A DNA stretch of 64,000 nt, taken from positions 10,388 to 74,387 of IMG/VR virus record IMGVR_UViG_3300028844_003737. The stretch is one strand, 5' to 3'. Position numbers and translations under genes: made by a program. Shown here in pieces: positions 1 through 64,000 of the stretch. The DNA comes from a virus. Positions within the stretch are counted from its first letter, which is position 1; every line of letters begins with the position of its first letter. The notes beneath the pieces were generated by a model that was not told the origin of the DNA, made no database searches, and saw nothing but the letters and a program-made list of their open reading frames with translations.

Positions 1-39
1 ATAAAATTATTTTTATTTATTTCTTGAATTTAGCATGCT

Positions 40-56
40 TTGGTATGGTTATTGTA
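40..56 (+). promoter_or_regulatory. sigma54 (-24/-12)-like promoter upstream of pilin genes
   Basis: TTGGTATGGTTATTGTA resembles YTGGCACG-N4-TTGCW; GG at 42-43 and TTG(T) at 52-55 are correctly spaced; 60 bp upstream of the pilin ATG. Confidence 0.5.
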
Positions 57-116
57 GTATATAAGTAGAATGAGTCATTAGGACAAATTCAAATTGAATA
101 AATAGGGAGGACTGAA

Positions 117-776
117 ATGTTCGATATGATAAAAAGATTTTTCAAAAAACTAAATAAAAAGCTTAGAAAGAATACAGGAAACTCACTTGCTGAATTTGCT
201 GTTACTACCGCTATGATGGCAACACTTGCTACTACAGCTGCTCCTAAGTTTGGTAATGTTGGTGCTGCTGCTAAAGAGAAGAAGTCAATTGCTAACATTG
301 ATAAGATATTAACAGTAGCCAACAACTACTACAACCAAGCAGTATCTGAAGAAGGAAAGGGAAGATTTCCTGGACAATCAAAGTATGACCAACCTGTAGG
401 TGGGATTGACTTGTCAGATGGAGCATATACTGATGAAACTCTTGAAGCATACATTGAAACTATACTTGAACAAAAACAATCATATGAATCTGAATTAGGT
501 GAGTTTGTTTATGTATTTTCAGCATCTTCTGATGACGATGACGCTTTACAAGATGATTGGATGAACTTAGAAACATCTGTTGGATTCAATTCAGGTGGAG
601 CACTTGACTTCAAAAAAGACTTTGGTAACAAAGGAATCAAGTCACCATTTCAGGATGGTTCGTATGCTTACTTAGTAATACCAGGAAGTGGTAGTGGAAC
701 AGATGCTCAAGCACCTGCTCTTGTCGTAATAGACACAGAGAATCCAGGAATGCTATTTAAAACTTTAGTACCTTAA
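117..776 (+). CDS. type IV pilin/pseudopilin-like protein
   Basis: Basic leader, then G|NSLAEF (Glu at +5) and a hydrophobic helix ending APKF; RBS GGGAGG. Confidence 0.75.
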   Translation: MFDMIKRFFKKLNKKLRKNTGNSLAEFAVTTAMMATLATTAAPKFGNVGAAAKEKKSIANIDKILTVANNYYNQAVSEEGKGRFPGQSKYDQPVGGIDLSDGAYTDETLEAYIETILEQKQSYESELGEFVYVFSASSDDDDALQDDWMNLETSVGFNSGGALDFKKDFGNKGIKSPFQDGSYAYLVIPGSGSGTDAQAPALVVIDTENPGMLFKTLVP

Positions 777-811
777 TTTAATAATAGAAACAATAACCGA
801 AAGGAAAGAAA

Positions 812-1255
812 ATGAAGAACATACTCAAAAACACAAGTAAGGGTTTTACCTTGATTGAATTAGTAATGGTTACAATCATATTGGGAATCTTAGCGGCTGT
901 AGCAATACCTCGTTATCAACAGACTGTAGATAATGCGGAAGAAGCTGCAGAAAAGACATTTGTCGATATGGTATGGGCTGGATGTGAACAAGAAGCTTCT
1001 GAAAGAATAACTGAGACTGGACTTGAGGCATGGCCTTATAATCCACTAACAGTTATTGGTAGAAGTCGTAACATATCAGTTACATTGTTTGAAGGTGTAC
1101 CCGATGAAGATAACGAATGGCAGTTTAGTGTAGATGCGGCTGGTGAACCAGCAATATTTCATCACAGACGAAACGATGAAATCTATTACTACAAGTACGA
1201 TTCATTGACATTTGAGTTGGACGAACTACCTACGCTTTATACAAACGAAGGATAA
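812..1255 (+). CDS. type IV pilin (prepilin N-terminal cleavage/methylation domain)
   Basis: Canonical class III signal KG|FTLIELVMVTIILGILAAVAIPRY. Confidence 0.9.
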   Translation: MKNILKNTSKGFTLIELVMVTIILGILAAVAIPRYQQTVDNAEEAAEKTFVDMVWAGCEQEASERITETGLEAWPYNPLTVIGRSRNISVTLFEGVPDEDNEWQFSVDAAGEPAIFHHRRNDEIYYYKYDSLTFELDELPTLYTNEG

Positions 1256-1261
1256 TTAATG

Positions 1262-1290
1262 GGGGAATTTATAACGATTTCCCCTATTTA
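1262..1290 (+). terminator. hairpin, possible terminator after pilin pair
   Basis: GGGGAA...TTCCCC stem followed by TATTT. Confidence 0.4.
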
Positions 1291-1305
1291 TTATAAAGAG
1301 GTATT

Positions 1306-1749
1306 ATGAGATTAAATCTTACAGATGATATTTTAGAACTTGTATTAGGTGGATTAATAATGGTTACTTTAGGGTTCGTATTCTTTAGAAGTGACGAATC
1401 CATTAAAGTACAAAAAGAACCTACTATTGATGACTTTTATGAGTTCCCACTACAAGCGTGGCAGACCACAGACTTACAAGGTGGAGATTGTATAAAGATT
1501 AGATATATGGTTACTAAACCAAAGACTCGTTTGATTATGAAAAGCGCTGATGGAATAAGGGTACATATGCAACCAATATCTTTGAGTCCGAGAAAAGGTG
1601 AAGATAGAATAGAAACTTATGTATGGAAACTATATCGTACAGAATGGACAGATAAAATATCACCAGGTGAATATCTTATAATAGTAGGAACCGACCACGA
1701 TAGGAGACCATCCAAAACAAACTTATCAATAAAGGTAGATGTATTATGA
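1306..1749 (+). CDS. membrane-anchored hypothetical protein (N-terminal TM, beta-rich C-terminus)
   Basis: Hydrophobic LELVLGGLIMVTLGFVFF; RBS GAGG; overlaps next gene (ATGA). Confidence 0.7.
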   Translation: MRLNLTDDILELVLGGLIMVTLGFVFFRSDESIKVQKEPTIDDFYEFPLQAWQTTDLQGGDCIKIRYMVTKPKTRLIMKSADGIRVHMQPISLSPRKGEDRIETYVWKLYRTEWTDKISPGEYLIIVGTDHDRRPSKTNLSIKVDVL

Positions 1750-2360
1750 AAAAAACCTTGACTTCTATATTTTTGATGATAGTGATAGTGAACAATCCAA
1801 TATTTTCACAAGAAATCAAACGGACATCAGAGTTCAAAAGAGATGTTGCATATGGAATAGAATGTGATGATACAGAATACAGAGATTACAAAGGCTCGCC
1901 TGCTTGGAAAGGATATGGTGGATGGATATCCGAATGCGATTCAATTCGTACAACACGATTAAATGCTGAGTTTGCTCTTAGGTCAAAAGAAAGACAAAGA
2001 CAAAAAGCAATTCAAGATAGCATAGATATTGCAACAGCATCTTTTGATGATATAGACTTAGATGTTATGTGGGAAAATACAGTGTGGGAAGAGATTGACG
2101 AAATTACAGAAGTATACGGCGAAGTAGAACAAATAACTGCTGTTGCTGGAGTTCGTGGTGCTGAAGCAGAAGATGAAGCATTGAATCATTTATACTATAG
2201 AAGAAGTATGAAAGGCTTAGCTCTAATAGATTTACAAAAAGCTTATGGCAAGTTATCAATCAAAAGGGAAAATCTTATAAAGATAAATCCAAACCATCCT
2301 AAATTGGAGAAGATAGACAATCTTTTATCTCAATTAAAAATAAAAATGAAAAAAGTATAA
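1746..2360 (+). CDS. secreted hypothetical protein
   Basis: Signal-peptide-like N-terminus MKKTLTSIFLMIVIV; contains TAVAGVRG motif. Confidence 0.65.
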   Translation: MKKTLTSIFLMIVIVNNPIFSQEIKRTSEFKRDVAYGIECDDTEYRDYKGSPAWKGYGGWISECDSIRTTRLNAEFALRSKERQRQKAIQDSIDIATASFDDIDLDVMWENTVWEEIDEITEVYGEVEQITAVAGVRGAEAEDEALNHLYYRRSMKGLALIDLQKAYGKLSIKRENLIKINPNHPKLEKIDNLLSQLKIKMKKV

Positions 2361-2415
2361 AAAAAATGCGTTTTGAGAATTTTACTATATACATATATAT
2401 ATAAAGTTTTTTGAC

Positions 2416-2840
2416 AATTTGAAAATTTGAAAAGTGCAGAGAGTAATTAACTCTGTATGGGATTGGTCGAATAATGAGTATACTTGAAGCTCATAAGACA
2501 ATCTAATGTGAGTTGTGGTGACTTGGAACTCTGCTGAATGTAGTAGAGGTGTAACGGTCCTCATAGACATATGACACATAATGTACTTTCAGAAATAACA
2601 AGATGATTCTTGGACTTTGTTGTGGGTAAGGATAAAACTGAAATCCCACCTTGTGGCTGAATAATTTAGTCTCAGAAGAGATAAGGCAATAGCACAGACA
2701 TTGTAGTCGCTCTAACGTAGAACTAACCATCTATTAGGAGAACCAAAGTAACTTTTGGGTGTTAGGTACAAAGTTATAATAAATTCTGAGCTGAAAGTTG
2801 TAGGTAATCATTAATCCTACATCCCCCTAATTTTCAATTT
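2416..2840 (+). ncRNA. candidate large structured non-coding RNA (~420 nt)
   Basis: No plus-strand ORF; many local hairpins; long-range helices ACTTTCAG 2585-2592/CTGAAAGT 2791-2798, CTCAGAA 2671-2677/TTCTGAG 2784-2790, TTGAAAATT 2419-2427/AATTTTCAA 2829-2837. Confidence 0.7.
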
Positions 2841-2843
2841 TAT

Positions 2844-2915
2844 AAAAAAGGGTTCGATCTGATTTTTAGTTTCCACTATATTACAAACTTAAAAACTTTT
2901 ATGAACCCTTTTTTT
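2844..2915 (+). terminator. long hairpin/intrinsic terminator
   Basis: AAAAAAGGGTTC...GAACCCTTTTTTT with an inner imperfect stem. Confidence 0.65.
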
Positions 2916-2918
2916 GCC

Positions 2919-2948
2919 TTGACTTATATGCGATTTCTTTTGTAAGAT
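2919..2948 (+). promoter_or_regulatory. sigma70-type early promoter, probably giving a leaderless mRNA
   Basis: TTGACT-N18-TAAGAT; ATG at 2954 only 5 nt after the -10 box; no RBS. Confidence 0.55.
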
Positions 2949-2953
2949 CTTAT

Positions 2954-3481
2954 ATGAATAAATGTAAAAAATGTAATGAAACAATGGATAATCACAGAGC
3001 TCATCTTGGTTACTCCGAATGTGTTGAGTGTTCGACAGTAAAGAAATATTCATCGCATACTATATATCCACATAAAACTGGTGGGTATATCCAACCTGTA
3101 TCAGAAGAACAATCAGAAAATCTAAATAGGTTAGATAGAAGAGGTACATCTGGTAATAAACCAGCTAAAGGTATTGTAAAAGATAATAGTTGGGATAGGT
3201 GGTTGAAAGAATACTATGCTCCTAAACCAGAGAAGAAGAAGTTTGTACCTAAGCCTACGACACTACCTATTTATATACCTGTAAAGGAAGCTATGACTAA
3301 GGTGATGGATATGTATGAAAATAGGGGATATGATTCAGCATACGAACTAACACAATCATTGTATACCGATGATAAAATTTCACTTATGACTAAATCAAAG
3401 ATTACTAATGAGATAACTGAGTGGCAATATATGAGTGCTAAACAAAGAAGATGGCAAAAAAAACTGGAAATAAATGCATAA
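2954..3481 (+). CDS. hypothetical protein with N-terminal zinc finger
   Basis: CxxC...CxxC (CKKC/CVEC). Confidence 0.75.
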   Translation: MNKCKKCNETMDNHRAHLGYSECVECSTVKKYSSHTIYPHKTGGYIQPVSEEQSENLNRLDRRGTSGNKPAKGIVKDNSWDRWLKEYYAPKPEKKKFVPKPTTLPIYIPVKEAMTKVMDMYENRGYDSAYELTQSLYTDDKISLMTKSKITNEITEWQYMSAKQRRWQKKLEINA

Positions 3482-3520
3482 AGTCCTTGTTTATTAGCAA
3501 ATTTATTCGTAGCTTTATAT
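3464..3520 (+). promoter_or_regulatory. repeated early promoter
   Basis: CTGGAAATAAATGCATAAAGTCC-TTGTTT-N17-TAGCTT; near-identical copy at 5801, partial copies at 13473 and 17453. Confidence 0.8.
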
Positions 3521-3538
3521 ATAAAGAAAAGGGAAAAG

Positions 3539-5620
3539 ATGAGTAATTCAATAAAACATAATTTCAATCCGATGGCTCTCAGAGAGAAACATTCTGCTGA
3601 AAGTCGTACTAACAGCTATTCTTCTTTTTGGTTAGATAATGGTTGGGACAACAATACTTCTATATTTGACGATGAAGAAACTAAAAAGGGTGTAGATTTA
3701 GTCGCACTGGCTTCTTATCGTAGGGCTATCAGTAATTTCGTTTCTATCGTTACTGGTGAATCAGACATCAAAGTTACTTTCAATACTTCAGGCGATAGTT
3801 ATACTAATGGTAAAGAAGTTACTATCTCTTCTAAATTAGATGACAAACTATTTGACTCAACTGTTGGTCTGGCTTTGCATGAGGGTTCTCATATCAAACT
3901 TTCAGATTTTGATTTTCTAAAACAACTTGATACTAATATTCCAGCTGAGTATTTCAATAGAGGTGAAGCACTTGGAATGGAGAGATATGAAGTAATTGGT
4001 AAACTAAAAAATTTACTAAACTATGTAGAAGATAGAAGAATTGATTATTTTGTCTTTTCAAATTCACCGGGCTACAAAGGTTATTATCATAAGATGTATG
4101 AAAAATACTTTCATGCTAAGGTTATTGATAAGGCTTTAGGTTCTAATGAGTATACTTCAGTTGATTGGGATTCTTATGAATTTCGTATTATCAATCTCAC
4201 TAACAAAAATACTCTTTTGGATGTTCTGCCTGGTTTGAAAGATATCAGAAAAGCTATTTTCAGTAATGTAAAGAATTTAGATTCTACTGCTGAGGCTTTC
4301 GCTGTTGCTCTAAATGTCTTTGATATTATTCTTTCTAACTTAGAAGCCCAACCAAAAGTTGATGGTGGAAAAGGTGATGGCGAAGAGGGTGCTGATGGTT
4401 CTGAAAGTGGTGGTGATGAAAATGATATGGGTTCTAAAGGTGATGGTAATTCTGATGGTGAAGGCGAGTCAATGAGTGGTAAATCTTCAGAAAATCAGCC
4501 TGAGAATTCAAATTCTGATTTATCAGAATTATCAGACAGGCAGAAAAAACAACTTAGTAATGCTGTAAAGAAGCAGAAGAAATTTATGGATGGCGACATC
4601 ACTAAAAAGAAGCTAACTAAAAAAGATAAAGCTTCTATGGATGCTGTTGAATCTGCTGGAATGAAATATGTAGATGTTGCTAGTGGTGTTACAGATAATT
4701 ACTATGGTAAAAAAACTCCTACTAAAGTTTTATTGGTAAAGAAATTTACTAAAGCTCTAGCTGAGTCTGATACCATTCGTATGATTCAAACACCAAACTA
4801 CAGATGGGCTGGTGAAGAAACTAAAGAAGCTATTACTAAAGGTTTGGTAATGGGAACTATGTTAGGTCGTAAACTTCAAGTACGTGGAGAGTCTCGTGAG
4901 ACTAAGTGGTCTAGAAAAGATTCAGGCCGTATCGATAAGAGATTGATTGCTGAGTTAGGTTTTGGTAACCAGAGAGTTTTTCATACTTCATTTGTAGAAC
5001 AATATTCAGATGCTTTTCTTCACATCTCAGTTGATGCTAGTGGTTCGATGGGTGGAAAGAAGTGGGTAAATACTCAGACTTGTGTTGCTGCCATCGCTAA
5101 AGCTTGTTCAATGATTTCAAATGTTGATTGTGTAATTTCTTACAGAAGTACGCAGGATACTGGAAACTACAGACGTGGTGGTAAGAATTTCCCACTAATG
5201 ATGATTGCTTATGATTCTCGTGTTGATAAAATCAATAAAATCAAAAATCTATTTCCATTACTTCGTCCGAGTGGAACTACTCCTGAAGGATTGTGTTTTG
5301 AAGCGATTATGAAGGAAATTGAACCGGCATCTAAGGATAAGGATTCATACTTCCTAAACTTATCAGATGGAATGCCTATGTTTTCTAATGATGATATTGA
5401 CTATAACTATGATACGGCAATCAATCACACTAAGAGTATGGTAAATGAGATTCGTAATCGTGGTGTAAAAGTTCTTAGTTACTTCATTGGAGATAGTTAT
5501 GATAGGGATAGAAGTACTTCTACTTTCAAAAAGATGTATGGCTCAGATGCTGAGTTCATCAATGTGACTTCAGTACTTCCGGTTGCTAAAACAATGAATA
5601 AAAAGTTCTTACAAAAATAA
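3539..5620 (+). CDS. CobT-like metallopeptidase + VWA domain protein (MoxR partner)
   Basis: ALHEGSH (HExxH), NYVEDRRI, acidic Gly-rich linker, MIDAS DASGSM, GTTP, SDGMP. Confidence 0.85.
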   Translation: MSNSIKHNFNPMALREKHSAESRTNSYSSFWLDNGWDNNTSIFDDEETKKGVDLVALASYRRAISNFVSIVTGESDIKVTFNTSGDSYTNGKEVTISSKLDDKLFDSTVGLALHEGSHIKLSDFDFLKQLDTNIPAEYFNRGEALGMERYEVIGKLKNLLNYVEDRRIDYFVFSNSPGYKGYYHKMYEKYFHAKVIDKALGSNEYTSVDWDSYEFRIINLTNKNTLLDVLPGLKDIRKAIFSNVKNLDSTAEAFAVALNVFDIILSNLEAQPKVDGGKGDGEEGADGSESGGDENDMGSKGDGNSDGEGESMSGKSSENQPENSNSDLSELSDRQKKQLSNAVKKQKKFMDGDITKKKLTKKDKASMDAVESAGMKYVDVASGVTDNYYGKKTPTKVLLVKKFTKALAESDTIRMIQTPNYRWAGEETKEAITKGLVMGTMLGRKLQVRGESRETKWSRKDSGRIDKRLIAELGFGNQRVFHTSFVEQYSDAFLHISVDASGSMGGKKWVNTQTCVAAIAKACSMISNVDCVISYRSTQDTGNYRRGGKNFPLMMIAYDSRVDKINKIKNLFPLLRPSGTTPEGLCFEAIMKEIEPASKDKDSYFLNLSDGMPMFSNDDIDYNYDTAINHTKSMVNEIRNRGVKVLSYFIGDSYDRDRSTSTFKKMYGSDAEFINVTSVLPVAKTMNKKFLQK

Positions 5621-5633
5621 AGGAGAGATTGAG

Positions 5634-5786
5634 TTGAGTTTATTAGCATACAATAAAGAAGTACGAGATGAGATTGAAAAGCTGATTGAAGAGCATGTAA
5701 AGAAATCTAGAAGAGGTTATCCTTGGTCTGGTGAACATAAAGAAGTTACTAAAAAGATTATGAATATTTTTAGGAGAACTACTTAG
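5634..5786 (+). CDS. small hypothetical protein (50 aa, TTG start)
   Basis: RBS AGGAG at 5621; open frame MSLLAYNKEVRDEIEK...RRTT*. Confidence 0.5.
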   Translation: MSLLAYNKEVRDEIEKLIEEHVKKSRRGYPWSGEHKEVTKKIMNIFRRTT

Positions 5787-5800
5787 TGTACAAGAAAAAA

Positions 5801-5857
5801 CTGGAAATAATTGCAGAAAGTCCTTGTATATTAGCAAATTTATTCGTAGCTTTATAT
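5801..5857 (+). promoter_or_regulatory. repeated early promoter
   Basis: TTGTAT(5824)-ATTAGCAAATTTATTCG-TAGCTT(5847). Confidence 0.8.
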
Positions 5858-5897
5858 GTAAACAATGAGAGAAATACTAACAAAAGGAAAAAATAAT

Positions 5898-7049
5898 ATG
5901 GATAAAAACATAATCGTAAAAATTGAAAAGTCCGGCAATAGATATAATGCTTGGGACAAAGATGGTGTAAAATTTACATCACAGATTGGTACTTCTACCC
6001 GAAAGAAGGCTTTTCTAAGTAATATGGCTTTGGAACGTAGAACTGGTAAAGAAGGTAGAATTTACTGGTGGAAAGTTCCTATGGAGATGTTTGAATCTTC
6101 AATGGCTCCTGTAATCGATGTTTCATCTGTAGATGTTCCATCAGATCATGCTGAGGTTCTAAACTTCATTCACACTTCTTATAATCTCAAACCACAAGGT
6201 TTGGTTATGAAAGAACTGAAGTGGAAGTACTTAGTTCGTTCCGCTGTTCGTGGTAAGAATATTTTGATGACTGGTCCTGCTGGTTGTGGAAAAACTATGG
6301 CTGCTAAGTCATTAGTCAACTCACTTGATAGGGCTGACTTCTACTTCAACTTAGGAGCGACACAGGACCCAAGAGCTACTTTGATTGGTAATGTCCACTT
6401 CGATAAAAAGAAGGGTACTTTCTTTTCCGAATCAGTTTTTGTAAAGGCTATTCAAACTCCTAACGCTGTTATTTTGTTAGATGAGTTGAGTAGGGCTCAT
6501 CCTGATGCTTGGAATATTTTGATGACTGTCTTAGATAGTGGTCAGAGATATTTGAGACTTGATGAGGCTGATGGACAACAAACTATCAATGTGGCTGAAG
6601 GTGTTACTTTTGTTGCTACCGCTAATGTTGGTAATGAGTATACTTCTACCAGAGTTATGGATAAGGCTTTGATGGATAGATTCATTATCGTAGAAATGGA
6701 TGTTCTAAACTCTGATGAAGAGCATGGACTACTGAACTATATGTTTCCAAATGTAGATTCAGATTTACTGAAGTCTGTTGCTGAGATTGCTTCTTCAACG
6801 CGAAGTGAGTCAAAGTCTGAGGCTGGTAGGTTGTCTGCTGGAATCTCTACCAGAACTTCTGTTGAGATAGCTGGACTACTTTATGATGGCTTTGGATTAG
6901 ATGAGGCTGCTGAAGTAACTGTCTATCCTCAGTTTTCTGATGATGGTGGGCTTGAGTCTGAAAGAACTTATGTGAAACAACTTGTTCAAAAGTTTGTCTC
7001 TGATGGTTCTTCTGAGGACTTGTTCAATGAGGAAGAGATGAACAGCTAA
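5898..7049 (+). CDS. MoxR/CbbQ/CobS-family AAA+ ATPase
   Basis: Walker A GPAGCGKT, Walker B ILLDELSRA, ATAN, arginine finger MDRF; start taken after RBS AAAGGA. Confidence 0.9.
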   Translation: MDKNIIVKIEKSGNRYNAWDKDGVKFTSQIGTSTRKKAFLSNMALERRTGKEGRIYWWKVPMEMFESSMAPVIDVSSVDVPSDHAEVLNFIHTSYNLKPQGLVMKELKWKYLVRSAVRGKNILMTGPAGCGKTMAAKSLVNSLDRADFYFNLGATQDPRATLIGNVHFDKKKGTFFSESVFVKAIQTPNAVILLDELSRAHPDAWNILMTVLDSGQRYLRLDEADGQQTINVAEGVTFVATANVGNEYTSTRVMDKALMDRFIIVEMDVLNSDEEHGLLNYMFPNVDSDLLKSVAEIASSTRSESKSEAGRLSAGISTRTSVEIAGLLYDGFGLDEAAEVTVYPQFSDDGGLESERTYVKQLVQKFVSDGSSEDLFNEEEMNS

Positions 7050-7062
7050 ACAAATTCTCTCT

Positions 7063-7137
7063 GTGATGGTGGCAACTCATTCCACCATCACTATGGGCCT
7101 TGAGTTTTAATTTTCCTTTTTTCTCAGGGCCCATTTT
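7063..7137 (+). terminator. tandem GC-rich hairpins ending the MoxR unit
   Basis: GTGATGGTGG/CCACCATCAC (7063-7091) and ATGGGCCTTGAG/CTCAGGGCCCAT (7093-7134) followed by TTT. Confidence 0.65.
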
Positions 7138-7166
7138 CATAATCAAAAGGATGAAGGATATAACAT

Positions 7167-7397
7167 ATGAAAAAAATAATAGAAATGGTTTTAGAAAGAC
7201 ACAAAGACAGGCAAACAAATTTAGCATCGGAAGGTGCTAGAAAAGCAATAGCTGCTGAAATAGAAGCTGCTATTCTTAGTAATGAAGGGGATAAATATCC
7301 TACAGATAAAGATATAGATAATTATTTAGTAGAACAGTACAATAGAAATAGACCTACTGATGAACACATAACAAATTATTCGGAGATTCAAAAATGA
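7167..7397 (+). CDS. hypothetical protein
   Basis: ORF with RBS AAGGA. Confidence 0.65.
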   Translation: MKKIIEMVLERHKDRQTNLASEGARKAIAAEIEAAILSNEGDKYPTDKDIDNYLVEQYNRNRPTDEHITNYSEIQK

Positions 7398-7660
7398 CAT
7401 ACGAAGATTTTTTAGTAATGGCTCATAGAAGTACAGGACTTGAACCAAAATATAATGTTTATTTAGAATATGTAGAAGTTTTAGAATTTGTAAAAGCTTA
7501 CGCTAATAATAATTCTGATGTATTTTCTTATAAGAATACTATTTATAATAAGAAGATAACAATTGGCGAAGCTCAATCAATTCTAAAGAGAACTGAAAAA
7601 AAGAAGTTCGATAAAAATATTAGAATTTGTGCTCTCCAATTAGGCCTCAAATTACGATAG
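7394..7660 (+). CDS. hypothetical protein
   Basis: ORF overlapping previous stop; RBS GGAG. Confidence 0.65.
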   Translation: MTYEDFLVMAHRSTGLEPKYNVYLEYVEVLEFVKAYANNNSDVFSYKNTIYNKKITIGEAQSILKRTEKKKFDKNIRICALQLGLKLR

Positions 7661-7671
7661 GAGAAAAAGTT

Positions 7672-8175
7672 ATGGCTAAGAAACCAGCATCATTTGAGTA
7701 CAATGGTACTCTAGTAAAAGTTTTAGATGGAGATACAATCGATTGTTTTATCGATTTAGGTTTTGATTTGAAAATCAAAAAGCGAATTAGATATATGGGT
7801 ATTGATACTTGGGAATCAAGAACAAGAGACTTGGATGAAAAGGCAAAAGGTTTATTAGCTAAAGCTCGTAACAAAGAATTATTAGAGGCTGGAGTTTTCA
7901 AAATAGTATCTTACGGAACAGGTAAGTTCGGCAGGGTATTAGGTGAAATCTTTGTAGATCCATCAGCAGTTGGTCATGAAATATCAGAAAATGTTGATAG
8001 AAATAAAGATGGTTTGGTAAGTATAAATGACATTCTAATTGAAGAAGGTCATGCTTATGATTATCACGGTGGGAAGAAAAAAGATTTCAAAGCAGAAGCT
8101 AAGAAAGAGATTGACGCGGAAAAGAAAGGTAAGTCTAAAGATTTAGTTGACAAGCCATCGGAAGAAAATCAATAA
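7672..8175 (+). CDS. thermonuclease (SNase-like)
   Basis: VKVLDGDTID, IRYMGIDTWE, GKFGRVLG, INDILIEEGHA; start moved to ATG after AGGAG. Confidence 0.9.
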   Translation: MAKKPASFEYNGTLVKVLDGDTIDCFIDLGFDLKIKKRIRYMGIDTWESRTRDLDEKAKGLLAKARNKELLEAGVFKIVSYGTGKFGRVLGEIFVDPSAVGHEISENVDRNKDGLVSINDILIEEGHAYDYHGGKKKDFKAEAKKEIDAEKKGKSKDLVDKPSEENQ

Positions 8176-8178
8176 ATT

Positions 8179-9290
8179 ATGAAAAATAAAGTAAAGGGAA
8201 AAAGGTCACATGCCAACGAAGGAGAAAAAACAGAAGTGTTTGATTCCTGATTTAGAAATAATTCCTAAATTAGATCATATACTAACTGAAGAAGATGTAA
8301 AAGTATCATTATTAGAATTGAAGCGGAGAGTGGGTGCTCCAAAAATAAGTTTTAGGAAAAAGAGATGAGTGAATTAGAAGAGTCTGTATTGCGGAGCCAG
8401 ACAATTCTTATGATGGCTCGTAACGATAAAAATAGTAAGATGGTAAAAAGAATTCTAAAAAGATTTATGAAATTTGTAACTAGCAAATGAGGTTGTAATG
8501 TCAAAGAAAAACAAGAGTCAATGGAAAGACTATAAAACATACACACTTAGTGATGGTACTAAATTTTTAGCACGTGATGATAGTGATGCTAAATTGTATC
8601 GTTCAAAGGTCGGAGATGAAGGATAAATGTGTAGTCTGTAAAAAAGATTCTCATCACAATAAAGACGAACACATAAAAGTTCGTATCGGATACATCGAAG
8701 GTTCAGGACAATTATGCTTGAATTGTTATGATGATATTTATAATATAAAAAAAAGCAGAGGTAAAAATGATAATAAAAATAATAGTACCATACGCTACTG
8801 AAAGTTCATCTCAGACTTGTAGATATATGAGGTTTGACAGTGAATAAAAGTAAGTGTGAAGTTTTACAGACAGTAACTACTGTAGACGGAACTCTTTATG
8901 AGGGTGAAGTTGTTACTGTTCAAGACAAAGAAAAAAATGGCGATATAAGAGTCAAGGATACTATGGGAAAAATATGGTACATAAAAGATGATATTTTAAA
9001 GTCGATGGAAGGAAAATAAAATGACTAAATTTGAAGAAGTAATTCATAATCTTACCAACTTTATAGTTGGCGAACAGAAAGAAGAAGTAGAAGTGTCTGC
9101 TAAAATACAAGTAGGATTTACTGCTCCTAAAAAGAAACGAAAGTATACAAGAAGGAAGAAAGTCAATGCCAGCAAAAAGAAGTAGTGATAGAACACCTAA
9201 GATCATATCCTTACTAAAAAAAATGGAAAAACGATATGATATAATAGCTGAGTCTTTAGAAAAAATTGAGAAGAAATTGGAGAAAATAAA
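8179..9290 (+). other. cluster of short overlapping ORFs (about 40-62 aa), including 8616-8801 (Cys-rich) and 8834-9019 (SH3-like beta pattern)
   Basis: Consecutive small plus-strand ORFs with RBS-like motifs and stop/start overlaps. Confidence 0.5.
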
Positions 9291-9535
9291 TGAAAACAGC
9301 TAAATACTTTAGTGCTGTTTGGTGTGGGCCTTGTAAACAATTCAAGCCTATAATGGAAGAGTTATCTAATGAAGGATATAATATAGAGTTTATAGATGGT
9401 GATGAGAACAAACAAATGGCTATTGATGCTAATATTCGTTCAGTACCAACAACGCTTATTATGGATGGTGATAAAGAAGTAAATCGTATTGTCGGTGTGA
9501 GGAGTAAAGAAGAAATGATCAAGGAACTTTCATAA
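9290..9535 (+). CDS. trxA: thioredoxin
   Basis: FSAVWCGPCK active site; IRSVPT cis-Pro motif. Confidence 0.9.
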   Translation: MKTAKYFSAVWCGPCKQFKPIMEELSNEGYNIEFIDGDENKQMAIDANIRSVPTTLIMDGDKEVNRIVGVRSKEEMIKELS

Positions 9536-10128
9536 TGGTATTAGATAGTTTATTGGCTGGTGTAATGCTGTTCAGTTCTTTTGCTGCTCGTACGCCAAAT
9601 GTACAGCCCAATCCTGATGATTATGAAGTTAGTGTTGGAATAAGTAATGATAATTTTTATGCTAACAGACAATGGGAAAGAGAACTTGGCGAGTTCTATA
9701 TAGATGATTTGTTTTGGTATAAGTTTGACAATGGTATTTATTTCAAACCTGAGTATATGGATAAACAAAGTCAAGATGTAAGGTATCTCAAAATTGATGC
9801 AAGACGAAGTTTTAAAGATTGGTCTTTTGGTTTTACAAGTCGTAACACAAATAAAGATGTATTCAGTAGAAACTTCGTAACATTCGTATCCTTTGGTATG
9901 TCTAAAAAGAAAAAGTATTACAATGATAAAATAGAAGTTGAGGCTACATTTGATGGGTATTTTCCACCAAACGAAGAAGATGGTAGAGATGTATTTGAAT
10001 TTGAAGATAAATTCAAAGTATCATATAAAATAACAGAGAAACTTAGGTTGTATAACGTAGGTGAAATATCCAAACTTCAAGGTAACGAATTTTATAAGGC
10101 TAAGATAGGTTTTGAATATTCTTTGTAA
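9535..10128 (+). CDS. putative outer-membrane beta-barrel protein
   Basis: Signal-like N-terminus, alternating aromatic beta pattern, C-terminal KAKIGFEYSL resembling an OMP beta-signal. Confidence 0.5.
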   Translation: MVLDSLLAGVMLFSSFAARTPNVQPNPDDYEVSVGISNDNFYANRQWERELGEFYIDDLFWYKFDNGIYFKPEYMDKQSQDVRYLKIDARRSFKDWSFGFTSRNTNKDVFSRNFVTFVSFGMSKKKKYYNDKIEVEATFDGYFPPNEEDGRDVFEFEDKFKVSYKITEKLRLYNVGEISKLQGNEFYKAKIGFEYSL

Positions 10129-10164
10129 TTGATTATATTTATTAGTATCTAATGGAGAACTCAT

Positions 10165-10479
10165 GTGGGTGAAAAAGATTTGGTAACTAAAGATGCTAGA
10201 CAAAATCAAAAACATTTTATAAATGTAAAATTAGTAGATCTAATTGAATACAGACAATCACGAAAGTGGTATGTTAGTATTGCTGTTGTAGGTATGTTTG
10301 CTGTAATACTCATACTTATGATTTATTTTATGAGCCAAGGTAAAGATGTTACCGATGGATGGAAGGAAATTCTCTTACTAATGTTAGGTGGATTTGTTGG
10401 TTCATTTGCTAAGGTAATAGACTTCTGGTTCAATAATCAAGAGAATGATAATAAACTCTTAGAACACGCAGACGACTAA
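10165..10479 (+). CDS. two-TM membrane protein, holin candidate
   Basis: Two hydrophobic helices, LLLMLGGFVGSFAKVIDFWF; GTG start after GGAG; upstream of endolysin. Confidence 0.6.
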   Translation: MGEKDLVTKDARQNQKHFINVKLVDLIEYRQSRKWYVSIAVVGMFAVILILMIYFMSQGKDVTDGWKEILLLMLGGFVGSFAKVIDFWFNNQENDNKLLEHADD

Positions 10480-11132
10480 TGAATATTGCTACGTTAGCTG
10501 GTCATCTAGCATTTGGACTCATTGGTTTTTCATTCTTAGTCAAAGATATATTTTGGCTTAGAATGGTATCTATAGCTGCGAGTTTATTCTCAGTATTTTA
10601 TAACTACACCATTCCAACTGAACCAATGTGGTTAGCTATCAATTGGAACTTTATTTTTATCGCAGTAAATGCTTATCATATAGGAGTTATTTTATATGAG
10701 AAGCGAGCGGTAAAGATGGACTCTAAAAACGAAGAGTTATACCAAACCTTATTTAGTGAGATGACTCCAGTAGAATATCTAAAAGTTAGTAGAGCAGCTA
10801 AATGGGAGACAGTAAAATCAGGAGAACGGCTCATAACACAAGGTATGCCAGTTCCTGATTTGTATCTTATATATAATGGTACAGTAGATGTATTGGTTGA
10901 TAACAGCACAATAGCTCAACTAAAAGATGGAGAGTTTGTTGGTGAGATGTCTTTCCTCACAGAAAAAGTAGCTACAGCAACCTGTAAAGTAAAATACGAT
11001 GCAATATGTTTGGTTTGGAAACAAAGAGAATTTAAGGAATTACTAAAGCGTAATCCGTCACTATACTTTACTATACAATCTGTATTATCAGCGCAGGTAT
11101 CAGATAAGTTAGTAAGTAGTACAAAGAAATAG
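10479..11132 (+). CDS. Popeye-domain-like membrane protein with cyclic-nucleotide-binding domain
   Basis: Three N-terminal TMs (DIFWLR...WNFIFIAVN) then cNMP fold LITQG...LYLIYNGTVDV...GEFVGEMSFL...ATATC. Confidence 0.85.
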   Translation: MNIATLAGHLAFGLIGFSFLVKDIFWLRMVSIAASLFSVFYNYTIPTEPMWLAINWNFIFIAVNAYHIGVILYEKRAVKMDSKNEELYQTLFSEMTPVEYLKVSRAAKWETVKSGERLITQGMPVPDLYLIYNGTVDVLVDNSTIAQLKDGEFVGEMSFLTEKVATATCKVKYDAICLVWKQREFKELLKRNPSLYFTIQSVLSAQVSDKLVSSTKK

Positions 11133-11141
11133 GAGATAATA

Positions 11142-11618
11142 ATGTTGACTAAATTTGACGATATAATAGAAGTAGTATTACACCACGAAGGTGGTTATGT
11201 AAATGACCCAAAAGATCCTGGCGGAGAGACTAATTTTGGTATAGCTAAAAGAAGTCATCCTGATGTGGATATAAAAAATCTAACCAAAGAAGGTGCTAAA
11301 GAAATTTATTATGAAACATATTGGTGTGATAATAAAGTACCTCATATGCCAGAAAACCTAAAGCATATTTACTTTGATATGTGTGTTAACCAAGGTAGAG
11401 GGCGAGCAGTAAAGATATTACAGATAGCAGCTAACGCTAAAGGAGCAGATTTGAAAGTAGATGGTGGTATGGGTCCTAAAACTATCGCTGCTATGAGTGG
11501 AGTTGAGTTGGATAGAGTGAGAGCATATCGTGTTAAGTACTATGCTGATTTAGTTACCCGTAAACCAGATTTAGAAAAATTTTACTTTGGGTGGTTCAGA
11601 AGAGCACTGGAAGTTTAA
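11142..11618 (+). CDS. endolysin, glycoside hydrolase family 108
   Basis: HEGGYVNDPKDPGGETNFGI, YFDMCVNQG, VDGGMGPKT, FYFGWFRR. Confidence 0.92.
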   Translation: MLTKFDDIIEVVLHHEGGYVNDPKDPGGETNFGIAKRSHPDVDIKNLTKEGAKEIYYETYWCDNKVPHMPENLKHIYFDMCVNQGRGRAVKILQIAANAKGADLKVDGGMGPKTIAAMSGVELDRVRAYRVKYYADLVTRKPDLEKFYFGWFRRALEV

Positions 11619-11668
11619 TAAAAAAATAATTGTATATAAATAAAGTTTATGATATTTATATATAAGTT

Positions 11669-11862
11669 TCATACATACCAAAAGGATGGGGAGCATAGAT
11701 AGATAACAGGGGACAACAATTGTTTCAGACAGTGATGAGATACCCGCTCTACTTTTGGGAAGTATGACAAAAGAATTATGTTGCTCTATAAGAGAACATA
11801 TGTAAAACGAATATCAAGGTTCAAATGAAATTGATATTCATAGTTGACTAATGTAACTAAAA
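11669..11862 (+). promoter_or_regulatory. multi-hairpin structured leader or small RNA upstream of Hsp20
   Basis: TCATAC/GTATGA, CCAAAAG/CTTTTGG and GAGC/GCTC form a rod; further hairpins include GAATATCAA/TTGATATTC. Confidence 0.5.
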
Positions 11863-11875
11863 TAGGAGAAATAAA

Positions 11876-12349
11876 ATGACTAAAGTTACTTTACACGGAA
11901 TACCCGTAATCGATAGAGATTCCTTTCTAACACCCTTTGACAAAATGTTTGATGACATCATAGGAAAATCATTTCCTGAAATCAACAAGCAAGTCGGAGT
12001 AAATCCTTTTCAAGGTACAGCATACCCAAAAGTAAATGTATATGAATTTGATGAAAAGGTAGCCGTAATTGCTGAAATACCTGGTCTTGATAAGAAAGAC
12101 CTAAATGTTGAAGTTGAGGATGGCGTACTTACTATAGCTGGTGAAAAGCATAACGGATTGATTGATGAAGCTAAAGCTAAAGTTCTCAGAAGAGAATTGA
12201 AGCAATCATCTTTCAAACGATCTTTTACCTTGGGTGATCTATTAGATGGGGAAAGTATTACAGCAGACTTCAAAGATGGCATTCTATCCGTAGATATACC
12301 AAAGATAGAGCCCGAACTCCCAAAGAAGAATATTGTCAAAATTAGGTAA
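11876..12349 (+). CDS. small heat shock protein Hsp20/alpha-crystallin
   Basis: PKVNVYE, AEIPGLDKKDL, LTIAGEK, FKRSFTL, ADFKDGILSVDIPK. Confidence 0.95.
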   Translation: MTKVTLHGIPVIDRDSFLTPFDKMFDDIIGKSFPEINKQVGVNPFQGTAYPKVNVYEFDEKVAVIAEIPGLDKKDLNVEVEDGVLTIAGEKHNGLIDEAKAKVLRRELKQSSFKRSFTLGDLLDGESITADFKDGILSVDIPKIEPELPKKNIVKIR

Positions 12350-12539
12350 TAAACTTATTACCTTAGGCAATGACCTGTATATCGTTCTTGGAACGGTATC
12401 GGCATCTTCTGGTTTTACTGGTGAAAAAATTAAAAGTATGTGGAGATTAGCTGATACCGTTCTAAAGAACGGCTCAAATCACGATGAATTATATGTTTGT
12501 CAAAAAATACAAGAAGCTGAATATTTGGACATTAATTAG
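12333..12539 (+). CDS. hypothetical protein
   Basis: ORF overlapping Hsp20 end. Confidence 0.6.
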   Translation: MSKLGNKLITLGNDLYIVLGTVSASSGFTGEKIKSMWRLADTVLKNGSNHDELYVCQKIQEAEYLDIN

Positions 12540-12578
12540 GTTTTACATATTTATTACTAATAAATAGGAGATTACCCG

Positions 12579-13466
12579 ATGTTTGAATCATCAAAATCAT
12601 TTCATAAGTTAGTAGGATTTTCAGCATTAGCAATAGCTGGGAGCGCTGCTTTCTTTTCGGTTTTTGGGTTATCAAAATTATTTGCTGGTGCTCAATTTGC
12701 TGTAGTTATAATGGCTGGTTCATTAGAATTTGGTAAGTTAGTAGCAGCATCGTTTTTATATAGATATTGGGAAAGAATCAATATCATGCATAAAACTTAT
12801 ATGACAATAGCAACCATCATACTCGTACTGATAACATCTGCTGGCATATTTGGATTTTTATCCAATGCTTATCAAGGTGCTACAGTAGGATTTGAAAAGG
12901 AATCTACTGCATTGATATATAAGGAAGATAGGTTAGACCAATTACAAGATGACAAAAAATTTCTGAAAGAGGAATTAGAAGCAGCTGTAAGTGAACTACC
13001 TGAAAACTATCGTACTGCTAAAAGAAAACTAAGAGAAGAGTATCAACCAAAAATAAATCAAATCAATACTGATATGATGAATTTGAAGTCTGATATTGGA
13101 GATTTAAAAATAGCACTAGTAGAAACAGGAGTAGAAGTAGGACCAGCTATTTATTTAGCTAGGGTATTCGACACCGATGTAGATACAGTAGTGAAATTTT
13201 TTATCTTTGTTCTTATCTTTGTTTTTGATCCAATGGCAGTTCTTTTTGTTATTAGTTACAATGTTATTTTAGAAAAAGATAATATTACACCTACACCAAA
13301 AAAGAAAAATAAAAAAAGATGGTGGGAAGTATATGGTGAAAGTGCTAAACAAAAAAAGAAAGAATGGAAAGATAACATAAAATCTACAGTTAGTAACGAT
13401 GAACGATTCGATACAAAACCTAAAGAAGACCCTGTCCAATCAAGACAAGGAAGAAAAATAATATAA
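12579..13466 (+). CDS. membrane protein with coiled coil (phage hypothetical)
   Basis: Three N-terminal TMs, coiled coil, C-terminal TM with IFVFDPMA; RBS AGGAG. Confidence 0.8.
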   Translation: MFESSKSFHKLVGFSALAIAGSAAFFSVFGLSKLFAGAQFAVVIMAGSLEFGKLVAASFLYRYWERINIMHKTYMTIATIILVLITSAGIFGFLSNAYQGATVGFEKESTALIYKEDRLDQLQDDKKFLKEELEAAVSELPENYRTAKRKLREEYQPKINQINTDMMNLKSDIGDLKIALVETGVEVGPAIYLARVFDTDVDTVVKFFIFVLIFVFDPMAVLFVISYNVILEKDNITPTPKKKNKKRWWEVYGESAKQKKKEWKDNIKSTVSNDERFDTKPKEDPVQSRQGRKII

Positions 13467-13472
13467 AAAAAA

Positions 13473-13525
13473 CTGGAAATAAATGCATAAAGTCCTTGAC
13501 TTGCATTGCATTTTAATGTTAGCTT
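13473..13525 (+). promoter_or_regulatory. repeated early promoter
   Basis: Same CTGGAAATAAATGCATAAAGTCC upstream block; TTGACT(13496)-N18-TAGCTT(13520). Confidence 0.75.
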
Positions 13526-13548
13526 TAGACATAATGCGGAGACAATAT

Positions 13549-14079
13549 ATGATAAAAACAAAAACAGCAATTACTGCTGTAGTAGCAGTAACTTTAGTAA
13601 ACGGAATTTTTTCGACTAATATGTTTGAGTCTTACAAAAATATGTACTCAGGTAAGATAGAACATTTAGAGAAAGAAAATCAGATTCTAAAAGATGAACT
13701 ATCTCATTATGATGAATATGGTATTGTAGTAGATGTAACTATGTATCAACCAAATACTATTCAATGTGATGATACGCCAGACGTTACTGCTGATGGAACT
13801 AAGATTCGTATCAGTAAAGCATCAGATTATAAGTTTGTTGCTTTATCCCGTAACTTACTAAAACGATGGGGTGGGCCTTTTGATTATGGTGATTTTATAT
13901 TACTCAAAGGTGCTGACAAAAAAAGTGGTGTATACCAAGTAAGAGATACTATGAATCCTAAATGGGTAAATGTAGTAGATATTTTAGAATCAGAGCATGT
14001 AGAACCTTACAAATATACAGATGCTCATATATTTAAATTGAACTGGATAACAAACAAAAAGGAAACAACGAATGGCTAA
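13549..14079 (+). CDS. 3D-domain (MltA-like) peptidoglycan hydrolase with N-terminal anchor
   Basis: VTMY...TADG...VALSR...VRDTM...VDIL; start moved to ATG after GGAG. Confidence 0.75.
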   Translation: MIKTKTAITAVVAVTLVNGIFSTNMFESYKNMYSGKIEHLEKENQILKDELSHYDEYGIVVDVTMYQPNTIQCDDTPDVTADGTKIRISKASDYKFVALSRNLLKRWGGPFDYGDFILLKGADKKSGVYQVRDTMNPKWVNVVDILESEHVEPYKYTDAHIFKLNWITNKKETTNG

Positions 14080-14503
14080 AAGTACATTTGAAAAGAACGG
14101 TGGTTACTTCATTGATGGAGTAGCGTATATGGATTGCAAAGTAACAGGTGAGCCTGTTGCTAATGTGAGTACAGAAGCAGCATCTGTAATAGGTAGTAGG
14201 GCTGTGATGGGTATGGTAGGAATGCCAGACGAACCTAAACAAAAAGTATCAACCGGCAGACCTGCTGGCTGGCATTTTATGAATGAGTTCGTAGATAAAG
14301 ATGGTAATGTGTTTCATAAAGGTAAAGAACAAAAAAAGTTGAAAGGTACTTTACCACCTACTAAGGTGAAACCGGCTAAGAAAAAAACAAAACGTAGGAC
14401 TAAACAAGAAATACTTGTTGCTAGACAGGCTGAAAAGAAAGCTGCTTTGAAGAAAGCTGTACAACAACAGAAGGACTTTATCAATCATAAACTTGGTAAG
14501 TAA
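14072..14503 (+). CDS. basic hypothetical protein
   Basis: GRPAGWHFMNEFVDKDGNVFHKG, Lys-rich tail; RBS AAGGA. Confidence 0.75.
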   Translation: MAKSTFEKNGGYFIDGVAYMDCKVTGEPVANVSTEAASVIGSRAVMGMVGMPDEPKQKVSTGRPAGWHFMNEFVDKDGNVFHKGKEQKKLKGTLPPTKVKPAKKKTKRRTKQEILVARQAEKKAALKKAVQQQKDFINHKLGK

Positions 14504-15141
14504 TGTTATCAGAGGACTTTCTGTTGGAAAGAGGGTATTGTTGTGGGCACGGATGTTTGATGTGCCCATACATCCCAAAACATAAAAAGGATAATACAGT
14601 AGTTATGAAAAAAGTTATAGATTGTTATCAAAATGAAAATCCAATAATAAATAAAGAACTCAGAGAAGTATCAGTAAACGAAGGCTTAGAAATTGCTACT
14701 GAACTATTTCAGATACTAAATAAAAGAGGAGATGGTATAGGACTGGCAGCTAATCAAGTTGGTATTGATGCTCAAGTAGCTGTAGTAAATGTTATTGAAC
14801 CATTGATTCTAATCAATCCAAAAATAATTATAAAAGAAAATGAGATACCTTATTACGAAGGATGTTTATCTTTTCCTAAACAAGGTATTCATACTAAAAG
14901 ATATAGAGATATAGTTGTAACCTCCACGCAAACAGACGCTAAGTTAGTATTTGGTGGCTCTGATGATGAGAAGGTAATATTAGAGTCTGTGTGTGTCCAA
15001 CACGAAATAGACCATCTTATGGGTAAAACAATTCATGATAGACAAGTAGATACTACTTATGTTGCTGAAAAGAAACCAGGACGTAACGAACCTTGTCATT
15101 GTGGTTCAGGAAAAAAATATAAAAAATGTTGTATCAGTTAG
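14503..15141 (+). CDS. def: peptide deformylase with N-terminal Cys-rich (DUF5522-like) segment and C-terminal SEC-C motif
   Basis: GIGLAANQVG, EGCLS, QHEIDHL; RGYCCGHGCLMCPY; GRNEPCHCGSGKKYKKCC. Confidence 0.9.
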   Translation: MLSEDFLLERGYCCGHGCLMCPYIPKHKKDNTVVMKKVIDCYQNENPIINKELREVSVNEGLEIATELFQILNKRGDGIGLAANQVGIDAQVAVVNVIEPLILINPKIIIKENEIPYYEGCLSFPKQGIHTKRYRDIVVTSTQTDAKLVFGGSDDEKVILESVCVQHEIDHLMGKTIHDRQVDTTYVAEKKPGRNEPCHCGSGKKYKKCCIS

Positions 15142-15680
15142 AATTATTTGATATAGATAAAAGTGATTTACAAGTAAAGGATGAAGTAAATGTCTATTTA
15201 GATTATTTACAAACGCCAAACGAAGCATTTAGTGGAATGCCAGTATGTCCTTTTCTAAAAGCTGAATTACAAAGTTATAAACTTATGATAGAGGTTTGGA
15301 GACCTGGTGAAAAACCACTAAACGAATTATGGAGAAAGTTCTTCGATTCAGATTTTACTTCAGCAGTATTTATATGTATGGATACAGAAGAACTAAAATG
15401 GAAAGATGTACCAAGAGATTCTTATCAGAAAAGTATACAAGGATTTCTAAAGAATTGGTCTGATGAAAGTAGAAAATATAAAGCAATATTATTTTCACCT
15501 TTTGAAGAAAGAACAGCAGCTGGTGAGTCTACTAGAAAAAAGTCGCCATACTTTCTTATAAATGTAGCTACAAGAGAAGAGTTACATTTATCACATACAA
15601 AATTATTAGACAGTAAATATTTCGATAACTTCTCAGAAGAGGAATTGAAAAAACTAAAAGTCAAAAAGGATAAAAAATGA
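15126..15680 (+). CDS. hypothetical protein (CPF motif, DUF1415-like)
   Basis: PVCPFLKAE...SPYFLINV. Confidence 0.6.
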   Translation: MLYQLELFDIDKSDLQVKDEVNVYLDYLQTPNEAFSGMPVCPFLKAELQSYKLMIEVWRPGEKPLNELWRKFFDSDFTSAVFICMDTEELKWKDVPRDSYQKSIQGFLKNWSDESRKYKAILFSPFEERTAAGESTRKKSPYFLINVATREELHLSHTKLLDSKYFDNFSEEELKKLKVKKDKK

Positions 15681-16033
15681 AAAGAATAAATCTAACAGTA
15701 ATTCATATAATAATTGCTTTAGTAGCAGTAATGTTTGGTAGTCTAAAGGGACAGCAAAATCCTATATTACTATCAGAGAAGCCTGAAATAATAGCGTACA
15801 GATTAGTTCCGTCTTGGGACGTTCATTGTCAAATAAAAATAGAAATTGTAGAGGGGTTAGGTTGGGACAATCTACATAAACCTCAAATGGAAGAGACTAT
15901 GGAAGTTATTATGGATAGAATAGTATTTGAAGAAACCAATAGATATGCTATGAGAGAAATGTTTTATGTAGACAATAAACCTTATTATTTAGTTAGATTA
16001 CCTTTTACGGATGGACAACAATGGGCAGACTAG
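15677..16033 (+). CDS. secreted/membrane hypothetical protein
   Basis: Hydrophobic N-terminus; RBS AAGGA. Confidence 0.65.
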   Translation: MKRINLTVIHIIIALVAVMFGSLKGQQNPILLSEKPEIIAYRLVPSWDVHCQIKIEIVEGLGWDNLHKPQMEETMEVIMDRIVFEETNRYAMREMFYVDNKPYYLVRLPFTDGQQWAD

Positions 16034-16326
16034 GAAAGTGGGATACGGTTGAACGTAAAAAAAGAATAAAAACTTATTCAAAACAAGACGAATTTTTTGA
16101 TTATTTGAAAATAGCATTATACTTATTATTGACATATCTATATTTTCATTTTATAATAATGGGATGGCATTTATGATTACAAAAAGATACATAGAAAGTA
16201 TCATAAAAGATTTAGATATAGGGATGTATCTTCTAAAGATACAGTTCTATTTAGCATTAGTATTTAGTTATATTGCTAAATCTATATACTCTATATTTTT
16301 TTATAAACAAAAGAAAAAGAAAGATT

Positions 16327-16650
16327 ATGAAGAAGAATTATTTATCTAATAAATACTTTATTTTAGCAAAGTCATTTCTGTATGGCATGGGTACATTTGT
16401 ATTAGTTGGATTTTTACTTAGCTTACCTATGATGCTTTTATGGAATTGGCTAATGCCATTTATATTTGGATTACCAGAACTCACTATACTACAGACATTT
16501 GGATTTTCTATGTTGGTAAATATGTTTACAACAAAGTTAGACATAAATACTGATGTAACGGGTGGGGTATCTAATTTATCAAACATACCATCTCTTGCAA
16601 AAAAATATTTTGATTTACGAAATGATTTAGAAGAAAAATTGACTAAGTAA
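16327..16650 (+). CDS. membrane hypothetical protein
   Basis: PMMLLWNWLMPFIFGLPELTILQTFG; two TMs. Confidence 0.7.
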   Translation: MKKNYLSNKYFILAKSFLYGMGTFVLVGFLLSLPMMLLWNWLMPFIFGLPELTILQTFGFSMLVNMFTTKLDINTDVTGGVSNLSNIPSLAKKYFDLRNDLEEKLTK

Positions 16651-16684
16651 CATATTTATATCCATCAAGTCGGAGAAATGTAAT

Positions 16685-16816
16685 ATGGATATGGATTGGA
16701 TACTAAACACATTGAAAGAAGCTAGAGATGACGAAGATTGGGATTTAGTAAGAGAAGTGATTTCTTATATTGAACAATATTCAGAAATGGCTGATGAATC
16801 TTGGATGGGCGAGTAG
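16685..16816 (+). CDS. small, very acidic protein (43 aa)
   Basis: MDMDWILNTLKEARDDEDWDLVREVISYIEQYSEMADESWMGE*; RBS GGAGA; ATATTTATA upstream at 16652. Confidence 0.6.
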   Translation: MDMDWILNTLKEARDDEDWDLVREVISYIEQYSEMADESWMGE

Positions 16817-16831
16817 AAATATAATTACCAC

Positions 16832-16938
16832 TTTAGCCAGAGGGAAGTTAGTGGATAAAGAAACTGCCAGTTAGTCTATCTGAACAAATAGGCCTATGGT
16901 TGGTTACTGGTGACTACCGAACGTGGAACCAGGCTAAA
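16832..16938 (+). ncRNA. candidate small structured RNA
   Basis: Closing helix TTTAGCC/GGCTAAA; inner CCAGT/ACTGG and GTCTAT/ATAGGC; more GC-rich than flanks. Confidence 0.35.
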
Positions 16939-17031
16939 ATTACAGGAGATATAAATGGGAACAATGCTACTAATATTCGTAATATTTCATTGTGTTTTTA
17001 TGTCATTACTTTTTATTTATATGGATGACTA

Positions 17032-17439
17032 ATGGCTAGTATATTATTACCACCAGCAATAGCAGCTAAAGGATTTATTGATGCGGCTATACCAATCAAT
17101 GTTACTGCTACAGCTGCTTTGGCTGGATATGGAGCTGCTATCGTACCAGCAGTTACAGCTATAACATCCGCTGGTACATCAATTGGAATTATACAGACTA
17201 CTCTTTTACCAAGCGGAGCAATACAACCACCAGCTAAAATTGGACTAAATACTACAGCAACTATTTTAGCTCAGATAGCTACTATACAAGGAACCATAGT
17301 CGCTACTATACCACAATCTGTTGCTGTTGCGGGAGCACCATCACCATCATTTCCAGCATCAGCCGCTTTAGTCGGAACACAATTAGCAACATTATCGGCT
17401 GCTATATTCACTACTCTAATAACACCACAAACAGTATAA
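17032..17439 (+). CDS. Ala/Thr/Ile/Pro-rich, nearly uncharged protein
   Basis: 135 aa ORF with only 2 Lys and 1 Asp; TATTTATA upstream at 17014. Confidence 0.7.
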   Translation: MASILLPPAIAAKGFIDAAIPINVTATAALAGYGAAIVPAVTAITSAGTSIGIIQTTLLPSGAIQPPAKIGLNTTATILAQIATIQGTIVATIPQSVAVAGAPSPSFPASAALVGTQLATLSAAIFTTLITPQTV

Positions 17440-17452
17440 AAAATAAAAAAAT

Positions 17453-17494
17453 CTGGACTTTTTGCTTGTATCTTAGCAAATTTATTCGTAGCTT
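17453..17494 (+). promoter_or_regulatory. repeated early promoter
   Basis: TTGTAT(17466)-CTTAGCAAATTTATTCG-TAGCTT(17489). Confidence 0.8.
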
Positions 17495-17517
17495 TATATG
17501 TTATGAAAGGGATAAAT

Positions 17518-18030
17518 ATGAAAGATAAAAAAACAATAATATTTGATTTGGATGGGACTCTTGCTGATATCGATATTCGTAGGGATAAATCTCTCAAACC
17601 TAATGGTAAATTAGATTGGAAGATATTTGCTTCACCTACTTCTATTATGGATTGGGATAAACCAAATTTACCAGTAATCAAAATGGCTCAAATGTTCAAA
17701 GCTGATGGATTCAAAATTGTAATCTTCTCAGGTAGAAATGATAGGGCTTTCTATGCTACTAAAGATTGGTTGAAAATTCACAATGTACCATTTGATTTGT
17801 TAGTGATGAGGCCTGATAAGTTCAAAGCTGATTCATGGCCAATTGCTATTGGAAATCCAGCTACTAAAGCTATGAGATTTATGCCTGATGAAATCCTAAA
17901 GAAATCTATGTTAGATACCTTTGTTGATATCAATGATGTTTTTCTTGTCGTTGATGATAGAGATAAGGTTGTGAAGATGTGGAGAGATTTGGGATTGAAT
18001 ACATTTCAAGTTGCTCCTGGTGATTTTTGA
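17518..18030 (+). CDS. HAD phosphatase (stand-alone PNKP/PseT 3'-phosphatase-like domain)
   Basis: FDLDGTLA, FSGR, LVMRP, VDDRDKVVKMWR. Confidence 0.88.
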   Translation: MKDKKTIIFDLDGTLADIDIRRDKSLKPNGKLDWKIFASPTSIMDWDKPNLPVIKMAQMFKADGFKIVIFSGRNDRAFYATKDWLKIHNVPFDLLVMRPDKFKADSWPIAIGNPATKAMRFMPDEILKKSMLDTFVDINDVFLVVDDRDKVVKMWRDLGLNTFQVAPGDF

Positions 18031-18166
18031 TGCCGTACTTTTTACTAAAAATTTTTTGGTGGTTTGATGGCATCATCTCACTATTTAAAAATGTAATCTT
18101 TATGATGATGTATAAGAGACATCTAAAAAAGCGAATAGAAAAAAATAACTTTGGAAGAAGAGAGGA

Positions 18167-19117
18167 ATGGTAATGAATATAGGATATGCTTGTATCAACA
18201 TGCAATTGTCGTACCCACAAAAATATGGTGGTCAACCTAAAGGTGTAAAGCCGATAACTACTGGTAGGAGTATGATAAAACGAACATTTCTATCTAAGGG
18301 TGTAGACTATGCTAGTGAACTTACACTAGCCAATGCTATGGACTTAGATAAGATTATGGATTGGAATATACTGAATGGGTACAATTTCTTTCGTATCACA
18401 TCAGGCCTCGCACCTTGGAAGTCTGAGTATGAATGGGATGACTTGAAAGATATTGAAAAGATTAGACAATACTTACACTCTGCTGGCGTGAAAGCTAAAA
18501 CTCATAATATTCGTATCACATCTCATCCAGGTCCTTTCAATGTACTTACATCGCCACATCCGCATGTAGTTGAAAATTGTATTGGTGATTTGACTGACCA
18601 TGCTGCTACATTTGATATGATGGGACTAAGTGAGACGCCATACAACAAAATCAATATTCATATTGGCGGTGCTTATGGAGATAAAGAATCAGCTATGAAG
18701 AGATTCTGTGAAAACTTCAAAATGTTACCAAAATCTGTACAGAGTAGACTAACAGTAGAAAACGATGACAAAGCTAGTATGTATTCAGTTAGGGATTTGT
18801 ATGATGGTGTTTACAAAGTAATTGGTATTCCTATCGTATTTGATTACCACCACCATCAGTTTTGTACAGGCGATTTATCAGAACAACAAGCTTTGGAGTT
18901 GGCTATATCAACTTGGCCTGATGGTATCACACCAGCTACTCACTATTCAGAGAGTAGACGAGATGAACAGAAAGATGAGACTATCAGAGTTCAAGCTCAT
19001 TCAGATTATGTTTTACAAAAAATCAATACTTATGGTAATGAGATTGATGTTATGGTAGAAGCTAAACACAAAGAACTAGCAGTAGAAAAATATAAGGAAT
19101 TACATATGGGGCTGTAG
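18167..19117 (+). CDS. uvsE: UV DNA damage endonuclease
   Basis: IGYACIN, FFRITS, SHPGPF, NIHIGG, RLTVENDD, FDYHHH, HYSES, AHSD, MVEAKHKE. Confidence 0.95.
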   Translation: MVMNIGYACINMQLSYPQKYGGQPKGVKPITTGRSMIKRTFLSKGVDYASELTLANAMDLDKIMDWNILNGYNFFRITSGLAPWKSEYEWDDLKDIEKIRQYLHSAGVKAKTHNIRITSHPGPFNVLTSPHPHVVENCIGDLTDHAATFDMMGLSETPYNKINIHIGGAYGDKESAMKRFCENFKMLPKSVQSRLTVENDDKASMYSVRDLYDGVYKVIGIPIVFDYHHHQFCTGDLSEQQALELAISTWPDGITPATHYSESRRDEQKDETIRVQAHSDYVLQKINTYGNEIDVMVEAKHKELAVEKYKELHMGL

Positions 19118-19180
19118 CTCAGTTGGGAGAGCGCTTCCCTTGCACGGAAGAAGTCGCAGGTTCGATCCCTGTCAGCTCCA
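19108..19180 (+). tRNA. tRNA-Ala(TGC)
   Basis: Full cloverleaf, G3:U70 identity pair, anticodon loop CT-TGC-AC, TTCGATC T-loop; CCA not encoded. Confidence 0.95.
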
Positions 19181-19186
19181 CATATT

Positions 19187-19450
19187 ATGTGGTATAAAAT
19201 AAAAGCAAAAGATATGTCGTTAGGTAAACCAAATGGAATAGTTGTTACATTTTCTATTTGGGCTGATGATGAAAAGAAACTCAGTAAGATATTAGCTGAT
19301 AAAAATTGTGTTGATATTAGTATATTAGATAGTACAGAAGAAGAGTGGACTCCTGAATGGGCTGATTCAGTAGATGAAAATTCGGTTATTGAGATGATAC
19401 CAGACCCAAAAGATATACCTAATATTGAAAGTGAAAATCCCTTTTGGTAA
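19187..19450 (+). CDS. hypothetical protein with acidic C-terminus
   Basis: ORF directly after the tRNA. Confidence 0.6.
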   Translation: MWYKIKAKDMSLGKPNGIVVTFSIWADDEKKLSKILADKNCVDISILDSTEEEWTPEWADSVDENSVIEMIPDPKDIPNIESENPFW

Positions 19451-19552
19451 ATAAATGAGCTTTTCTGGAATAAAAGTATGCCGATACTGCAATTTCTCAC
19501 TCCATGGATCATGTAAACACAAATGAGTGAGTATAAAAAAAGATCAATAAAT

Positions 19553-19594
19553 CTGGACTTTTTACTTGTATATATGCTCAAAAATGTGTAGCTT
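19553..19594 (+). promoter_or_regulatory. repeated early promoter
   Basis: CTGGACTTTTT shared with the 17453 copy; TTGTAT(19566)-N17-TAGCTT(19589). Confidence 0.75.
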
Positions 19595-19620
19595 TATATA
19601 TAATGAAAGAGGAAAATAAA

Positions 19621-20214
19621 ATGAATAAGAATCAAATCGAAACAGACATCAATTATCATATTTCTATGGTATATGAATTGGCTTCAAATATGGGAGTAAG
19701 TAACCCATTTGATAAATATAAATTTAGAGAACTTCAGGTTGGTTCTATTTTAGGACATGAGGTTTTCGAAGGTGCTTCTAATGGTGGAGACAATGATGAG
19801 ACATTTGGTGCTGATGCTCATGAAGCAGATGGTTCTAAAGCTGAGTATAAGTCTGTAACTTTGGATAAGAAAGAGTTAGATAAGTTCTTAGGTAACAATG
19901 TTCGTGGAACTACTTTGAAAGCAGCTGGTGTCTATAATGGTGCTTACTCTGCTGAAAGTATCAATAGGTATAGAGAATGTAACCACTACTTCTCACTTCA
20001 TTATGGTGGTGATGTTGTCGCTATTGTAAAAGTAGACACAACTTATGTATGTGATACTTTGATGGCTAATAACAATAAGAGAGAAGAAAAGACTATGAAG
20101 TTGATTGCTGAAGGTGCTAAGAAACTTCCAACTACTAATTGTAACTCTGTATCAGTTGAGGTTGTTGATTCAAACCCAATTATAGAGTTTGTCTATGTAA
20201 ATGAGAAATACTAA
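19621..20214 (+). CDS. PvuII-like PD-(D/E)xK restriction endonuclease
   Basis: HI..YELA..MGV.NPF...ELQV..ILG...GADA.EADG...EYKS, then YFSLH-GG-VVAI, parallels R.PvuII as recalled (GNDAVDNAGQEYELKS); catalytic D...ExK present. Confidence 0.65.
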   Translation: MNKNQIETDINYHISMVYELASNMGVSNPFDKYKFRELQVGSILGHEVFEGASNGGDNDETFGADAHEADGSKAEYKSVTLDKKELDKFLGNNVRGTTLKAAGVYNGAYSAESINRYRECNHYFSLHYGGDVVAIVKVDTTYVCDTLMANNNKREEKTMKLIAEGAKKLPTTNCNSVSVEVVDSNPIIEFVYVNEKY

Positions 20215-20256
20215 AAATAAAATTGTATTTCAGGTATTATATAGATATATATTATT

Positions 20257-20328
20257 GCGGGTGAAGTGTTATAGGAAACACACTTCGATACCATCGAAGA
20301 GATGTAGGTTCGACTCCCACCACCCGCT
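20257..20328 (+). tRNA. tRNA-Gly with ACC anticodon
   Basis: Acceptor GCGGGTG/CACCCGC with U73; D stem GTGT/ACAC; anticodon stem CTTCG/CGAAG, loop AT-ACC-AT; 4-nt variable loop; TTCGACT T-loop; one T-stem mismatch. Confidence 0.85.
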
Positions 20329-20390
20329 CAAACTTTCGGCCATCAAAGGCTATTTACTAATTACTAATTGAATATTTATAGGAAAATGTT

Positions 20391-21584
20391 ATGAGTTTCA
20401 CCGACTTTTTTGACGAACCCAAGTTTGACTTCGAAGCTGAACGTAAGAAGTTTATCGATAATTTAGACTATCTAAAGTCTATGTCTGTTCAAGAACAAAC
20501 GCTTTATAAAAAATGGTTAGAGTTCAATGCTGATGTCTATTCTATGACTCAGAAAGCTCCACACTTTTCTAAGATAGAGAAATCTATTTGGACACCAAAA
20601 GATATAAATAATAAAGAACAAACTATCAAAGAGATAGAAGCCTTAGAACCTTATGTTGAGATGACAGAACAAGGTAACACTAAACATAATGAAGAGTGGA
20701 CATTGGTTCGTAGGTTGATTCATACTATGGAATTTACTGCTAATCCTGGCAGAAATGTAAAGTTCTATGTAAAAGATAAAGTAACTAAAAAGATTTTAGG
20801 TATTATATGTTTAGGCTCTGATGTAACATCATTGGGAGCTAGAGATAATTTTATTGGTTGGACAAAAGATAATAAGTTCAAAGATGGTAAATTGAAATAT
20901 ACTTCCATCGGTACTACTATTTGTTGTGCTCAACCATTAGGTTTTAATTTTTTGGGGGGTAAGTTAGTAGCCGCTTTAGTAACTTCATCGGTTGTAAGAG
21001 ACGCTTGGAAGAAACTATACGGGCAGACACTTGTTGGACTATCAACTACATCGCTATACGGAATACATTCTATGTATAACTCTATACCACTTTGGAGAAC
21101 TATGGGTTCTTCTAAAGGTAGGATTGCGCTAAAGCCTGACGATGAGACTTATGATATATGGCACCAGTGGTTGAAGGAAAATAAAGAAGAAGAGTACTTA
21201 GCGGCTACTACACAAAAAGAGGGCGTTGCTGGTCCTCCAACTGGAGTAAAACAAAAGACAATCAATTTGATTTTCAAAGCAGTTGGAATCAAAGCATCTG
21301 AATATCAACACGGATTCAAACGTGGTATTTACTTTGCTGATATCTATGAAAATGGTAAAGAGTTTTTGCGTGGTGAGATAGAAGAAAAAGATTTGAAGAT
21401 GAAGAAAAAGTATGTCGAAGATTCTGATTATATTATGAAGTGGTGGAAACCAAAGGCTATCAAGAGATATAGTAAGTTATTTGATGAAGGTAGACTAAAG
21501 CCAGAAAAACTTTTCTATGGTGATATCGTAGGAACTGAATGGGAAGAAACAAAGAAAAAGTATTTAGGAGAAGTAGGTAGATGA
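20391..21584 (+). CDS. DUF4338 (DruA-like) protein
   Basis: PGRNVKFYV, LGARDNFIGW, QPLGFNFLGGKLVAAL, TTSLYG..SMYN. Confidence 0.8.
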   Translation: MSFTDFFDEPKFDFEAERKKFIDNLDYLKSMSVQEQTLYKKWLEFNADVYSMTQKAPHFSKIEKSIWTPKDINNKEQTIKEIEALEPYVEMTEQGNTKHNEEWTLVRRLIHTMEFTANPGRNVKFYVKDKVTKKILGIICLGSDVTSLGARDNFIGWTKDNKFKDGKLKYTSIGTTICCAQPLGFNFLGGKLVAALVTSSVVRDAWKKLYGQTLVGLSTTSLYGIHSMYNSIPLWRTMGSSKGRIALKPDDETYDIWHQWLKENKEEEYLAATTQKEGVAGPPTGVKQKTINLIFKAVGIKASEYQHGFKRGIYFADIYENGKEFLRGEIEEKDLKMKKKYVEDSDYIMKWWKPKAIKRYSKLFDEGRLKPEKLFYGDIVGTEWEETKKKYLGEVGR

Positions 21585-22372
21585 TATTAGAAAATAAAGA
21601 TTGTTTAGAATTTTTATCAGAGTTAGATACAGAATCAGTAGATTTAGTTCTAACAGACCCACCTTACTTTATAGGTTATGATGGTGGTAAGGGCTGGGAT
21701 TCTGCTTGGGACAGTGAAGAAGAATATTTAGACTGGTGCATGAAGTGGAGTGAAGAATGTGTAAGAGTCTTGAAACCTAGTGGGTGTATGTATGTTTGGG
21801 GTACTACTAAAACCGATACATTTTTGAAATATAAATTAGATATTCTAAACTCTTTTGAAGATATGGTTTACCAAAGTTGGATAATATGGTCTTATGATTG
21901 GGGTGGTAGAACGAAGAAAAACTTTGCTAGAAAGCATGAGGACTTACTTATGTATTCTAAAGGTAAAGAGTTTATGTTCAATAGAGACGATATTAGAATT
22001 CCTTATATTATGAAAAAAAGTGTTCGTAAAGGAACAGAACTAAATCCACTTGGTAAGATACCAACTGATGTTTGGCCTAAAAATAATCATACAACATCAA
22101 AAGAATATGCTGGATGGCATCCAACTCAAAAGCCAGTTGAGTTATTGGAAAGAATTATAAAAGCTCATACAAATCCTCATGATGTAGTATTAGATATATT
22201 CAATGGAAGTGGAAGTACTACTATAGCTTGTGCTAATACTCAAAGAGATTTCTTAGGGTGCGAGTTAGATAAAGAATATTATGATAAGTCTCTGAAGAGA
22301 ATTGATGAGTTGACTGGTATTGGTAAGTTTACAAGTAATAAACTAATTGATATTTTAGGAAAAAGTACTTGA
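21581..22372 (+). CDS. amino (N6-A/N4-C) DNA methyltransferase, beta class
   Basis: Motif IV TDPPY near the N-terminus, HPTQKP, motif I LDIFNGSGST near the C-terminus. Confidence 0.93.
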   Translation: MILENKDCLEFLSELDTESVDLVLTDPPYFIGYDGGKGWDSAWDSEEEYLDWCMKWSEECVRVLKPSGCMYVWGTTKTDTFLKYKLDILNSFEDMVYQSWIIWSYDWGGRTKKNFARKHEDLLMYSKGKEFMFNRDDIRIPYIMKKSVRKGTELNPLGKIPTDVWPKNNHTTSKEYAGWHPTQKPVELLERIIKAHTNPHDVVLDIFNGSGSTTIACANTQRDFLGCELDKEYYDKSLKRIDELTGIGKFTSNKLIDILGKST

Positions 22373-22397
22373 CTTTTAGCATAATTATTTGTAGCTT
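22369..22397 (+). promoter_or_regulatory. repeated early promoter
   Basis: TTGACT-N17-TAGCTT. Confidence 0.75.
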
Positions 22398-22424
22398 TAG
22401 ATATAATAAAATGGAAAATAAAAA

Positions 22425-24317
22425 ATGAATAACAGAAAACCATTCAATAAACTTTTCAACAATGTTCTATCATCTGCTAAACCACCTGAAGAAAAGGGTT
22501 TGGGTGTAAGAGTAGAAGGTAAGGGTAGAACTGAGGCTAGAGAAGTTTCACTCACACCTCAGATAATTGAGGATATATTCAACGAACAAGATGGAAAGTG
22601 TGCTTTATCAGGAGCTGATTTAGACTTAGATGCTTTGTACATACCTAACAGTCCATTAGCACCATCTATCGATAGGATATCTAATAACTATGGATACCAT
22701 CGTGATAATGTTCATATCGTTCTAAGATTTGTAAATATGGGTCGTGGAAAAAGTGAAGTAAATGAAGCTGTAGCAGCTATAAATTCTATAAAAGCTGCAG
22801 ACTATGAAATTGGGCCTTGGTACTTTCCACCTATACCATACGATGAACTATTCTATAAACCTATAGCTAATTCTCTTGAAGCAGCTCAGTTGGGTTTGAT
22901 AAATATCTTACAAGCACCGATGGGTGCTGGTAAAACTTACACAGCATTCATGCATCTTATTCCTGAACTGATTACTAAAAAGGATGTTGATGTAATATGG
23001 TTCTTTGCTCCAAATTGTGACAACATACCTAAGGATGAGTTCAATGATTATTTGGATGAGTGGTATGGGGATGAACGATTTGAGGGTATGAATCTTAGAA
23101 AGATAAAGATAATAAAAGTTGGTGGTCTTAATGCAAGACCTTGGAGAGAAGCAAAGAAAAAAATTAGAGATGGTTATACAACTATATTTATTTCTACCGA
23201 TGCCACTATAGGTAAAGTGCTCTTAGAAAAAGATACATATGAACCAACTGAAGATTATAAATACTTGAAGTCTTTAGGGCAAAGGTTTGCTTTACTGAGA
23301 GATGAAATACACTATGGTTCTGTATCGGATAAGAAACTATTGAAAAAGGTTATGGGTGGTTCTGAGAACGAAAAGTATAAAGCCAGAATGTACAATGTTA
23401 TGTCTGAGTTTACGGAAGTTACTCCTTGGGTATTTGGGTTTTCAGCAACACCAACATCAGAACAAATAGAAGAAGAAGTTGGAACAAGTAAGTATCAAAT
23501 AATAAATGGTTGGGTTTCTCCAAAAGATTGTATAGCAAATAGTGCTTGGATAGGTAATATCTATCAAACATTAGATTTGAAAAAGTATTGTGATGATAAT
23601 TATATGATGAAGTCTTTGAGGAGACTAATGTCTCGTGTAGAAAGTAGAAGTCTGATTATGGATAAGATGGTAGAATCAAACTCAAAGGACTTTCCAATAC
23701 TAAATAAACTGATAACTAAAACTACTGGTATGATAAAGGTTGATGTTGGAAGTGATAAAGAACATAAAGCATGTTTGTATAGAGTAAAAAAACTTTTAGT
23801 AAAAGCTGGTATTCCAAGTGATTGGACATTCATTGAAACTACTGCAGATGGATGGGTAGAGTATAATTCAAAAGGTAGAGTTGAACAAAAGAATACAGGT
23901 CTTGGATGGTTGAGTGAAATAAATGATCCAAATAGTTCTGCTAGATTACTTGTTGTTGTGAATAAAGGTGATAAAGGTATAAATGTACCTACACTAACAG
24001 ATGGATTGATTTTTAGAAATCCAACACCAAGAGACAAAGAGTTAGGTATTTGGATTGTTAGAAATCCATTACAATTATTAGGTAGATGGGTTCGTAAGAA
24101 TTGGGGTGGTTTATCTTTAGAGGAAATAAATTCTCTATCAAGAGAAATAAGCTATCAAATTTTTTCTCAACTAAACACTTTTGATATTGAGGTACCAGAT
24201 ACACCACAATGGAAACAGACTATCGAAGAGTTTACACATCCAGTAAATGGTTATGCTGTAAGTGCTATAGATATATTAGGTTATGAATTTCAATGGCAAA
24301 GAAAAAAGACTGCATGA
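22425..24317 (+). CDS. HNH-like nuclease domain fused to SF2 (restriction-type) helicase/ATPase
   Basis: N-terminal CALSG...SIDRISNNYGY..DNVHIV...N; helicase motifs QAPMGAGKT, FFAPN, DEIH, SATP, GINVP, QLLGRWVR. Confidence 0.8.
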   Translation: MNNRKPFNKLFNNVLSSAKPPEEKGLGVRVEGKGRTEAREVSLTPQIIEDIFNEQDGKCALSGADLDLDALYIPNSPLAPSIDRISNNYGYHRDNVHIVLRFVNMGRGKSEVNEAVAAINSIKAADYEIGPWYFPPIPYDELFYKPIANSLEAAQLGLINILQAPMGAGKTYTAFMHLIPELITKKDVDVIWFFAPNCDNIPKDEFNDYLDEWYGDERFEGMNLRKIKIIKVGGLNARPWREAKKKIRDGYTTIFISTDATIGKVLLEKDTYEPTEDYKYLKSLGQRFALLRDEIHYGSVSDKKLLKKVMGGSENEKYKARMYNVMSEFTEVTPWVFGFSATPTSEQIEEEVGTSKYQIINGWVSPKDCIANSAWIGNIYQTLDLKKYCDDNYMMKSLRRLMSRVESRSLIMDKMVESNSKDFPILNKLITKTTGMIKVDVGSDKEHKACLYRVKKLLVKAGIPSDWTFIETTADGWVEYNSKGRVEQKNTGLGWLSEINDPNSSARLLVVVNKGDKGINVPTLTDGLIFRNPTPRDKELGIWIVRNPLQLLGRWVRKNWGGLSLEEINSLSREISYQIFSQLNTFDIEVPDTPQWKQTIEEFTHPVNGYAVSAIDILGYEFQWQRKKTA

Positions 24318-25570
24318 TGAGAAAATTTTTTGAAGAATCAGACGAAAGTAGAGAATATAAATATAGGTGTTTGGTATATCCTAATATAACCTTTCAGAAG
24401 GACTTTACTAAGGATAGTTATTATATTATAATGTCTAACATACTAAAGTATTTGACAGCGCTGAGAGAGGATATACACTTTACAGTGCTTACTCCAGAAA
24501 TAATGCCTGGCTTTCAATATGAGAATACTGAACAAGTTCTTTACAAACAACCAACTTATCCAAATGAGATGAGACAACATTTCGATACTTATCAACTGAA
24601 AAAGATTACCGACTATAAAACTAAAGATTGGGATTTTGTATATTGTTATTTACCTGAACATGCGCTACAATTAGAAAATCATTTCAACAATATGACTAAT
24701 TGTAGACCTATTATATTTGGTTATGATGCTTATATAGAAATACCAAAGACGACTGGTTATGAGTCAAGTTTACTTAGACAGCATTATGCTGGCTTGATGT
24801 CTATGAATAGTGTTGGTGTAAATTCACAGGCAGTAAAAGATACTATTATAGAACACGCACCAAGTTGTTTACCTGATAAAGATGTAGAGGTACTAAAAGA
24901 TAAGATAAAACCTTTACCTCGTGGTTGGGATAATGTAGAAGGCCCAAGAAAAAAACCAAACTCAGAGTCTAAAGTAATTGTTTGGAATCATAGGGCTAAT
25001 AGTTACAAAAGCTATCCTTGGTTCTTACAACAGATGGATAAGTTATGGGAACAAAGAAAAGATTTTACAGTATGGGTGCCGCTAGCTGATTCAATAGATA
25101 GAGAATATATCTATAATGATAAATTTGATAGACAAGGATACTTTACAGAACTATCTAAGTGTTGGGTAGGTGCTTGTGGACAATCACATCATACAGGATG
25201 GGCTAACTCTGCTTCCGATGGTATGGCTGTTGGTGTACCTTATATCTTTTATGATGCTGATTACTACTCACAATATGCTGAGGATGCTGGTATCTACTTC
25301 AAAAAAGATGAAGAGTTCATAAAAGAAATGAATAATATATTAGATGACGAAGATTATAGAAATTTATATTCTGAGAAATCAGAGACATTGGGAAAGCAAA
25401 ACTCTTGGGAAGTTGTGGATTATATCCACAAAATTGGCTCAGTAACAAAAAAGCAGCTGTTAGAATATATTGGATGGGGTAGAGGAATACCTTTCAATAT
25501 CTACAGAAATAGACTTAGAACTGAACCTACAATAATATTAACTAAATATGGATATGAGGTAAGAAAATGA
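24314..25570 (+). CDS. GT-B glycosyltransferase, possibly DNA-modifying
   Basis: VIVWNHR...KSY, GW..SASDGMAVGVPYI (GT4-like); short basic C-terminal extension; ATGA overlap with helicase. Confidence 0.75.
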   Translation: MMRKFFEESDESREYKYRCLVYPNITFQKDFTKDSYYIIMSNILKYLTALREDIHFTVLTPEIMPGFQYENTEQVLYKQPTYPNEMRQHFDTYQLKKITDYKTKDWDFVYCYLPEHALQLENHFNNMTNCRPIIFGYDAYIEIPKTTGYESSLLRQHYAGLMSMNSVGVNSQAVKDTIIEHAPSCLPDKDVEVLKDKIKPLPRGWDNVEGPRKKPNSESKVIVWNHRANSYKSYPWFLQQMDKLWEQRKDFTVWVPLADSIDREYIYNDKFDRQGYFTELSKCWVGACGQSHHTGWANSASDGMAVGVPYIFYDADYYSQYAEDAGIYFKKDEEFIKEMNNILDDEDYRNLYSEKSETLGKQNSWEVVDYIHKIGSVTKKQLLEYIGWGRGIPFNIYRNRLRTEPTIILTKYGYEVRK

Positions 25571-26334
25571 AACAGCTAACAGAAAAACAGATAGTAGAAA
25601 ATTGGGAAAGCCTAATGAAACTTATCGAAGATACATTTGAAGGAGAACGTAAAGAGAAACTCTTAGGAATGTATAAGTATTTCGAAGATAGAATGTCAGT
25701 AGCGCCTGCTAGTGGAAAAGCACATTACCATAATGCTATGGTGGGTGGATATGTAGAGCATGTATTGCATGTTACAAATTGCGCTTTGAAGATAAAAAAG
25801 TTATGGGTTGAAGATGGTGCTACAATAAACTTTACAGACGAAGAACTTATCTTCGCTGCTATGCATCATGACTTGGGTAAGGTTGGTGACTTAGAAGAGG
25901 ATTACTATATACCACAAGATTCGGAATGGCATAGAAAGAATCAAGGTTCTATATTCAAACACAATCCGAAACTACAGTATATGTCTGTTACTGATAGAGC
26001 ATTATTTATTTTACAGCACTTCGGAATACCAATGTCGGAATGGGAATATATTGGATTGAGACTTACGGATGGAATGTATGAAGAAGCTAATAAGACATAT
26101 TATATGAATTATAATCCTGATTGGTCTTTAAAGTCTAATATAGCTTACATACTTCATCAGGCTGATATGATGGCTACTCATATTGAGGGTGACGAATGGA
26201 ATAGATTAGACGAAGAATCAAATGTAAAGGTTGCTACTAATATGAAAAAAGCAGTAGAAACAAAAACTGATGATAGTGATAGATTGAAAACTAAATCAGC
26301 TGATTTATTTGAAGAACTATTTGGAGAAAAATAA
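25567..26334 (+). CDS. HD-domain phosphohydrolase (YhaM-like)
   Basis: APAS...HNA..GGYVEH, HHDLGK, LHQAD. Confidence 0.88.
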   Translation: MKQLTEKQIVENWESLMKLIEDTFEGERKEKLLGMYKYFEDRMSVAPASGKAHYHNAMVGGYVEHVLHVTNCALKIKKLWVEDGATINFTDEELIFAAMHHDLGKVGDLEEDYYIPQDSEWHRKNQGSIFKHNPKLQYMSVTDRALFILQHFGIPMSEWEYIGLRLTDGMYEEANKTYYMNYNPDWSLKSNIAYILHQADMMATHIEGDEWNRLDEESNVKVATNMKKAVETKTDDSDRLKTKSADLFEELFGEK

Positions 26335-26600
26335 TGATGATTCTGGAAATAATCCTTGTATTATTGGCACTTTTATGTGTAGCTTCTTGTTATGGATTAT
26401 GGAACACTATGAAAAAGATGGAAATGATGGAAGATTGGATAGATGAATATAGTACGAGAATGTTGAATGTAAACAAAACCATAAAACAACTTGACTATAA
26501 AGATTACTTTGCTGAAGATGATGAGGTAGGAATTATATTCAAAGAAATAGAAAAAGCAGTTAATGAACTAGAAATAGAAAAGGAGCCTGTAAGTGGGTAG
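26334..26600 (+). CDS. membrane-anchored hypothetical protein
   Basis: N-terminal TM, coiled coil, DDEVG. Confidence 0.7.
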   Translation: MMILEIILVLLALLCVASCYGLWNTMKKMEMMEDWIDEYSTRMLNVNKTIKQLDYKDYFAEDDEVGIIFKEIEKAVNELEIEKEPVSG

Positions 26601-27354
26601 AAAAGCAAAAAAAGGAAGTAGTAGATATTACTTCACAATGGATACTGAAAAAGCAATTATCAGATACAATAATGCACCAGACAAACCTAGATTGAGAAAT
26701 ACGATATACAATGAGCATATCAGAAAGTCTTTTGAAAAGTTAGTTGAGAACATTATTCATACATTTAAGTTCTACTACTTTGATGTATCGTCTGAAGAAG
26801 TAAAGCATGAAGTCGTTTCTTTCTTAGTAATGAACATGCATAAATTCAAAGAGGGTAAAGGTAGGGCATTCTCTTATTTTAGCATTGTTGCTAAAAATTA
26901 CCTTATCCTAAATAATAATAAAAACTATAAGATGGGTAAGATTCATTCACAAATGGATGTATTAGATTATAAGAGAAATACACAAAGTGAAAGGTCTGCT
27001 GAGGCTGCTAGTGAAAGTGCTTCTTTATTTATAGATGAGTTACATAGGTTTTGGGATACCAACCTTACTAATGTTTTCAAACGACAAAAAGACATTAGGG
27101 TAGCTGATTCTGTATTACATATTTTTCGTATAAAAGAAAATATTGAGAACTTCAATAAGAAGGCTCTTTATATTCTTATTCGTGAAATGACAGGCTCTAA
27201 TACACAGCACATTACTCGTATTATCAATGTTATGAAAAAGTTCAATGATAGGTTATATCATGAGTTTGATAACTATGGTACAGTTGATATTTCATATACA
27301 GGCTCTTTAGTAAGAGAAAAAGATAATCCATTGGATATACAAGCTACTTACTAA
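26593..27354 (+). CDS. phage sigma factor (sigma70 region 2, gp55-like late sigma)
   Basis: KLVENIIHTFKF...EVVSFL..MHKF..GKGRAFSYFSIVAKNY resembles sigma region 2.1-2.4; GTG start after AGGAG. Confidence 0.7.
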   Translation: MGRKAKKGSSRYYFTMDTEKAIIRYNNAPDKPRLRNTIYNEHIRKSFEKLVENIIHTFKFYYFDVSSEEVKHEVVSFLVMNMHKFKEGKGRAFSYFSIVAKNYLILNNNKNYKMGKIHSQMDVLDYKRNTQSERSAEAASESASLFIDELHRFWDTNLTNVFKRQKDIRVADSVLHIFRIKENIENFNKKALYILIREMTGSNTQHITRIINVMKKFNDRLYHEFDNYGTVDISYTGSLVREKDNPLDIQATY

Positions 27355-27373
27355 CTTTTCAACTCACATCACT

Positions 27374-27399
27374 AAAGGGAAGTAATACTTCCCTTTTTT
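27374..27399 (+). terminator. intrinsic terminator
   Basis: AAAGGGAAGT-AAT-ACTTCCCTTT plus T run. Confidence 0.85.
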
Positions 27400-27439
27400 G
27401 TGCCTTGTTATATTTTTTTATCAAAAGTTATAAAATTGG

Positions 27440-27448
27440 ATATTTATA
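27440..27448 (+). promoter_or_regulatory. putative late promoter ATATTTATA at start of structural region
   Basis: Same motif precedes genes at 10135, 11652, 12547, 16652, 20372, 29726, 40970, 49539, 62781. Confidence 0.65.
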
Positions 27449-27487
27449 TATAACCAACATTTTATTATATATCCATGGAGTCTAATT

Positions 27488-27871
27488 ATGGCTAATGATT
27501 ACGAAATATTCAAAGGTAAATCTTTGTCTGATTTATTTGAAGATATTTACAAAAATACAGAACGGAATAAAACACAATTAGAGGTTCTTATGAAAGAAGT
27601 GACCTCATTCATAAAAGATGGTGATACTGCCGTTCAAATAATTCCTATGCTCAAAGAGTATTTGGAAATAAATGTTAAAAATGATGACCAACTTGTAAAG
27701 ATGGCAGCTATCGTACAGAGAATCATATCTACTGAAAATAAAGGTAGCTCTGAAGATGAGTTTGGTTTATCGGATGCTGAAAAAGAACAACTTCTAAATG
27801 CTGTAGAAGAAGTTGCTAGTGATGTTCAAAGACATTCTGATGATTTGGAGAGTAAAATTGTCAATAGCTGA
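27488..27871 (+). CDS. helical hypothetical protein
   Basis: RBS GGAG; IPMLKEYLEINVKNDDQLVK. Confidence 0.8.
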   Translation: MANDYEIFKGKSLSDLFEDIYKNTERNKTQLEVLMKEVTSFIKDGDTAVQIIPMLKEYLEINVKNDDQLVKMAAIVQRIISTENKGSSEDEFGLSDAEKEQLLNAVEEVASDVQRHSDDLESKIVNS

Positions 27872-28982
27872 AACTAGAATTGCGAGTACATCCCCTCAAC
27901 AAAAAAGAGCTGGTTTATTATCACATAATGAGGCAATCGAATTATTTAAATCGATGCAAGGAGAAGTTGAACACAAACAATATGTGAGTGGGAGAGTACT
28001 AAAGGTTTATTCAACTCAAGAAGATTTACCTACAAGAACTAGAAAGGATGGCGTATCAACATATGCTTGGGAATTTCACGGTAACTTAGATGTAAAACTA
28101 AATTATAATCAGAAAGTTGTAACAAATGTAGGGCCTTTGTGCTCACATTTCAATTGTATGCCGTTAGTTGATGAAGAAGTGGTTTTAGTAGAACATGACG
28201 GACAAGTGTTTTACGACTTTCCGTTGAATCGAATGGGAAAGGTAAATCACAATAGGTCTGATAAGGTGATTGGTGAAGAGAGAGTAGTTGAATCAACTAC
28301 TTATATGGCTAGACCAGTAATGTCAAATCACGGAGATACTACTATTCAAGGAAGATTTGGTAACTATATGATGTTTACTTCTGAACCTGAGGTGAATGGT
28401 TATAGGTCTTACCCAAAAATTGTAATTGGAAATAATCAAGATAAAGATACTTTACAAGTAGGTCATAAAAACTACGATAAACATTTTCCACACTTTCACG
28501 AACCAAATTCTATGGGTTCGGTTATTGAAATGACAAGCAATCCTCAACAAGCAGATTTAGAACCATCAGCTCTTGAAGAAGAACAAGAAGAGTTTTTCGA
28601 TACTACAGGAGATACAATTACAATTTCATCCGATACTATACATATAAATTCTAATAGTCCTGGTTCTATGTATGTAACATCAGGTGATAGTATAAGTATG
28701 ACAGCAATGGATGAAATAAATTTAGCAACTATTGGTGGTAGGGTAAATTTAGGATCAAGTGACACTCAAAGTCCAATAGTAAAAGGTACTGCTATGAGAA
28801 ATTTTGTAAATGATTTGCTAATAAATATAGAAGGATTTTGTAATACTTTAGCAGCATTTGAAGGAGATGGTTCTGCTCAAATACAGTCTGCTGCTGATAG
28901 TCTAAGGGCTGGAATTACTTCTATGAGTAAAAAGTATATACAAGAAGAAAATCTTTTTAGTAAAAAAGTATATTCTGAATAA
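27858..28982 (+). CDS. baseplate hub/spike protein (gp5/VgrG-like)
   Basis: OB-fold-like MPLVDEEVVLV, GDTTIQGRFGN, C-terminal beta-helix-type repeats; TTG start after GGAG; upstream of gp25. Confidence 0.6.
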   Translation: MSIAETRIASTSPQQKRAGLLSHNEAIELFKSMQGEVEHKQYVSGRVLKVYSTQEDLPTRTRKDGVSTYAWEFHGNLDVKLNYNQKVVTNVGPLCSHFNCMPLVDEEVVLVEHDGQVFYDFPLNRMGKVNHNRSDKVIGEERVVESTTYMARPVMSNHGDTTIQGRFGNYMMFTSEPEVNGYRSYPKIVIGNNQDKDTLQVGHKNYDKHFPHFHEPNSMGSVIEMTSNPQQADLEPSALEEEQEEFFDTTGDTITISSDTIHINSNSPGSMYVTSGDSISMTAMDEINLATIGGRVNLGSSDTQSPIVKGTAMRNFVNDLLINIEGFCNTLAAFEGDGSAQIQSAADSLRAGITSMSKKYIQEENLFSKKVYSE

Positions 28983-28994
28983 TGGGGGAGATAT

Positions 28995-29705
28995 ATGCCA
29001 CACGCTGATTGGCACAAAAAGCCTGTTTTAGCAACGATACTAAAAGAAGCAATAAGAAAGGAAAGTGCTGAAGAAGTAGTTCGTCTAAATGAGATTACCG
29101 ATGACCTAATTCAACAAATTGAATCGAATGAAGAAACTGCTGATAAGTATTGGCAATCATTGATGAAAATAAAAGAAGGCATTGAGGATATAAAGAAGTT
29201 TTGGGCAGATACTGTTGAAACAAGAAAAAAAGTTAAATCAGCAATAAAAGTTGCTACAACAGCAAAAAAGGCTGGTGAGACTACTGATAAGGCTAGTACA
29301 ATATCTATGTCGTTGAATCCAGTAGTAGCTGCTGTACAATATGCTACAAAACTGCTGATTGAATTATTACAATCTGAAATTACAGCATTGAGTGATGTTG
29401 TATCGATAATGGAGCCAACGCAAGATGAGTTCATATCATTTTCAGGCGGTCGTACCTCTTCTAATGTCGTGGTAAAAGGAACTTTCAATGAAAAAATAGA
29501 ACAGCTAGAAAAGAGATTGGCTGATAAGAGAGCGATTAGAAAGGTAAGGAGAGAAAAATTACGACAAAAGAGACTTGCGAGAATAAATAATGCTGCAAAA
29601 AACTTAGCTGATGCAGGAAAAGAATTAACTGAAAATCTTAAAGATAGTCTTGGTGGAACAGGAGAAGATCCACCAAAGGCAGAATTAGTGAGTCATCAAA
29701 AATAA
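28995..29705 (+). CDS. coiled-coil hypothetical protein (structural region)
   Basis: RBS GGGAG; heptad pattern. Confidence 0.7.
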   Translation: MPHADWHKKPVLATILKEAIRKESAEEVVRLNEITDDLIQQIESNEETADKYWQSLMKIKEGIEDIKKFWADTVETRKKVKSAIKVATTAKKAGETTDKASTISMSLNPVVAAVQYATKLLIELLQSEITALSDVVSIMEPTQDEFISFSGGRTSSNVVVKGTFNEKIEQLEKRLADKRAIRKVRREKLRQKRLARINNAAKNLADAGKELTENLKDSLGGTGEDPPKAELVSHQK

Positions 29706-29759
29706 GTGGATTTTCCCTTATGTTTATATTTATATAATAACAGGAGTTAGGAGTCTTAA

Positions 29760-30230
29760 ATGTCTACAAAGAAAAATAAATTGGTAAAAATGTTGAGAGA
29801 AATCATCAAACGTGAGGTACAAAAAGAGGTAAAGAAGATATTTATTAGTGAAGGTATGAAAGTACCATCTAATAAAATTGTCAATGATGTGCCCGAAGTT
29901 TTACCTAAACCAAAAAATAGAGAAGAAGTTAGTTATACTAAAAACCCTATGTTGAATAAAGTACTCAATGAAACAGCACAACAAAATGAAATGGAAGAAT
30001 ATCCAACGATGGGTGGTGGGACATTTGATAGTACAAAGATGGCACAGGCTATGGGATATGGAAATATGATGGGTAATCCTGAAGATAAGAGAAAGCTAGG
30101 TGCTATACAAACTGCACAAGCAGCTGGTGCTGATACATCAAATAAAGCAGTTCAAGATGTAATGAGTAATCTTACCAAAGACTATAGTGGTGTTATGAAA
30201 GCATTAGATAAAAAGGATGGCAAGATTTAG
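29760..30230 (+). CDS. hypothetical protein (late)
   Basis: AGGAG RBS; late motif at 29726. Confidence 0.75.
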   Translation: MSTKKNKLVKMLREIIKREVQKEVKKIFISEGMKVPSNKIVNDVPEVLPKPKNREEVSYTKNPMLNKVLNETAQQNEMEEYPTMGGGTFDSTKMAQAMGYGNMMGNPEDKRKLGAIQTAQAAGADTSNKAVQDVMSNLTKDYSGVMKALDKKDGKI

Positions 30231-30243
30231 GAGATAATAAATA

Positions 30244-30699
30244 ATGAGTGTAATACAAAATGATTTAGATCCAGATGTACTGATAGGACTACAATTACCA
30301 TTAGGAGTTCATCAAGATGGAGTGTTCAAGCAAACACAGACTTTGCTAGAGCAAACTAAATCAAATATCAGAAATTTATTATTGACAAGAAGAGGAGAAA
30401 GATTAGGTAATCCTACATTTGGTTCGGATTTATTATCGGTAGTATTTGAACCAATAAATGATGATACCCAAAATTCTATAGAAGAAAAAATAAGAGCATC
30501 TATTAGTGAATTTTTACCTCATGTAAAAGTTGTTCGTGTACTATTTGAAGATTCTGAAAATGTGTTATCTCCAAGAATAATTTTTTCAATAAATACGGAT
30601 ACTACTACATTAGATGATATAACTTTAGAGTTGGGTAGTTTAAAAGATTCGGAAACAGGCGAAGTTGGACAACCTTTTAGTAGACAATTAGGTGGATAA
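30244..30699 (+). CDS. baseplate wedge subunit, gp25-like
   Basis: NIRNLLLTRRGERLGNPTFGSDL...FEP. Confidence 0.9.
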   Translation: MSVIQNDLDPDVLIGLQLPLGVHQDGVFKQTQTLLEQTKSNIRNLLLTRRGERLGNPTFGSDLLSVVFEPINDDTQNSIEEKIRASISEFLPHVKVVRVLFEDSENVLSPRIIFSINTDTTTLDDITLELGSLKDSETGEVGQPFSRQLGG

Positions 30700-30712
30700 C
30701 TGGAGAAAATAA

Positions 30713-32668
30713 ATGCCATATACAGCACCAAAAAATAATTCAATAAAAGAAGTAAAGTATCTAAATAAAGATTTTAGTTCTCTAAAATCAAATTTGATAG
30801 AATTTGCTAAGGTTTATTTTCCAAATAGTTATAATGATTTTAATGAATCTTCACCAGGAATGATGTTTATAGAAATGGCTTCATATGTGGGAGATGTTCT
30901 ATCCTATTATGTAGATAACCAATTCAAAGAAAGTTTACTAGCATATGCAGAAGAAAAAAAGACAGTATACAATATGGCTCAAGCATTGGGATACAAACCC
31001 AAACAAGCTTCACCAGCTTCTGTAGTATTAGATATATTCCAAACAGTGCCAGCAAAGTCAAGTGGTACAGGTGCTAACTTTACTACTTCTCCTGATTTAT
31101 CATATGCTCTAAATATAAAAAGTAATATGAAAGTTCAGTCAGCATCTGGTATTTCATTTTCATCTACTGAAGATTGTAACTTCAAATTTTCTTCTTCATA
31201 CGACCCAATGAGTATTAGTATTTTTGAAACTGCTGGTAATGTACCAGTAAATTATTTATTGAGAAAATCTGTTAGAGCAAAGAGTGGTCAGGTAACTACA
31301 GAATATATTACTGTAGGGAGTGCTGAAAAGTATAAAAGAATTGCTTTAGCTAATGCTGATGTTACTGAGATTATTTCTTGTGTAGACAGCGATAATAATA
31401 GTTGGTATGAAGTTCCATTTTTAGCACAAGATACAGTATTTACAGATGCTGAAAATACAACAGCATCAGATCCTGATTTAGCATCCCAATCAGACCAATC
31501 TCCGTATTTACTAAAATTATTAAAAACATCAAGAAGATTTACAACATATATAATGGAAAATGGTAGAACTGAAATCAGATTTGGTGCTGGTATATCAGAT
31601 AGTCCTGATGAAGAGATTATACCTAATCCTGATTCGGTTGGCTCTTCGTTGCCAGGCTCACCATCACAATTAGGAAATGCTTTTGATCCATCAAACTTTT
31701 TAAAGACTAAAGCATATGGTCAAGCACCATCAAATACTACTTTACAAATTACTTATAGATATGGTGGTGGTATAAGTAGTAATGTTGCTTCAAATACAAT
31801 AACCACTGTACAAAAAATAGATGTAGCTATTGACACAAATGGATTATCAGCTCCCTTATTGTCACAAACAAGAAACTCTGTGGGGATTACAAATCCTCAA
31901 CCTGCTACAGGAGGTAGGTCTGCTGAAAGCGTAACTGAAGTTAAAAATAACGCACTAGCATACTTTCAGGCACAATCAAGAGCTGTAACTAAAGAAGATT
32001 ATATAACAAGAGTATATGCTATACCACCTAAATATGGTAATATAGCTAAAGCATATATCGTACAAGACAGTCAATTAGATACTGTAGATACAGGTGCTAA
32101 TTCTGATAGTAGAATTATAAATCCATTGGCACTAAATTTATATGTATTAGGATATAATTCTATAAAAAAACTAACTAATCTGAATCAGGCAGTAAAGGAA
32201 AATATACAAACTTACCTAACTCAGTTTAGGATGGTAACGGATGCTGTAAATATAAAAGATGCTTTTGTAATCAATATAGCAGTAAAATTTAATATTATAA
32301 CTAAAGTCGGATATAATGGAGAAGAAGTATTGCTAAGAGCAATACAGGTAGTAAGAAGTTTTTTCAATATTGATAACTGGCAAATCGGACAACCTATAAT
32401 TTTATCTGATTTAGCTTATAAAATCTCACTTACGGATGGAGTATCAGCAGTCGTTCCTCCTGAAGAAAATAATCCTAACGGATTACCAATATTACTTACT
32501 AATAAATTTTTGAGTTCTGATGGGTATTCAGGAAATATGTATGATATAGCATCTGCTACTAAAGACGGAGTTGTCTATCCATCTATGGATCCAAGTTGTT
32601 TTGAATTGAAGTTTCCAGCAACAGATGTAGAAGGAAGAGTAGTCGGTTCTTCATCAGGAGATAACTAA
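30713..32668 (+). CDS. baseplate wedge subunit, gp6/J-like
   Basis: DFSSLKSNLIEF..Y.DFNESS..MFIEM..YVGD; IRFG.G; ATGGRSAES; QSRAVTKEDY. Confidence 0.9.
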   Translation: MPYTAPKNNSIKEVKYLNKDFSSLKSNLIEFAKVYFPNSYNDFNESSPGMMFIEMASYVGDVLSYYVDNQFKESLLAYAEEKKTVYNMAQALGYKPKQASPASVVLDIFQTVPAKSSGTGANFTTSPDLSYALNIKSNMKVQSASGISFSSTEDCNFKFSSSYDPMSISIFETAGNVPVNYLLRKSVRAKSGQVTTEYITVGSAEKYKRIALANADVTEIISCVDSDNNSWYEVPFLAQDTVFTDAENTTASDPDLASQSDQSPYLLKLLKTSRRFTTYIMENGRTEIRFGAGISDSPDEEIIPNPDSVGSSLPGSPSQLGNAFDPSNFLKTKAYGQAPSNTTLQITYRYGGGISSNVASNTITTVQKIDVAIDTNGLSAPLLSQTRNSVGITNPQPATGGRSAESVTEVKNNALAYFQAQSRAVTKEDYITRVYAIPPKYGNIAKAYIVQDSQLDTVDTGANSDSRIINPLALNLYVLGYNSIKKLTNLNQAVKENIQTYLTQFRMVTDAVNIKDAFVINIAVKFNIITKVGYNGEEVLLRAIQVVRSFFNIDNWQIGQPIILSDLAYKISLTDGVSAVVPPEENNPNGLPILLTNKFLSSDGYSGNMYDIASATKDGVVYPSMDPSCFELKFPATDVEGRVVGSSSGDN

Positions 32669-33789
32669 TGCACTATTTTATTTTTCCAGACAAAGATACA
32701 ACCTTATATCAAGAAAGCGGTAGCCAGAATACTGGGCTTGATGAAATTTTAGAAGTTCAGAAAGAGCTAAGTGCTGCTGGAACTAATCCAAAAGTATCAA
32801 GAGCTCTACTAAAGTTTGACTTGGCTGAAATATCACAATCAATTGTAAGAGGACAGATATCTACTGATGCTAAATACTATCTAAATTTATATGATGCTAA
32901 TCCAAGAGAATTATCAGTAAGTCAGTCACTATGGGCTTATCCTATAAGTCAAAGTTGGGCTGAAGGTGAAGGATTCAAAGCTGACAGTCCAGCAACACAA
33001 GCTGGTGCTAGTTGGAATTACTTAGATGATGCTGATACTAAAACTCAATGGTATGGTCCTCTAACTGGTTCTGGTGGTACTTGGTTTACAGATGTATACG
33101 CTTCCCAATCACTTCAGTATGAGACAAGAGACATAAGAATGGATGTTACGCCAATCGTAACTTCTTGGTTGAATGGTACATATACTAACGAAGGATTCAT
33201 AGTAAAGAGAAGTGGTAGTTTTGGTAATGGTGATACCAATACCGATGAGGGTAGTACAAAAAGACTTGGTAGTTTATCTTTCTTTTCAAGACAAACTAAT
33301 ACCATATATCCGCCAAAGTTAGAGGTTGAGTGGTATGATACAAAATGGACAACTGGTTCATTATCAGCATTACCTAAATCAGAATTAGAAGATTTACAAA
33401 TTTATATGAAAAATATAAGACCTGAATATAAAGAAAAATCAAAAGCTAAGTTTAGATTAGTTGGTAGAGGAAGATATCCAACAAAATCTTATTCGAATAC
33501 ATCGTCTCCTTATCTAACTTCTAAATATTTACCAAGTGGAAGTAAGTTAGTAAATGATGGTGCTTATTATTCAGTTGTTGATGCTGATACTAAGGATGTA
33601 ATAATTCCATTTAGCACTGGTTCATTGATAAGTTGCGATTCAGATGGCAATTATTTTAATCTTTGGATGAACGGATTGCAGTCGGAAAGATATTATAAAT
33701 TTGAATTCAAAGTAGTTAGTGGTAGTAATACTACTGAAGAGATGGTAAACTATTTTGATGATGATTTTACATTCAAAGTTGTGAGGTAA
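32668..33789 (+). CDS. virion structural protein (DNRLRE-like domain)
   Basis: DTTLY..SGSQNTG.DEIL, SRALLKFDL, NEGFIVK, F.SR.T...PKLEV. Confidence 0.7.
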   Translation: MHYFIFPDKDTTLYQESGSQNTGLDEILEVQKELSAAGTNPKVSRALLKFDLAEISQSIVRGQISTDAKYYLNLYDANPRELSVSQSLWAYPISQSWAEGEGFKADSPATQAGASWNYLDDADTKTQWYGPLTGSGGTWFTDVYASQSLQYETRDIRMDVTPIVTSWLNGTYTNEGFIVKRSGSFGNGDTNTDEGSTKRLGSLSFFSRQTNTIYPPKLEVEWYDTKWTTGSLSALPKSELEDLQIYMKNIRPEYKEKSKAKFRLVGRGRYPTKSYSNTSSPYLTSKYLPSGSKLVNDGAYYSVVDADTKDVIIPFSTGSLISCDSDGNYFNLWMNGLQSERYYKFEFKVVSGSNTTEEMVNYFDDDFTFKVVR

Positions 33790-33791
33790 AA

Positions 33792-34106
33792 ATGCCATAT
33801 ACAAAAGAGCAGCTTCAGAAAAATGAGTATTACCAAAATCTCAAAGATGCTGATGAACAAGCGTATTTAGCACAAAGAGAATATTATAAAACTCAATTTT
33901 ATGATAGTCCAGAATTTGGTTCTAACGATGGAAGTTTAGTTGTAAGAGATACAAATGGAACTATGTTATTATTTGAAGATCCTTATAGTGGTGTATTATA
34001 TGATGACGAAACTACAGTAATAGTAAAAAATCTCAGTACACCACAATATAGAATAAATGATGAAATATTAGATGAAGTAATAGATAGAGATATAACGGAA
34101 TTATAA
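33792..34106 (+). CDS. hypothetical structural protein
   Basis: ORF coupled to both neighbours. Confidence 0.7.
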   Translation: MPYTKEQLQKNEYYQNLKDADEQAYLAQREYYKTQFYDSPEFGSNDGSLVVRDTNGTMLLFEDPYSGVLYDDETTVIVKNLSTPQYRINDEILDEVIDRDITEL

Positions 34107-37100
34107 TGTCAAGTAAACTAACAAATATAGATAAGCAATTACTAGATGCTGGTAATGAAATTCGTATAGGTAATAAGCCTTATGAAAATGGAATTTTTGG
34201 ATCAAATCCAAATAGAGATACTATTGAACTTACTATATTCAATACAAGCGGAGGACTTATAGATTCTATCACTAAATCTTTTAGTGATATACAATTTGAT
34301 AACGATGATAAATTATTACTAAGGCCGGTTGCTGATTTAACTTTAGCTGGATTAGAATCTGGAACATATGATTTACAATATAGATTTCTTAGAAAGTTAG
34401 CAGGTAGTGAAGATGATGTGCTAGTTCGTACTGTTCCTAATGAACAAGGAAAATTTGATATTTTTGAAGATGTTGAATCAATAGATATAACAGATGATGG
34501 TAAAATATTTGAAAAAATAGGTAGTGACAGAGGACAAGAACTACAGCTAAAGAAGATGACTCTATTAGTGGATGCTGTCTCACCATCAAGAACAGAAATA
34601 CGGATAAAGGCTTCAGATGTAAATGGAAGAGGTAATTTTGAAGATTTTTCTAGATTAGGAGAATCTGTACGGAGAACAGAAGTTCCAACTGGCATAGTTC
34701 AATTTGGTACTGGTGGTGATGAAAATTTCATTACAAATACAAATGTTATGACTCTTACTCCTGAAGATGGTGGGTTTATATTTACACCTCGTATGGTAGG
34801 TGGTACTCTTTATGTAAAAGATGTATACCATACTTCGACTATAACTACTACTCCAACTACTGAAAATAATATAGTAACAGATCAAGAACAACTAAGAAAA
34901 GATGATTACGGCGAAGTTATAAAATATGGAGAATCTTTACCTTGGGATAGCAACTTACACGCAAACGCAGTAAGACCATTAGGCGATTGGAGTGCAGGAT
35001 ATTTACAATGGTATGCTAACAGTGAATTATGGGGCAACTCAACTCATTTAGGGTATTGGGGACATTGGGTTCAAGGAGAAGGTCGTGATGGTGGTGTATG
35101 TTTTAAATTTCCTGATATAAATCAATCTTTTGCTGAGGACTTTACTGCGTGGCCATTAGAAAATCCACATAGAGGTTTGATGTTATCTCATACCTTTAAA
35201 GATAAAAGTTTAGAGGTATTGGGTGTAACAGGCGAAGATAGTATTTTGATATCAGGATACATAAAGTCTAATGTCAATAATAAACAAATAAGAATTACAA
35301 CTAAGTTCCCACAAGATTTATTATCTGAAGCGGAACCTGATAGCCCGCCAGAAGGATTTTTTGTAGAGGGTAGTCCTTTATTAGAAGAAAAGCCATCATC
35401 TCCTCCTGATAATTACAATCCCCTAACAATTGAAGCAGCTCAGTCAATAGAAAATGTTCCAGCTATAGCTATAATGGAAAATGGATATTCGACTGGAATG
35501 AATATTACAGCGTTTTTAAATGCGAGGGAAGGTTACGGGTGGAGTGTTGGACAGACGCCTAATGTTGCTACTGGTAATGACAGTACCCAACTAAATCGTA
35601 AGTCTCCACCAAGACCAGCCACTTATGGAACAGGAGTTTGGAAACTTCATATAGAAACAGACCAATCAGAAGCCGTAATTAGTTTAGAACTCAATCACTC
35701 TTGGGGTGATGCAAACGGATACAGTAACGGTGCTGGTACACTTAGTGAAGGTGGAGATTGGAAATGGGACGGAGAACAATGGACTGGATACCCAATAGCT
35801 ACTGAAGTAGAACCTATAGTTGGTCATGATTCTAATGGTGGGGTATATAGAACTGTAAATCCAAACCAATTTCCTACGGCTGTAAATGCACACCCTTACA
35901 GACAAAGCGAAGAATTAGTTCAGACTAGAAGGCCGTTATTTGAAAGGTCTTTACCATCATCTACTGGATTTGAGTATGGGTGTACGATAGGAAAGGCATT
36001 TTATGCGTGGTTATTAGATGGACGTTGGGAAGTAAATAGTACCATTATTAACAGAGGAGATATTTCTGTTAAATATGTTATGCTTGGTAAACAAGACTTA
36101 ATTTGGATAACAAAAGTTAATCAATCAAGCTCAGATAAAGTATTACTTCGTACGTGGGATGAAGTATTTCCTCAATTGAGAACAAGCTATATAGATAGAG
36201 AAGTCGATGGTGAAACTAAACAAGTAAGTATTTATGAAGATATATTTGAATTTGGATTTGTACAAAGTATAGTACCGGCACAGCATAGAAATAAAAATGT
36301 TACTGTAATGGGCAGTTTTCATATATTCTATAATGATGGAAATGGAAATAATAAATCTTTTAGAGTTGATACGTTTAGATCTGGTACGAATACAATTAGC
36401 TCAACACTTTCTAATAATACTATTTATCCAAACATAGGAAGTGATAGAGTATATAATATACGCGATTTAGATGAACCATTTGATAATACTATAAATGATA
36501 ATGATTCTAAGGTAAAGTGGACTGTAAATAGGGACGATGGAGATTTTAGATTTTATGCTTTCGTAGGAAACCAATATTACAGAGTCGATGATGGAGATGG
36601 AGATCTTTACGAAATAAATGAGAGTGATTCTAATTGGTTTAAAGATGACTATCCAAGAACAATAAATGAAGATGGCTTTGAAGATTTTATTCAAAATCCT
36701 GATGTTGTATTTGAAAGAGATTTAACACCAAATGAAAGCGATTGGACAAAATGGGGTATTATAAAAGGTAGCCAATACTATAAACAAGAAGATGATAAGC
36801 ATGTACTGATATCTACCTTTGATGAAGCCTTTATAGGAGCTGGTACAGTACAGAGTGGTGGTGAAGAACTTGTAGTTGGTACTAGAAATCCTGGAAAAGA
36901 TAATTGGTTATTAGATGATGAAGGTAATACTTTACCTAATGTACCATATATTGATAATGGAAGTGGAAATTTAATAATCGGAATGACATCCGATAGAATT
37001 GGTACGGTAAGTCCTGAAGAACAATGGATTTGGACAGGACCAGATGATGCTAGTTCCGTACACTATTGGAAATATTCAGGTCCTATGCCACCACAATATA

Positions 37101-40100
37101 GTTTTGCCAGACCAACAAGCGGTGATTATGCTAAATTCATAGAAAATGTAACAGCAAATGAATGGGAAAGGTTTGAAGTTGCTGTACCTGTTCATCCTAA
37201 TTGGAGATTGGGTGTTCCTGGATGGCAAGTTGTCTTTGAAGGAAATATAGGATCTAAACCTGGCATAGTATGGATGGATGATATTGATGTTAGATTTAGG
37301 TTGGATAGTCAATCTGTTGATCAATTAGTAAAAAAGCCATTTGTTGCTCAAATAAGTTCTGTAAATGAAACTGGAACACTGGTGGAATTAGATAAAACTT
37401 TTGAGGATGGAGCAATTGAAGTTAGCGATGATGATGATCCAGCAAATGCTTATTATCAAGATGGTGCTCAAGCAGGATCTTATACTGGATTTGAAGTAAC
37501 ATATACTATATTCAATCCAAGAGAACTTAGAACTTATTTGAAATTTGGAAACAATCATTATCTAACAACAAACTTTAGACAAGATAGAGCATCAGTTATA
37601 AAATGGCCACATTCTATAAATTTTAAAACTTACGAACCTTTACCACCAAGTATACAAAAGTTTTCCGAAGTTACAGTTGTAAAGGAAATGATTGAGCCAC
37701 TATCCGAAACCGTTAGAATTGTAAATTTTACAGACAGTCCTCTTGGAGATAGACTACTAAAGAGTCCTGATTTGAACAATGTAGACAGTCCTTTACAAAG
37801 AAGAACTACACAATTCAAAAATGAATCAGAAATTCTAACATCGGATTCAATAGTTTCAGCTGAACTTAAAAACAAAATAGTTTCTGCTAGTACAGATAGT
37901 GCTGAAATAAATGTTGACTACAGCAGATATGAAAATTTTAATAATTTTGGTTCCGTTGAGAGAAGAATTGAAAACTTCAAATATAAATTAGAACTAATTG
38001 AAAGTTATAACGCATCAAGTGCGTCTTTAGTTTCTATTTCAGGTTCTGGCGATAATAGAGATTTGTGGTTACAAAGAACAAATGAACTAAAAAATGACTT
38101 TGATGGATTTGAAAATTATATGTATCATATTAGTTCATCATATGTTAGCAGTTCATTGGGGCAATTTTATGATAATGCGTGGCCGAAAGTTAGTGGTGCT
38201 GGAACTTTAACAAGTCCATATGTATTAGCACACACTACTTCTTCACAAGCAACTACTTGGTTTGAAAAAAATGTAGTTTCGGCATCTTTATTCGATGAAG
38301 AGAATGGTAATAAATTAAGTGGGTTGTTACCACAGCATATAATTGACGATAACAGCAACACAGATTATCTAAAATTTACTGATATGATAGCACATCATTT
38401 TGATAATATATGGATTTACATAAAAGGATTGAGTGACACTTTTGATAGAAGAGATAAATTAGATGAAGGACTTTCTAAAGATTTATTATATAGTGTAGGT
38501 AGGTCTTTGGGATGGAATTTAAATGATAGTTCGGATACAGTTGAGTTATCCAGATTTCATTCAGGACACGAAGTATCAGGTTCAAGTTTATCTGTTTACT
38601 CTGAGGTTTCTCAGAAAGATATAACAAGAGAAATTTGGGGTCGTATAATAAACAACATGCCTTTCTTTCTAAAAAATAAAGGTACTGTAAAAGCATTGAA
38701 AGGACTCATAAATATTTATGGTATACCATCAACAATATTGAGAGTAAAGGAATATGGGGGTCCCGCTATATCAGATGATGAAGCACCACAATTTGAGATA
38801 ACAAGAAAATTTACAAAAGCATTAGATTTTAGGTCAAGTCAATTTGTAAAAGTAGCTTGGGCAAATGATACTGATTCGGAAAGAAAGCCTGATACTATAG
38901 AGTTTAGATTTAGAGCAGTCAGTAGTTCTAATCAAGTATTGGTAGAAAAGATAGGTAGTGACTTTACATCTAGCTTCAACATTAGTTTAAAAGATAATAA
39001 TTCCGCTGACAATTATGGTTATGTCGCATTTACCCTATCAGGCTCAGATGGTCAAAAACAGGTTCAAAGTGGTGAACTTCCTATATATGATGGAGATTTT
39101 TATTCTGTGATGTTGAGGAGAACTTCAGGCTCAGATTCAGCTGAGGTAACTCAATCATTTCAATTATCTGTTGGTAAATATGATTCTAGTAGAAGTAAGA
39201 TACATCTGTTTTCTGCAGCTACTATGTCTACAGATATTGCTGATTCAGGATCTTATAATCTTGCTTATGCTAATAATGGTACAATATTTATCGGTGGTGC
39301 TTCAAACACTACAAGAGGAGCTGCTTCTCAGACTGGCTCTTTTGGTGGTCAACTATCAGGTTCTATGATGGAGTATAGACATTGGACTGAAACATTGGGT
39401 GTAAAACAATTCAAAAATCATGTGGCTAATCCACAAGCATATAATGGAAATACTATATCATCATCATATGATAATTTAGTTTTGAGATACTCAATGAATG
39501 ATAACAAAGATTTGAGTTCTGATACTGGTGGGATTAGAGATGTAAGTTCAAATCAAACAGCAACATTGTCAGGATCACATAGTGGATTTACTGGTAACTT
39601 TTTCAGTAATGTTGTTGATGAATTACAATCTCATATACCAAGTATAGGTGCTTTGAGAAGAACTACTAAGAAAATACGAATAGAATCAAATAATATAAAA
39701 GATGGTCAGATTTTACAGAGAACTAAAAGAGTTACTAATAGTCAATATGATACAGCAGCTAATGACTCTAATAAATTAGGTATATTTTTTGCTCCTACTG
39801 ATGTTATAAATAATGATATTATACAATCTGTGGGTGATTTGAATTTTGAAAATTACTTAGGAGACCCAAGAGATAGGTTAGAAAATAGCTACAGAGGTCT
39901 AAAAGGTGTTGCTGATAATTACTGGCAAAAATACACCGAACCAAATAATTTTTGGGACTATATTAGATTACTGAAATACTACGATTCTTCTTTATTTCCA
40001 CAACTTAGAAAACTAATTCCTGCTAGAGCAAAAGCTGATATTGGAATATTAATTGAGCCAAATATATTTGAAAGGTCTAAGGTTGTAGCAGGAAAAGAAC

Positions 40101-40945
40101 CTGTAGTCACACAAGAAAATTATAGAGGTACGATAGATGTCAGTACAGACTTTATAGCTATAACATCATCTTATAATGCGGGTGTTAGTGTTAGTACATT
40201 TGATGCTTATTCAGATACTATCAGTATATCAAGAACAACTGAGTCAGGATCTATAATAACTGCTACTGGTTCATATGATACATACAATGGTACAATCGAT
40301 GAACTAAAAGCGAGAAATTTTGATATAAGTATTTTTCAAAAATTAGGTAATGTTGGATTATATTCTAATGTAACTATGTCTCTTGAATCCGACACTTTGA
40401 ATGGAGTAGTAGAAGTTCATCAGCCTGTTATTTCAGGATCAAGAATATATGGAAGAAATCAAAAGCAAATGAAATTCTATACCACCGAAGCTAGTCATTC
40501 ACTAAACTTGTTTAACTCTTCTTCTTTCTATAATGTAGACTTAGATAATTTAGCAGACCATTCACAAGCCAAACTAAATTCTTTTTATTCTGGCGTAAAG
40601 AATACTTCAAAGACTACAATCGATGGTGGAAGACCAGTTGAAATTACAATAACATCTCCAACTAAACTTGTCACACAAGAAAGTGGAGAATCTACTTTGG
40701 AAACTGGTGATGGTAAGGTATCTAACTTCAAATTCAAAGATAAGAAAAAGAAGAAAAAAATCAAGAAAGTAAGTAAGAAAGGATTCCTTGCTAGTGGTAT
40801 GCCTGATGTAAAGGAAATTGAAAAACAGAGAAAAATGTTTTCAAAGCCTAAGGATAGATTTGTTGAGGTGAAAGGCGAATCATCAAAGAATATATCTAAG
40901 AAAAAAGATGATGAAATACAGAGAGATGAGGAAAATGAGAAATAA
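34106..40945 (+). CDS. large baseplate/tail structural protein (2279 aa; gp7-like core, LamG-like domain)
   Basis: FFLKNKGTVKALKGLINIYG wedge-type motif; TIEFRFR...EYRHW LamG-like pattern; context. Confidence 0.75.
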   Translation: MSSKLTNIDKQLLDAGNEIRIGNKPYENGIFGSNPNRDTIELTIFNTSGGLIDSITKSFSDIQFDNDDKLLLRPVADLTLAGLESGTYDLQYRFLRKLAGSEDDVLVRTVPNEQGKFDIFEDVESIDITDDGKIFEKIGSDRGQELQLKKMTLLVDAVSPSRTEIRIKASDVNGRGNFEDFSRLGESVRRTEVPTGIVQFGTGGDENFITNTNVMTLTPEDGGFIFTPRMVGGTLYVKDVYHTSTITTTPTTENNIVTDQEQLRKDDYGEVIKYGESLPWDSNLHANAVRPLGDWSAGYLQWYANSELWGNSTHLGYWGHWVQGEGRDGGVCFKFPDINQSFAEDFTAWPLENPHRGLMLSHTFKDKSLEVLGVTGEDSILISGYIKSNVNNKQIRITTKFPQDLLSEAEPDSPPEGFFVEGSPLLEEKPSSPPDNYNPLTIEAAQSIENVPAIAIMENGYSTGMNITAFLNAREGYGWSVGQTPNVATGNDSTQLNRKSPPRPATYGTGVWKLHIETDQSEAVISLELNHSWGDANGYSNGAGTLSEGGDWKWDGEQWTGYPIATEVEPIVGHDSNGGVYRTVNPNQFPTAVNAHPYRQSEELVQTRRPLFERSLPSSTGFEYGCTIGKAFYAWLLDGRWEVNSTIINRGDISVKYVMLGKQDLIWITKVNQSSSDKVLLRTWDEVFPQLRTSYIDREVDGETKQVSIYEDIFEFGFVQSIVPAQHRNKNVTVMGSFHIFYNDGNGNNKSFRVDTFRSGTNTISSTLSNNTIYPNIGSDRVYNIRDLDEPFDNTINDNDSKVKWTVNRDDGDFRFYAFVGNQYYRVDDGDGDLYEINESDSNWFKDDYPRTINEDGFEDFIQNPDVVFERDLTPNESDWTKWGIIKGSQYYKQEDDKHVLISTFDEAFIGAGTVQSGGEELVVGTRNPGKDNWLLDDEGNTLPNVPYIDNGSGNLIIGMTSDRIGTVSPEEQWIWTGPDDASSVHYWKYSGPMPPQYSFARPTSGDYAKFIENVTANEWERFEVAVPVHPNWRLGVPGWQVVFEGNIGSKPGIVWMDDIDVRFRLDSQSVDQLVKKPFVAQISSVNETGTLVELDKTFEDGAIEVSDDDDPANAYYQDGAQAGSYTGFEVTYTIFNPRELRTYLKFGNNHYLTTNFRQDRASVIKWPHSINFKTYEPLPPSIQKFSEVTVVKEMIEPLSETVRIVNFTDSPLGDRLLKSPDLNNVDSPLQRRTTQFKNESEILTSDSIVSAELKNKIVSASTDSAEINVDYSRYENFNNFGSVERRIENFKYKLELIESYNASSASLVSISGSGDNRDLWLQRTNELKNDFDGFENYMYHISSSYVSSSLGQFYDNAWPKVSGAGTLTSPYVLAHTTSSQATTWFEKNVVSASLFDEENGNKLSGLLPQHIIDDNSNTDYLKFTDMIAHHFDNIWIYIKGLSDTFDRRDKLDEGLSKDLLYSVGRSLGWNLNDSSDTVELSRFHSGHEVSGSSLSVYSEVSQKDITREIWGRIINNMPFFLKNKGTVKALKGLINIYGIPSTILRVKEYGGPAISDDEAPQFEITRKFTKALDFRSSQFVKVAWANDTDSERKPDTIEFRFRAVSSSNQVLVEKIGSDFTSSFNISLKDNNSADNYGYVAFTLSGSDGQKQVQSGELPIYDGDFYSVMLRRTSGSDSAEVTQSFQLSVGKYDSSRSKIHLFSAATMSTDIADSGSYNLAYANNGTIFIGGASNTTRGAASQTGSFGGQLSGSMMEYRHWTETLGVKQFKNHVANPQAYNGNTISSSYDNLVLRYSMNDNKDLSSDTGGIRDVSSNQTATLSGSHSGFTGNFFSNVVDELQSHIPSIGALRRTTKKIRIESNNIKDGQILQRTKRVTNSQYDTAANDSNKLGIFFAPTDVINNDIIQSVGDLNFENYLGDPRDRLENSYRGLKGVADNYWQKYTEPNNFWDYIRLLKYYDSSLFPQLRKLIPARAKADIGILIEPNIFERSKVVAGKEPVVTQENYRGTIDVSTDFIAITSSYNAGVSVSTFDAYSDTISISRTTESGSIITATGSYDTYNGTIDELKARNFDISIFQKLGNVGLYSNVTMSLESDTLNGVVEVHQPVISGSRIYGRNQKQMKFYTTEASHSLNLFNSSSFYNVDLDNLADHSQAKLNSFYSGVKNTSKTTIDGGRPVEITITSPTKLVTQESGESTLETGDGKVSNFKFKDKKKKKKIKKVSKKGFLASGMPDVKEIEKQRKMFSKPKDRFVEVKGESSKNISKKKDDEIQRDEENEK

Positions 40946-41023
40946 AAAAATGAAAAATTTAATATTGTGATATTTATATATGATACCACAATCCAAACAT
41001 ACAAAAAATATTAGGAGTAAGAT

Positions 41024-41701
41024 ATGGGATTCTTAAACAACGCTACCATAACCGTAGACGCTATACTCACTAAAAAAGGTAGGGAGTTGCTAGCTCAGGG
41101 AACTGATGCTTTCAATATTACAAAATTTGCTCTATCTGATGATGAGGTGGACTACAGACTTTGGGATGTAACGCATCCTAACGGAAGTGACTTTTATGGT
41201 AAAACAATTGAAAATATGCCACTATTAGAAGCTTTTTCTGATGAGAATCATGTAATGAGGTATAAATTGGTAACACTACCAAAGAATACAGCTAGAATGC
41301 CGGTTCTCAATGTAAATCCAAACTCAGTAACATTTACTGCAGCTGGTGGATTGAATCAGTCAGCTATTGTGGTACAAGCTACAACAACAAATGTAAACGA
41401 CACAAGTTATACATTCATACTACATGATCAATCTGTAGTAACTATGAATGTGGCTACAGGAGGTGGTGCTGGAGCACCAGGTGCTACTACACCTTTCTTT
41501 TTAGGAGAAGATGATGCACCAAATAGTAAAACTGTAGTTGCTAATTCTGTTAGATTAAGTTTACTACCTTTACCTCAGTCAACTCCTGTAGGTGGTAAGT
41601 CAACACAACTAACAGTTATTGGAAATGATACTGGTGCTACGAGTTCGATAACAATTACTAACGCGGTCAGATTGACTGGTACGTTGACAGCCGCAGGTTA
41701 A
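41024..41701 (+). CDS. virion structural protein
   Basis: DAILTKKGRELLA...ITKFALSDDEVDY, similar to tail-collar/fibre N-termini. Confidence 0.75.
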   Translation: MGFLNNATITVDAILTKKGRELLAQGTDAFNITKFALSDDEVDYRLWDVTHPNGSDFYGKTIENMPLLEAFSDENHVMRYKLVTLPKNTARMPVLNVNPNSVTFTAAGGLNQSAIVVQATTTNVNDTSYTFILHDQSVVTMNVATGGGAGAPGATTPFFLGEDDAPNSKTVVANSVRLSLLPLPQSTPVGGKSTQLTVIGNDTGATSSITITNAVRLTGTLTAAG

Positions 41702-41711
41702 GGAGTAGATA

Positions 41712-42734
41712 ATGGCAATTTATAAATTATTCAATTCCGATAGTGATGTAATAAGTAACGTAAAAGATACTGTTTCCTCAGGAATGTGGGAAAATGGTTC
41801 AGGAACATTAACTGCTTTTTACACATCATCAGTTCAATCAGGTAGTTCTGGCGAACATTATTTAGATGTTTTCGGATCTCCATCAACTACAACAGCTAGA
41901 AAAACTCAATTTTCAGTAGCCTTTGGTCACTTCAATGGAAGTGGTTCTTTAGGTGCTAAAGGAGTCGATGGTAATAGAGCATCTGCTGTTATATATCGTC
42001 AATTATCAAATACTTTATTAGGTCCTAACGAAAACCAATTTACTTTTGCTGGTAGTGGAGACCATACAACACCAAAGTATGTGTATGCTTTATCTGTTAG
42101 CAGAGAGTTTTTGAGAGAAAAAATGGATCCAGGCAATTGGGAGCTAAGATTAGGTAATGCTGGTGGTAAAACTTTACGATTTATTGACGATAGTGGTGCT
42201 ACTACTAATCCAACTGTAAATCAAGGTGGTAGAGTATTCAATATTGTTAGTGGTTCTATTGCTAGTGGTGTTGCTGTAACTAAGACAACAGCAGCTAATC
42301 AACAGGGTGGTGCTTATGGACTATTTTATCCTGATTTGGGAATATTGATATTCAATGGACCTGTACTAAATACAAGTGCTTCCTTGGCTACTAATATTAC
42401 TTCCAATACAAACGGAGACAATTCATTCAAATTATTTTCAAAGATTGCATCTGGTTCTCACTTTCAGGCTCGTAGAGAAGAAGTGATTACTTCACAGCAT
42501 TATTTCGTGAGAGTACCTAATCAGGAATTTAATTTTAGTTCTAATCCAACTTTTGCTACAGCATCAGATGGTTCGTTTTCTGTTCCAAGCTATTATAAAA
42601 ATCCAAAGTCTTTTGTAACGCAAGTGGGATTGTATAATGACTCTAATGAATTGTTAGCAGTTGCTAAATTAAGTAAACCACTATTGAAATCGTTTTCGAG
42701 AGAAGCTCTTATAAAAGTCAAATTAGATTTCTAA
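41712..42734 (+). CDS. virion structural protein
   Basis: C-terminal VTQVGLYNDSNELLAVAKLSKPL. Confidence 0.75.
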   Translation: MAIYKLFNSDSDVISNVKDTVSSGMWENGSGTLTAFYTSSVQSGSSGEHYLDVFGSPSTTTARKTQFSVAFGHFNGSGSLGAKGVDGNRASAVIYRQLSNTLLGPNENQFTFAGSGDHTTPKYVYALSVSREFLREKMDPGNWELRLGNAGGKTLRFIDDSGATTNPTVNQGGRVFNIVSGSIASGVAVTKTTAANQQGGAYGLFYPDLGILIFNGPVLNTSASLATNITSNTNGDNSFKLFSKIASGSHFQARREEVITSQHYFVRVPNQEFNFSSNPTFATASDGSFSVPSYYKNPKSFVTQVGLYNDSNELLAVAKLSKPLLKSFSREALIKVKLDF

Positions 42735-42752
42735 ACTGGGAGATATTAGGTC

Positions 42753-43775
42753 ATGTTTAAGACACTAGACCCAGGCGATATAAGAATAACACCATTCAAA
42801 GTTGGTAAGGAATTTACTGTTTCCAATACTGATAGTGGGAGTGGTGTATATTCATTTAGAGCAATTAGTGGCAGTTTACATAACTTTCTAACAGGTTCTG
42901 CTAATGTAAAAGTTTATCCAAATAGTGCTTCATTCTATTCAGGTCCTTCTTGGGCTATGATAAATAAAATGTATTATAATCAGATAAATGCGTCTACACC
43001 AAAGGACTGGACGGAACTGAATCCATACGATAACTTTGGTGCTAATAATGATAAACAATATAGACACTTACATAAATCAGCATCAATAATTTCTGTTCCT
43101 CAAAATTTATTTGGTGAGAGAATAAAACCAAAATCTATTACGTTGTCAGATGACAGCGGAGAGACTACGCTAACTATAAAAGACGATGGTGATGGTAATT
43201 TATATGATAATAATTATTCAGCTTCATATGCTAAATTTAGAAGTGGTAGTTTAGCTAATGGGAAATTTGATTTTACTCAAATAACAGCTACTACAGGATC
43301 TGTAGTTGGTAATGTTTTTTACGAACACGGCATAATTGTTATGACAGATACTGGAAGTAAGTATATCGATGTTGGTCAGAAAGAAGGTACTGATGGATTT
43401 TCTTTGAGATATAAAGCTCAACAAACTATTAGAGAGTATGAATATACTTGTGTAGTTGGTGAAAATGAATTCAATGGTACGATGAACATAACTGCTACTA
43501 AAGAACGAAGTGGTAGTATAAGTGTTACAGGTGCTGATGCGTGGAAATTGTTTCCACCAGGACATGCAACTGCTAAATCAGGCTCATTTAATAATTCATA
43601 TACAGCTGCTGATTCATATGAAAATTTCGTCACACATTCCGAATTTAGACCATATGTAACTAAAGTTGGGTTGTATAACGACTTCAACCAACTTATAGCG
43701 ATAGGACAACTATCAGCACCCATAAAGAACGAAAAGGATCTGTCTTTGGGAATTGTTGTTAGGTTCGATTTATAG
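42753..43775 (+). CDS. virion structural protein (paralogue of previous gene)
   Basis: C-terminal VTKVGLYNDFNQLIAIGQLSAPI; shared DDSG motif. Confidence 0.75.
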   Translation: MFKTLDPGDIRITPFKVGKEFTVSNTDSGSGVYSFRAISGSLHNFLTGSANVKVYPNSASFYSGPSWAMINKMYYNQINASTPKDWTELNPYDNFGANNDKQYRHLHKSASIISVPQNLFGERIKPKSITLSDDSGETTLTIKDDGDGNLYDNNYSASYAKFRSGSLANGKFDFTQITATTGSVVGNVFYEHGIIVMTDTGSKYIDVGQKEGTDGFSLRYKAQQTIREYEYTCVVGENEFNGTMNITATKERSGSISVTGADAWKLFPPGHATAKSGSFNNSYTAADSYENFVTHSEFRPYVTKVGLYNDFNQLIAIGQLSAPIKNEKDLSLGIVVRFDL

Positions 43776-44494
43776 TGGGTAAATTTAAGAAACTGTGGGA
43801 AGTATCTAATGTTCCAGGCTATTCTGCTGATTCAGGTGAACCTGATACTGGATTTATAAAAGGTAAAGAGAAAAGAACTTTAGGTATATTACAAGGAAGA
43901 CCTGAACCTTGGTATGAAAGGGGTGGTTACACTCAAACTTCTTTTCCAGAAGCTGATTTCATTTATGGTGAAGATGGAGAGGAACAATTTAGTGTAACTA
44001 AAACAGCATTCGTCAATGATATCAATGATGATTTTGAAGCACATTTTGAAAGTTGGGAAGATTGGATTGCTGATGAAGATTTTGAGACACAAAATACTGA
44101 TAAAATTGAAGAGTCAAATTACAGTAAAGCTATGAAGTTTAGTTTATTGGAAAGAATAGATTATTTAGATGTAGCTACAAACTTAGTAAAGCAGTATGGG
44201 CTGAAGTCTAAAGTAAAGTTTGGAAGCGGAAAAGATTTTGGAGAGTATGTACCTGAAATAGATACTGTAACTCTAAGAAGGTCATACCCATCTGTAAAAG
44301 AGTTCCTATTGACAATACTGCATGAAATAGGTCATGCACTTGATGCTAAAAGATTAGGAGTCAAAAAGTATATAAAAAAATATACTCAGGCTGGAACAAT
44401 GGCTACCTACAAAGGATTAGACCCACATGACGATAATAAGTGGGAAGAGAAGGCTGAAAGATTTGCAAGAAAAGAATTATCTAAGTGGTTGTAA
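43775..44494 (+). CDS. zincin metallopeptidase-domain protein
   Basis: TILHEIGHALD...WEEKAERFA. Confidence 0.75.
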   Translation: MGKFKKLWEVSNVPGYSADSGEPDTGFIKGKEKRTLGILQGRPEPWYERGGYTQTSFPEADFIYGEDGEEQFSVTKTAFVNDINDDFEAHFESWEDWIADEDFETQNTDKIEESNYSKAMKFSLLERIDYLDVATNLVKQYGLKSKVKFGSGKDFGEYVPEIDTVTLRRSYPSVKEFLLTILHEIGHALDAKRLGVKKYIKKYTQAGTMATYKGLDPHDDNKWEEKAERFARKELSKWL

Positions 44495-44700
44495 AATATT
44501 TTTGATTAACAAATAATTCTGTAATATATATTACTAATAATATTATTAATTTCTGGTTATATAAAAAATCACAGAAAGTTTTTTATACAAGAACCGTTTG
44601 ACCTTTTTGACAAATAATGGCTTAAGTACTTAACCAGGTAGCAAGCAAGATAAGCAAGGCAAGCAAGACAAGTATTAACAAGTACCAGGAAGAAATAATA
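44495..44700. other. candidate replication origin/regulatory region
   Basis: AT-rich; perfect palindrome TTAAGTACTTAA 44622-44633; tandem (G)CAAG repeats 44641-44682; upstream of resolvase and primase. Confidence 0.4.
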
Positions 44701-44709
44701 GAGATAAAT

Positions 44710-45063
44710 ATGAAAACAAGAAGCGCAAAGAACAAAGGTAAGAGATTACAAAATAATGTAAGAGACTTACTATTAGAAACATTTTCAGACTTAGAACCAG
44801 ATGACATTGGTTCACAAATAATGGGAGTGAGTGGTGAGGATATCGTCCTTTCTCCTGCAGCTCGTAGACTAATACCATATTCATTTGAGTGTAAGAATCA
44901 AGAAAAACTAAATATTTGGGATTCTTTACAACAAGCAGAAAAAAATTGTGGTGTTTACGATCCTGTATTGATATTTAAAAGAAACAGAAGTAAGACATAT
45001 GCTGTCATAAACATTGAGAAATTTATAGAACTAATAAATGAAAATAACAAATCTACTAAATAG
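44710..45063 (+). CDS. Holliday junction resolvase-like PD-(D/E)xK nuclease
   Basis: SAKNKGKRLQN, GEDI, FECKNQE, PVLIFKRNR. Confidence 0.8.
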   Translation: MKTRSAKNKGKRLQNNVRDLLLETFSDLEPDDIGSQIMGVSGEDIVLSPAARRLIPYSFECKNQEKLNIWDSLQQAEKNCGVYDPVLIFKRNRSKTYAVINIEKFIELINENNKSTK

Positions 45064-45985
45064 AGTAATAGGTAACAATGGTAGGCCTGTAAAGAAACTA
45101 AATGAATATGTTTGGTGGTCTCCATTTGTACATCATCATAAACCAAAACTACAGATAAATGTAAAAACTGGCAAATGGCATTGTTGGGTTTCTAATCAAG
45201 GTGGACATAACCTATTTCAGTTACTCAAAAAACTAAAAGCTAGTAGAGAACACTTTGAAGAACTATCAGAATTAGTTGGCTCCCCAAAAAAATCACTATC
45301 ACTATCATCAAATCGTGATGATGTCAAGCAAAAAGTTCTAAGATTACCTGATGAGTACAAGCCACTTTGGGAAAGTGATAATAGTATTGTCAAAAAACAC
45401 GCATTAGTACATTTGAAAAAAAGAAAGATAGAGATGTGTGATATTATTAGATACAATATTGGTTATTGTGAAAGTGGCTTATATGGAAATAGAATAATCG
45501 TACCATCTTATGATGATACTGGAGAACTAAACTATTTTATAGCCAGAAGTATTTTTGATGGCGGGATGAAATACAAAAATCCACCAGTATCTAAAGATGT
45601 TGTTGGTTTGGATTTATTTATAAATTGGGACGAGCCTATTGTATTATGTGAGGGTATATTTGATGCTATAGCCATAAAAAGAAATGCTATTCCATTATTT
45701 GGTAAAACTCTACCAAATTCGCTAATGAAAAAAATATACGAAAAAAAGGTCAATGAGATATATATATTATTAGACAACGATGCCGTAAAAGACTCAATAA
45801 GAATTACAGACAAACTTATGAGAAATGGTATAAATGTTTATTATGTTAAACTAACAGATAAAGATCCATCAGATATGGGATTTGAATCAGTTACAAATCT
45901 TATAAAAGGTGTAGGCAAAACAACTTTTTCTGATTTTATTAGGATGAGGCTAAATGGTAAGAAAAAACGATATATGGAAATTTAA
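45038..45985 (+). CDS. DNA primase (TOPRIM)
   Basis: SPF.HHHKPKL..WHCWV, RIIVP, LCEGIFDA, LDND, KDPSD. Confidence 0.88.
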   Translation: MKITNLLNRVIGNNGRPVKKLNEYVWWSPFVHHHKPKLQINVKTGKWHCWVSNQGGHNLFQLLKKLKASREHFEELSELVGSPKKSLSLSSNRDDVKQKVLRLPDEYKPLWESDNSIVKKHALVHLKKRKIEMCDIIRYNIGYCESGLYGNRIIVPSYDDTGELNYFIARSIFDGGMKYKNPPVSKDVVGLDLFINWDEPIVLCEGIFDAIAIKRNAIPLFGKTLPNSLMKKIYEKKVNEIYILLDNDAVKDSIRITDKLMRNGINVYYVKLTDKDPSDMGFESVTNLIKGVGKTTFSDFIRMRLNGKKKRYMEI

Positions 45986-46175
45986 CGATGGTGAGTGGAA
46001 AGTACACTTTACAGATAAAGAACTTTGTAAAAAAGTAAAAATAAATTTTGATTTGGGAAAATCTGTGACTATTTATTATGAGAGTGGTTCTTTTAAGAAA
46101 GAAACTGCTTGGGATATTATAGTACCAGACAATAAAATAACAAAAGTGAAAAAATTCATAAAGGATAATTCTTGA
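45954..46175 (+). CDS. hypothetical protein
   Basis: ORF coupled between primase and nuclease. Confidence 0.6.
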   Translation: MVRKNDIWKFNDGEWKVHFTDKELCKKVKINFDLGKSVTIYYESGSFKKETAWDIIVPDNKITKVKKFIKDNS

Positions 46176-49100
46176 AAAAAGAAACTGTTGTAAAAGTTCC
46201 TTTTCGTAAACTAAAACACATCCACCATATTTCAGATATACAGATTCGTAATCTAAAGCGACACAAAGAGTATGAACAAGTATTTGAAAGAACATACGAA
46301 GAAGTAAGAAAAAATAAAGATAATGCCGTAGTCTATATCGGTGGTGATATAGCTCATTCAAAAACCGAAATGTCACCTGAATTAGTCGACCAGTTATCTA
46401 GATTATTTAAAAATCTCGCAGACATCTGCCCTACAATATTGATTGCTGGTAATCACGATTGTAATTTAAATAATATGTCTAGAATGGATGTCCTTTCTCC
46501 AATCGTAAATAATTTACGCCATCCCAATTTACATTACCTCAAACGTAGTGGAATCTACAAATGTGCTGATGTAAAATTTGTCGTATGGGATGTATGGGAA
46601 AAGGAAGATGACTATATTGAGGCTAAAGATGTTGAAGGTGAAACAAAAATAGTTCTCTTTCACGGAACAGTGGATAAGTCAGAAACAGACTTGGGTTTTC
46701 ATTTACCATCTGATGTGAAAATATCTAAGTTCAAAGGTTATGATTTGGGGCTGCTTGGAGATATCCACAAAAGACAGCACCTAGATAAAAAAGAAACTAT
46801 ATCCTATTGTGGTAGTTTGGTTCAACAGAACCACGGAGAAGGACTTTCGCATGGTTATTTATTATGGGATGTAGCAAAGAGAACATCTGAGTACATAGAA
46901 ATACCGAATGACTACGGCTATTATACAATTGATATTGAAGATGGTAAGGTGCCTGATTGTCACGATATACCTAAGAAGGCTCGATTGAGAGTTAGGGTAT
47001 CTAACACCACACCATCACAGCTAAAGAAAGCTATGACTTTGATTCATAGTACTTATGGTGTAAAGGAAGTATCTATTACAAAAACAGATTCTCTAACATC
47101 ACAAGACAAAGTCAGAGGACAACATATAGCAGTAGGTAATGTGAGAGATGCTGACTATCAGTATGGATTGATAGAAGAGTATTTGAAAACAAATCATTAT
47201 GTAGATGATAATACTTTACTTGATATCAAAAAAATAAATAAAGAACTAAACACGATACTTCCAGCAGACAATGTTCAGAGAGGTGTGACTTGGGAAGTAA
47301 AAAAGTTTGAATTTTCAAATATGTTTTCATACGGAGAAGATAATGTAGTTGACTTCACCAAACTAAATGGTATCGTAGGTATATTTGCTCCAAATGCTAG
47401 TGGTAAATCTTCTTTATTAGATGCTCTTTCGTTTTGTTTATTTGACACATCATCTAGAGCTTATAAAGCTCTCAATGTTTTGAATAGTAAAAAGAGTACT
47501 TTCTATTGTAAAGCTACAATTGAAGTTGATGGTTGTGAATATTATATTGAAAGAAAAGCTAAAAAGTTAAGAAGTGGTCACGTAAAAGTTGATGTAGACT
47601 TTTGGACAACTGATGATGCTGGTGATAAACTTTCTATGAACGGAGACCAAAGACGAACTACTGATGTAAACATTCGTAAGGTTATTGGAACTTATGATGA
47701 CTTTATAATGACAGCACTTTCTCTACAAACAAACTCAACTGTATTTATTGACAAGACACAAAAAGAAAGAAAAGACTTGCTTGCACAATTTATGGGTATT
47801 GGTGTATTTGACCAACTTTATAATTTAGCTGCTGACGAAATATCTGATGTGAGTTCTCTACTAAAATCTTTTAAGAATAATAACTATGATAGAGAATTAG
47901 CAGATATAAAAGAATCTTTAGTTGATTTTAGAGCTAATTCAAGATCTTTATCTAAAGAAAAAAATGAAAACATTATTGATAAAAAAGAAGTAGATAAGTC
48001 AATAATATCATTGACAAAGAAACTAAAGAAAGTAGACACATCAGCTTTAAATATTTCTGAGTTAGAAGAAGAAAAGGCTAAATTATCATCTGAGTTAGAT
48101 AACGCTAATGATAAAGTTGGGAAGTTGAAAACTCTATCAGAACAATACAAGGTAGAAGAGACAGAACTAAACGAAAAGATAAGCATCTATAAAGAAAATG
48201 AGATTGATAAAAAGTTTGCCCAATTGGAACAGTATACTTTAGAAAAGGGTAACAATCAAATTGAAATAGATAAACTAAAAATAGAAGTACATAACAAACT
48301 TGACAAAATAAATAAATTAGGTAATTTAGAATATGATCCTGATTGTTCTTATTGTATGAGTAATCCATTTACGTTGGATGCTATGGAAACTGAAAAGAAA
48401 TTGAATCAAGATAAAAAATTAGCTGATAAATTTATCAAAGAATCAGATAAATTAGAAACTATAATAAATGGTCTTTCTCATATAACATCACATAAACAGC
48501 AAATGGATGAGTGTATACAGCAATTTAGTTTACTAACTTCTAATATCAGTAAAGTAGATAGTGACGAAAAGTTGACTATTGAAAGAAAGAAAAATCTAAT
48601 TAGCCAATTAGCAATTACAGAAGATAAAATAAACTTATATCACGAACAAGAAAAAGATATACAATATAATATTGGTTTACAAAAAGAAATAGAAGCTATA
48701 GAATTGGAATCGGAAGAGTTAGAACATACTATAGAAGAGTTGGATAAAAAATTACAATCTGTAAATGGTGAGATAAAGGTATTAGAAACTAATCGTAAAA
48801 ATATATTATCTAATATCAAAAAGGTAGAGGAATTAGAAGATAAGTATGCTGCTTATCAATATTATATGGATGCTGTAAAAAGAGATGGTATTCCATATGA
48901 GTTGATATCAAAAGCACTTCCAACAATTGAGGGTGCTGTAAATGATATCCTATCTCAAATTGTAGACTTTTCTATGATATTAGAAATGGATGGTAAAAAT
49001 ATAAATTGCTATATAGTATATGATGATGATAATGTATGGCCTTTAGAACTATCTAGCGGTATGGAACGATTTATATCATCTTTAGCTATGCGTGTGGGAT

Positions 49101-49327
49101 TGATAAATGTATCTAACCTACCAGCACCTAACTTCTTAGCAATCGATGAAGGTTGGGGAACTATGGATTCGGATAATCTAAATTCTGTTTATAATCTATT
49201 TCAGTATCTAAAGTCGCAATTTCAATTTACAATGATTGTATCTCATATAGATTCTATGAGAGATGCTGTAGATACCTTATTAGAAATAAAAAAAGAAAAT
49301 ACCTTTTCTAACGTGCATTTCGACTAG
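46172..49327 (+). CDS. Mre11/SbcD-Rad50/SbcC fusion (gp47-gp46-like recombination nuclease/ATPase)
   Basis: ISDIQ, GGDIAH, GNHD, GDIH phosphoesterase motifs; APNASGKS Walker A; CSYC zinc hook; SSGME signature; IDEGWG; VSH. Confidence 0.93.
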   Translation: MKKETVVKVPFRKLKHIHHISDIQIRNLKRHKEYEQVFERTYEEVRKNKDNAVVYIGGDIAHSKTEMSPELVDQLSRLFKNLADICPTILIAGNHDCNLNNMSRMDVLSPIVNNLRHPNLHYLKRSGIYKCADVKFVVWDVWEKEDDYIEAKDVEGETKIVLFHGTVDKSETDLGFHLPSDVKISKFKGYDLGLLGDIHKRQHLDKKETISYCGSLVQQNHGEGLSHGYLLWDVAKRTSEYIEIPNDYGYYTIDIEDGKVPDCHDIPKKARLRVRVSNTTPSQLKKAMTLIHSTYGVKEVSITKTDSLTSQDKVRGQHIAVGNVRDADYQYGLIEEYLKTNHYVDDNTLLDIKKINKELNTILPADNVQRGVTWEVKKFEFSNMFSYGEDNVVDFTKLNGIVGIFAPNASGKSSLLDALSFCLFDTSSRAYKALNVLNSKKSTFYCKATIEVDGCEYYIERKAKKLRSGHVKVDVDFWTTDDAGDKLSMNGDQRRTTDVNIRKVIGTYDDFIMTALSLQTNSTVFIDKTQKERKDLLAQFMGIGVFDQLYNLAADEISDVSSLLKSFKNNNYDRELADIKESLVDFRANSRSLSKEKNENIIDKKEVDKSIISLTKKLKKVDTSALNISELEEEKAKLSSELDNANDKVGKLKTLSEQYKVEETELNEKISIYKENEIDKKFAQLEQYTLEKGNNQIEIDKLKIEVHNKLDKINKLGNLEYDPDCSYCMSNPFTLDAMETEKKLNQDKKLADKFIKESDKLETIINGLSHITSHKQQMDECIQQFSLLTSNISKVDSDEKLTIERKKNLISQLAITEDKINLYHEQEKDIQYNIGLQKEIEAIELESEELEHTIEELDKKLQSVNGEIKVLETNRKNILSNIKKVEELEDKYAAYQYYMDAVKRDGIPYELISKALPTIEGAVNDILSQIVDFSMILEMDGKNINCYIVYDDDNVWPLELSSGMERFISSLAMRVGLINVSNLPAPNFLAIDEGWGTMDSDNLNSVYNLFQYLKSQFQFTMIVSHIDSMRDAVDTLLEIKKENTFSNVHFD

Positions 49328-49484
49328 ACGAATACATTATATTTTTTGGTTTAGTTTCACCACGCTTTAGACTTAGTATATACTGATTCAAAATAGCACT
49401 CATACTAGTACTTTCTCCTTTAGCATAGACTCTAAGCCATTCCATTAGTGATTCTTCTATAGTAAAAGAATATTTCTTTTTCAT
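49308..49484 (-). CDS. ribbon-helix-helix (CopG/Arc-like) DNA-binding protein, 58 aa, not in ORF track
   Basis: MKKKYSFTIEESLMEWLRVYAKGESTSMSAILNQYILSL...; RBS AAGGAG; TATTTATT upstream on minus strand. Confidence 0.75.
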   Translation of the reverse strand: MKKKYSFTIEESLMEWLRVYAKGESTSMSAILNQYILSLKRGETKPKNIMYSSSRNAR

Positions 49485-49565
49485 ACCGATAATCTCCTTA
49501 GTTTGTATATATAATAAATACTATTTTTTTAAGATTTTATATTTATTACTATATCGGAAAACTGA

Positions 49566-52500
49566 ATGAGCATTACTAAAAAATACAACAAACCCCACGA
49601 ATTAGATGAATTAGATGTATTGATTGATGATAGAGATAAATCTCAACACATCATCATTACTGATATGCCTGAGAGTCTCCCACAAGGAAAGAGTTCTTTT
49701 CTTATAGAGACAGGTCCTTATATGAAGGATGGTGTAGAAATTCTTATAGACTTCATTGATTCAGAAGGAAACTCAATTTATTCAGAACCTATATCAGAAT
49801 ATCTTGAAGGAACTTCTAGAAGAATAACAGTAGAAATATACGATGATACTGCTCCTGGCGTTGCTAATCTGATAATTGTAGGTGAGTTAGATTCTGTACC
49901 TACTGATCTTGGATTATTTAGTGATGTCGAAGAAGTACCTGATGAGTTCAAAGGTGCTTATAATGTTAGATTGACTCGTGAGGTCATAATAAATTCAGCT
50001 GCTGTAAATACACAGCCTATTAGATTTTGGAATGCTCCTAAAATATCAATAGCTGAAAAAAGATTTGGTACATTAGTTAGAACCGAAACTACTAGCTCTA
50101 TATCAACACCATCGTTTACAATAGAAGGTAGACCAACCGATGGATTTGAATTCAAAGAGATATCACAAAACGAGCCAGCACAAGGTTCAATTGCTGAACA
50201 AGATAAAATATTAGAAGATTTTAAACCAGTAGATAAAACAAGAGAAATTACAAAGCAAAGAAAAAAACTAAAATCAAAAAAAGGAAAACGAAAGTCAAAA
50301 TTTGGTAGACGAATTGGTCAGATTTCTAAAAGAAGCTCTCCTGAAGAATTTCCATATAGCTATAAAAGTGATGGTAAATTTCTAAGTAAACATATAGGCG
50401 GTAAGCTGGTATTTGATAGTATAGATACTAGTATTTATAGTGATGAACAACTAAAAGAATATGGGATTGAAGTTCCATCTCTAACCAACAAGCATACAAG
50501 TTCTTTAGACGAAGTAATAAATTCAAGTACATCACTTGTCTCAAAACCATTTTCAGTACCTGCTGTTGGTAGAGAAAGTAGTGAAATAATCTTACCATTC
50601 AAAGGTACTGCTCATATAGAATTTGAGGCCGAACCAACACAATCTTATAATGTTGCGAACATCATATCTTATGCTGATGTAACATTGAGCAACCTCAGAG
50701 TATTTTCAGGCGATGTATATAAAGCAAAGGTTATGGTTAGAAGTGAGGGTTCTTTTGATGATTTCAAAACTTTAGCAGAAATGCCAGTAGAATCATCTGA
50801 GTTGTTAGTGGATAAAACTTCAATCGGTGAGGGAATAAGAACTGGATATTTTGAGAATATAGCAGACATCACTAATTATTGGGAAAAGTTCGGTGGTACG
50901 AATGGTACACAATCAAGCACATCTGAAGTATTTACATATGATAATGATGTATTATTAGACGCAGTTTATCTTTCAGGAAGCTTAGATACCTTTGGTAATC
51001 AATTAAGGTTTCAACAAAAAAGTGATTATAAATTTAACTTGGTTGCTGGTTTAGATTATACTATATCATTTATTGCTTGTGGTAAAAAGGGTATAAGTAA
51101 TACAGCAACATTGCTTCCCTACATTTCAGGTTCATCATCATACCAAAAGACAAATCAACAATTCATTGATGAGACATCTCAGACTGTATTAGAAGAACCT
51201 GCTCAATATGGTAGAAGGTTGGGAAGCTTGGAAATGAATAGTAGTGATGATACTGAAAAAGATTTTGGTTTAGTAAAACATCAATTTACTGCTGATAAAG
51301 ATGGTGATGCTATTTTACAATTTAGAGTTCTTGATGGTTCTTGGTACATATCTGATGTGTCTATAAAACCATCTCAAGATACTGGATTCTCCCCGTCTCT
51401 ATTTCAGTTCTTACAAGAAATGCCAAAAGAGTATCAACATAAAAGACCCGAAACTTTTGAATTTTTAGTAGAGTTTTATGATGCTAATAATAATATTGCT
51501 GATTCTATTGCATTCAATACCGGCTCTGTATTCGATGGAAGTAATATAGTAATAAGCGGTAACGATAATATTCAAAGTGGTGATATGTTTTTAGGTGGGG
51601 ATACTACTGGAAGTGGTATACATTTTGGAGGAGTGGATTCAAAGCTACCTGAAACAGGCGGAGATGGAGCAGAAGGCTCAGGCTTTATTCGTTCTATAGG
51701 ATATCAAGGATTTACAAGTGCTTCAAATGATTCACTTGGTGGAACTGCTGGATTTATGATTTACAGTGGTTCTGTTTTACCAGATAGTGGAGAAAACTAT
51801 GCTGGTGTTGGTTTAGAATTAGTTGCTAAAAGTGGTTCTTTAAAATTCAGAACGAATCCATCAGTATTTGATGTTAGGGCTGACTCATTTTTCGTAGGAA
51901 AAACTACCACACAATTCCTAAGTGGTTCAGGTGGAAATGTGGAAATAAGTTCGAGTAACTTTCACCTAACGCCTGAAGGTAATGTTACTATGAGTGGTAC
52001 AATTACTGCTGAGGCTGGATTTTTAGGAAACTTTTCAATAGACGATGGCAGAATTAGTGGTAGTAATATTACTATGGATGCTAATAACTCGACTATATTC
52101 AAATCAGACCAAGGTCCAGGTAGTGATTCTTCAGCTGCTTTTCCTGAGTTACGAAACGAATATTATTTAGATTTCTCTCCTACAGTAGAAAATCCTGATA
52201 ACTTTTTTGTAAAATTTGGTCCTAACTTTATGGTTGATAAAGATGGAATTCTTATTGCTAGTGGCGCTCAATTTGAGGGAAGTATAACTGCTAGTAGTGG
52301 AATGATAGGTGGATTTCAAATAAGTAGTGCTTCTTTATTTTCTGATAATTTTTTTATAAGTGGTTCTGCTACTGGTAATGACAAATTTATATCTACAAGT
52401 AATTTTAATGTAAAGGCGAGTGGGGATATTACAGGCTCTAAAGTTCTCTTTACTGGTGGTAAGATTGCTGGATTTGATATTAGTGGAACTAAGTTACAAC

Positions 52501-55500
52501 AAGGAACATCATTCAATTTAGATGGTGCTTCTAGTGCTACATACTTTATATCATCTTCTAATTTTCAAGTTACTCCAAGCGGAGAAGTAAGTGGTTCAGA
52601 GGTTCTTTTTACTGGTGGTAAAATAGGTGGATTTGTAGTAGGCTCCGGCTCACTAAAAAATATTGAAAATTCAATAGAATTAGATAGTGCTTTGCCTGGA
52701 TTTAGAGTAAGAGATGGTGGTGGTACAAGTAGAGTAGAAGTAAAATCTGGTTCATTATCAACTGTTGGTGGTGGCGCACAATATATAGGTAATAAAAGTT
52801 TTGAGGATGATTCCATATCTGCTGGTAGAAATGTAGTAGCAACTGCCACAAGTTGGTCTTTTGCTCTTACTGGAAAGGTTAGTGCTAGTCTAACTGATAG
52901 AAGTGGATTTGCTGATGATGATAAAGCAGTAAGTGGTGACAATACTCTTGATATGGTTGTACCTGCTGGAGCTGCTAGTTATGCTTCGAACAACCAATAT
53001 GAAATAACACAGGTTATAACTTCATCTTTTACAGCTGGCGATGTACTTTCATTTAGTTCTGTTGCTCGTTTTAGTTCATCATTTGGTGGTAGAGGAAAGG
53101 ACAGAGCATTAGGTCCTCAGTATTTTAGATTAGAATATTATAATGGTTCTACATATGTTCCGTTTTTACCACAAGCAAACTTTACTTCTTCAAATGGATT
53201 TGGAGAATACTTTTTAGGTAGTGGACAATACAATAGTTTTGGTGCTAGTGCTGAGTTACCAGCAGATGCCACCTTTGTAAAAGTTAGATTGAGTGGTTCT
53301 ATAAATGATGATACTGGATTTACTATTGAAAAGCCATTGTTTGTCGGTGCTAAAGGAACTGTAGATTCTTCACTTAGTGGGAAAAAATTTAAAAAGACAG
53401 TAAAGGGAAGTGCTACAGCAGAGTTTCCTGAAACAGAACTTACTTGGGATAACTTTTCGGTTCGTAGTAATAGAAGAAGAGTAGAACTTACAGACCAAGG
53501 TTTATTAATTTATAATTCAGAAGATAGTTTCTTCAAAATGGATTCTACTGGTATTGAGTATAGAGGTGGAAGTGGCTTGGCTAGTTTCGGGCAATCTATA
53601 AACAGAGAATCATTTACAAACGATAGTCAAGTTGCGGGTACTCTTGGTGCTCCAGCAATACAGGCATATAACGCAGATCCTGAAGATATAGGAACAGTTG
53701 CTTCAGATGGTAATGTTGGTGACTTCGCTAAGGGAAATCACGTACATAGAATTACTGGAGCAACAATAAATAGTGCTCTAAATGGAACAACACTAAATAA
53801 TTCAATATTTGGTGGAACTTTCAGTAGTACTGTTAGTGGATATATAACTGGTTCTTGGTCATCACAATATTTCAATACATTATCTGCAGCTAGAATTACA
53901 GGCTCATTTACTTCTTTGTCACAATCATTAGCTGCTCGTATTACAACCGAAGAAGCTGAAACAGGAGACATAACGGCGGTTACTGCTGGTGATGGACTTA
54001 CTGGTGGTGGTAGTTCTGGTGATGTTACATTGAATGTCGTTGGTGGAACTGGAATAACTGCTAATGCTAATGAAATAACAACCACAGATAGTGAGATTGT
54101 TCACGATAATCTAAGTGGATTTGTTCCTAACGAACATGTAGATCACTCTTCAGTTTCAATAACTGCTGGTACTGGATTGACTGGTGGTGGAACAATTGCT
54201 TCTACAAGAACATTAGCAGTAGACTTTACAGACTCTACATTGAAATCAAATATTAGTGGTTCACTATCAGCTGAAGCTATAAGAGCATTAGGTGCGGGTA
54301 TCTTATCAGGTTCTGCTGGATCGATGAGTAGTTTCAATATTACAGATGGTTCAACTTCACAAACAATTGCTGATGGTAATAATTTAACATTTGCTGCTGG
54401 AGAAGGAATAGATGTAGCAGTAAGTGCTACGGATACAGTTACATTTTCTGGTGAAGATGCTACTACAAGTAACAAAGGTGTTGCTTCATTTAGTTCTGAT
54501 AACTTTAGTGTATCCAGTGGTGCTGTTACAATAAAAAATGGTGGAGTAGCAAATGTAGAATTAGCAAACGATTCTGTTACTGTTACTGCTGGTGACGGAT
54601 TAAAAACAGGCGGAGAGGTAGATTTAGGAAGTTCGGTAACATTAGATATTGATGTAAGTGATTTTGCTGGAACAGGACTAAAGGATGAAGGTTCTGAAAA
54701 TTTAGGAATAGATTTTTCAGATTCTACATTCAGAACAAATATTAGTGGTTCTTTTACAGCACCAAGTGCTTCATTTAGTACTAGAGTAACTGCTAATAAA
54801 ACAAAATTAGATACTATTGAAACAAATGCTACTGCTGACCAAACTAATGCTGAGATTAGAACTGCTGTTGAAGCTGCTAGTGATTCTAATGTCTTTACTG
54901 ATGCTGACCACACAAAACTAAACGCCATAGAGGCGAGTGCCGATGTTACAGATACAGCAAATGTTACAGCTGCTGGTGCTCTAATGGACTCTGAGCTAAG
55001 TTCTATTGCTGATGTAAAGGCTTTAGACCAATCGGTAGTTAGTGGTGCTTCACCAACATTCGGTACTGCTAATTTTACAGACGCATCAAATAAGAGATTA
55101 ATGACAGATGCTCAAGAAACTAAATTAGACTCAGTTGAAAGTAGTGCTGATGTAACTGATACTGCTAACGTAACTTCAGCTGGTGCTTTAATGGATTCTG
55201 AATTGAGTTCTATTGCTGATGTAAAGGCTTTAGACCAATCAGTAATTAGTGGCGCTTCTCCTACATTTGGTACTGCTAATTTTACAGACGCATCAAACAA
55301 AAGGCTTATGACAGATGCTCAAGAAACCAAATTGGACTCAGTTGAAAGTAATGCTGATGTAACCGATACATCAAATGTTACAAGTGCTGGTGCTCTAATG
55401 GATTCAGAAGTTACAAATTTATCTTTTGTAAAAGGGCTAGCTTCTGGTATTTCTAACGGAAATGTTTTAGTTGCTAATTCTGTAGTAGCTGATAATGATT

Positions 55501-58500
55501 TCTTAAAAATTGATGGAACATCTGTTGAGGGTAGAACAGCTGCCGAAGTAAGAAGTGACTTAGGTATAGAAGCTGGTGCTACTGCTGACCAAAGTAATGC
55601 AGAAATTAGAGCTGCAGTTGAAGCGGCTACTGATTCCAATGTTTTTACGGATGATGACCATACAAAATTAAATGCGATAGAAGCTAGTGCTGATGTAACT
55701 GATACTGCTAATGTAACATCTGCTGGTGCTCTGATGGATTCTGAACTAACATCTATTACTGATGTAAAAGCATTAGACCAATCAGTTGTTAGTGGAGCAA
55801 CACCATCATTTACCACTACTAATTTTACAGACGCTACTAACAAAAGACTGATGACAGACGCTCAAGAAACAAAATTAGATTCAGTTGAGAGTAGTGCTGA
55901 TGTAACAGATACAGCAAACGTAACAGCAGCTGGCGCTCTAATGGATTCTGAAGTTGATGCAGATATAAAAACTTTATCATTACCAGCAAGTACAACAATA
56001 TCAGCTTTTGGTAGAACTCTAATTGACGATGCTGCTGCGAGTAATGCTAGGACTACTTTAGGACTAGGAAGTATATCAACATTGAGTAGCATTGATATTT
56101 CAGCAAATACAAATTTAGCAGCTAGTACAGGTATCACACTTACAGGTGATACACTAACTACAAATGATGGAGAAATAGTTCATGATGATTTAAGTGGCTT
56201 TGTAGCAAATGAACATATAGACCACACAAGCGTAACACTAACTGCTGGTGATGGTTTGACTGGTGGTGGGACAATAGCCTCAAATAGAACTTTTGCCGTT
56301 GGTGCTGGAACTGGTGTTACTGTAAATGCTAATGATATAGCAATCGGTCAGGCAGTTGGAACAGGAAACTCACCGACATTTGCTGGTGGTACATTAGGAA
56401 ATATTAAAGTAGGTGTTACTGGCGATAATGAAATTGATACATCTTCTGGTAACCTTACAATAGATTCTGCTGGTGGAACAATCACAATGGATGATAATGT
56501 TGTTATTTCAGGTAATCTAACTGTATCTGGTACAGAGACAATTATTGATTCTACAACATTAAATGTTGCAGATAGAATTATAGAACTAAATGCTGGTGCT
56601 AACGATGGCGGACTTTTTGTAAAAGAAACAAGTGGTGGCAACGCTACAGGTTCATTACTATACGATGTTAGTGAAAACCGATGGGTTGCTGGTACAGTAG
56701 GAAGTACTACAAATATAGTGGGAACTTCAACAACTGATACACTTACAAACAAAACAATTAATGCGAGTAATAATACTTTATCAAATATAGCAAACTCATC
56801 ACTTTCAAATTCGACTGTAAATTTTGGTGGAATCACTGTAGCATTAGGTGCTTCAGACACAACTCCCGCATTTGATTTACAAGATGCAACAGGACTTCCG
56901 ATAGTTGATGGAACATCTGGTACACTTAGTGTTGCGAGGGGTGGTACAGGTGCTACATCGCTAGATAACTTAATTACCTTATCATCACATACTACTGGAA
57001 ACTATGTAGCAACAATTACTGGTGGTACTGGAATTGATTCCAATGGTGCTACTTCAGGAGAAGGTATAACACATAGCTTATCTTTAGACTTAAATGAATT
57101 AGGTACAGAAACAACTATAGCTCAAGCAGACTTTGTGGCTATGGTAGATGCAACAGACAATGGCTCACAAAAAATAACATTCAGTAATTTTGAAGATGAG
57201 ATATTTGGTAATGTTAGTGGTGATATTTTAATAGCTGCTGGTGGAGCAGCAACCATACAAGCAAATTCTGTTGCTTTAGGTACTGATACAACTGGTAATT
57301 ATGTGGGAACTCTAACTGGTGGAACTGGTATAACATCTACTGGTGCTACTTCAGGAGAAGGTATTGCACATTCAATATCTGTTGATTATGGCTCATCTTC
57401 AGGTACAGCAGTTCAAGGTAATGCTACTGCTACATTTACTGGAACTTCAAATGAAATTACAGTTTCAAATTCTTCTGCTCAAGCATTAGGTGGTAATATT
57501 GCTGTAACAATTGGATTGCCAGATAGCGTCACAATTACAGATAACCTAACAGTAAATGATGATATAACATTTGGTGACGGCGATACTTTAGGTACTAGTA
57601 CTTTCGTATCAGGTATAACTGGTGATGGATTTAGGGTACAAGATAATGGTTCAAATGGAACGCTTTTAGAAGTAGATAATATAGTAGTAAGAAATACACT
57701 AAGAACACATATATTCCAAAAAGATGTTGTCAAAGCAACTAATGGTATACTATTCGTATCAGACAGTGGTGTCGTATCAGGATCTTCTCAAAGTGGTGGT
57801 ACTGTTACATTTGATAATACTAAATCTGCTACTTTTTCTGATGATGATATATTGCTTTTCAAAGATGCGAATGATGCTGGAAATATAAATGCTGTACAAT
57901 TTCAAATAAATGGAAGTAAATCTACAAGTGGAGATTTTGATACATATAATGTTAATAATGTAGTAGGAGATTTAGATAATATAAATGTCGGTGGAACGGT
58001 TGCTAGAATAAATGGTGGTACAGTAACAATTGATGCTTCTTCACCAAACAGCCCTTTTATAGATGTAAACTCCTCAAGTGGTTCTGCTGTAGTGAGAACT
58101 GGTAATCTTGCTGGTGTAAGTTCTACTAGATTTGGTACGCTAAGTGGATTTGGGCTATGGGCTTCAGGTTCTGCTTATTTAGAGGGTGCTATAAATGCTA
58201 CAACTGGTAATATTGGTGGTTGGGGAATCAGTAATACTGCTATTAGTAGTTCAGATAATGGTGCTGGTGGTGTTTCTAATTTTATAATAGATGCTAGTAC
58301 GAAAAGACTTACAATAAATGACGATACTAATGATAGAATCTATATCGGTGAAGTTGATGGTGGAACAACTTACGGAATAAAAATATTTGATAATACTGGC
58401 GGAACATCTCCAGCCGATAGTGATATACTTGTAGAATTAGGCGAGGGTGGAAATACAATTGCTGGATGGACAATATCAACAGCTGCTATAACAAGTCCAT

Positions 58501-60362
58501 CTGATATAATAACTATAAGTTCAGCTGCTAAAAGAATTACAATAAATGATGGTACTAGAGATAGAATTTTACTAGGAGAGGTTACTGGAAGTTCAACGTA
58601 TGGACTAAAAATATTTGATGGTACTGGAACGCTCGATGATGATTTATTAGTAGAATTAGGTTCTGTTAGAAATAGAATAGTTGGATGGGACTTAGTTCCT
58701 GGTAAATTACAATATAATGATGCTGATGGTTCTATTGCTTTAGATGCTACAAACCAAAGATTAGCAATCTATACTGGTTCTATAAATGTTGCTAAACCAA
58801 AAGTGGTAGTTGGTAACTTACCTACTACTGGAACTGCTAAATATGGATTTGGTGTATTTGCTGGCTCAGGAAATGCTGACATTAGTGATGACACCACATA
58901 CTCAGTATTGATTACAAAAGATGAAGCTAGAATAGCTGGTTGGGATTTAGTACCTGGTCAGTTAAAAAGTGGAACTGTTGCTAAAATAGATGGAAATACT
59001 GCTACGATAGCTCTTGGTACTAATGCTGTTTCACATACAAGTGCCACACCACAACCATCTCTATTTTTTGTAAGTGCTTCATCAGACCCAATCTTTTTTG
59101 TCGGAGAAAACTTTAGTTATGTAAATGATGTCCTTACTGCTGGTGGTTGGAAGATTGGTAATAATGTAATATCAAGCTCAACATCTGCTGATACAGATGG
59201 TGTAATAATAGATTCTGAAGCAAAGGTTATTACTGTTCACGGTGCTGTTGGTAAAGATTCATTTTCACCTGGCACAGCTACGAGAAATAATGTAAAAGTT
59301 GCTTTTGGTCAAATATCAAGTGGTATATATGGAATAAAAGGCTTCAAAGACAATGGTAATACATTATTTGAAATATCAGAAACACAAAATATTATAGCTG
59401 GATGGACAATAAATCAAGGTTCAATATCAAAAAATAATGTTAAGTTAGATTCAACGACAAATGCTGAAGGTTTATATGTTAAGAAAAGTGGCTTTAGTGA
59501 TAATTCTACGGCTGGTGCTTTTATAGGTTTAGATAGTGGTACAGCAAAATTTAATGTAGGTAATGCAGATGATTCTAAGTTTATAAAATTTGATGGAGCT
59601 AATTTTACTGTAGACGCAGGAAACTTCTCATTAGACTCAAGCGGTAATGTGACTGCTACAAGCGTAGATTTGACAGGTGATATTACAGCAACTGCTGGTA
59701 ATATCGGTGGGTTTACAATAACTTCAGGCTCAATAGCAGCAACCAACTTTTCATTAAATCCAGCTAATAAACGTATATCTTTAGGTACTGGTGATGATAT
59801 ATTTATAGCCGATGGGGATGAGGGTATCCAATTAGGAGATCCTGTATTTGCTGATGCTCCATTTAGTGTTACAAAAGCTGGGTTTCTAAAAGCTGAAAGT
59901 GCAAGAATAGGTGGTACTGCTGGTTGGCAGGTAGGTTCGAATAAATTAACATCAAACGCTGGTAATATAGCACTTGATGCAAACGCAGGTGATATAATTG
60001 TTGGTACTGGTTCTGATATAGTAAGGCTATCTGGCACTGGTGATGTTAGAATTTCTGCTGGTCATCTTACACCAGCAAGTGCTCCATTTCAAGTTAGTAA
60101 AGAAGGAGCAATTACTGCTACTGCTGGAACTATCGGTGGATTTGGTATTACAAATAACGCAATATCAAGTTCAGCAACATTTAAAAGAGGTTTGGAACTA
60201 AAACCAGGCGAAGCTATAAGGGGTTATGGAAATACAGCACACAAAACAACAGGTGCTGTAGGAAAATTTACATTTGGTTTAGGAGCTATAGCACCAGCAG
60301 CTGGCGCAGATGTACCATTCAATCCACTTACGGCTCCAGCACCTGGTAATATATCAGACTAA
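49566..60362 (+). CDS. giant tail fibre/tail protein (3598 aa)
   Basis: Gly/Ser/Thr-rich; GxIGG[FW]xI repeats; AGxGLTGGG fibre motifs; internal tandem repeats. Confidence 0.85.
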   Translation: MSITKKYNKPHELDELDVLIDDRDKSQHIIITDMPESLPQGKSSFLIETGPYMKDGVEILIDFIDSEGNSIYSEPISEYLEGTSRRITVEIYDDTAPGVANLIIVGELDSVPTDLGLFSDVEEVPDEFKGAYNVRLTREVIINSAAVNTQPIRFWNAPKISIAEKRFGTLVRTETTSSISTPSFTIEGRPTDGFEFKEISQNEPAQGSIAEQDKILEDFKPVDKTREITKQRKKLKSKKGKRKSKFGRRIGQISKRSSPEEFPYSYKSDGKFLSKHIGGKLVFDSIDTSIYSDEQLKEYGIEVPSLTNKHTSSLDEVINSSTSLVSKPFSVPAVGRESSEIILPFKGTAHIEFEAEPTQSYNVANIISYADVTLSNLRVFSGDVYKAKVMVRSEGSFDDFKTLAEMPVESSELLVDKTSIGEGIRTGYFENIADITNYWEKFGGTNGTQSSTSEVFTYDNDVLLDAVYLSGSLDTFGNQLRFQQKSDYKFNLVAGLDYTISFIACGKKGISNTATLLPYISGSSSYQKTNQQFIDETSQTVLEEPAQYGRRLGSLEMNSSDDTEKDFGLVKHQFTADKDGDAILQFRVLDGSWYISDVSIKPSQDTGFSPSLFQFLQEMPKEYQHKRPETFEFLVEFYDANNNIADSIAFNTGSVFDGSNIVISGNDNIQSGDMFLGGDTTGSGIHFGGVDSKLPETGGDGAEGSGFIRSIGYQGFTSASNDSLGGTAGFMIYSGSVLPDSGENYAGVGLELVAKSGSLKFRTNPSVFDVRADSFFVGKTTTQFLSGSGGNVEISSSNFHLTPEGNVTMSGTITAEAGFLGNFSIDDGRISGSNITMDANNSTIFKSDQGPGSDSSAAFPELRNEYYLDFSPTVENPDNFFVKFGPNFMVDKDGILIASGAQFEGSITASSGMIGGFQISSASLFSDNFFISGSATGNDKFISTSNFNVKASGDITGSKVLFTGGKIAGFDISGTKLQQGTSFNLDGASSATYFISSSNFQVTPSGEVSGSEVLFTGGKIGGFVVGSGSLKNIENSIELDSALPGFRVRDGGGTSRVEVKSGSLSTVGGGAQYIGNKSFEDDSISAGRNVVATATSWSFALTGKVSASLTDRSGFADDDKAVSGDNTLDMVVPAGAASYASNNQYEITQVITSSFTAGDVLSFSSVARFSSSFGGRGKDRALGPQYFRLEYYNGSTYVPFLPQANFTSSNGFGEYFLGSGQYNSFGASAELPADATFVKVRLSGSINDDTGFTIEKPLFVGAKGTVDSSLSGKKFKKTVKGSATAEFPETELTWDNFSVRSNRRRVELTDQGLLIYNSEDSFFKMDSTGIEYRGGSGLASFGQSINRESFTNDSQVAGTLGAPAIQAYNADPEDIGTVASDGNVGDFAKGNHVHRITGATINSALNGTTLNNSIFGGTFSSTVSGYITGSWSSQYFNTLSAARITGSFTSLSQSLAARITTEEAETGDITAVTAGDGLTGGGSSGDVTLNVVGGTGITANANEITTTDSEIVHDNLSGFVPNEHVDHSSVSITAGTGLTGGGTIASTRTLAVDFTDSTLKSNISGSLSAEAIRALGAGILSGSAGSMSSFNITDGSTSQTIADGNNLTFAAGEGIDVAVSATDTVTFSGEDATTSNKGVASFSSDNFSVSSGAVTIKNGGVANVELANDSVTVTAGDGLKTGGEVDLGSSVTLDIDVSDFAGTGLKDEGSENLGIDFSDSTFRTNISGSFTAPSASFSTRVTANKTKLDTIETNATADQTNAEIRTAVEAASDSNVFTDADHTKLNAIEASADVTDTANVTAAGALMDSELSSIADVKALDQSVVSGASPTFGTANFTDASNKRLMTDAQETKLDSVESSADVTDTANVTSAGALMDSELSSIADVKALDQSVISGASPTFGTANFTDASNKRLMTDAQETKLDSVESNADVTDTSNVTSAGALMDSEVTNLSFVKGLASGISNGNVLVANSVVADNDFLKIDGTSVEGRTAAEVRSDLGIEAGATADQSNAEIRAAVEAATDSNVFTDDDHTKLNAIEASADVTDTANVTSAGALMDSELTSITDVKALDQSVVSGATPSFTTTNFTDATNKRLMTDAQETKLDSVESSADVTDTANVTAAGALMDSEVDADIKTLSLPASTTISAFGRTLIDDAAASNARTTLGLGSISTLSSIDISANTNLAASTGITLTGDTLTTNDGEIVHDDLSGFVANEHIDHTSVTLTAGDGLTGGGTIASNRTFAVGAGTGVTVNANDIAIGQAVGTGNSPTFAGGTLGNIKVGVTGDNEIDTSSGNLTIDSAGGTITMDDNVVISGNLTVSGTETIIDSTTLNVADRIIELNAGANDGGLFVKETSGGNATGSLLYDVSENRWVAGTVGSTTNIVGTSTTDTLTNKTINASNNTLSNIANSSLSNSTVNFGGITVALGASDTTPAFDLQDATGLPIVDGTSGTLSVARGGTGATSLDNLITLSSHTTGNYVATITGGTGIDSNGATSGEGITHSLSLDLNELGTETTIAQADFVAMVDATDNGSQKITFSNFEDEIFGNVSGDILIAAGGAATIQANSVALGTDTTGNYVGTLTGGTGITSTGATSGEGIAHSISVDYGSSSGTAVQGNATATFTGTSNEITVSNSSAQALGGNIAVTIGLPDSVTITDNLTVNDDITFGDGDTLGTSTFVSGITGDGFRVQDNGSNGTLLEVDNIVVRNTLRTHIFQKDVVKATNGILFVSDSGVVSGSSQSGGTVTFDNTKSATFSDDDILLFKDANDAGNINAVQFQINGSKSTSGDFDTYNVNNVVGDLDNINVGGTVARINGGTVTIDASSPNSPFIDVNSSSGSAVVRTGNLAGVSSTRFGTLSGFGLWASGSAYLEGAINATTGNIGGWGISNTAISSSDNGAGGVSNFIIDASTKRLTINDDTNDRIYIGEVDGGTTYGIKIFDNTGGTSPADSDILVELGEGGNTIAGWTISTAAITSPSDIITISSAAKRITINDGTRDRILLGEVTGSSTYGLKIFDGTGTLDDDLLVELGSVRNRIVGWDLVPGKLQYNDADGSIALDATNQRLAIYTGSINVAKPKVVVGNLPTTGTAKYGFGVFAGSGNADISDDTTYSVLITKDEARIAGWDLVPGQLKSGTVAKIDGNTATIALGTNAVSHTSATPQPSLFFVSASSDPIFFVGENFSYVNDVLTAGGWKIGNNVISSSTSADTDGVIIDSEAKVITVHGAVGKDSFSPGTATRNNVKVAFGQISSGIYGIKGFKDNGNTLFEISETQNIIAGWTINQGSISKNNVKLDSTTNAEGLYVKKSGFSDNSTAGAFIGLDSGTAKFNVGNADDSKFIKFDGANFTVDAGNFSLDSSGNVTATSVDLTGDITATAGNIGGFTITSGSIAATNFSLNPANKRISLGTGDDIFIADGDEGIQLGDPVFADAPFSVTKAGFLKAESARIGGTAGWQVGSNKLTSNAGNIALDANAGDIIVGTGSDIVRLSGTGDVRISAGHLTPASAPFQVSKEGAITATAGTIGGFGITNNAISSSATFKRGLELKPGEAIRGYGNTAHKTTGAVGKFTFGLGAIAPAAGADVPFNPLTAPAPGNISD
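54828..55960 (+). repeat. nested coding repeats in tail fibre (207 nt and 750 nt periods)
   Basis: ADVTDT.NVT.AGALMDSE starts at 54939, 55146, 55353, 55689, 55896; ATADQ block at 54828 and 55578. Confidence 0.9.
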
Positions 60363-60379
60363 TAAAGTAGGGGGAAATA

Positions 60380-62458
60380 ATGGCAAATTATCCATTTAGA
60401 ATAAATATGAAATCAAAGCTAGGAACGAAAGACTTGGCATGGTATACAGCATCACTAGCAACCGATGCCGATACTCAGATTAGTGCTAGCGTAATGGTAG
60501 ATAGAATCAATAACATACCTAGTGCATCATACGAAGATGGGGTGGCTGCTCCAAGTGGAACTTCAGTTCATCTATTTGGAGGTGCTAAAAATCTTTTTAT
60601 GTCTTGTTCACACACAGATCCAAATATAGGAGCAATAGAATTTCACGATGAAGAAAATACAGTTGGTGGTGGATTAGAGTATTACACATTTTGGGGTGCT
60701 AAGGTATGTTCTGTTTTAGGATTACCTGAGGGAATACCTATATACACAGAAAATTTCAAACTATCAGACGACTCCAACGATCCAGATAACTACATTTCAG
60801 GTGACATAATTGCTGGTGGATTGTCTGTAAAAGATTCTCTTAAATTATCGCCACAAGCAAGGGTAAGAAGTAACTTGGTTTGGGATGAAGAGTTTGGTGA
60901 GGGACTGGTACAGTGGGTTAGCGGTAGTACGGGTAAATTGCTGATGGGTTATGATAATGTTACCGATAAGTATAAGATAAGTGCTGCCGGTGCTTCAACT
61001 TTTGAAATATCTGGTGTTGATAATATGACAGCAACCGAAGTCGATAGTAACATTAATACGGGAACAGATGGATACGTTAGAGGGGGAACATTAAATCTTC
61101 TTTCAAATAATAGAACCAGCTTTGATATAACAGATGCTGAAGCTCAAATATCAATGACAAGCAGTAATAGAAGCGCTATGAGAGGACATTTACATCTAAG
61201 ACATAATGACTCTAGTACTTGGTCTAACAGTCTATATACGACAGACTATACATTAGCACTTGTGAATCGACATGGTGATAGTACAGGTGATTTTGCTGGA
61301 ATAGCATTTGATGTTGGATCTACAGATGGAGCTAATGCTGGAGAGGATGTTATATTTAGTCAAGCTATTAGTGCTGGTATAATTGTCGAAAGAGATTCTT
61401 CGGCAAATAGTAGCACTTCAAATTATGATGCTAACATGAGTTTTGCAACAAATAATGCGGGTGTTTCTGGTCTTACAAAAAGAATGACCATAACTCACGA
61501 TGGTAAAGTTGGAATTGGTGAAGAAGATCCAGATTCTACATTAGAAGTCAATGGTACTGTACAAATTAATGGAGACGCTCAAATAAGAGCAACAGATAAA
61601 TTTTATCTAGATGGCGGATCAAATACATATTTAACAGAAGATTCTGGAGACAGCATATCAGTTGTTGTAGGAGGCACAACACAAGCAATAATTGATTCAG
61701 TGCAACAAAGGAGTGTCTTTAGACAGAACATCTATATTCAAGGTGCAACTCCAACTGCTAATAGCATAGATGATGATTATCTAAGATTCCACAACAATGG
61801 TTCAAATTCGTATATAGACTACGGAGGAGGTACTCTATACATAAGAGACGACGGCACTACTGCAATTACAGTTGACACAAGCAGAAATGTGACTATTGCT
61901 AATGATTTATTTGTAAATGATTATGCTAGAATTGATGCTCTTAGAGTTGGTACAACATCAACAGATCCTGGTGATGGAAATCTACATGTTGAAGGTACTA
62001 TACAATCAGAGGATGGTATAAGATTCGGTTCTGATTCAGCAGCTGCAAATACACTACATGATTATGAAGAGGGTAGTTGGACACCTGTCTTATATAATAG
62101 TGGTACAGTCACTACAAGTACTGGAAATCTTTATGTAAAAGTTGGTAGTTTAGTAACATGTTGGATGAAGCTTGTTAATATTCAAGAATCTGGAACTCAA
62201 TCAGCAGATTTTGCAATAGGTGGATTGCCATTTGCAGTAGAGTTTGATTGTGTTGGTGGAACTGTAATGTGTAATGGCTTTGATTTCGCAGATGATCCTG
62301 ACAATGTAAACAACCTTACAATATGGGTAAGAGCAGATGAAACTTTAAGAGTATATGAAACTAAAGACGGTGGATCTAGTTGGGATCCGATTACTTGGGG
62401 CGACATTACAGATAATGATGATATGTACGGACAATTTACATACAGAACAACAGCATAA
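60380..62458 (+). CDS. tail fibre/receptor-binding protein
   Basis: RMTITHDGKVGIG..PDSTLEVNG fibre motif; C-terminal DYEEGSWTP...YVKVGSLV...GLPF domain. Confidence 0.8.
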   Translation: MANYPFRINMKSKLGTKDLAWYTASLATDADTQISASVMVDRINNIPSASYEDGVAAPSGTSVHLFGGAKNLFMSCSHTDPNIGAIEFHDEENTVGGGLEYYTFWGAKVCSVLGLPEGIPIYTENFKLSDDSNDPDNYISGDIIAGGLSVKDSLKLSPQARVRSNLVWDEEFGEGLVQWVSGSTGKLLMGYDNVTDKYKISAAGASTFEISGVDNMTATEVDSNINTGTDGYVRGGTLNLLSNNRTSFDITDAEAQISMTSSNRSAMRGHLHLRHNDSSTWSNSLYTTDYTLALVNRHGDSTGDFAGIAFDVGSTDGANAGEDVIFSQAISAGIIVERDSSANSSTSNYDANMSFATNNAGVSGLTKRMTITHDGKVGIGEEDPDSTLEVNGTVQINGDAQIRATDKFYLDGGSNTYLTEDSGDSISVVVGGTTQAIIDSVQQRSVFRQNIYIQGATPTANSIDDDYLRFHNNGSNSYIDYGGGTLYIRDDGTTAITVDTSRNVTIANDLFVNDYARIDALRVGTTSTDPGDGNLHVEGTIQSEDGIRFGSDSAAANTLHDYEEGSWTPVLYNSGTVTTSTGNLYVKVGSLVTCWMKLVNIQESGTQSADFAIGGLPFAVEFDCVGGTVMCNGFDFADDPDNVNNLTIWVRADETLRVYETKDGGSSWDPITWGDITDNDDMYGQFTYRTTA

Positions 62459-62473
62459 TAAGGAGTTAATAAA

Positions 62474-62749
62474 ATGGCTATAACAAAAAAAATAATAGTA
62501 GATAAATTAGAAATACTCGGAGAGTATAAAAAAATACATCTTCGAGAAGCTACAATAATATCTGAAGATGGCGTAGAGATAGCTAGAAATTTTCACAGAA
62601 GAACAATATCTCCTAGTGGAAGTAATACAGTAATTTCAGCTAGTCTTGCTACAGAAGCTTTGGAAACTAAATCAGTAGCAAATATAGTGTGGACAGATAC
62701 TGTAAAGGGCAATTACAATGCATTTCTATCCGGTTCATCTAACCCATAA
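62474..62749 (+). CDS. small fibre-associated protein (chaperone-like)
   Basis: DKLEI...IHLREATIISEDGVEIARNFHRR directly after the fibre gene; RBS AGGAG. Confidence 0.7.
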   Translation: MAITKKIIVDKLEILGEYKKIHLREATIISEDGVEIARNFHRRTISPSGSNTVISASLATEALETKSVANIVWTDTVKGNYNAFLSGSSNP

Positions 62750-62812
62750 AACAATTCATTGTGGATAATTAACAAACTTTATATTTATATATGAATAGAA
62801 ACACAGGAAATT

Positions 62813-64000
62813 ATGGATAAACTCACACAATACTTAGTAGAACCATTTATAGACAAAGAAGTGATAGAAGAAGGGGTAAATGATCCTGGCATCTTCAAAG
62901 GTATATTTTTAGCTGGTGGTCCAGGTAGTGGTAAGTCTTATGTGGCTTCCCAATTATTTGGTATACCTGAAAAGGTAAATATATCTGCTTCAGGACTAAA
63001 AATGGTAAATCAAGATAGAGAACTTGAGATATTATTGAAAAAATATTATGGCACTGTAGATTTAGCTAATATGCCAGTAGATTTATTCAGACAGTTAGCT
63101 GATCCTAGTTACAAAGATTACAGTGGATTGAGAAGTTTTGCTAAATCTCTAAGTATGGAAAGACTAAGAATATATACTGAAGGTAGATTAGGTGTTATTA
63201 TTGATGGGACTGGTCATAGATTCAAATCTATAAAAGATAACAGACAAAAACTAATGAGTATGGGTTATGATACCTTTATGGTTTTTGTAAATACAAGCTT
63301 AGAAGCAGCATTAGAAAGAAATGAACGACGACCTAGATCTGTACCTGAAGCTATTGTAGAAAAAAGTTGGAAAGATGTTCAAAAAAATATGGGATATTTA
63401 CAAGGCTTATTTGGAATGGATAAATTTATGGTTGTACAGAATGACAGCTACGAATCATATGCACAATCTCAAAAGCGATTTAATATGTTAGCTAAAAAAG
63501 GTGTTGGTAAATTTATAAAAGCACCATTGGGTAAGACTGCTAGAGATTGGGTTAAAAAACAAAAAGAAATAAATAAGATAGGTATAAAGAATTTAGCAAA
63601 AAAAGCTAAAATGGCTGAAAGTATAAAACTACCAGTAGAGATAGGTGATACTATTTTGATGGGTAAGTTCAAAAATAAAAAAGTTGTAGTAAAGTCTGTT
63701 GATTACAATGACAAAGGAGACTTACTAATAAATGGTAGACCAGCACTAAAGTTTAGAATGGTAAAGGAAACAACATTACCATCACCAAGCCGTAAAGGTG
63801 TAAAGAAGATGAAGAAGAAAGGTGTCACTTCAGTTCCTTATGGTAGTGGTTATAAGAAAGTAAGTGAAGCACAAGCCGTAAAGGGCAGTAAAGTAGCAAA
63901 GTTTATTACAGGTCACAATCTTACTATGAAGGGTAAGAAATATAAAGAAATAGAATTTGAGACATTGAGTGTTGATAATAGTTCAAAGATGATTAAGTTA
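62813..64000 (+). CDS. P-loop kinase (zeta-toxin/AAA_33-like) multidomain protein, truncated at window end, not in ORF track
   Basis: Frame open to 64000; IFLAGGPGSGKS, IIDGTG, MVFVNTSLEAALERNERRPRSVP. Confidence 0.85.
   Translation, partial: MDKLTQYLVEPFIDKEVIEEGVNDPGIFKGIFLAGGPGSGKSYVASQLFGIPEKVNISASGLKMVNQDRELEILLKKYYGTVDLANMPVDLFRQLADPSYKDYSGLRSFAKSLSMERLRIYTEGRLGVIIDGTGHRFKSIKDNRQKLMSMGYDTFMVFVNTSLEAALERNERRPRSVPEAIVEKSWKDVQKNMGYLQGLFGMDKFMVVQNDSYESYAQSQKRFNMLAKKGVGKFIKAPLGKTARDWVKKQKEINKIGIKNLAKKAKMAESIKLPVEIGDTILMGKFKNKKVVVKSVDYNDKGDLLINGRPALKFRMVKETTLPSPSRKGVKKMKKKGVTSVPYGSGYKKVSEAQAVKGSKVAKFITGHNLTMKGKKYKEIEFETLSVDNSSKMIKL

What the first reader, a model, noticed from the sequence alone, without database searches (positions are those of the whole stretch)
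40..2360. Phage-encoded type IV pilin pair with its own sigma54-like promoter
Seen: two tandem genes with class III signal peptides (G|FTLIEL, G|NSLAEF), a -24/-12-like box, and two more envelope-targeted ORFs. No assembly ATPase or prepilin peptidase occurs in the window. Known: pilA is RpoN-dependent in several bacteria, and pili are common phage receptors. Inference: this is a host-captured cassette whose pilins enter, jam or re-skin the host pilus (superinfection exclusion or altered adhesion). The pilins should also indicate the host; they look to me like Marinimicrobia (SAR406)-type pilins, which is unverified.
Basis: partly seen in the sequence, partly recalled or inferred. Interest (0 to 1): 0.7.

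Follow-up and report, generated by a model that had tools for sequence, protein, structure and literature searches.

The report
Phage pilin cassette with host sigma-54 switch
A large uncultured ocean phage carries pilus-subunit genes copied from its probable host, SAR406 (Marinimicrobia) bacteria, together with the host's sigma-54 promoter, so infected cells probably put phage-made subunits into their own pili; phage-encoded pilins already have laboratory precedents.

Summary

**What is there**
- Window 117-2360 holds four co-oriented genes:
  - A, an atypical prepilin (G|NSLAEF)
  - B, a canonical prepilin (G|FTLIEL)
  - C, with an N-terminal membrane helix
  - D, with a Sec signal peptide
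- The contig is a 74-kb IMG/VR myovirus-like record with phage genes on both sides.
- A-(1-3 B)-C-D recurs in about 60 related viral contigs, while the flanks vary.

**Promoter**
- The -24/-12 box (41-56) occurs once in the contig.
- It is conserved upstream of A in relatives, two of which carry a perfect TGGCAT-N5-TTGC.

**Host**
- Full-length A homologues lie almost only in Marinimicrobia genomes, in 30 of 54 genomes of one family.
- There they form tandem arrays beside genes for PilD, an MshE-type ATPase, a sigma-54 activator and PilC.
- 60 of 76 host A genes carry the same box.
- Host and phage promoters share GTTACA/TGTAAC upstream sites.
- D's C-terminal half matches a protein of the same host cluster.
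- The phage records show no peptidase, ATPase, RpoN or activator.

**Function**
- Function is inferred, not shown. The most likely effect is re-surfacing or blocking of the host pilus to exclude other phages.

**Earlier reports**
- This scan reported the same cassette before on other phage genomes.

The parts
41..56 (+). Sigma-54-type -24/-12 box TGGTATGGTTATTGTA (GG at 42-43, GT instead of GC at 54-55); predicted start near 67
   Evidence: Only exact match in the 74-kb contig. Conserved in 31 non-redundant relatives. Host A-type pilin genes carry TGGCAY-N5-TTGY at the same distance.
57..66 (+). Conserved A+T-rich element (GTATATAAGT; family consensus nTATATAGGTA) between the -12 element and the predicted start
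   Evidence: High information content at these columns in the alignment of relatives. Similar ATATATAAGTA follows the box in host loci L101 and L102.
105..110 (+). Shine-Dalgarno GGGAGG, 6 nt before the ATG of A
   Evidence: Read from the sequence. Relatives have AAGGAGAAC at the same place.
117..776 (+). Gene A: atypical prepilin, 219 aa, leader of 21 residues, cleavage motif G|NSLAEF; homologue of the sigma-54-driven tandem pilin genes of the host
   Evidence: No Pfam, NCBIfam or PHROG hit. Profile-profile match to the B family: 95.5% probability, E 1.3e-8, over leader plus alpha-1. Profile hits to geopilin and MshA N-termini in PDB. 35-47% identical over the full length to host genes.
812..1255 (+). 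Gene B: canonical prepilin, 147 aa, G|FTLIEL
   Evidence: Pfam N_methyl 3.4e-7. TIGR02532 and GspG/PilA N-terminal matches. PDB profile hits to PilA, MshA and GspG. Full-length alignment with host B-type pilins. Sits in a phage-only clade of 36.
1261..1284 (+). Terminator-like hairpin followed by TATTTATTAT, between B and C
   Evidence: Consensus scan. Many relatives lack this gap and have B, C and D abutting or overlapping, so it may only attenuate.
1306..1749 (+). Gene C: 147 aa, one N-terminal membrane helix and a beta-rich body; phage-specific
   Evidence: Present in 47 of 65 related loci. Hydropathy. No family hit. Not found with this query in five host genomes. The ESM Atlas gave only viral hypothetical clusters.
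1746..2360 (+). Gene D: 204 aa, Sec signal peptide, Cys-containing N-terminal part, and a C-terminal half homologous to a small exported protein of the host pilus cluster
   Evidence: Present in 60 of 65 related loci. Residues about 96-203 are 50-53% identical to a 152-178 aa protein in all five host genomes tested. In G006 that protein is the last gene of the same-strand pilus cluster. The family has only 124 clusters in 1.84 billion representatives. AF2 model is helical, pLDDT 70, with no PDB fold match.

Best explanation
This is a host-derived pilin cassette carried by a large uncultured marine myovirus-like phage whose host is most likely one family of Marinimicrobia (SAR406).

Proposed steps:
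1. The cassette keeps the control region of the host's pilin genes: upstream GTTACA/TGTAAC activator sites, an A+T-rich spacer and a -24/-12 promoter. It is therefore read by host RNA polymerase with RpoN, switched on by the sigma-54 activator encoded in the host's pilus operon. Phage pilins are then made when the cell's pilus programme is on.
2. Prepilins A and B are cut by the host prepilin peptidase and handed to the host's MshE-type type IV pilus machine. The phage encodes no peptidase, ATPase, platform or secretin.
3. C (membrane-anchored) and D (exported, related to a host cluster protein) act in the envelope with them.
4. Most likely outcome: a pilus with phage-specified surface or tip subunits, or a blocked pilus. 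It would no longer serve as a receptor for sibling or competing phages, giving superinfection exclusion or protection of progeny.

Shown: gene identities, conservation, host homology, promoter and enhancer architecture, presence of host RpoN, activator, PilD and PilB, and their absence from the phage records searched.
Inferred: steps 1-4 as processes, and above all the outcome in step 4.
For: - Cassette conserved as a unit in related viral contigs while the flanks change: A in 55, B in 64, C in 47 and D in 60 of 65 loci; flanking genes in 2-14.
- Class III leader features are invariant.
- A homologues occur in Marinimicrobia genomes as tandem arrays, followed by B-type pilins.
- The arrays lie beside genes for a response regulator, PilD, an MshE-type ATPase, a sigma-54 activator and PilC. 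A PilM/PilO/secretin/TPR block lies downstream.
- Box TGGCAY-N5-TTGY precedes 60 of 76 host A genes and only 2 of 77 B-type genes. A reversed-sequence control gave 36 matches in 843 kb.
- The phage box is unique in the contig and conserved. It is a perfect consensus in L018 and L036.
- GTTACA/TGTAAC hexamers run at 13.0 per kb upstream of phage boxes against a 0.79 background, and 7.6 against 0.76 in hosts. Other intergenic regions of this genome have 0.67 per kb.
- RpoN, PilD and PilB-like genes are present in all five host genomes tested.
- None of these, and no true activator, was found in five phage records.
- Phage and host pilins interleave on trees: at least 5 switches for the B type, and three phage clusters for A.
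- Laboratory precedents: P-FimU and P-PilA (PMC12952977) and the SNJ2 pilins (PMC12426801).
Against: - Most phage boxes, including this one, have GT rather than the near-invariant GC at -12 and T rather than C at -23. Two relatives (L002, L032), one nearly identical in its proteins, have AG instead of GG at -24.
- The window's own upstream region has only one exact GTTACA plus degenerate copies.
- There is no transcript-start evidence. RNA-library contigs cover the region, but some run across the promoter.
- The AF2 model of A was unusable (pLDDT 37), so A's globular fold is unconfirmed.
- C has no host counterpart, and neither C nor D has a known function.
- The phage records are 40-72% complete, so missing machinery is 'not found', not 'absent'.
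- Nothing here distinguishes exclusion from jamming or from keeping the pilus working.
Confidence: 0.6

Rival explanations
1. Pilus maintenance rather than exclusion. The phage supplies pilins and an accessory protein to keep or boost the host's pilus function during infection, when host gene expression declines. That function could be attachment to particles or cells, or uptake of DNA or nutrients. The logic is that of cyanophage psbA.
For: The cassette uses the host's own regulatory wiring and keeps all processing features. D is a homologue of a host cluster protein rather than an inhibitor-like novelty. B1/B2-type pilins of relatives stay close to host genes, at up to 64-66% identity. SNJ2-encoded pilins promote biofilm formation and motility (PMC12426801).
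Against: The window's A and B belong to phage-only clades on long stems, not to near-copies of host genes. Only subunits are carried. Nothing shows that pilin supply limits the pilus during infection.
Confidence: 0.22
2. Dominant-negative jamming. Divergent phage pilins, together with C and D, enter the assembly platform and stall it. Pili then disappear from infected cells, which is another route to exclusion.
For: Phage A sits on a long stem (1.21 changes per column) away from host A genes. C and the Cys-containing N-terminal part of D are phage-specific additions. Truncated phage PilA-like proteins have been proposed to act this way (PMC12952977).
Against: A and B are full-length, with conserved globular-domain motifs under long-term selection. 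A simple poison would not need 2-4 different intact pilins.
Confidence: 0.12
3. The conserved box is not a sigma-54 promoter. It would be a phage-specific promoter or a binding site for a dimeric regulator (GTACA-N5-TGTAC is palindromic in many relatives), with the TATATA element acting as a -10.
For: T replaces C at both -23 and -12, which creates an inverted repeat in many relatives. AG replaces GG in L002 and L032. A conserved TATATAGGTA follows directly.
Against: The motif occurs once per genome, not as a promoter class. Spacing is exactly that of -24/-12. Relatives L018 and L036 have the perfect consensus. Host pilin promoters show the full range from TTGCT to TTGTA/TTGTT. The upstream hexamers are shared with host promoters. 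No sigma-70-type -35/-10 pair fits (and reading of the sequence).
Confidence: 0.12
4. Assembly artefact: a piece of host chromosome joined to phage DNA.
For: The genes have close chromosomal relatives.
Against: The same cassette lies between phage genes in about 60 independent viral contigs from many samples, with conserved neighbours such as the manA RNA and CobT. There is no shift in composition. The phage genes form their own clades. The host locus has a different gene order and content.
Confidence: 0.02

Closest known systems
P-FimU and P-PilA: type IV pilus subunits encoded by Pseudomonas aeruginosa F10-like prophages, Xylella prophages and some virulent phages (Sztanko et al., Cell Rep 2026, PMC12952977)
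   Same: Phage-encoded homologues of host pilus subunits with no assembly machinery. P-FimU is shown to be built into the host pilus and to block phages that bind it. The sequences are diverse, as expected from phage-versus-phage competition.
   Different: Here there is a 4-6 gene cassette: an A-type pilin, 1-3 B-type pilins, a membrane protein and an exported cluster-protein homologue. It carries the host's sigma-54 promoter and enhancer sites. The carriers are large uncultured marine phages and the pilus is an MshE-type system of Marinimicrobia. There is no close sequence relationship to FimU or PilA beyond the N-terminal helix, and no experiment.
SNJ2 provirus pilins PilA1/PilA2 of Natrinema sp. 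J7 (Xiang et al., Cell Rep 2025, PMC12426801)
   Same: Two tandem virus-encoded type IV pilins that use the host's secretion machinery. They form the dominant surface filaments and change host behaviour.
   Different: That system is an archaeal temperate virus, and its pili serve as receptor for a second virus. No sigma-54 control is involved. This cassette is bacterial and sits in a probably lytic myovirus-like phage.
RpoN-dependent pilin genes with an operon-encoded activator (e.g. pilA with PilS-PilR in Pseudomonas and Myxococcus; from general knowledge)
   Same: A -24/-12 promoter directly before the pilin gene, upstream activator sites, and a sigma-54 activator and response regulator encoded with the pilus genes.
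   Different: Here the control region has moved into a phage genome without its activator, and most phage copies have drifted to TGGTAY...TTGTA.
PHROG 3433 'pilin' and other pilin-like ORFs in cultured phages (Vibrio phage 033B/GH32, Acinetobacter phage MD-2021a ppdD, Dolichospermum phage Dfl-JY45)
   Same: Prepilin-type N-terminus encoded by a phage.
   Different: The similarity covers only the N-terminal 40-70 residues. A has no match at all in 50,697 phage records.

Membership tests
Type IV pilin / class III signal peptide protein | Short basic leader ending in Gly, then a hydrophobic helix of about 20 residues with Glu at +5 | tested here: met
   A has G21|NSLAE26F and B has G11|FTLIE16L. 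Both positions are invariant across the alignments.
Type IV pilin / class III signal peptide protein | Match to curated N-terminal methylation models (Pfam PF07963, TIGR02532) | tested here: met
   Met for B only (30 bits against a 21.2 cut-off; 28.4 against 16.3). A gives no hit to either model. A is linked instead by profile-profile comparison to B (95.5%, E 1.3e-8) and by profile hits to geopilin (2e-4) and MshA (1e-3) in PDB.
Type IV pilin / class III signal peptide protein | Pilin fold: long N-terminal helix packed on a C-terminal beta-sheet domain | tested here: inconclusive
   The AF2 model of A from a 19-sequence alignment had pLDDT 37. Only the secondary-structure order (helix 22-75, C-terminal strands) is compatible. 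B was not modelled.
Type IV pilin / class III signal peptide protein | Cleavage and N-methylation by a prepilin peptidase, and assembly by a PilB/PilC machine | not testable with these tools
   The host genomes encode PilD (with the A24_N domain), an MshE-type PilB and PilC next to the homologous pilin genes. The phage records show none.
Sigma-54 (RpoN) dependent promoter | GG at -24 and GC at -12 separated by exactly 10 nt (TGGCAC-N5-TTGC) | tested here: inconclusive
   The window has TGGTAT-N5-TTGTA. GG and the spacing are met, but GC is GT. Relatives L018 and L036 have the full consensus. Host pilin promoters include TTGTA and TTGTT variants. L002 and L032 have AG at -24.
Sigma-54 (RpoN) dependent promoter | Upstream activator (enhancer) sites about 80-200 nt before the promoter | tested here: met
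   GTTACA/TGTAAC hexamers are enriched 16-fold upstream of the phage boxes and 10-fold upstream of the host boxes. 31 of 38 phage regions have two or more. The window itself has one exact copy at -77 plus degenerate copies.
Sigma-54 (RpoN) dependent promoter | RpoN and a cognate AAA+ activator available in the cell | tested here: met
   Sigma54_DBD is present in 5 of 5 host genomes. A Sigma54_activat + HTH_8 protein is encoded between the ATPase and PilC genes of the pilus operon. None was found in the phage records. The only hit there is the CobS-like AAA+ protein, which has no GAFTGA motif.
Sigma-54 (RpoN) dependent promoter | Transcription start about 12 nt after the -12 element, dependent on RpoN | not testable with these tools
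   Only assembled contigs of RNA libraries were available, and they cannot show starts.
Phage-encoded pilus component acting in superinfection exclusion (P-FimU type) | Phage gene homologous to a structural subunit of the host's own pilus | tested here: met
   A is 35-47% and B about 40-46% identical to genes of the Marinimicrobia pilin arrays.
Phage-encoded pilus component acting in superinfection exclusion (P-FimU type) | Incorporation into the pilus and a block of phage adsorption | not testable with these tools
   There is no cultured host or phage.
MSHA-like (MshE-type) type IV pilus system, as the host system that the cassette derives from | Assembly ATPase with an N-terminal MshEN c-di-GMP-binding domain, an ExeA/MshM-like AAA protein, a secretin and a TPR protein in one cluster with the pilins | tested here: met
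   Pfam and NCBIfam hits on L104 and L123: MshEN 6e-13 and an MshE-related c-di-GMP motif, AAA_22 fused to PilM, PilO, secretin and TPR. No NCBIfam equivalog cut-off is reached, so this is a resemblance, not membership of the Vibrio MSHA family.

The most novel reading that the evidence does not exclude
The cassette makes the phage read the host's pilus-regulatory state through the host's own sigma-54 activator. It then has the infected cell build a phage-specified pilus that changes the cell's behaviour, for example attachment to particles or to neighbouring cells, to the phage's advantage. That would be virus-directed surface behaviour in one of the most abundant deep-ocean bacterial groups, rather than plain receptor masking. 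C and D would be the phage-specific adaptors that divert the host machine.
Probability: 0.15. Interest if true: 0.8.

Novelty: new variant of a known kind. Interest (0 to 1): 0.6.

Why it matters
- **Host assignment.** SAR406/Marinimicrobia are abundant in the dark ocean, have no cultured marine members, and no isolated phages of the group are known to me. The cassette gives a mechanistically grounded host assignment for a very common group of large marine phages. Thousands of A and B homologues occur in ocean metagenomes. The assignment goes down to one bacterial family, because the pilins need that family's peptidase, pilus machine and activator.
- **Expression logic.** A lytic-type phage can tie a gene set to a host signalling circuit (sigma-54 plus a pilus-specific activator) instead of to its own early or late programme.
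- **Reach of a recent finding.** It extends the recently demonstrated 'phage replaces pilus parts' strategy from Pseudomonas prophages to the open ocean.
- **Pilus as battleground.** It points to the host's tandem, individually promoted pilin arrays as a likely phage-host battleground.

Tried and rejected
- **AF2 of A** (19-sequence alignment): pLDDT 37, unusable.
- **AF2 of D**: pLDDT 70, helical. Foldseek against PDB gave nothing at E <= 0.001, only weak BamD/TPR-like rows.
- **ESM Atlas for C and D**: no usable hit.
- **Pfam, PHROGs and NCBIfam**: nothing for A, C or D.
- **tblastn against 50,697 phage records**: A has no match. B matches only N-terminal stretches.
- **RNA evidence**: four marine metatranscriptome runs of one study hold the stretch. 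Only assembled contigs are available, the depth is flat per contig, and some contigs cross the promoter. This gives no start site and no proof of transcription.
- **CobS-like AAA+ protein (5865-7049) as a phage-encoded sigma-54 activator**: rejected. The Sigma54_activat match of 25-27 bits is generic AAA+ similarity, since the control also hits organisms without RpoN. AAA_5 and CbbQ_C score higher, and the protein has no GAFTGA motif.
- **Alternative promoter readings**: I considered the Bacteroidota -33/-7 type, sigma-70 with an extended -10, a T4-late-like TATA box and the genome's own early promoter (CTTGT/ACT ... TAGCTTTATAT). None fits the conserved positions.
- **Upstream gene L001:8779-9459**, noted by another reader as MshEN-like: no Pfam MshEN match at E <= 0.1.
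- **Phylum-wide sample**: only 2 full-length A hits in 151 genomes. This led to the family-level test.
Full report
**Context**

The window is bases 10388-74387 of a 74,387-bp IMG/VR viral record, estimated at about 40% complete. Nearly all long ORFs are on the + strand and G+C is an even 31-38%.

- Upstream of the window, the same contig encodes PhoH and a radical-SAM protein.
- Downstream are CobT- and CobS-like genes, a baseplate wedge protein and an SbcC-like nuclease.
- The baseplate wedge protein is 48% identical to that of Microcystis phage Mel-JY01 and 41% to that of Flavobacterium phage immuto.

So the finding lies inside a large myovirus-like phage genome, not at a junction with host DNA.

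**The observation**

Four genes follow one another.

| Gene | Coordinates | Length | Key feature |
|---|---|---|---|
| A | 117-776 | 219 aa | G\|NSLAEF prepilin-type leader |
| B | 812-1255 | 147 aa | G\|FTLIEL prepilin-type leader |
| C | 1306-1749 | 147 aa | N-terminal membrane helix |
| D | 1746-2360 | 204 aa | Sec signal peptide |

- **B is a textbook prepilin.** It passes Pfam N_methyl and TIGR02532 above their cut-offs. A profile of its family hits PilA, MshA, geopilin and GspG in the PDB.
- **A matches no curated model, but is a pilin by four lines of evidence:**
  - Its leader and helix are invariant in the family.
  - Its profile aligns with the B profile at 95.5% probability, E 1.3e-8, over leader plus alpha-1.
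  - It hits geopilin and MshA N-termini in the PDB.
  - Its cellular homologues sit in pilin arrays next to a prepilin peptidase gene (see "The source").
- The +1 residue of A (Asn or Gln) is also the rule in the host homologues.
- The hydrophobic N-termini of C and D are conserved in relatives.
- A terminator-like hairpin lies between B and C. Many relatives have B, C and D abutting, so the whole set is probably one operon.

**Conservation**

B and A each have thousands of homologues in ocean metagenomes, on contigs of up to 135 kb.

- In 65 IMG/VR loci found with B, the hit counts were A 55, B 64, C 47 and D 60. The flanking genes of this window recur in only 2-14 of them.
- The order is A-B-C-D or A-B1-B2-B3-D-C. 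About half the loci carry two or three G|FTLIEL pilins.
- The cassette is therefore an old, selected unit of a broad phage lineage. Identity falls to 45% for A and 41% for B.

**The promoter**

The box TGGTATGGTTATTGTA (41-56) is the only exact match to TGGYAY-N5-TTGYA in the whole contig. One such match would not be surprising by chance.

- The same element stands 45-85 nt before A in 31 non-redundant relatives. Positions TTTGG-A and TTG-A are almost invariant, and an A+T-rich TATATAGGTA follows.
- Two relatives have the perfect sigma-54 consensus, TGGCAT-N5-TTGCA and TGGCAT-N5-TTGCT.
- The predicted start is near 67, which leaves a leader of about 50 nt with a strong Shine-Dalgarno sequence.

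**The source**

A pattern scan of one genome for each of 185,579 species with the A alignment returned 41 loci. Nearly all that carry a taxon name are Marinimicrobia/Neomarinimicrobiota MAGs and single-cell genomes, including contigs of 220 and 583 kb. One hit, a 2.7-kb contig in a MAG, is a binned phage fragment.

- In the host genomes, A-type genes form tandem arrays of 2-6 copies, followed by B-type pilins and further prepilins. Two genomes have 9-16 B-type genes in a row.
- In locus L104/L123 the array is preceded by genes for:
  - a response regulator;
  - PilD;
  - a PilB-like ATPase with an MshEN c-di-GMP-binding domain;
  - a sigma-54 activator (Sigma54_activat + HTH_8);
  - PilC.
- The array is followed by genes for a LamG protein, an MshM/PilM fusion, a PilO-like protein, a secretin, a CHASE2 cyclase, an FG-GAP protein, a TPR protein and a 152-aa exported protein.
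- That last protein is 50-53% identical to the C-terminal half of phage D. It is present on the same contig as the pilus genes in all five host genomes tested.
- C was not found in those genomes with this query.
- All five host genomes encode RpoN, one or two prepilin peptidases and two PilB-type ATPases.
- Full-length A-type pilins occur in 30 of 54 genomes of one GTDB family, but in only 2 of 151 genomes sampled across the phylum.

**Shared control region**

- 60 of 76 host A-type genes have TGGCAY-N5-TTGY 30-75 nt before their start. Only 2 of 77 B-type genes do. A reversed-sequence control gives 36 matches in 843 kb, or about one expected.
- Several host boxes carry the phage-like TTGTA or TTGTT at -12.
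- The region 20-200 nt upstream of the boxes is enriched in GTTACA/TGTAAC hexamers, often as inverted pairs:

| Region | Hexamers per kb upstream of boxes | Background per kb |
|---|---|---|
| Phages | 13.0 | 0.79 |
| Hosts | 7.6 | 0.76 |

- 31 of 38 phage regions have at least two hexamers. Other intergenic regions of this genome have 0.67 per kb.
- The window's own upstream region has one exact hexamer (window -77) and several degenerate copies, followed by the terminator of the preceding gene.
- The five phage records searched have no RpoN and no real activator.
- The phage cassette thus keeps the full enhancer-promoter layout of the host's pilin genes, and must depend on the host's RpoN and pilus activator. 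This also makes the host assignment stronger than gene similarity alone.

**Evolution**

- On a tree of 106 A-type proteins, the phage sequences fall in three clusters among the host copies that lie next to the B-type genes.
  - One is a clade of 30 on a long stem, and it includes this window.
  - One is a group of 7 that is sister to a single-cell genome's gene.
  - One is a pair.
  - A single origin is not excluded.
- For B-type pilins, starred branches force at least five host-phage switches. The window's B lies in a phage-only clade of 36.
- Pilin genes have therefore moved repeatedly between these phages and their hosts.

**Function**

Nothing here measures function. The features are:
- intact processing signals;
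- dependence on host machinery;
- coupling to the host's pilus regulator;
- fast-diverging exposed domains;
- host arrays of individually promoted pilin paralogues.

Together these fit best with phage subunits entering the host pilus and changing or blocking a phage receptor. This has been shown for P-FimU in Pseudomonas and proposed for P-PilA-like genes of virulent phages (PMC12952977). SNJ2 shows that virus-encoded pilins can also build the dominant filaments and change host behaviour (PMC12426801). Maintenance of pilus function and dominant-negative jamming remain open. C and D have no assignable role. D's family is small, at 124 clusters in 1.84 billion representatives, and its helical model matches no solved fold.

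**Weak points**

- The box has GT for GC at -12, and two relatives have AG for GG at -24.
- There is no start-site evidence. RNA-library contigs cover the stretch, but some cross the promoter.
- The AF2 model of A failed.
- All phage records are incomplete.

**Earlier reports of this scan**

I reached these conclusions first and then looked up the scan's notes. The same cassette had already been reported on other phage genomes, with the same reading: host-derived pilins of SAR406 with a sigma-54 control region. Those notes are not independent evidence.

Added or quantified here:
- the homology of D to a protein of the host pilus cluster;
- the family-level restriction of the A-type pilin;
- the counts for box and enhancer sites with controls;
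- the two trees.

Noticed in passing
window 2621-2825 (+): The structured non-coding stretch after gene D is a manA RNA (Rfam RF01745, 69.3 bits against a gathering score of 55.2, E 8.5e-17, full-length). This is a known motif. The stretch is conserved after the cassette in relatives, seen as shared antisense pseudo-ORFs in L033 and L057.
   Followed up: partly
window 3464-3530, 5801-5867, 17443-17509, 19543-19609, 22360-22410: A repeated promoter-like block, CTTGT/ACT ... TTAGCAAATTTATTCGTAGCTTTATAT, precedes several genes (CobT-like, CobS-like and others). It is probably this phage's own early or middle promoter class. The pilin cassette does not use it.
   Followed up: partly
L104:9956-17626 and L101:9956-20116 (host loci): Marinimicrobia genomes carry very long tandem arrays of pilin genes: 2-6 A-type copies, each with its own sigma-54 box, and up to about 16 B-type copies. 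This suggests strong diversifying selection on the pilus surface.
   Followed up: partly
L104:8763-9773 and L123:7299-10208 (host locus): An Mrr-type restriction endonuclease gene sits between pilC and the first pilin gene. A CHASE2 adenylate/guanylate cyclase gene lies inside the pilus assembly block. The MshM-like AAA protein is fused to a PilM-like domain (960 aa).
   Followed up: no
L033:11518-11895: Some relatives carry a small TonB C-terminal domain gene (Pfam TonB_C, 3.9e-9) directly after gene D. This suggests the cassette is part of a wider set of envelope-directed phage genes.
   Followed up: no
L001:8779-9459 and L001:9472-9843 (upstream of the window): The gene that another reader called MshEN-like gave no Pfam MshEN match at E <= 0.1. 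The next gene has a weak thioredoxin match (4e-4, below the cut-off). These upstream genes are shared by only 8-11 of the 65 related loci.
   Followed up: partly
L002 and L032, upstream of gene A: Two relatives, one with A and B 96-97% identical to this window's, have TTTAGTAC instead of TTTGGTAC at the -24 element. Either the promoter is decaying there or the element tolerates this change.
   Followed up: no

What the first reader, a model, noticed from the sequence alone, without database searches (positions are those of the whole stretch)
2416..2915. Large, ornately paired non-coding RNA candidate with a probable pseudoknot
Seen: about 420 nt with no plus-strand ORF in an otherwise gene-dense genome. 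The 5' and 3' ends pair (2419-2427/2829-2837). Hairpins lie at 2435-2457, 2461-2503, 2599-2612, 2622-2649 and 2799-2821. Two long-range helices have abutting 3' strands (2585-2592/2791-2798 and 2671-2677/2784-2790). ACTTTGT near 2615 can pair with ACAAAGT at 2768, crossing the latter helix. A boxA-like TTTTTGACAAT precedes it and a terminator follows. RNase P, tmRNA and tRNA signatures are absent. Known: phages carry large ncRNAs of unknown function (GOLLD, ROOL). Inference: this is a member of such a class or a new one.
Basis: partly seen in the sequence, partly recalled or inferred. Interest (0 to 1): 0.85.

Follow-up and report, generated by a model that had tools for sequence, protein, structure and literature searches.

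The report
Nested two-core manA phage RNA
The gene-free stretch encodes a real, elaborately folded and expressed phage RNA of about 430 bases. It is an enlarged, two-core form of the known "manA" RNA, which a 2026 preprint reports to build RNA-only cages, and not a new class.

Summary
Window 2408-2845 is a conserved structured RNA followed by an intrinsic terminator (2850-2915).

- **Structure.** More than 90 distinct relatives occur in uncultured marine phage contigs. On 61 distinct copies, 98.7% of pair cells are standard pairs, against about 40% in slid controls, and 61 of 94 pairs show compensatory changes.
- **Family.** The RNA is not unclassified. Rfam manA (RF01745) matches 2621-2825 at 69.3 bits (cut-off 55.2). 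The 5' domain searched alone again gives manA as best family, but weakly (E 0.08). I read it as a second manA-like core nested inside helix P8 of an outer one.
- **Loop contacts.** The loops at 2603-2608 and 2806-2811 covary as a kissing pair.
- **Independent gene.** The terminator is conserved, no antiterminator was found, and downstream genes vary. RNA-library contigs of three studies lie only on 2424-2843.
- **Function (inferred).** Most likely an RNA-RNA assembly scaffold like classical manA, not a riboswitch.

This scan reported the nested or fused double manA form earlier on other genomes. It is absent from Rfam and from the papers I could search.

The parts
2373..2407 (+). Candidate promoter: TTGAGA at 2373-2378, then a TATA-rich stretch ending about 2405. 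The transcription start was not determined.
   Evidence: Relatives share a TTTGRGA...TATATATA(A/T)AT element upstream. Many carry an extra small covarying hairpin between it and UUUUUGACAAU. A strict sigma-70 rule fits only 37 of 89 loci. This part is inferred.
2408..2433 (+). 5' leader UUUUUGACAAU plus the 5' strand of the terminal helix (2419-2427)
   Evidence: UUUGA(C/A)AAU is nearly invariant. A duplex with 2829-2837 forms in every relative.
2434..2458 (+). Outer-core P1 hairpin (H1)
   Evidence: Three of 8 pairs are compensatory and 100% of cells are paired. It aligns to manA P1. The loop is usually AGUAAUUAA but varies in copies found through a 3' anchor.
2459..2463 (+). GGGAU, 5' strand of the outer closing helix P2; pairs with AUCCC at 2821-2825
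   Evidence: Both strands are invariant, also when the other strand was the search anchor. It corresponds to GGGAG/CUCCC of classical manA. There is no covariation. A rival pairing is GAUU 2461-2464 with AAUC 2500-2503.
2466..2499 (+). Outer-core P3: GUC/GAC helix, GAAUAA, hairpin 2474-2494, AUAAG
   Evidence: Helices 3 and 4 have 6 compensatory pairs. The motifs align to manA UGaCUGAAUAA...UAAgG.
2506..2579 (+). Outer-core P4 junction: P5 (2512-2523, loop GUGGUG 2515-2520), a variable P6, and P7 (2561-2574, GACA loop)
   Evidence: Helices 5-7 have 13 of 14 pairs compensatory. The GUGGUG loop is invariant in copies found through either anchor and is identical to the classical manA L5 loop.
2585..2592 (+). 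5' strand of outer P8 (pairs with 2791-2798). P8 encloses the L8 hairpin and the inner core.
   Evidence: Six of 8 pairs are compensatory.
2599..2612 (+). L8 hairpin; loop AUGAUU at 2603-2608 kisses the P9 loop AAUCAU at 2806-2811
   Evidence: The two variable loop positions occur in five pairings, all complementary. Sixty-seven of 87 copies give a perfect 6-bp duplex. Eighteen have one mismatch at a third position. Two break the rule. Columns 2603/2811 and 2604/2810 came out of an unbiased scan.
2615..2773 (+). Inner manA-like core:
- closing helix 2615-2619/2769-2773;
- hairpin 2622-2649;
- UGGCUGAAUAA;
- P3' 2656-2687, whose inner hairpin loop carries CUCAG;
- P4' 2690-2764 with P5' 2697-2708, P6' 2710-2740 (loop UAACCA 2724-2729) and P7' 2743-2758 (GUAA loop)
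   Evidence: Rfam manA scores 69.3 bits over 2621-2825. Helices 9-18 are nearly all compensatory. The UAACCA loop is invariant.
2671..2675 (+). Pseudoknot 5' strand CUCAG, in the loop of the P3' hairpin; pairs with CUGAG at 2786-2790
   Evidence: Four covarying haplotypes occur and the rare departures are alignment shifts. The helix crosses 2615-2619/2769-2773.
2786..2798 (+). Pseudoknot 3' strand (2786-2790) and 3' strand of outer P8 (2791-2798)
2800..2820 (+). Outer-core P9 hairpin with the conserved loop GUAAUCAUUAAUC
   Evidence: Two pairs are compensatory (AU 27, GC 25, UA 9). It aligns to manA P9. The loop covaries with L8.
2821..2845 (+). AUCCC (3' strand of P2), the 3' strand of the terminal helix (2829-2837) and an A run
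2850..2915 (+). Long intrinsic terminator hairpin (GGGUUC/GAACCC outer stem, conserved inner A/U stem) followed by a T run
   Evidence: A hairpin plus T run follows the RNA in 77 of 92 distinct loci. The outer stem is fully compensatory across loci (GGGUUC, AUGGUCA, GCCCCA, GUGAGCC and others). No antiterminator-like 6-mer occurs in the last 150 nt of the RNA.
2919..2948 (+). Separate promoter-like site (TTGACT-N18-TAAGAT) of the downstream ORF 2954-3481
   Evidence: It is not part of the RNA; it marks the next transcription unit.

Best explanation
**Shown**
- Window about 2408-2845 is an independent phage gene for a highly structured, conserved and expressed non-coding RNA. It ends at its own intrinsic terminator (2850-2915).

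**Shown in part**
- It is a two-core member of the manA family.
- The outer core keeps manA elements P1, P2 (GGGAU/AUCCC), P3 (GAAUAA...AUAAG), a P4 junction whose L5 loop is GUGGUG, P8 and P9.
- Helix P8 (2585-2592/2791-2798) is opened. It carries a small L8 hairpin and a second manA-like core (2615-2773).
- The inner core is locked to the outer one by a pseudoknot (2671-2675/2786-2790).

**Inferred**
- The RNA works through RNA-RNA loop contacts, as the 2026 cryo-EM preprint reports for classical manA RNAs. Those RNAs form pentamer-based decamers and a 60-mer cage through L5-L7' and L8-L9' kissing loops.
- The whole molecule keeps one copy of each of those four loop types, spread over the two cores: GUGGUG in the outer core, UAACCA in the inner core, and L8 and L9.
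- It therefore most likely folds or assembles into a higher-order RNA-only particle during infection. It probably does not sense a metabolite to control the gene downstream.
- Whether the loop contacts form within one molecule or between molecules, and what the particle does for the phage, is not known.
For: **Structure**
- 91 RNAalifold pairs, 59 of them compensatory.
- On 61 distinct sequences, 98.7% of cells are paired, against 82% in shuffles and 32-43% in slid controls. 61 of 94 pairs are compensatory. The covariation score is 0.516 against about 0.08.

**Family**
- manA scores 69.3 bits (cut-off 55.2) at 2621-2825.
- With 2428-2600 searched alone, manA is the best of 4227 families and aligns P1, GGGA, GAAUAA, UAAG, the GUGGUG loop, P7 and the start of P8.
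- A sequence profile of 106 classical manA copies hits the same 5' stretch weakly.

**Both domains always together**
- All 64 copies found through a 5' anchor carry both domains.
- So do 31 of 34 copies found through a 3' anchor.

**Loop contacts**
- L8 and L9 covary in five complementary combinations; 85 of 87 copies fit the rule.
- The same contact covaries in classical manA.
- GUGGUG and UAACCA are invariant.

**Published mechanism for the family**
- bioRxiv 10.64898/2026.07.01.735769.

**Independent gene**
- A terminator follows in 77 of 92 loci, with no antiterminator.
- The downstream gene varies: gp32-like SSB in 40 of 55, also HSP20, a zinc-finger ORF and others.
- The next ORF has its own promoter-like site.

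**Expression**
- Contigs of RNA libraries from three studies lie only on 2424-2843, not on the flanking genes.
- One 382-nt insert, flanked by adapter sequence on both sides, spans both cores.
Against: - The 5' core match to manA is statistically weak (E 0.08, 14.5 bits, far below the cut-off). The two-core reading rests on element-by-element correspondence.
- P2 (GGGAU/AUCCC) and the GUGGUG and UAACCA loops never vary, so covariation cannot test them. GAUU could instead extend the P3 helix.
- Covariation of L8 and L9 cannot tell a contact within one molecule from one between molecules.
- Assembly was shown only in vitro, for RNAs under 200 nt, in a preprint. Nothing was measured for this RNA.
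- I derived the loop numbering (L5, L7, L8, L9) from the Rfam consensus and did not check it against the preprint's figures.
- The RNA evidence comes from assembled contigs, which give no ends, strand or level. A fourth RNA run covers the flanks too.
- Most relatives place the RNA about 200 nt upstream of the SSB gene, so read-through regulation is not excluded.
Confidence: 0.55

Rival explanations
1. It is a cis-acting riboswitch or leader, as manA was first proposed to be. The folded RNA senses a metabolite or protein and controls read-through of the terminator into the downstream gene, which is the SSB gene in most relatives.
For: - Rfam and Weinberg et al. 2010 class manA as a cis-regulatory riboswitch candidate.
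- Classical copies mostly lie 5-60 nt before an ORF.
- 40 of 55 relatives have a gp32-like SSB gene about 200 nt downstream on the same strand.
- HSP20 follows in two loci, a gene class named for manA in 2010.
Against: - No sequence able to compete with the terminator stem occurs in 77 of 77 loci, although the stem sequence changes freely.
- The downstream gene is replaced in several lineages, including this window, while the RNA and terminator are kept.
- The next ORF has its own promoter-like site.
- RNA-library contigs of three studies stop before the terminator and do not cover the next gene.
- No ligand has been found since 2010.
Confidence: 0.12
2. It is a single diverged manA domain (2621-2825) fused to an unrelated, undescribed 5' domain (2434-2612). 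The likeness of the 5' domain to manA is convergent or due to chance.
For: - Only the 3' half reaches the Rfam cut-off.
- The 5' half scores 14.5 bits, E 0.08.
- Sequence-only profile hits have E 0.02-0.06.
Against: - The 5' half reproduces, in order, P1, GGGA, UG, a short helix, GAAUAA, a hairpin, AUAAG, a three-hairpin junction whose first loop is exactly GUGGUG, and a GNRA-capped last hairpin. Each helix is supported by covariation.
- P9 and AUCCC, which the Rfam alignment gives to the 3' domain, close the 5' domain topologically.
- manA is the top family out of 4227 for the 5' half alone.
Confidence: 0.15
3. It is a monomeric trans-acting RNA, for example a decoy or sponge for a host or phage protein, or a ribozyme. 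All the loop contacts are intramolecular tertiary contacts.
For: - It has the closed architecture of stable ncRNAs: paired ends, a pseudoknot and two loop-loop contacts.
- It appears abundant in RNA libraries.
- In a two-core molecule the GUGGUG and UAACCA loops could meet in cis.
Against: - The homologous loops make intermolecular contacts in the solved classical manA assemblies.
- No protein partner or catalytic motif is indicated by anything tested.
Confidence: 0.15
4. It is a member of the GOLLD or ROOL families or a wholly new class of large phage RNA.
For: It has a similar size class and phage origin and is ornately folded. Those RNAs also form RNA-only multimers.
Against: - No Rfam match to GOLLD, ROOL or any other large RNA appears, even at E up to 10.
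- A significant manA match is present.
Confidence: 0.02
5. The stretch encodes a small protein on the minus strand (ORFs 2385-2579 or 2503-2730).
For: ORFs of 64 and 75 aa exist in the window.
Against: - The homologous segments are open in only 6 of 63 and 1 of 63 relatives.
- Lengths differ by non-multiples of three in 33 and 51 of 63.
- The substitution pattern keeps base pairs, not codons.
Confidence: 0.01

Closest known systems
manA RNA motif (Rfam RF01745; Weinberg et al. 2010, PMC2864571; cryo-EM assemblies in bioRxiv 10.64898/2026.07.01.735769)
   Same: - It passes the Rfam cut-off.
- It shares P1, the P2 closing helix, the UG-RYY-GAAUAA / hairpin / UAAG module, the three-hairpin junction, the GUGGUG and ACCA loops, a P8-loop to P9-loop complementarity that covaries, and the P9 loop GGUA...AAUCC.
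- It comes from marine phages.
   Different: - It is about 430 nt against about 195 nt.
- It scores 69 bits against 150-197 for classical copies.
- It has two cores, one nested in P8 of the other, plus an extra pseudoknot and a terminal helix joining the 5' and 3' ends.
- GUGGUG and ACCA sit in different cores.
- The L8/L9 sequences differ (xxGAUU/AAUCyy against CUGUA/UACAG).
- It has its own terminator and lies 127-200 nt from the next ORF, not 5-60 nt.
ROOL and GOLLD large phage or prophage RNAs
   Same: They are large, ornate, phage-borne, stand-alone ncRNAs. Their families form RNA-only multimers or cages.
   Different: There is no sequence or structure match. The architecture is different and the size is smaller.
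Tandem or fused riboswitch aptamers (for example tandem glycine aptamers). This is named from general knowledge and was not tested here.
   Same: Two homologous structured cores sit in one transcript and contact each other.
   Different: Here one core is nested inside a helix of the other rather than placed side by side. No expression platform or ligand is evident.

Membership tests
manA RNA (RF01745) | Covariance-model score at or above the curated gathering score | tested here: met
   69.3 bits against 55.2, E 1.5e-15, model 1-192 on 2621-2825. Classical copies score 150-197 bits.
manA RNA (RF01745) | P1 hairpin immediately followed by the closing helix GGGAG/CUCCC | tested here: met
   The Rfam alignment of the 3' half deletes this helix. 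H1 (2434-2458) is followed directly by GGGAU (2459-2463), which pairs with AUCCC (2821-2825) in 61 of 61 distinct copies. It aligns to model positions 1-22. The helix is invariant, so covariation gives no support.
manA RNA (RF01745) | UGaCUGAAUAA junction, P3 hairpin, UAAgG | tested here: met
   Present twice: UGGUCGAAUAA...AUAAGAC (2464-2499) and UGGCUGAAUAA...AUAAGGC (2654-2687). The flanking short helices covary.
manA RNA (RF01745) | P4 junction bearing three hairpins P5-P7, with L5 GUGGUG and an ACCA loop | tested here: met
   Two junctions (2506-2579 and 2690-2764) are both strongly covarying. GUGGUG occurs only in the outer one and UAACCA only in the inner one (on P6', not P7'). Both loops are invariant.
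manA RNA (RF01745) | Long P8 hairpin whose loop is complementary to the P9 loop | tested here: inconclusive
   There is no simple P8 hairpin; the Rfam alignment marks this region as unpaired. In its place, helix 2585-2592/2791-2798 encloses a small hairpin whose loop covaries with the P9 loop, together with the inner core. The feature is met only in a rebuilt form.
manA RNA (RF01745) | P9 hairpin with GGUA...AAUCC loop before the 3' strand of P2 | tested here: met
   2800-2820. The stem covaries and it aligns to model 158-182.
manA RNA (RF01745) | 5'-UTR position directly upstream of an ORF (the basis of the cis-regulatory label) | tested here: not met
   A terminator follows the RNA and the next ORF starts 127 nt after AUCCC, with its own promoter-like site. 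Classical copies mostly lie 5-60 nt before an ORF.
manA RNA (RF01745) | Homo-oligomeric closed assemblies built from pentamers (preprint, in vitro) | not testable with these tools
   Only the conservation and covariation of the corresponding loops could be examined.
GOLLD / ROOL | Match to the family covariance model | tested here: not met
   No match at gathering score over the 64-kb window, nor at E up to 10 over 2300-3000.
Transcription-terminating riboswitch | Expression platform: a segment that can pair alternatively with the terminator stem | tested here: not met
   None of 77 loci with a terminator has a 6-mer in the last 150 nt of the RNA identical to the terminator's 3' strand.
Transcription-terminating riboswitch | Specific ligand binding | not testable with these tools
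   No ligand is known for manA.

The most novel reading that the evidence does not exclude
The RNA is a natural nested dimer of the cage-forming manA module. After duplication, the four kissing loops of one protomer were shared out between two interlocked cores. The roughly 430-nt unit then still assembles head to tail into a larger RNA-only ring or cage inside infected marine bacteria, as an abundant, separately transcribed phage product. The covariation of L8 and L9 would then be evolutionary evidence that manA self-assembly matters in nature and is not an in vitro curiosity.
Probability: 0.3. Interest if true: 0.85.

Novelty: new variant of a known kind. Interest (0 to 1): 0.62.

Why it matters
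manA was an orphan riboswitch candidate for 15 years. A 2026 preprint now reports that it forms RNA-only decamers and a 60-mer icosahedral cage in vitro. No biological context was given, and the work covered only RNAs under 200 nt.

This locus adds four things:
- The family includes a widespread two-core form that is a gene of its own, with promoter-like element and terminator.
- The RNA is present in ocean RNA libraries.
- It belongs to large uncultured marine myoviruses, not T4-like cyanophages.
- The loop pairs that make intermolecular contacts in the cages are kept by compensatory evolution.

This gives direct material for testing whether RNA cages form and act during phage infection. It also shows that Rfam's manA model and its cis-regulatory label miss half of such genes.

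Tried and rejected
**Searches that found nothing**
- blastn of the RNA and megablast of the first 12 kb against 50,697 phage records gave no match.
- Pfam and PHROGs on the neighbouring genes gave little: a pilin motif, a MoxR ATPase and a baseplate wedge protein.
- The two nearest cultured phages (Microcystis phage Mel-JY01 and Flavobacterium phage immuto, 40-50% aa identity) have only about 110 nt before their SSB gene. Neither has a manA match anywhere.
- The 5' motif occurs in only one of 185,579 species genomes. That hit is at the end of a 195-kb contig of a MAG, and the copy is cut by the contig end. The manA search of that genome found nothing.

**Ideas I dropped**
- *A sigma-70 promoter using TTGACA of the leader as the -35.* No -10 lies at the right distance. 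The generic scan gave no more sites than shuffles. A stricter family-wide rule fits only 37 of 89 loci.
- *A palindromic H1 loop (UAAUUA) as a self-kissing site.* Its invariance came from my search pattern, and it varies in copies found through a 3' anchor.
- *tRNA adjacency of classical manA.* It holds in only a few loci.

**Weak or noisy tests**
- The single-sequence fold has a z-score of only -2.07, which is weak on its own.
- The scan for further tertiary pairs was dominated by G-U noise and yielded only the L8-L9 pair.
- The test of cognate against non-cognate terminal-helix energies gave only a modest difference.

**Coverage gaps**
- The gaps in RNA-run coverage outside 2424-2843 come from assembled contigs. 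I treat them as a weak hint only.

Full report
**1. What is there**

The interval 2361-2953 has no plus-strand ORF of 30 aa or more. It lies between ORF 1746-2360 and ORF 2954-3481 in a 74-kb IMG/VR phage record estimated about 40% complete. All large ORFs of the window are on the plus strand.

The single-sequence fold is only mildly better than shuffles (z -2.07). The case therefore rests on comparison with relatives.

**2. Known family match**

Rfam finds manA (RF01745) at 2621-2825 with 69.3 bits, against a gathering score of 55.2. The match is imperfect:
- the closing helix GGGAG/CUCCC is deleted;
- the long P8 hairpin is marked as unpaired.

Classical manA copies fetched from IMG/VR score 150-197 bits and are about 195 nt long. 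No GOLLD, ROOL or other large-RNA model matches, even at E up to 10.

**3. Homologues**

- Loci fetched through the flanking proteins contained six full-length copies at 75-90% identity over 2399-2915.
- A scan with a 5'-domain motif gave 75 loci and 64 distinct copies. All carry both the 5' domain and the manA-like 3' domain.
- To remove the bias of that anchor, I scanned with a 3' motif. Of 34 further loci with enough upstream DNA, 31 have strong full-length homology, 2 a weaker full-length match, and 1 only a short 3' match.
- The motif is almost absent from cellular genomes. There is one hit, at the end of a 195-kb MAG contig.
- Cultured phages lack it.

**4. Structure**

RNAalifold on 64 copies predicts 91 pairs, 59 with compensatory changes. 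I added the pseudoknot and counted on 61 distinct rows:

| Measure | Structure | Shuffles | Slid controls |
|---|---|---|---|
| Cells forming a standard pair | 98.7% | 82.1% | 32-43% |
| Pairs compensatory (of 94) | 61 | 47.5 | 12-20 |
| Covariation score | 0.516 | 0.194 | about 0.08 |

- H1 2434-2458;
- H2 2466-2499;
- the small hairpin 2599-2612;
- 2622-2649;
- 2800-2820;
- long-range helices 2585-2592/2791-2798 and 2615-2619/2769-2773;
- 2671-2675/2786-2790.

The last helix occurs in four covarying forms (CUCAG/CUGAG, CUUGG/CCAAG, CUCUG/CAGAG, CUUAG/CUAAG). It crosses 2615/2769, so it is a true pseudoknot.

The terminal helix 2419-2427/2829-2837 is complementary in all copies but A/U-rich. 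Its statistical support is modest.

The minus-strand ORFs are not conserved.

**5. Two cores**

Before looking at earlier notes I had mapped the following:
- H1 plus AUGGGAUUG corresponds to classical P1 plus AUGGGAGUG;
- AUCCC (2821-2825) corresponds to the 3' strand of the classical closing helix.

Earlier reports of this scan on other genomes describe a nested or fused double manA. I tested that reading here.

With 2428-2600 searched alone, manA is the best of 4227 Rfam families (E 0.081, 14.5 bits, model positions 1-139). The alignment places the following in order:
- P1;
- GGGA;
- UG, then GUC, then GAAUAA;
- a hairpin;
- AUAAGAC;
- a junction whose first hairpin has the loop GUGGUG;
- a last hairpin;
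- the start of P8.

These are exactly the helices that covariation supports. A sequence profile of 106 classical copies hits the same 5' stretch weakly.

The score is far below the cut-off, so this is correspondence and not proof.

On this reading:
- the outer core is 2434-2592 plus 2791-2825;
- its P8 helix encloses a small hairpin (2599-2612) and an inner core (2615-2773);
- the inner core holds UGGCUGAAUAA, UAAGG and its own three-hairpin junction.

The Rfam hit threads through the inner core and then the outer P9.

**6. Loop contacts**

An unbiased scan of column pairs singled out 2603/2811 and 2604/2810.

Anchored counting shows that the L8 loop (xxGAUU, 2603-2608) and the P9 loop (AAUCyy, 2806-2811) pair as follows:
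- ACGAUU/AAUCGU;
- AUGAUU/AAUCAU;
- GCGAUU/AAUCGC;
- UUGAUU/AUUCAA;
- GAGAUU/AAUCUC.

Eighty-five of 87 copies fit the rule.

In classical manA the P8 and P9 loops are likewise complementary and covary (CUGUA/UACAG against AUGUA/UACAU).

GUGGUG (2515-2520, outer core) and UAACCA (2724-2729, inner core) are invariant in copies found through either anchor. They are the sequences of the classical L5 and L7 loops.

The preprint 10.64898/2026.07.01.735769 reports that manA RNAs form pentamer-based decamers and a 60-mer icosahedral cage. These are held by intermolecular L5-L7' and L8-L9' kissing loops.

I derived the loop numbering from the Rfam consensus; the figures are not held.

The two-core RNA keeps exactly one loop of each of the four kinds, split between the cores. 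That fits either contacts in cis or head-to-tail assembly. Sequence data cannot decide between them.

**7. A gene of its own**

- A long hairpin with a T run follows the RNA in 77 of 92 distinct loci. Its G+C outer stem changes with full compensation, and no antiterminator-like segment exists.
- The downstream gene is a gp32-like SSB (PF08804) in 40 of 55 loci. Elsewhere it is HSP20, a 526-675-aa ORF or, as in this window, a zinc-finger-like ORF.
- ORF 2954 has its own TTGACT-N18-TAAGAT site.
- Upstream, relatives share a TTTGRGA...TATATATA element. They often have an extra 5' hairpin before the invariant UUUUUGACAAU. The start site is not established.

**8. Expression**

The stretch is held by 20 public runs, six of them RNA libraries.

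I laid four RNA runs on 1500-4000:
- The contigs of three studies lie only in the bins 2424-2843.
- One 420-nt contig covers 2440-2821 with adapter sequence at both ends. Both cores therefore sit on one molecule.
- The fourth run covers the flanks too.

Contigs give no ends, strand or level, so this is a hint of a discrete, abundant RNA and not a measurement.

**9. Verdict**

- right that this is a large ornate stand-alone phage RNA;
- wrong that no known signature is present.

It is a new variant of a known kind, a nested two-core manA RNA. It is absent from Rfam as such and from the papers I could search. This scan has noted it before on other genomes.

The mechanism I commit to is RNA-RNA assembly through conserved kissing loops, not metabolite sensing. 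I give it moderate confidence.

The phage's nearest cultured relatives are Microcystis phage Mel-JY01 and Flavobacterium phage immuto. The host of this phage is unknown.

Noticed in passing
L013:4560-4745 and the same stretch of about 40 related loci (alignment): Between the RNA's terminator and the gp32-like SSB start codon lie a conserved hairpin (UAUCAAGGUUAUACUUGAUUA) and a long A/U-rich tract with repeated AAAUGA/AAAUAA before the GGAG ribosome site. From general knowledge, the layout recalls the autoregulatory leader of T4 gene 32 (a structured element plus an unstructured A/U-rich operator).
   Followed up: no
window 2860-2899 and relatives: The inner part of the terminator hairpin (GAUUUUUAGUUUCCAC...AAACUUAAAAA) is conserved in sequence across loci whose outer stem differs completely. 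A second lineage (L047, L048, L060, L089, L094, L103) has a different hairpin. The conserved inner part may have a role beyond termination.
   Followed up: partly
L089:1122-1206, L105, L060, L103, L115 (3' tail in alignment A2): Some copies carry an extra 30-85-nt insert between the AUCCCC end and the terminator (UUUGGAAAGUAUCCUUACAG...). This may be a further peripheral hairpin.
   Followed up: no
L122, L161, L140, L160, L164: Classical manA copies in cyanophage-like contigs lie within a few hundred bases of glutamine riboswitches (RF01739) and tRNA genes. One tRNA starts 8 nt after manA.
   Followed up: partly
window 812-1255: A phage ORF carries a prokaryotic N-terminal methylation (type IV pilin) motif, in a run of exported proteins just upstream of the RNA. 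First-stage notes on this genome mention this too.
   Followed up: no
window 34106-40945 and 49566-60362: Two very large ORFs of 2279 and 3598 aa lie on the plus strand, downstream of the baseplate wedge gene (30713-32668).
   Followed up: no
L240 (JACKCF010000005.1, 194,906 bp): The only cellular-genome hit for the RNA's 5' motif is at the end of a 195-kb contig of an Anaerolineaceae MAG. The contig's size matches the expected full genome of these phages, so it may be a mis-binned phage genome.
   Followed up: no

What the first reader, a model, noticed from the sequence alone, without database searches (positions are those of the whole stretch)
2893..27354. Near-complete avoidance of TTAA in the early region, relaxed in structural modules
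Seen by eye: no TTAA between 2893 and 7106, and only isolated sites (e.g. 8996, 14033, 18085, 20944, 23128) over long stretches after that. About one per 80 bp is expected at roughly one-third A and one-third T. Synonymous choices visibly dodge it (ATC-AAA, TTC-AAA, CTA-AA, GTA-AA), while AATT, ATAT and TATA are abundant. GATC and TGCA also look scarce here. TTAA rises to several per kb at 1.2-2.9 kb, at 35-38.5 kb and in the fibre genes. Inference: strong selection by a TTAA-cutting (MseI-like) nuclease, from the host or the phage's own endonuclease at 19621. The gradient marks either first-exposed DNA or recently acquired modules.
Basis: partly seen in the sequence, partly recalled or inferred. 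Interest (0 to 1): 0.75.

Follow-up and report, generated by a model that had tools for sequence, protein, structure and literature searches.

The report
Phage TTAA purge tied to R-M cassette
This widespread, uncultured ocean phage has silently recoded away most copies of the DNA word TTAA, and the loss goes together with a restriction-enzyme and methylase gene pair that the phage itself carries, so this is restriction-site avoidance with an unusually clear cause.

Summary
The window holds 130 TTAA, against 758 expected from base composition and 482 from a trinucleotide model. In the block 2954-28982 observed/expected (O/E) is 0.11; on either side it is 0.33-0.40. The depletion survives synonymous-codon shuffling (z = -24). 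It shows directly in context-dependent codon choice: Leu TTA is used 12% of the time before A-starting codons and 59% elsewhere.

The depletion is specific to the 4-mer, whatever the flanking bases. It is not a property of the phage group. About 70 relatives (67-89% aa identity) keep normal TTAA levels. Only two sub-lineages purged it, largely independently, and both carry a PvuII-fold nuclease plus a beta-class N6-adenine methylase that non-avoiders lack.

Across 20 independent phage lineages, orthologues of this methylase track TTAA loss (p = 5e-8; TTAA ranks first of 136 words). The association correctly predicted TTAA loss (O/E 0.15) in the cultured cyanophage S-BM3.

Best reading: a TTAA-specific (MseI-type) restriction-modification conflict, probably involving the phage's own enzyme. 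Uneven purging probably reflects mosaic module history.

The "early versus structural" gradient is patchy, and its cause is unresolved. Other agents of this scan noted the same gene pair and TTAA-free blocks in T4-like cyanophages.

The parts
1..64000 (.). Window-wide TTAA avoidance. It extends through the 10.4 kb upstream on the same contig.
   Evidence: 130 observed against 482 Markov-2 expected. Synonymous shuffle O/E 0.27, z = -24. In columns aligned to four non-avoiding relatives, G000 has about 4-fold fewer TTAA, while AATT, TATA and ATAT counts are equal.
2954..28982 (+). Block of strongest TTAA avoidance (O/E 0.11). Sub-blocks at 2.9-9.4 kb and 14.1-25.6 kb are almost TTAA-free (0.03 and 0.05), with a less depleted patch at 9.4-14.1 kb (0.28).
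   Evidence: Gene-level Poisson segmentation and regional tests. Context-dependent codon use within the block.
19603..20214 (+). Candidate Type IIP restriction endonuclease (203 aa) with a PD-(D/E)XK motif and a PvuII-like fold. It lies between two tRNA genes.
   Evidence: Invariant D71 and E81-x-K83 across 14 homologues. AlphaFold2 model with pLDDT 84; the top Foldseek hits are all PvuII (E = 4e-6, probability 1.0), followed by Eco15I/NhoI and DpnI. Its homologue overlaps the methylase orthologue by 4 bp in L107 and L119. It is absent from non-avoiders G002-G005.
21581..22372 (+). Beta-class N6-adenine DNA methyltransferase (263 aa). TTAA specificity is inferred, not shown.
   Evidence: Pfam N6_N4_Mtase, E = 8e-57. 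The closest solved structures are M.MboIIA and M.RsrI. The DPPY and FNGSGST motifs are intact. No orthologue (only partial matches, 51% identity or less) in 36 related contigs. Orthologues track TTAA loss.
20391..21584 (+). DruA/DUF4338-like backbone gene lying between the nuclease and the methylase. Its stop overlaps the methylase start by 4 bp.
   Evidence: Pfam DruA, E = 1.5e-25. It is present in non-avoiding relatives at 61-86% aa identity, so it is not part of the inserted pair.
19108..19181 (+). tRNA-Ala(TGC), flanking the nuclease gene on its upstream side.
   Evidence: ARAGORN.
20257..20329 (+). tRNA-Gly(ACC), flanking the nuclease gene on its downstream side.
   Evidence: ARAGORN.
22425..24317 (+). 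HNH endonuclease fused to an SF2 helicase. This is a variable insertion directly after the methylase.
   Evidence: PHROG endonuclease/HNH hits and Pfam ResIII. Absent from G002-G005 and from L106. One metatranscriptome contig joins 22353 to 24340 and so skips the gene.
1256..2889 (+). TTAA-richer patch (9 sites, 5.5/kb) over the pilin genes and a non-coding stretch.
   Evidence: Positions. The genes at 117-1749 are 93-94% aa identical to non-avoider G002, while neighbouring genes are 50-60%. Nucleotide identity of 84-86% is the highest of any segment. This fits a more recent exchange with a TTAA-normal lineage.
35103..38519 (+). TTAA-richer patch (17 sites, 5/kb) inside the 2279-aa protein gene.
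   Evidence: Positions. The 95.8%-identical strain L220 shares 21 of 25 sites across the wider aligned stretch 32000-41599. More distant relatives L221 and L222 are also depleted (0.28 and 0.19). No TTAA-normal donor was found.

Best explanation
The TTAA shortage comes from selection against a 4-bp restriction site, not from composition. It is tied to a TTAA-specific (MseI-type) restriction-modification pair that the phage itself carries: a PvuII-fold nuclease (19603-20214) and a beta-class N6-adenine methylase (21581-22372).

Proposed mechanism (inferred). The nuclease cuts unmethylated TTAA in host or rival DNA. The methylase marks the phage's own TTAA sites. Because methylation of fast-replicating phage DNA is never complete, every remaining site is a liability. 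The lineage has therefore removed sites by synonymous recoding: NTT to NTA or NTC before AAx, and Leu TTA to CTA or TTG before A. A host enzyme of the same specificity may add to the pressure.

The uneven depth of the purge most likely reflects mosaic history. Modules that have lived longest with the cassette are almost TTAA-free, and modules exchanged with TTAA-normal relatives are less purged.

Shown: the depletion, its specificity, the synonymous route, its restriction to certain lineages, the nuclease fold and motifs, and the methylase-TTAA association.
Inferred: TTAA specificity of both enzymes, that the phage enzyme (rather than a host one) is the main agent, and the history explanation for the patchiness.
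For: (1) Depletion is robust to trinucleotide and synonymous-shuffle models and is visible as context-dependent codon choice.

(2) All ten NTTAAN contexts but CTTAAG (3 sites in G000, 21 in the relatives; ratio 0.79) are depleted to 0.10-0.40 of the density in relatives. One-mismatch neighbours sit at 0.9-1.4.

(3) About 70 relatives around the AAA-ATPase gene have Markov-2 O/E of 0.75-1.03. Only L035 (contig G001) is at 0.09. Whole contigs G002-G005 carry 22-61 TTAA per 5 kb, against 1-23 here.

(4) Where relatives have TTAA, this phage has TAAA 16%, TCAA 12%, CTAA 10.5% and TTGA 9%. These are synonymous third-position or Leu first-position changes.

(5) The nuclease, the methylase and the HNH-helicase gene are the genes absent from all four non-avoiders. 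None of 36 related contigs has a methylase orthologue, including one that is 95% complete. The second avoiding lineage (G006) has the nuclease and methylase as a 4-bp-overlapping operon and a TTAA O/E of 0.12.

(6) The purge in G000 and G006 is largely independent. Of 43 ancestral sites lost in both, 33 were replaced by different words.

(7) Twenty independent IMG/VR clusters with methylase orthologues (51% identity or more) have a median TTAA O/E of 0.52. Twenty-two clusters with distant homologues have 1.01. TTAA is the top discriminating word of all 136 4-mer classes (p = 5e-8). In G009, TTAA is the only depleted palindrome (0.48).

(8) Out-of-sample prediction: Synechococcus phage S-BM3 (methylase 63% identical) has 46 TTAA against 311 expected in 100 kb. 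Mel-JY01 (36% homologue) is at 1.02.

(9) The nuclease has a PvuII fold and a conserved D...ExK motif. The MseI family is classed as PD-(D/E)XK (PMC2441816). TTAA m6A methylases exist in nature, for example M.Sth20745I, and TTAA methylation is seen in aquatic Chloroflexi MAGs (PMC6329791, PMC8919816).

(10) Module history. G000 and L106 share an 84-88% nt block (20.2-27.3 kb) containing the methylase that is TTAA-poor in both. Eleven of 17 sites lost in both carry identical replacement words. Beyond 27.4 kb identity drops to 72-76%, L106 has more TTAA, and replacements mostly differ.
Against: No biochemical or methylome evidence gives the specificity of either enzyme. No reference MseI or M.MseI sequence was available for comparison.

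S-BM3 is as depleted (0.15) as the carriers of both genes, yet has no detectable homologue of this nuclease. Contigs G007 and G008, which carry only the methylase, are also depleted (0.64 and 0.42). The phage nuclease is therefore not required for TTAA loss, and a host or other enzyme must act at least there.

Some orthologue carriers are not depleted (L114, L120, L123-L125, L128: 0.8-1.3).

The local minimum around the cassette is not significant in G006 (within 20 kb 0.10, beyond 0.14, p = 0.22) and is absent in orphan-methylase carriers.

Inside the block, the nearest sampled relatives of G000 are TTAA-normal phages at divergences similar to those outside the block. Residence time alone is therefore not demonstrated.

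Residual sites are as conserved as control words, so the purge does not seem to be progressing now.
Confidence: 0.6

Rival explanations
1. A host-encoded MseI-type restriction enzyme is the selective agent. The phage methylase is an extra shield picked up against that host enzyme. The small nuclease has another role, or a different specificity.
For: Strong TTAA loss occurs without this nuclease family: S-BM3 at 0.15, G008 at 0.42 and G007 at 0.64. TTAA m6A methylation, and therefore TTAA systems, exists in aquatic bacteria (PMC6329791, PMC8919816, PMC4752239). Classical phage site avoidance is host-driven.
Against: In this phage group both independent avoiding lineages carry an intact nuclease as well as the methylase, as an overlapping operon in G006. 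None of 36 related contigs has the methylase orthologue, and the nuclease is absent from the four non-avoider contigs compared gene by gene. No host genome or host TTAA enzyme was identified. This rival needs an unobserved enzyme in very different hosts (a cyanobacterium, and the unknown hosts of phages with 33-51% GC).
Confidence: 0.25
2. The near-TTAA-free block is under position-dependent selection. It would be DNA that is exposed unprotected, because it enters first or is replicated or expressed before protection is in place, as in the first-step-transfer DNA of phage T5.
For: The block is sharply bounded (2954 to about 28982) and 3-fold more depleted than its flanks, at similar divergence from TTAA-normal relatives. 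Other agents of this scan report TTAA-free blocks holding the same kind of cassette in T4-like cyanophages; those notes are unchecked.
Against: The block is interrupted by a patch at ordinary depletion (9.4-14.1 kb, 0.28). In G006 the cassette, and the lowest TTAA density, lie among different genes. The orthologues of this block sit elsewhere in G006 at that genome's average depletion. Genome ends and packaging mode are unknown because the contig is about 40% complete. The block boundary near 27.4 kb coincides with a drop in identity to L106, which points to a recombination junction.
Confidence: 0.15
3. The methylase recognises some other site. It co-occurs with TTAA loss only because phages sharing a host pool share both traits.
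For: Specificity is inferred only from association. Several orthologue carriers are not depleted. Specificity in beta-class methylases can change with few substitutions (established knowledge).
Against: TTAA is the single best discriminating word of 136. The next best are its one-mismatch substitutes. The carriers span 33-51% GC and include both T4-like cyanophage and Mel-JY01-like backbones, which is hard to reconcile with one shared host pool. In G009, TTAA is the only depleted palindrome.
Confidence: 0.15
4. No nuclease is involved. The shortage stems from codon usage, mutational bias, DNA-structural constraints, or avoidance of TTAA-targeting transposons.
For: TA-containing words are generally somewhat rare. 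In one reading frame TTAA overlaps a stop codon.
Against: Depletion survives codon-aware and trinucleotide models and is also present in non-coding DNA. Relatives with the same composition, codon usage and gene content are not depleted. TTAG, CTAA, TAAA and TCAA rise in compensation. m6A is not mutagenic (established knowledge).
Confidence: 0.03

Closest known systems
Restriction-site (short palindrome) avoidance in phages and in genomes that carry R-M systems (Gelfand & Koonin 1997; Rocha et al. 2001; Rusinov et al. 2018, cited from my own knowledge)
   Same: A short palindromic Type II recognition word is strongly under-represented and was removed by synonymous changes. Other 4-bp palindromes (GATC, CATG, ACGT, CTAG, TGCA) are depleted as well.
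   Different: The avoided word can be tied to a particular gene pair carried by the phage itself. The purge is confined to sub-lineages within a densely sampled phage group, it happened at least twice largely independently, and its depth varies by module.
MseI / Tru9I class Type IIP R-M systems (TTAA) and TTAA m6A methylases such as M.Sth20745I
   Same: The word affected is exactly TTAA in every flanking context. The methylase is an N6-adenine enzyme, as TTAA methylation is m6A (PMC6329791). The MseI family is predicted to be PD-(D/E)XK (PMC2441816), like this nuclease.
   Different: No sequence comparison with MseI, M.MseI or M.Sth20745I was possible here. The nuclease's closest solved fold is PvuII (CAGCTG). 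The genes sit in a lytic-type phage, split by a tRNA gene and a backbone gene.
Chlorovirus Type II R-M pairs (e.g. CviAII/M.CviAII), in which the virus degrades host DNA while its own DNA is methylated (own knowledge)
   Same: The virus carries a small Type II nuclease plus a cognate-looking methylase. The plausible role is to attack host or rival DNA.
   Different: Chloroviruses rely on methylation. Here the genome has also lost 70-95% of its target sites.
First-step-transfer DNA of phage T5/BF23, which lacks EcoRI sites
   Same: A contiguous part of the genome is much poorer in a restriction site than the rest.
   Different: There is no evidence that this block is at a genome end or enters first. 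The block is interrupted. The matching genes in relatives are TTAA-normal, and in the second avoiding lineage (G006) they are not its most depleted stretch.

Membership tests
Restriction-site avoidance | Word under-represented relative to composition-aware and codon-aware null models | tested here: met
   Markov-2 O/E is 0.27 for the window and 0.11 for the block. Synonymous shuffle gives z = -24. Conditional codon-use tests give p < 1e-60.
Restriction-site avoidance | The word is the recognition site of a known restriction specificity, and the effect is specific to that word | tested here: met
   TTAA is the MseI/Tru9I site (established knowledge). All NTTAAN contexts but CTTAAG (too rare to judge: 3 sites) are depleted, and neighbouring words are not. 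Depletion of 6-mers is explained by the embedded 4-mers.
Restriction-site avoidance | Avoidance correlates with exposure to a cognate R-M system | tested here: met
   It co-occurs with the nuclease and methylase within the group. The association holds across 20 lineages. The S-BM3 prediction was confirmed. Cognate specificity itself is inferred, not measured.
Restriction-site avoidance | A cognate nuclease activity is demonstrated in the host or the phage | not testable with these tools
   This needs enzyme assays or methylomes. The host is not identified.
Type IIP restriction-modification system | Nuclease with a restriction-enzyme fold and an intact catalytic motif | tested here: met
   PvuII is the top structural match (E = 4e-6, probability 1.0). 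D71 and E81-x-K83 are invariant in 14 homologues.
Type IIP restriction-modification system | Methyltransferase with intact SAM-binding and catalytic motifs | tested here: met
   DPPY followed by FNGSGST, in the beta-class order. Pfam N6_N4_Mtase, E = 8e-57. M.MboIIA and M.RsrI are the closest structures.
Type IIP restriction-modification system | R and M genes adjacent or co-transcribed | tested here: inconclusive
   In the window they lie 1.4 kb apart, separated by tRNA-Gly and a DruA-like backbone gene. In L107-L110/G006 and in L119 the homologues overlap by 4 bp. In G009 they are 13 kb apart.
Type IIP restriction-modification system | R and M share one recognition sequence | not testable with these tools
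   Inferred only from gene linkage and TTAA loss.
MseI family (R.MseI / M.MseI homologues) | Sequence homology to R.MseI or M.MseI | not tested
   No reference sequence was available in the tools. The nuclease has no Pfam, NCBIfam or PDB sequence hit and only 19 unnamed metagenomic homologues.
T5-type first-step-transfer region | The site-free segment lies at the genome end that enters first | not testable with these tools
   The contig is linear and about 40% complete, with no ends defined.
T5-type first-step-transfer region | The same segment is site-free in related phages | tested here: not met
   Orthologous segments of about 70 relatives have normal TTAA levels. In G006 the orthologues of this block are not that genome's most depleted part.

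The most novel reading that the evidence does not exclude
A TTAA-cutting restriction-modification cassette circulates among unrelated marine phages (this Mel-JY01-like group and T4-like cyanophages) as a phage weapon against host or co-infecting DNA. Each genome that acquires it is then forced into a convergent, genome-wide synonymous purge of TTAA. On this reading, the TTAA density of each module records how long that module has lived with the cassette. Orphan copies of the methylase in other phages would be defences against phage-borne, not host-borne, restriction.
Probability: 0.35. Interest if true: 0.7.

Novelty: new variant of a known kind. Interest (0 to 1): 0.55.

Why it matters
Restriction-site avoidance is textbook, but the enzyme responsible is rarely identifiable. 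Here there is a dense set of natural relatives: about 70 TTAA-normal, and two lineages that purged independently. Together with a portable gene pair, they turn the phenomenon into a natural experiment. It shows how fast and by which codon changes a phage recodes under a single-site pressure. It gives a sequence-only way to predict a methylase's specificity, and that prediction was validated on the cultured phage S-BM3. It also suggests that phages themselves, not only hosts, may impose restriction pressure in the ocean. Direct tests are possible: the phage is widespread (near-identical DNA in 13 marine sequencing studies, 2014-2025), and S-BM3 can be grown in the laboratory.

Tried and rejected
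- Megablast of 12 kb against GenBank phages found nothing.
- The search for related loci with the nuclease found no IMG/VR relative. tblastn on the methylase loci then found 31-41% homologues.
- The nuclease has no hit in Pfam, NCBIfam, PDB sequences or GenBank phages.
- The genome-contig scan with the methylase gave only MAG contigs that look viral or chimeric. L186 has a 92% identical methylase at the end of a 55% GC contig, with a GC drop at that point. No bacterial R-M context was obtained.
- Supplements of PMC8919816 are not held.
- A general local TTAA minimum around the methylase was rejected: across 20 lineages, near 0.53 against rest 0.56, p = 0.07. In G006 the distance effect is not significant, p = 0.22.
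- A recent import from a TTAA-normal donor as the explanation for the 35-38.5 kb patch is not supported: the closest relatives there are themselves depleted.
- Residual sites being mostly newly arisen is rejected: they are shared with relatives as often as control words.
- Extra 5-mer or 6-mer avoidance beyond the embedded 4-mers was not found.
- Read-laying used contigs only, so it says nothing about expression or methylation. A weak joint skipping 17496-20250 was ignored.
- The host assignment (SAR406) from earlier notes was not checked.

Full report
**What the window is**

The window is bases 10388-74387 of a 74,387-bp IMG/VR viral contig judged about 40% complete. All long ORFs lie on the + strand. 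The nearest cultured relative is Microcystis phage Mel-JY01 (48-56% aa identity), followed by Flavobacterium phage immuto. Near-identical DNA occurs in marine metagenomes and metatranscriptomes of 13 studies from 2014 to 2025. Earlier notes of this scan call it an ocean phage with a probable SAR406 host; I did not test that.

**Checking the observation**

TTAA occurs 130 times in 64 kb.
- Expected for the whole window: 758 (mononucleotide), 690 (dinucleotide), 482 (trinucleotide model).
- Region 2893-27354: 19 observed against 177 expected, O/E 0.11. The rest of the window is at 0.35.
- Permuting synonymous codons within each of 81 genes keeps protein sequence and per-gene codon usage. That null is conservative, because codon usage already reflects the avoidance. 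It still gives 139 observed against 514 +/- 15 (z = -24).
- Under the same null, ATAT, TATA, TTAT and ATAA are unaffected, and TTAG, CTAA, TTAC and GTAA are enriched.

Codon choice depends on the next codon:
- F/I/V/L codons ending in TT are 9.4% before AAx and 45.8% before other A-starting codons.
- Leu TTA is 12% before A and 59% elsewhere. Inside the block these fall to 4.9% and 2.5%.

Non-coding DNA is depleted as well (20 observed, 59 expected).

**Specificity**

All ten NTTAAN contexts but the rare CTTAAG (3 sites) are reduced to 0.10-0.40 of their density in relatives. Every one-mismatch neighbour sits at 0.9-1.4. Depletion of 6-mers is explained by the embedded 4-mers. GATC, CATG, ACGT, CTAG and TGCA are also depleted. 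GATC, CATG and CTAG are low across the whole phage group. TTAA, and partly TGCA, are particular to this phage.

**Regional pattern**

Gene-level Poisson segmentation gives three segments (binomial p = 2e-7):

| Segment | O/E |
|---|---|
| -10373..2360 | 0.40 |
| 2954..28982 | 0.11 |
| 28995..62749 | 0.33 |

- The whole contig is depleted, not only this block.
- The block is patchy: 2.9-9.4 kb at 0.03, 9.4-14.1 kb at 0.28, 14.1-25.6 kb at 0.05.

The labels "early" and "structural" are not established. The block holds lysis, peptide deformylase, UvdE and DNA-modification genes. The downstream part holds baseplate genes but also a SbcC-like nuclease.

**Relatives show that TTAA loss is not a group property**

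A scan with the AAA-ATPase (5865-7049) returned 191 relatives, of which 80 were kept (67-89% aa identity). In the roughly 70 loci long enough to score, TTAA Markov-2 O/E is 0.75-1.03. The one exception is L035 at 0.09.

Each sub-lineage shows its own set of near-zero palindromes (ACGT, GATC, CTAG, GTAC, CATG, TCGA, GCGC), a kind of avoidance barcode.

Four whole contigs of non-avoiders (G002-G005, 70-85% nt identity) have 22-61 TTAA per 5 kb, against 1-23 here. In aligned columns this phage has about 4-fold fewer TTAA, while AATT, TATA and ATAT counts are equal.

Where a relative has TTAA, this phage has TAAA (16%), TCAA (12%), CTAA (10.5%) or TTGA (9%). These are the synonymous changes NTT to NTA or NTC before AAx, and Leu TTA to CTA or TTG. 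This rules out composition, codon usage, mutational bias and structural explanations.

**The linked genes**

Gene-by-gene comparison shows that three adjacent or nearby genes are missing from all four non-avoiders: 19603-20214, 21581-22372 and 22425-24317.

*The methylase, 21581-22372.*
- It is an intact beta-class N6-adenine methylase: Pfam N6_N4_Mtase, with DPPY followed by FNGSGST.
- The closest structures are M.MboIIA and M.RsrI.

*The nuclease, 19603-20214.*
- It has no family hit and only 19 unnamed metagenomic homologues.
- Those homologues share an invariant D...E-x-K motif.
- The AlphaFold2 model (pLDDT 84) matches PvuII endonuclease first (E = 4e-6), then Eco15I/NhoI and DpnI.
- It lies between tRNA-Ala and tRNA-Gly.

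*Arrangement in other phages.*
- In L107-L110 (contig G006, the same avoidance barcode as L035) and in L119, the nuclease homologue (31-41% identity) overlaps the methylase orthologue by 4 bp. That is a typical R-M operon.
- In this phage and its closest cassette-bearing relative L106, the two genes flank a tRNA and a DruA-like backbone gene that non-avoiders also have.
- None of 36 related contigs, one of them 95% complete, holds a methylase orthologue.

**Association beyond this phage group**

- IMG/VR contigs with methylase orthologues (51-90% identity, 33-51% GC) are frequently TTAA-depleted. Contigs with distant homologues (33% identity or less) are all at 0.83-1.17.
- After clustering into independent lineages (20 against 22), TTAA is the best discriminating word of all 136 4-mer classes: median 0.52 against 1.01, p = 5e-8. 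The next words are its one-mismatch substitutes.
- Whole contigs: G006 0.12, G008 0.42, G009 0.48 (the only depleted palindrome in that genome), G007 0.64.
- As an out-of-sample test, the only GenBank phage with an orthologue, Synechococcus phage S-BM3 (63% identity), was predicted to be depleted. It has 46 TTAA against 311 expected in 100 kb. Mel-JY01, with a 36% homologue, is at 1.02.

The literature fits this reading:
- TTAA m6A methylation and its methylases are known: M.Sth20745I, aquatic Chloroflexi MAGs, and Arthrobacter (PMC6329791, PMC8919816, PMC4752239).
- The MseI family is classed as PD-(D/E)XK (PMC2441816).
- I found no paper describing TTAA avoidance linked to a phage-borne pair.

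**Independent purges and module history**

*G000 against G006.* At 47 positions where two or more non-avoiders have TTAA, G000 and G006 have both lost 43. They use different replacement words at 33 of these, which indicates largely independent purges.

*G000 against L106.*
- The two share an 84-88% nt block (window 20.2-27.3 kb) containing the methylase, and it is TTAA-poor in both.
- Within the genes of 17.0-27.4 kb, which include that block, 11 of 17 sites lost in both carry the same replacement word.
- Beyond 27.4 kb identity drops to 72-76%, L106 has more TTAA, and replacements mostly differ.

*The pilin patch.* The TTAA-richer pilin patch (1.2-2.9 kb) is the segment most similar to a TTAA-normal phage: 93-94% aa identity to G002, against 50-60% for its neighbours.

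These results favour module history as the cause of the unevenness. The support is limited for five reasons.
- A cassette-centred minimum is not significant in G006 (p = 0.22).
- It is absent in orphan-methylase carriers.
- No TTAA-normal donor was found for the 35-38.5 kb patch.
- Inside the block, the nearest sampled relatives are TTAA-normal at divergences similar to those outside it.
- Residual sites are as conserved as control words, both between strains and between relatives. The purge therefore looks old and stalled, as expected if the methylase protects what remains.

**Host enzyme or phage enzyme?**

Within this group, both avoiding lineages carry an intact nuclease as well as the methylase. 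That makes the phage's own enzyme the most economical agent. Against that, S-BM3, G007 and G008 are depleted without a detectable homologue of this nuclease. So another TTAA-cutting enzyme, from a host, a rival phage or an unrelated family, must act at least in those cases. My estimates are about 0.6 for the composite best explanation and 0.25 for a purely host-driven version.

The entry-order (T5-like) idea for the block cannot be tested on an incomplete contig. It is weakened by G006, where the cassette and the TTAA minimum lie among different genes.

**Relation to earlier scan notes**

After I had reached the cassette link independently, a look-up showed that other agents had reported the same kind of nuclease and beta-class methylase pair, TTAA-free blocks and TTAA loss in T4-like cyanophages. 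Those notes are unchecked leads. My S-BM3 result agrees with them.

**Verdict**

This is a real, strong, selection-driven avoidance of TTAA. It is a known kind of phenomenon, found here in an unusually informative form: specific to certain lineages, arisen at least twice largely independently, and tied to a portable phage-borne restriction-modification pair of inferred TTAA specificity. The specificity, the identity of the main cutting enzyme and the cause of the patchiness remain inferences that simple experiments can settle.

Noticed in passing
L002-L081 (IMG/VR relatives around the AAA-ATPase gene): Each sub-lineage of this phage group has its own set of almost absent 4-bp palindromes: ACGT, GATC, CTAG, GTAC, CATG, TCGA, GCGC or CCGG at O/E 0.00-0.1. 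This looks like an avoidance barcode that may report the restriction repertoire each lineage meets.
   Followed up: partly
L130-L185 (contigs with methylase homologues of 33% identity or less): Nearly all of these AT-rich phage contigs have no CATG, and most have no GATC, while TTAA is normal. A different clade of the same methylase family may therefore go with a different avoided word.
   Followed up: no
window 22425-24317: The HNH-endonuclease/SF2-helicase gene directly after the methylase is variable. It is absent from relative L106, and one marine contig joins 22353 to 24340 with 29 other letters in between.
   Followed up: partly
L186 (MAG contig CAJWMQ010000068.1, labelled Verrucomicrobiales): A 92%-identical copy of the methylase sits at the very end of a 55% GC contig. 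GC falls to 33-41% over the last 1.9 kb. This is either a chimeric assembly or a recent transfer into a bacterium.
   Followed up: partly
window 117-1749: The pilin-like genes are 93-94% aa identical to relative G002, while flanking genes are only 50-60% identical. This suggests a recent exchange of that cassette between phage lineages.
   Followed up: partly
window, whole: TGCA is a second word depleted specifically in this phage (93 observed, 211 expected; O/E 0.44). The four non-avoider relatives are at 0.77-1.08. Unlike TTAA, it shows no block structure.
   Followed up: no
G027 (contig of L042), about 2.7-5.5 kb: One 40-kb relative carries four methylase-like genes in a row. G016 and G017 carry another methylase and have no ACGT or GCGC. 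These are further candidate links between a methylase and an avoided word.
   Followed up: no
window 20257-20329: ARAGORN calls a tRNA-Gly with the unusual anticodon ACC immediately downstream of the nuclease gene.
   Followed up: no
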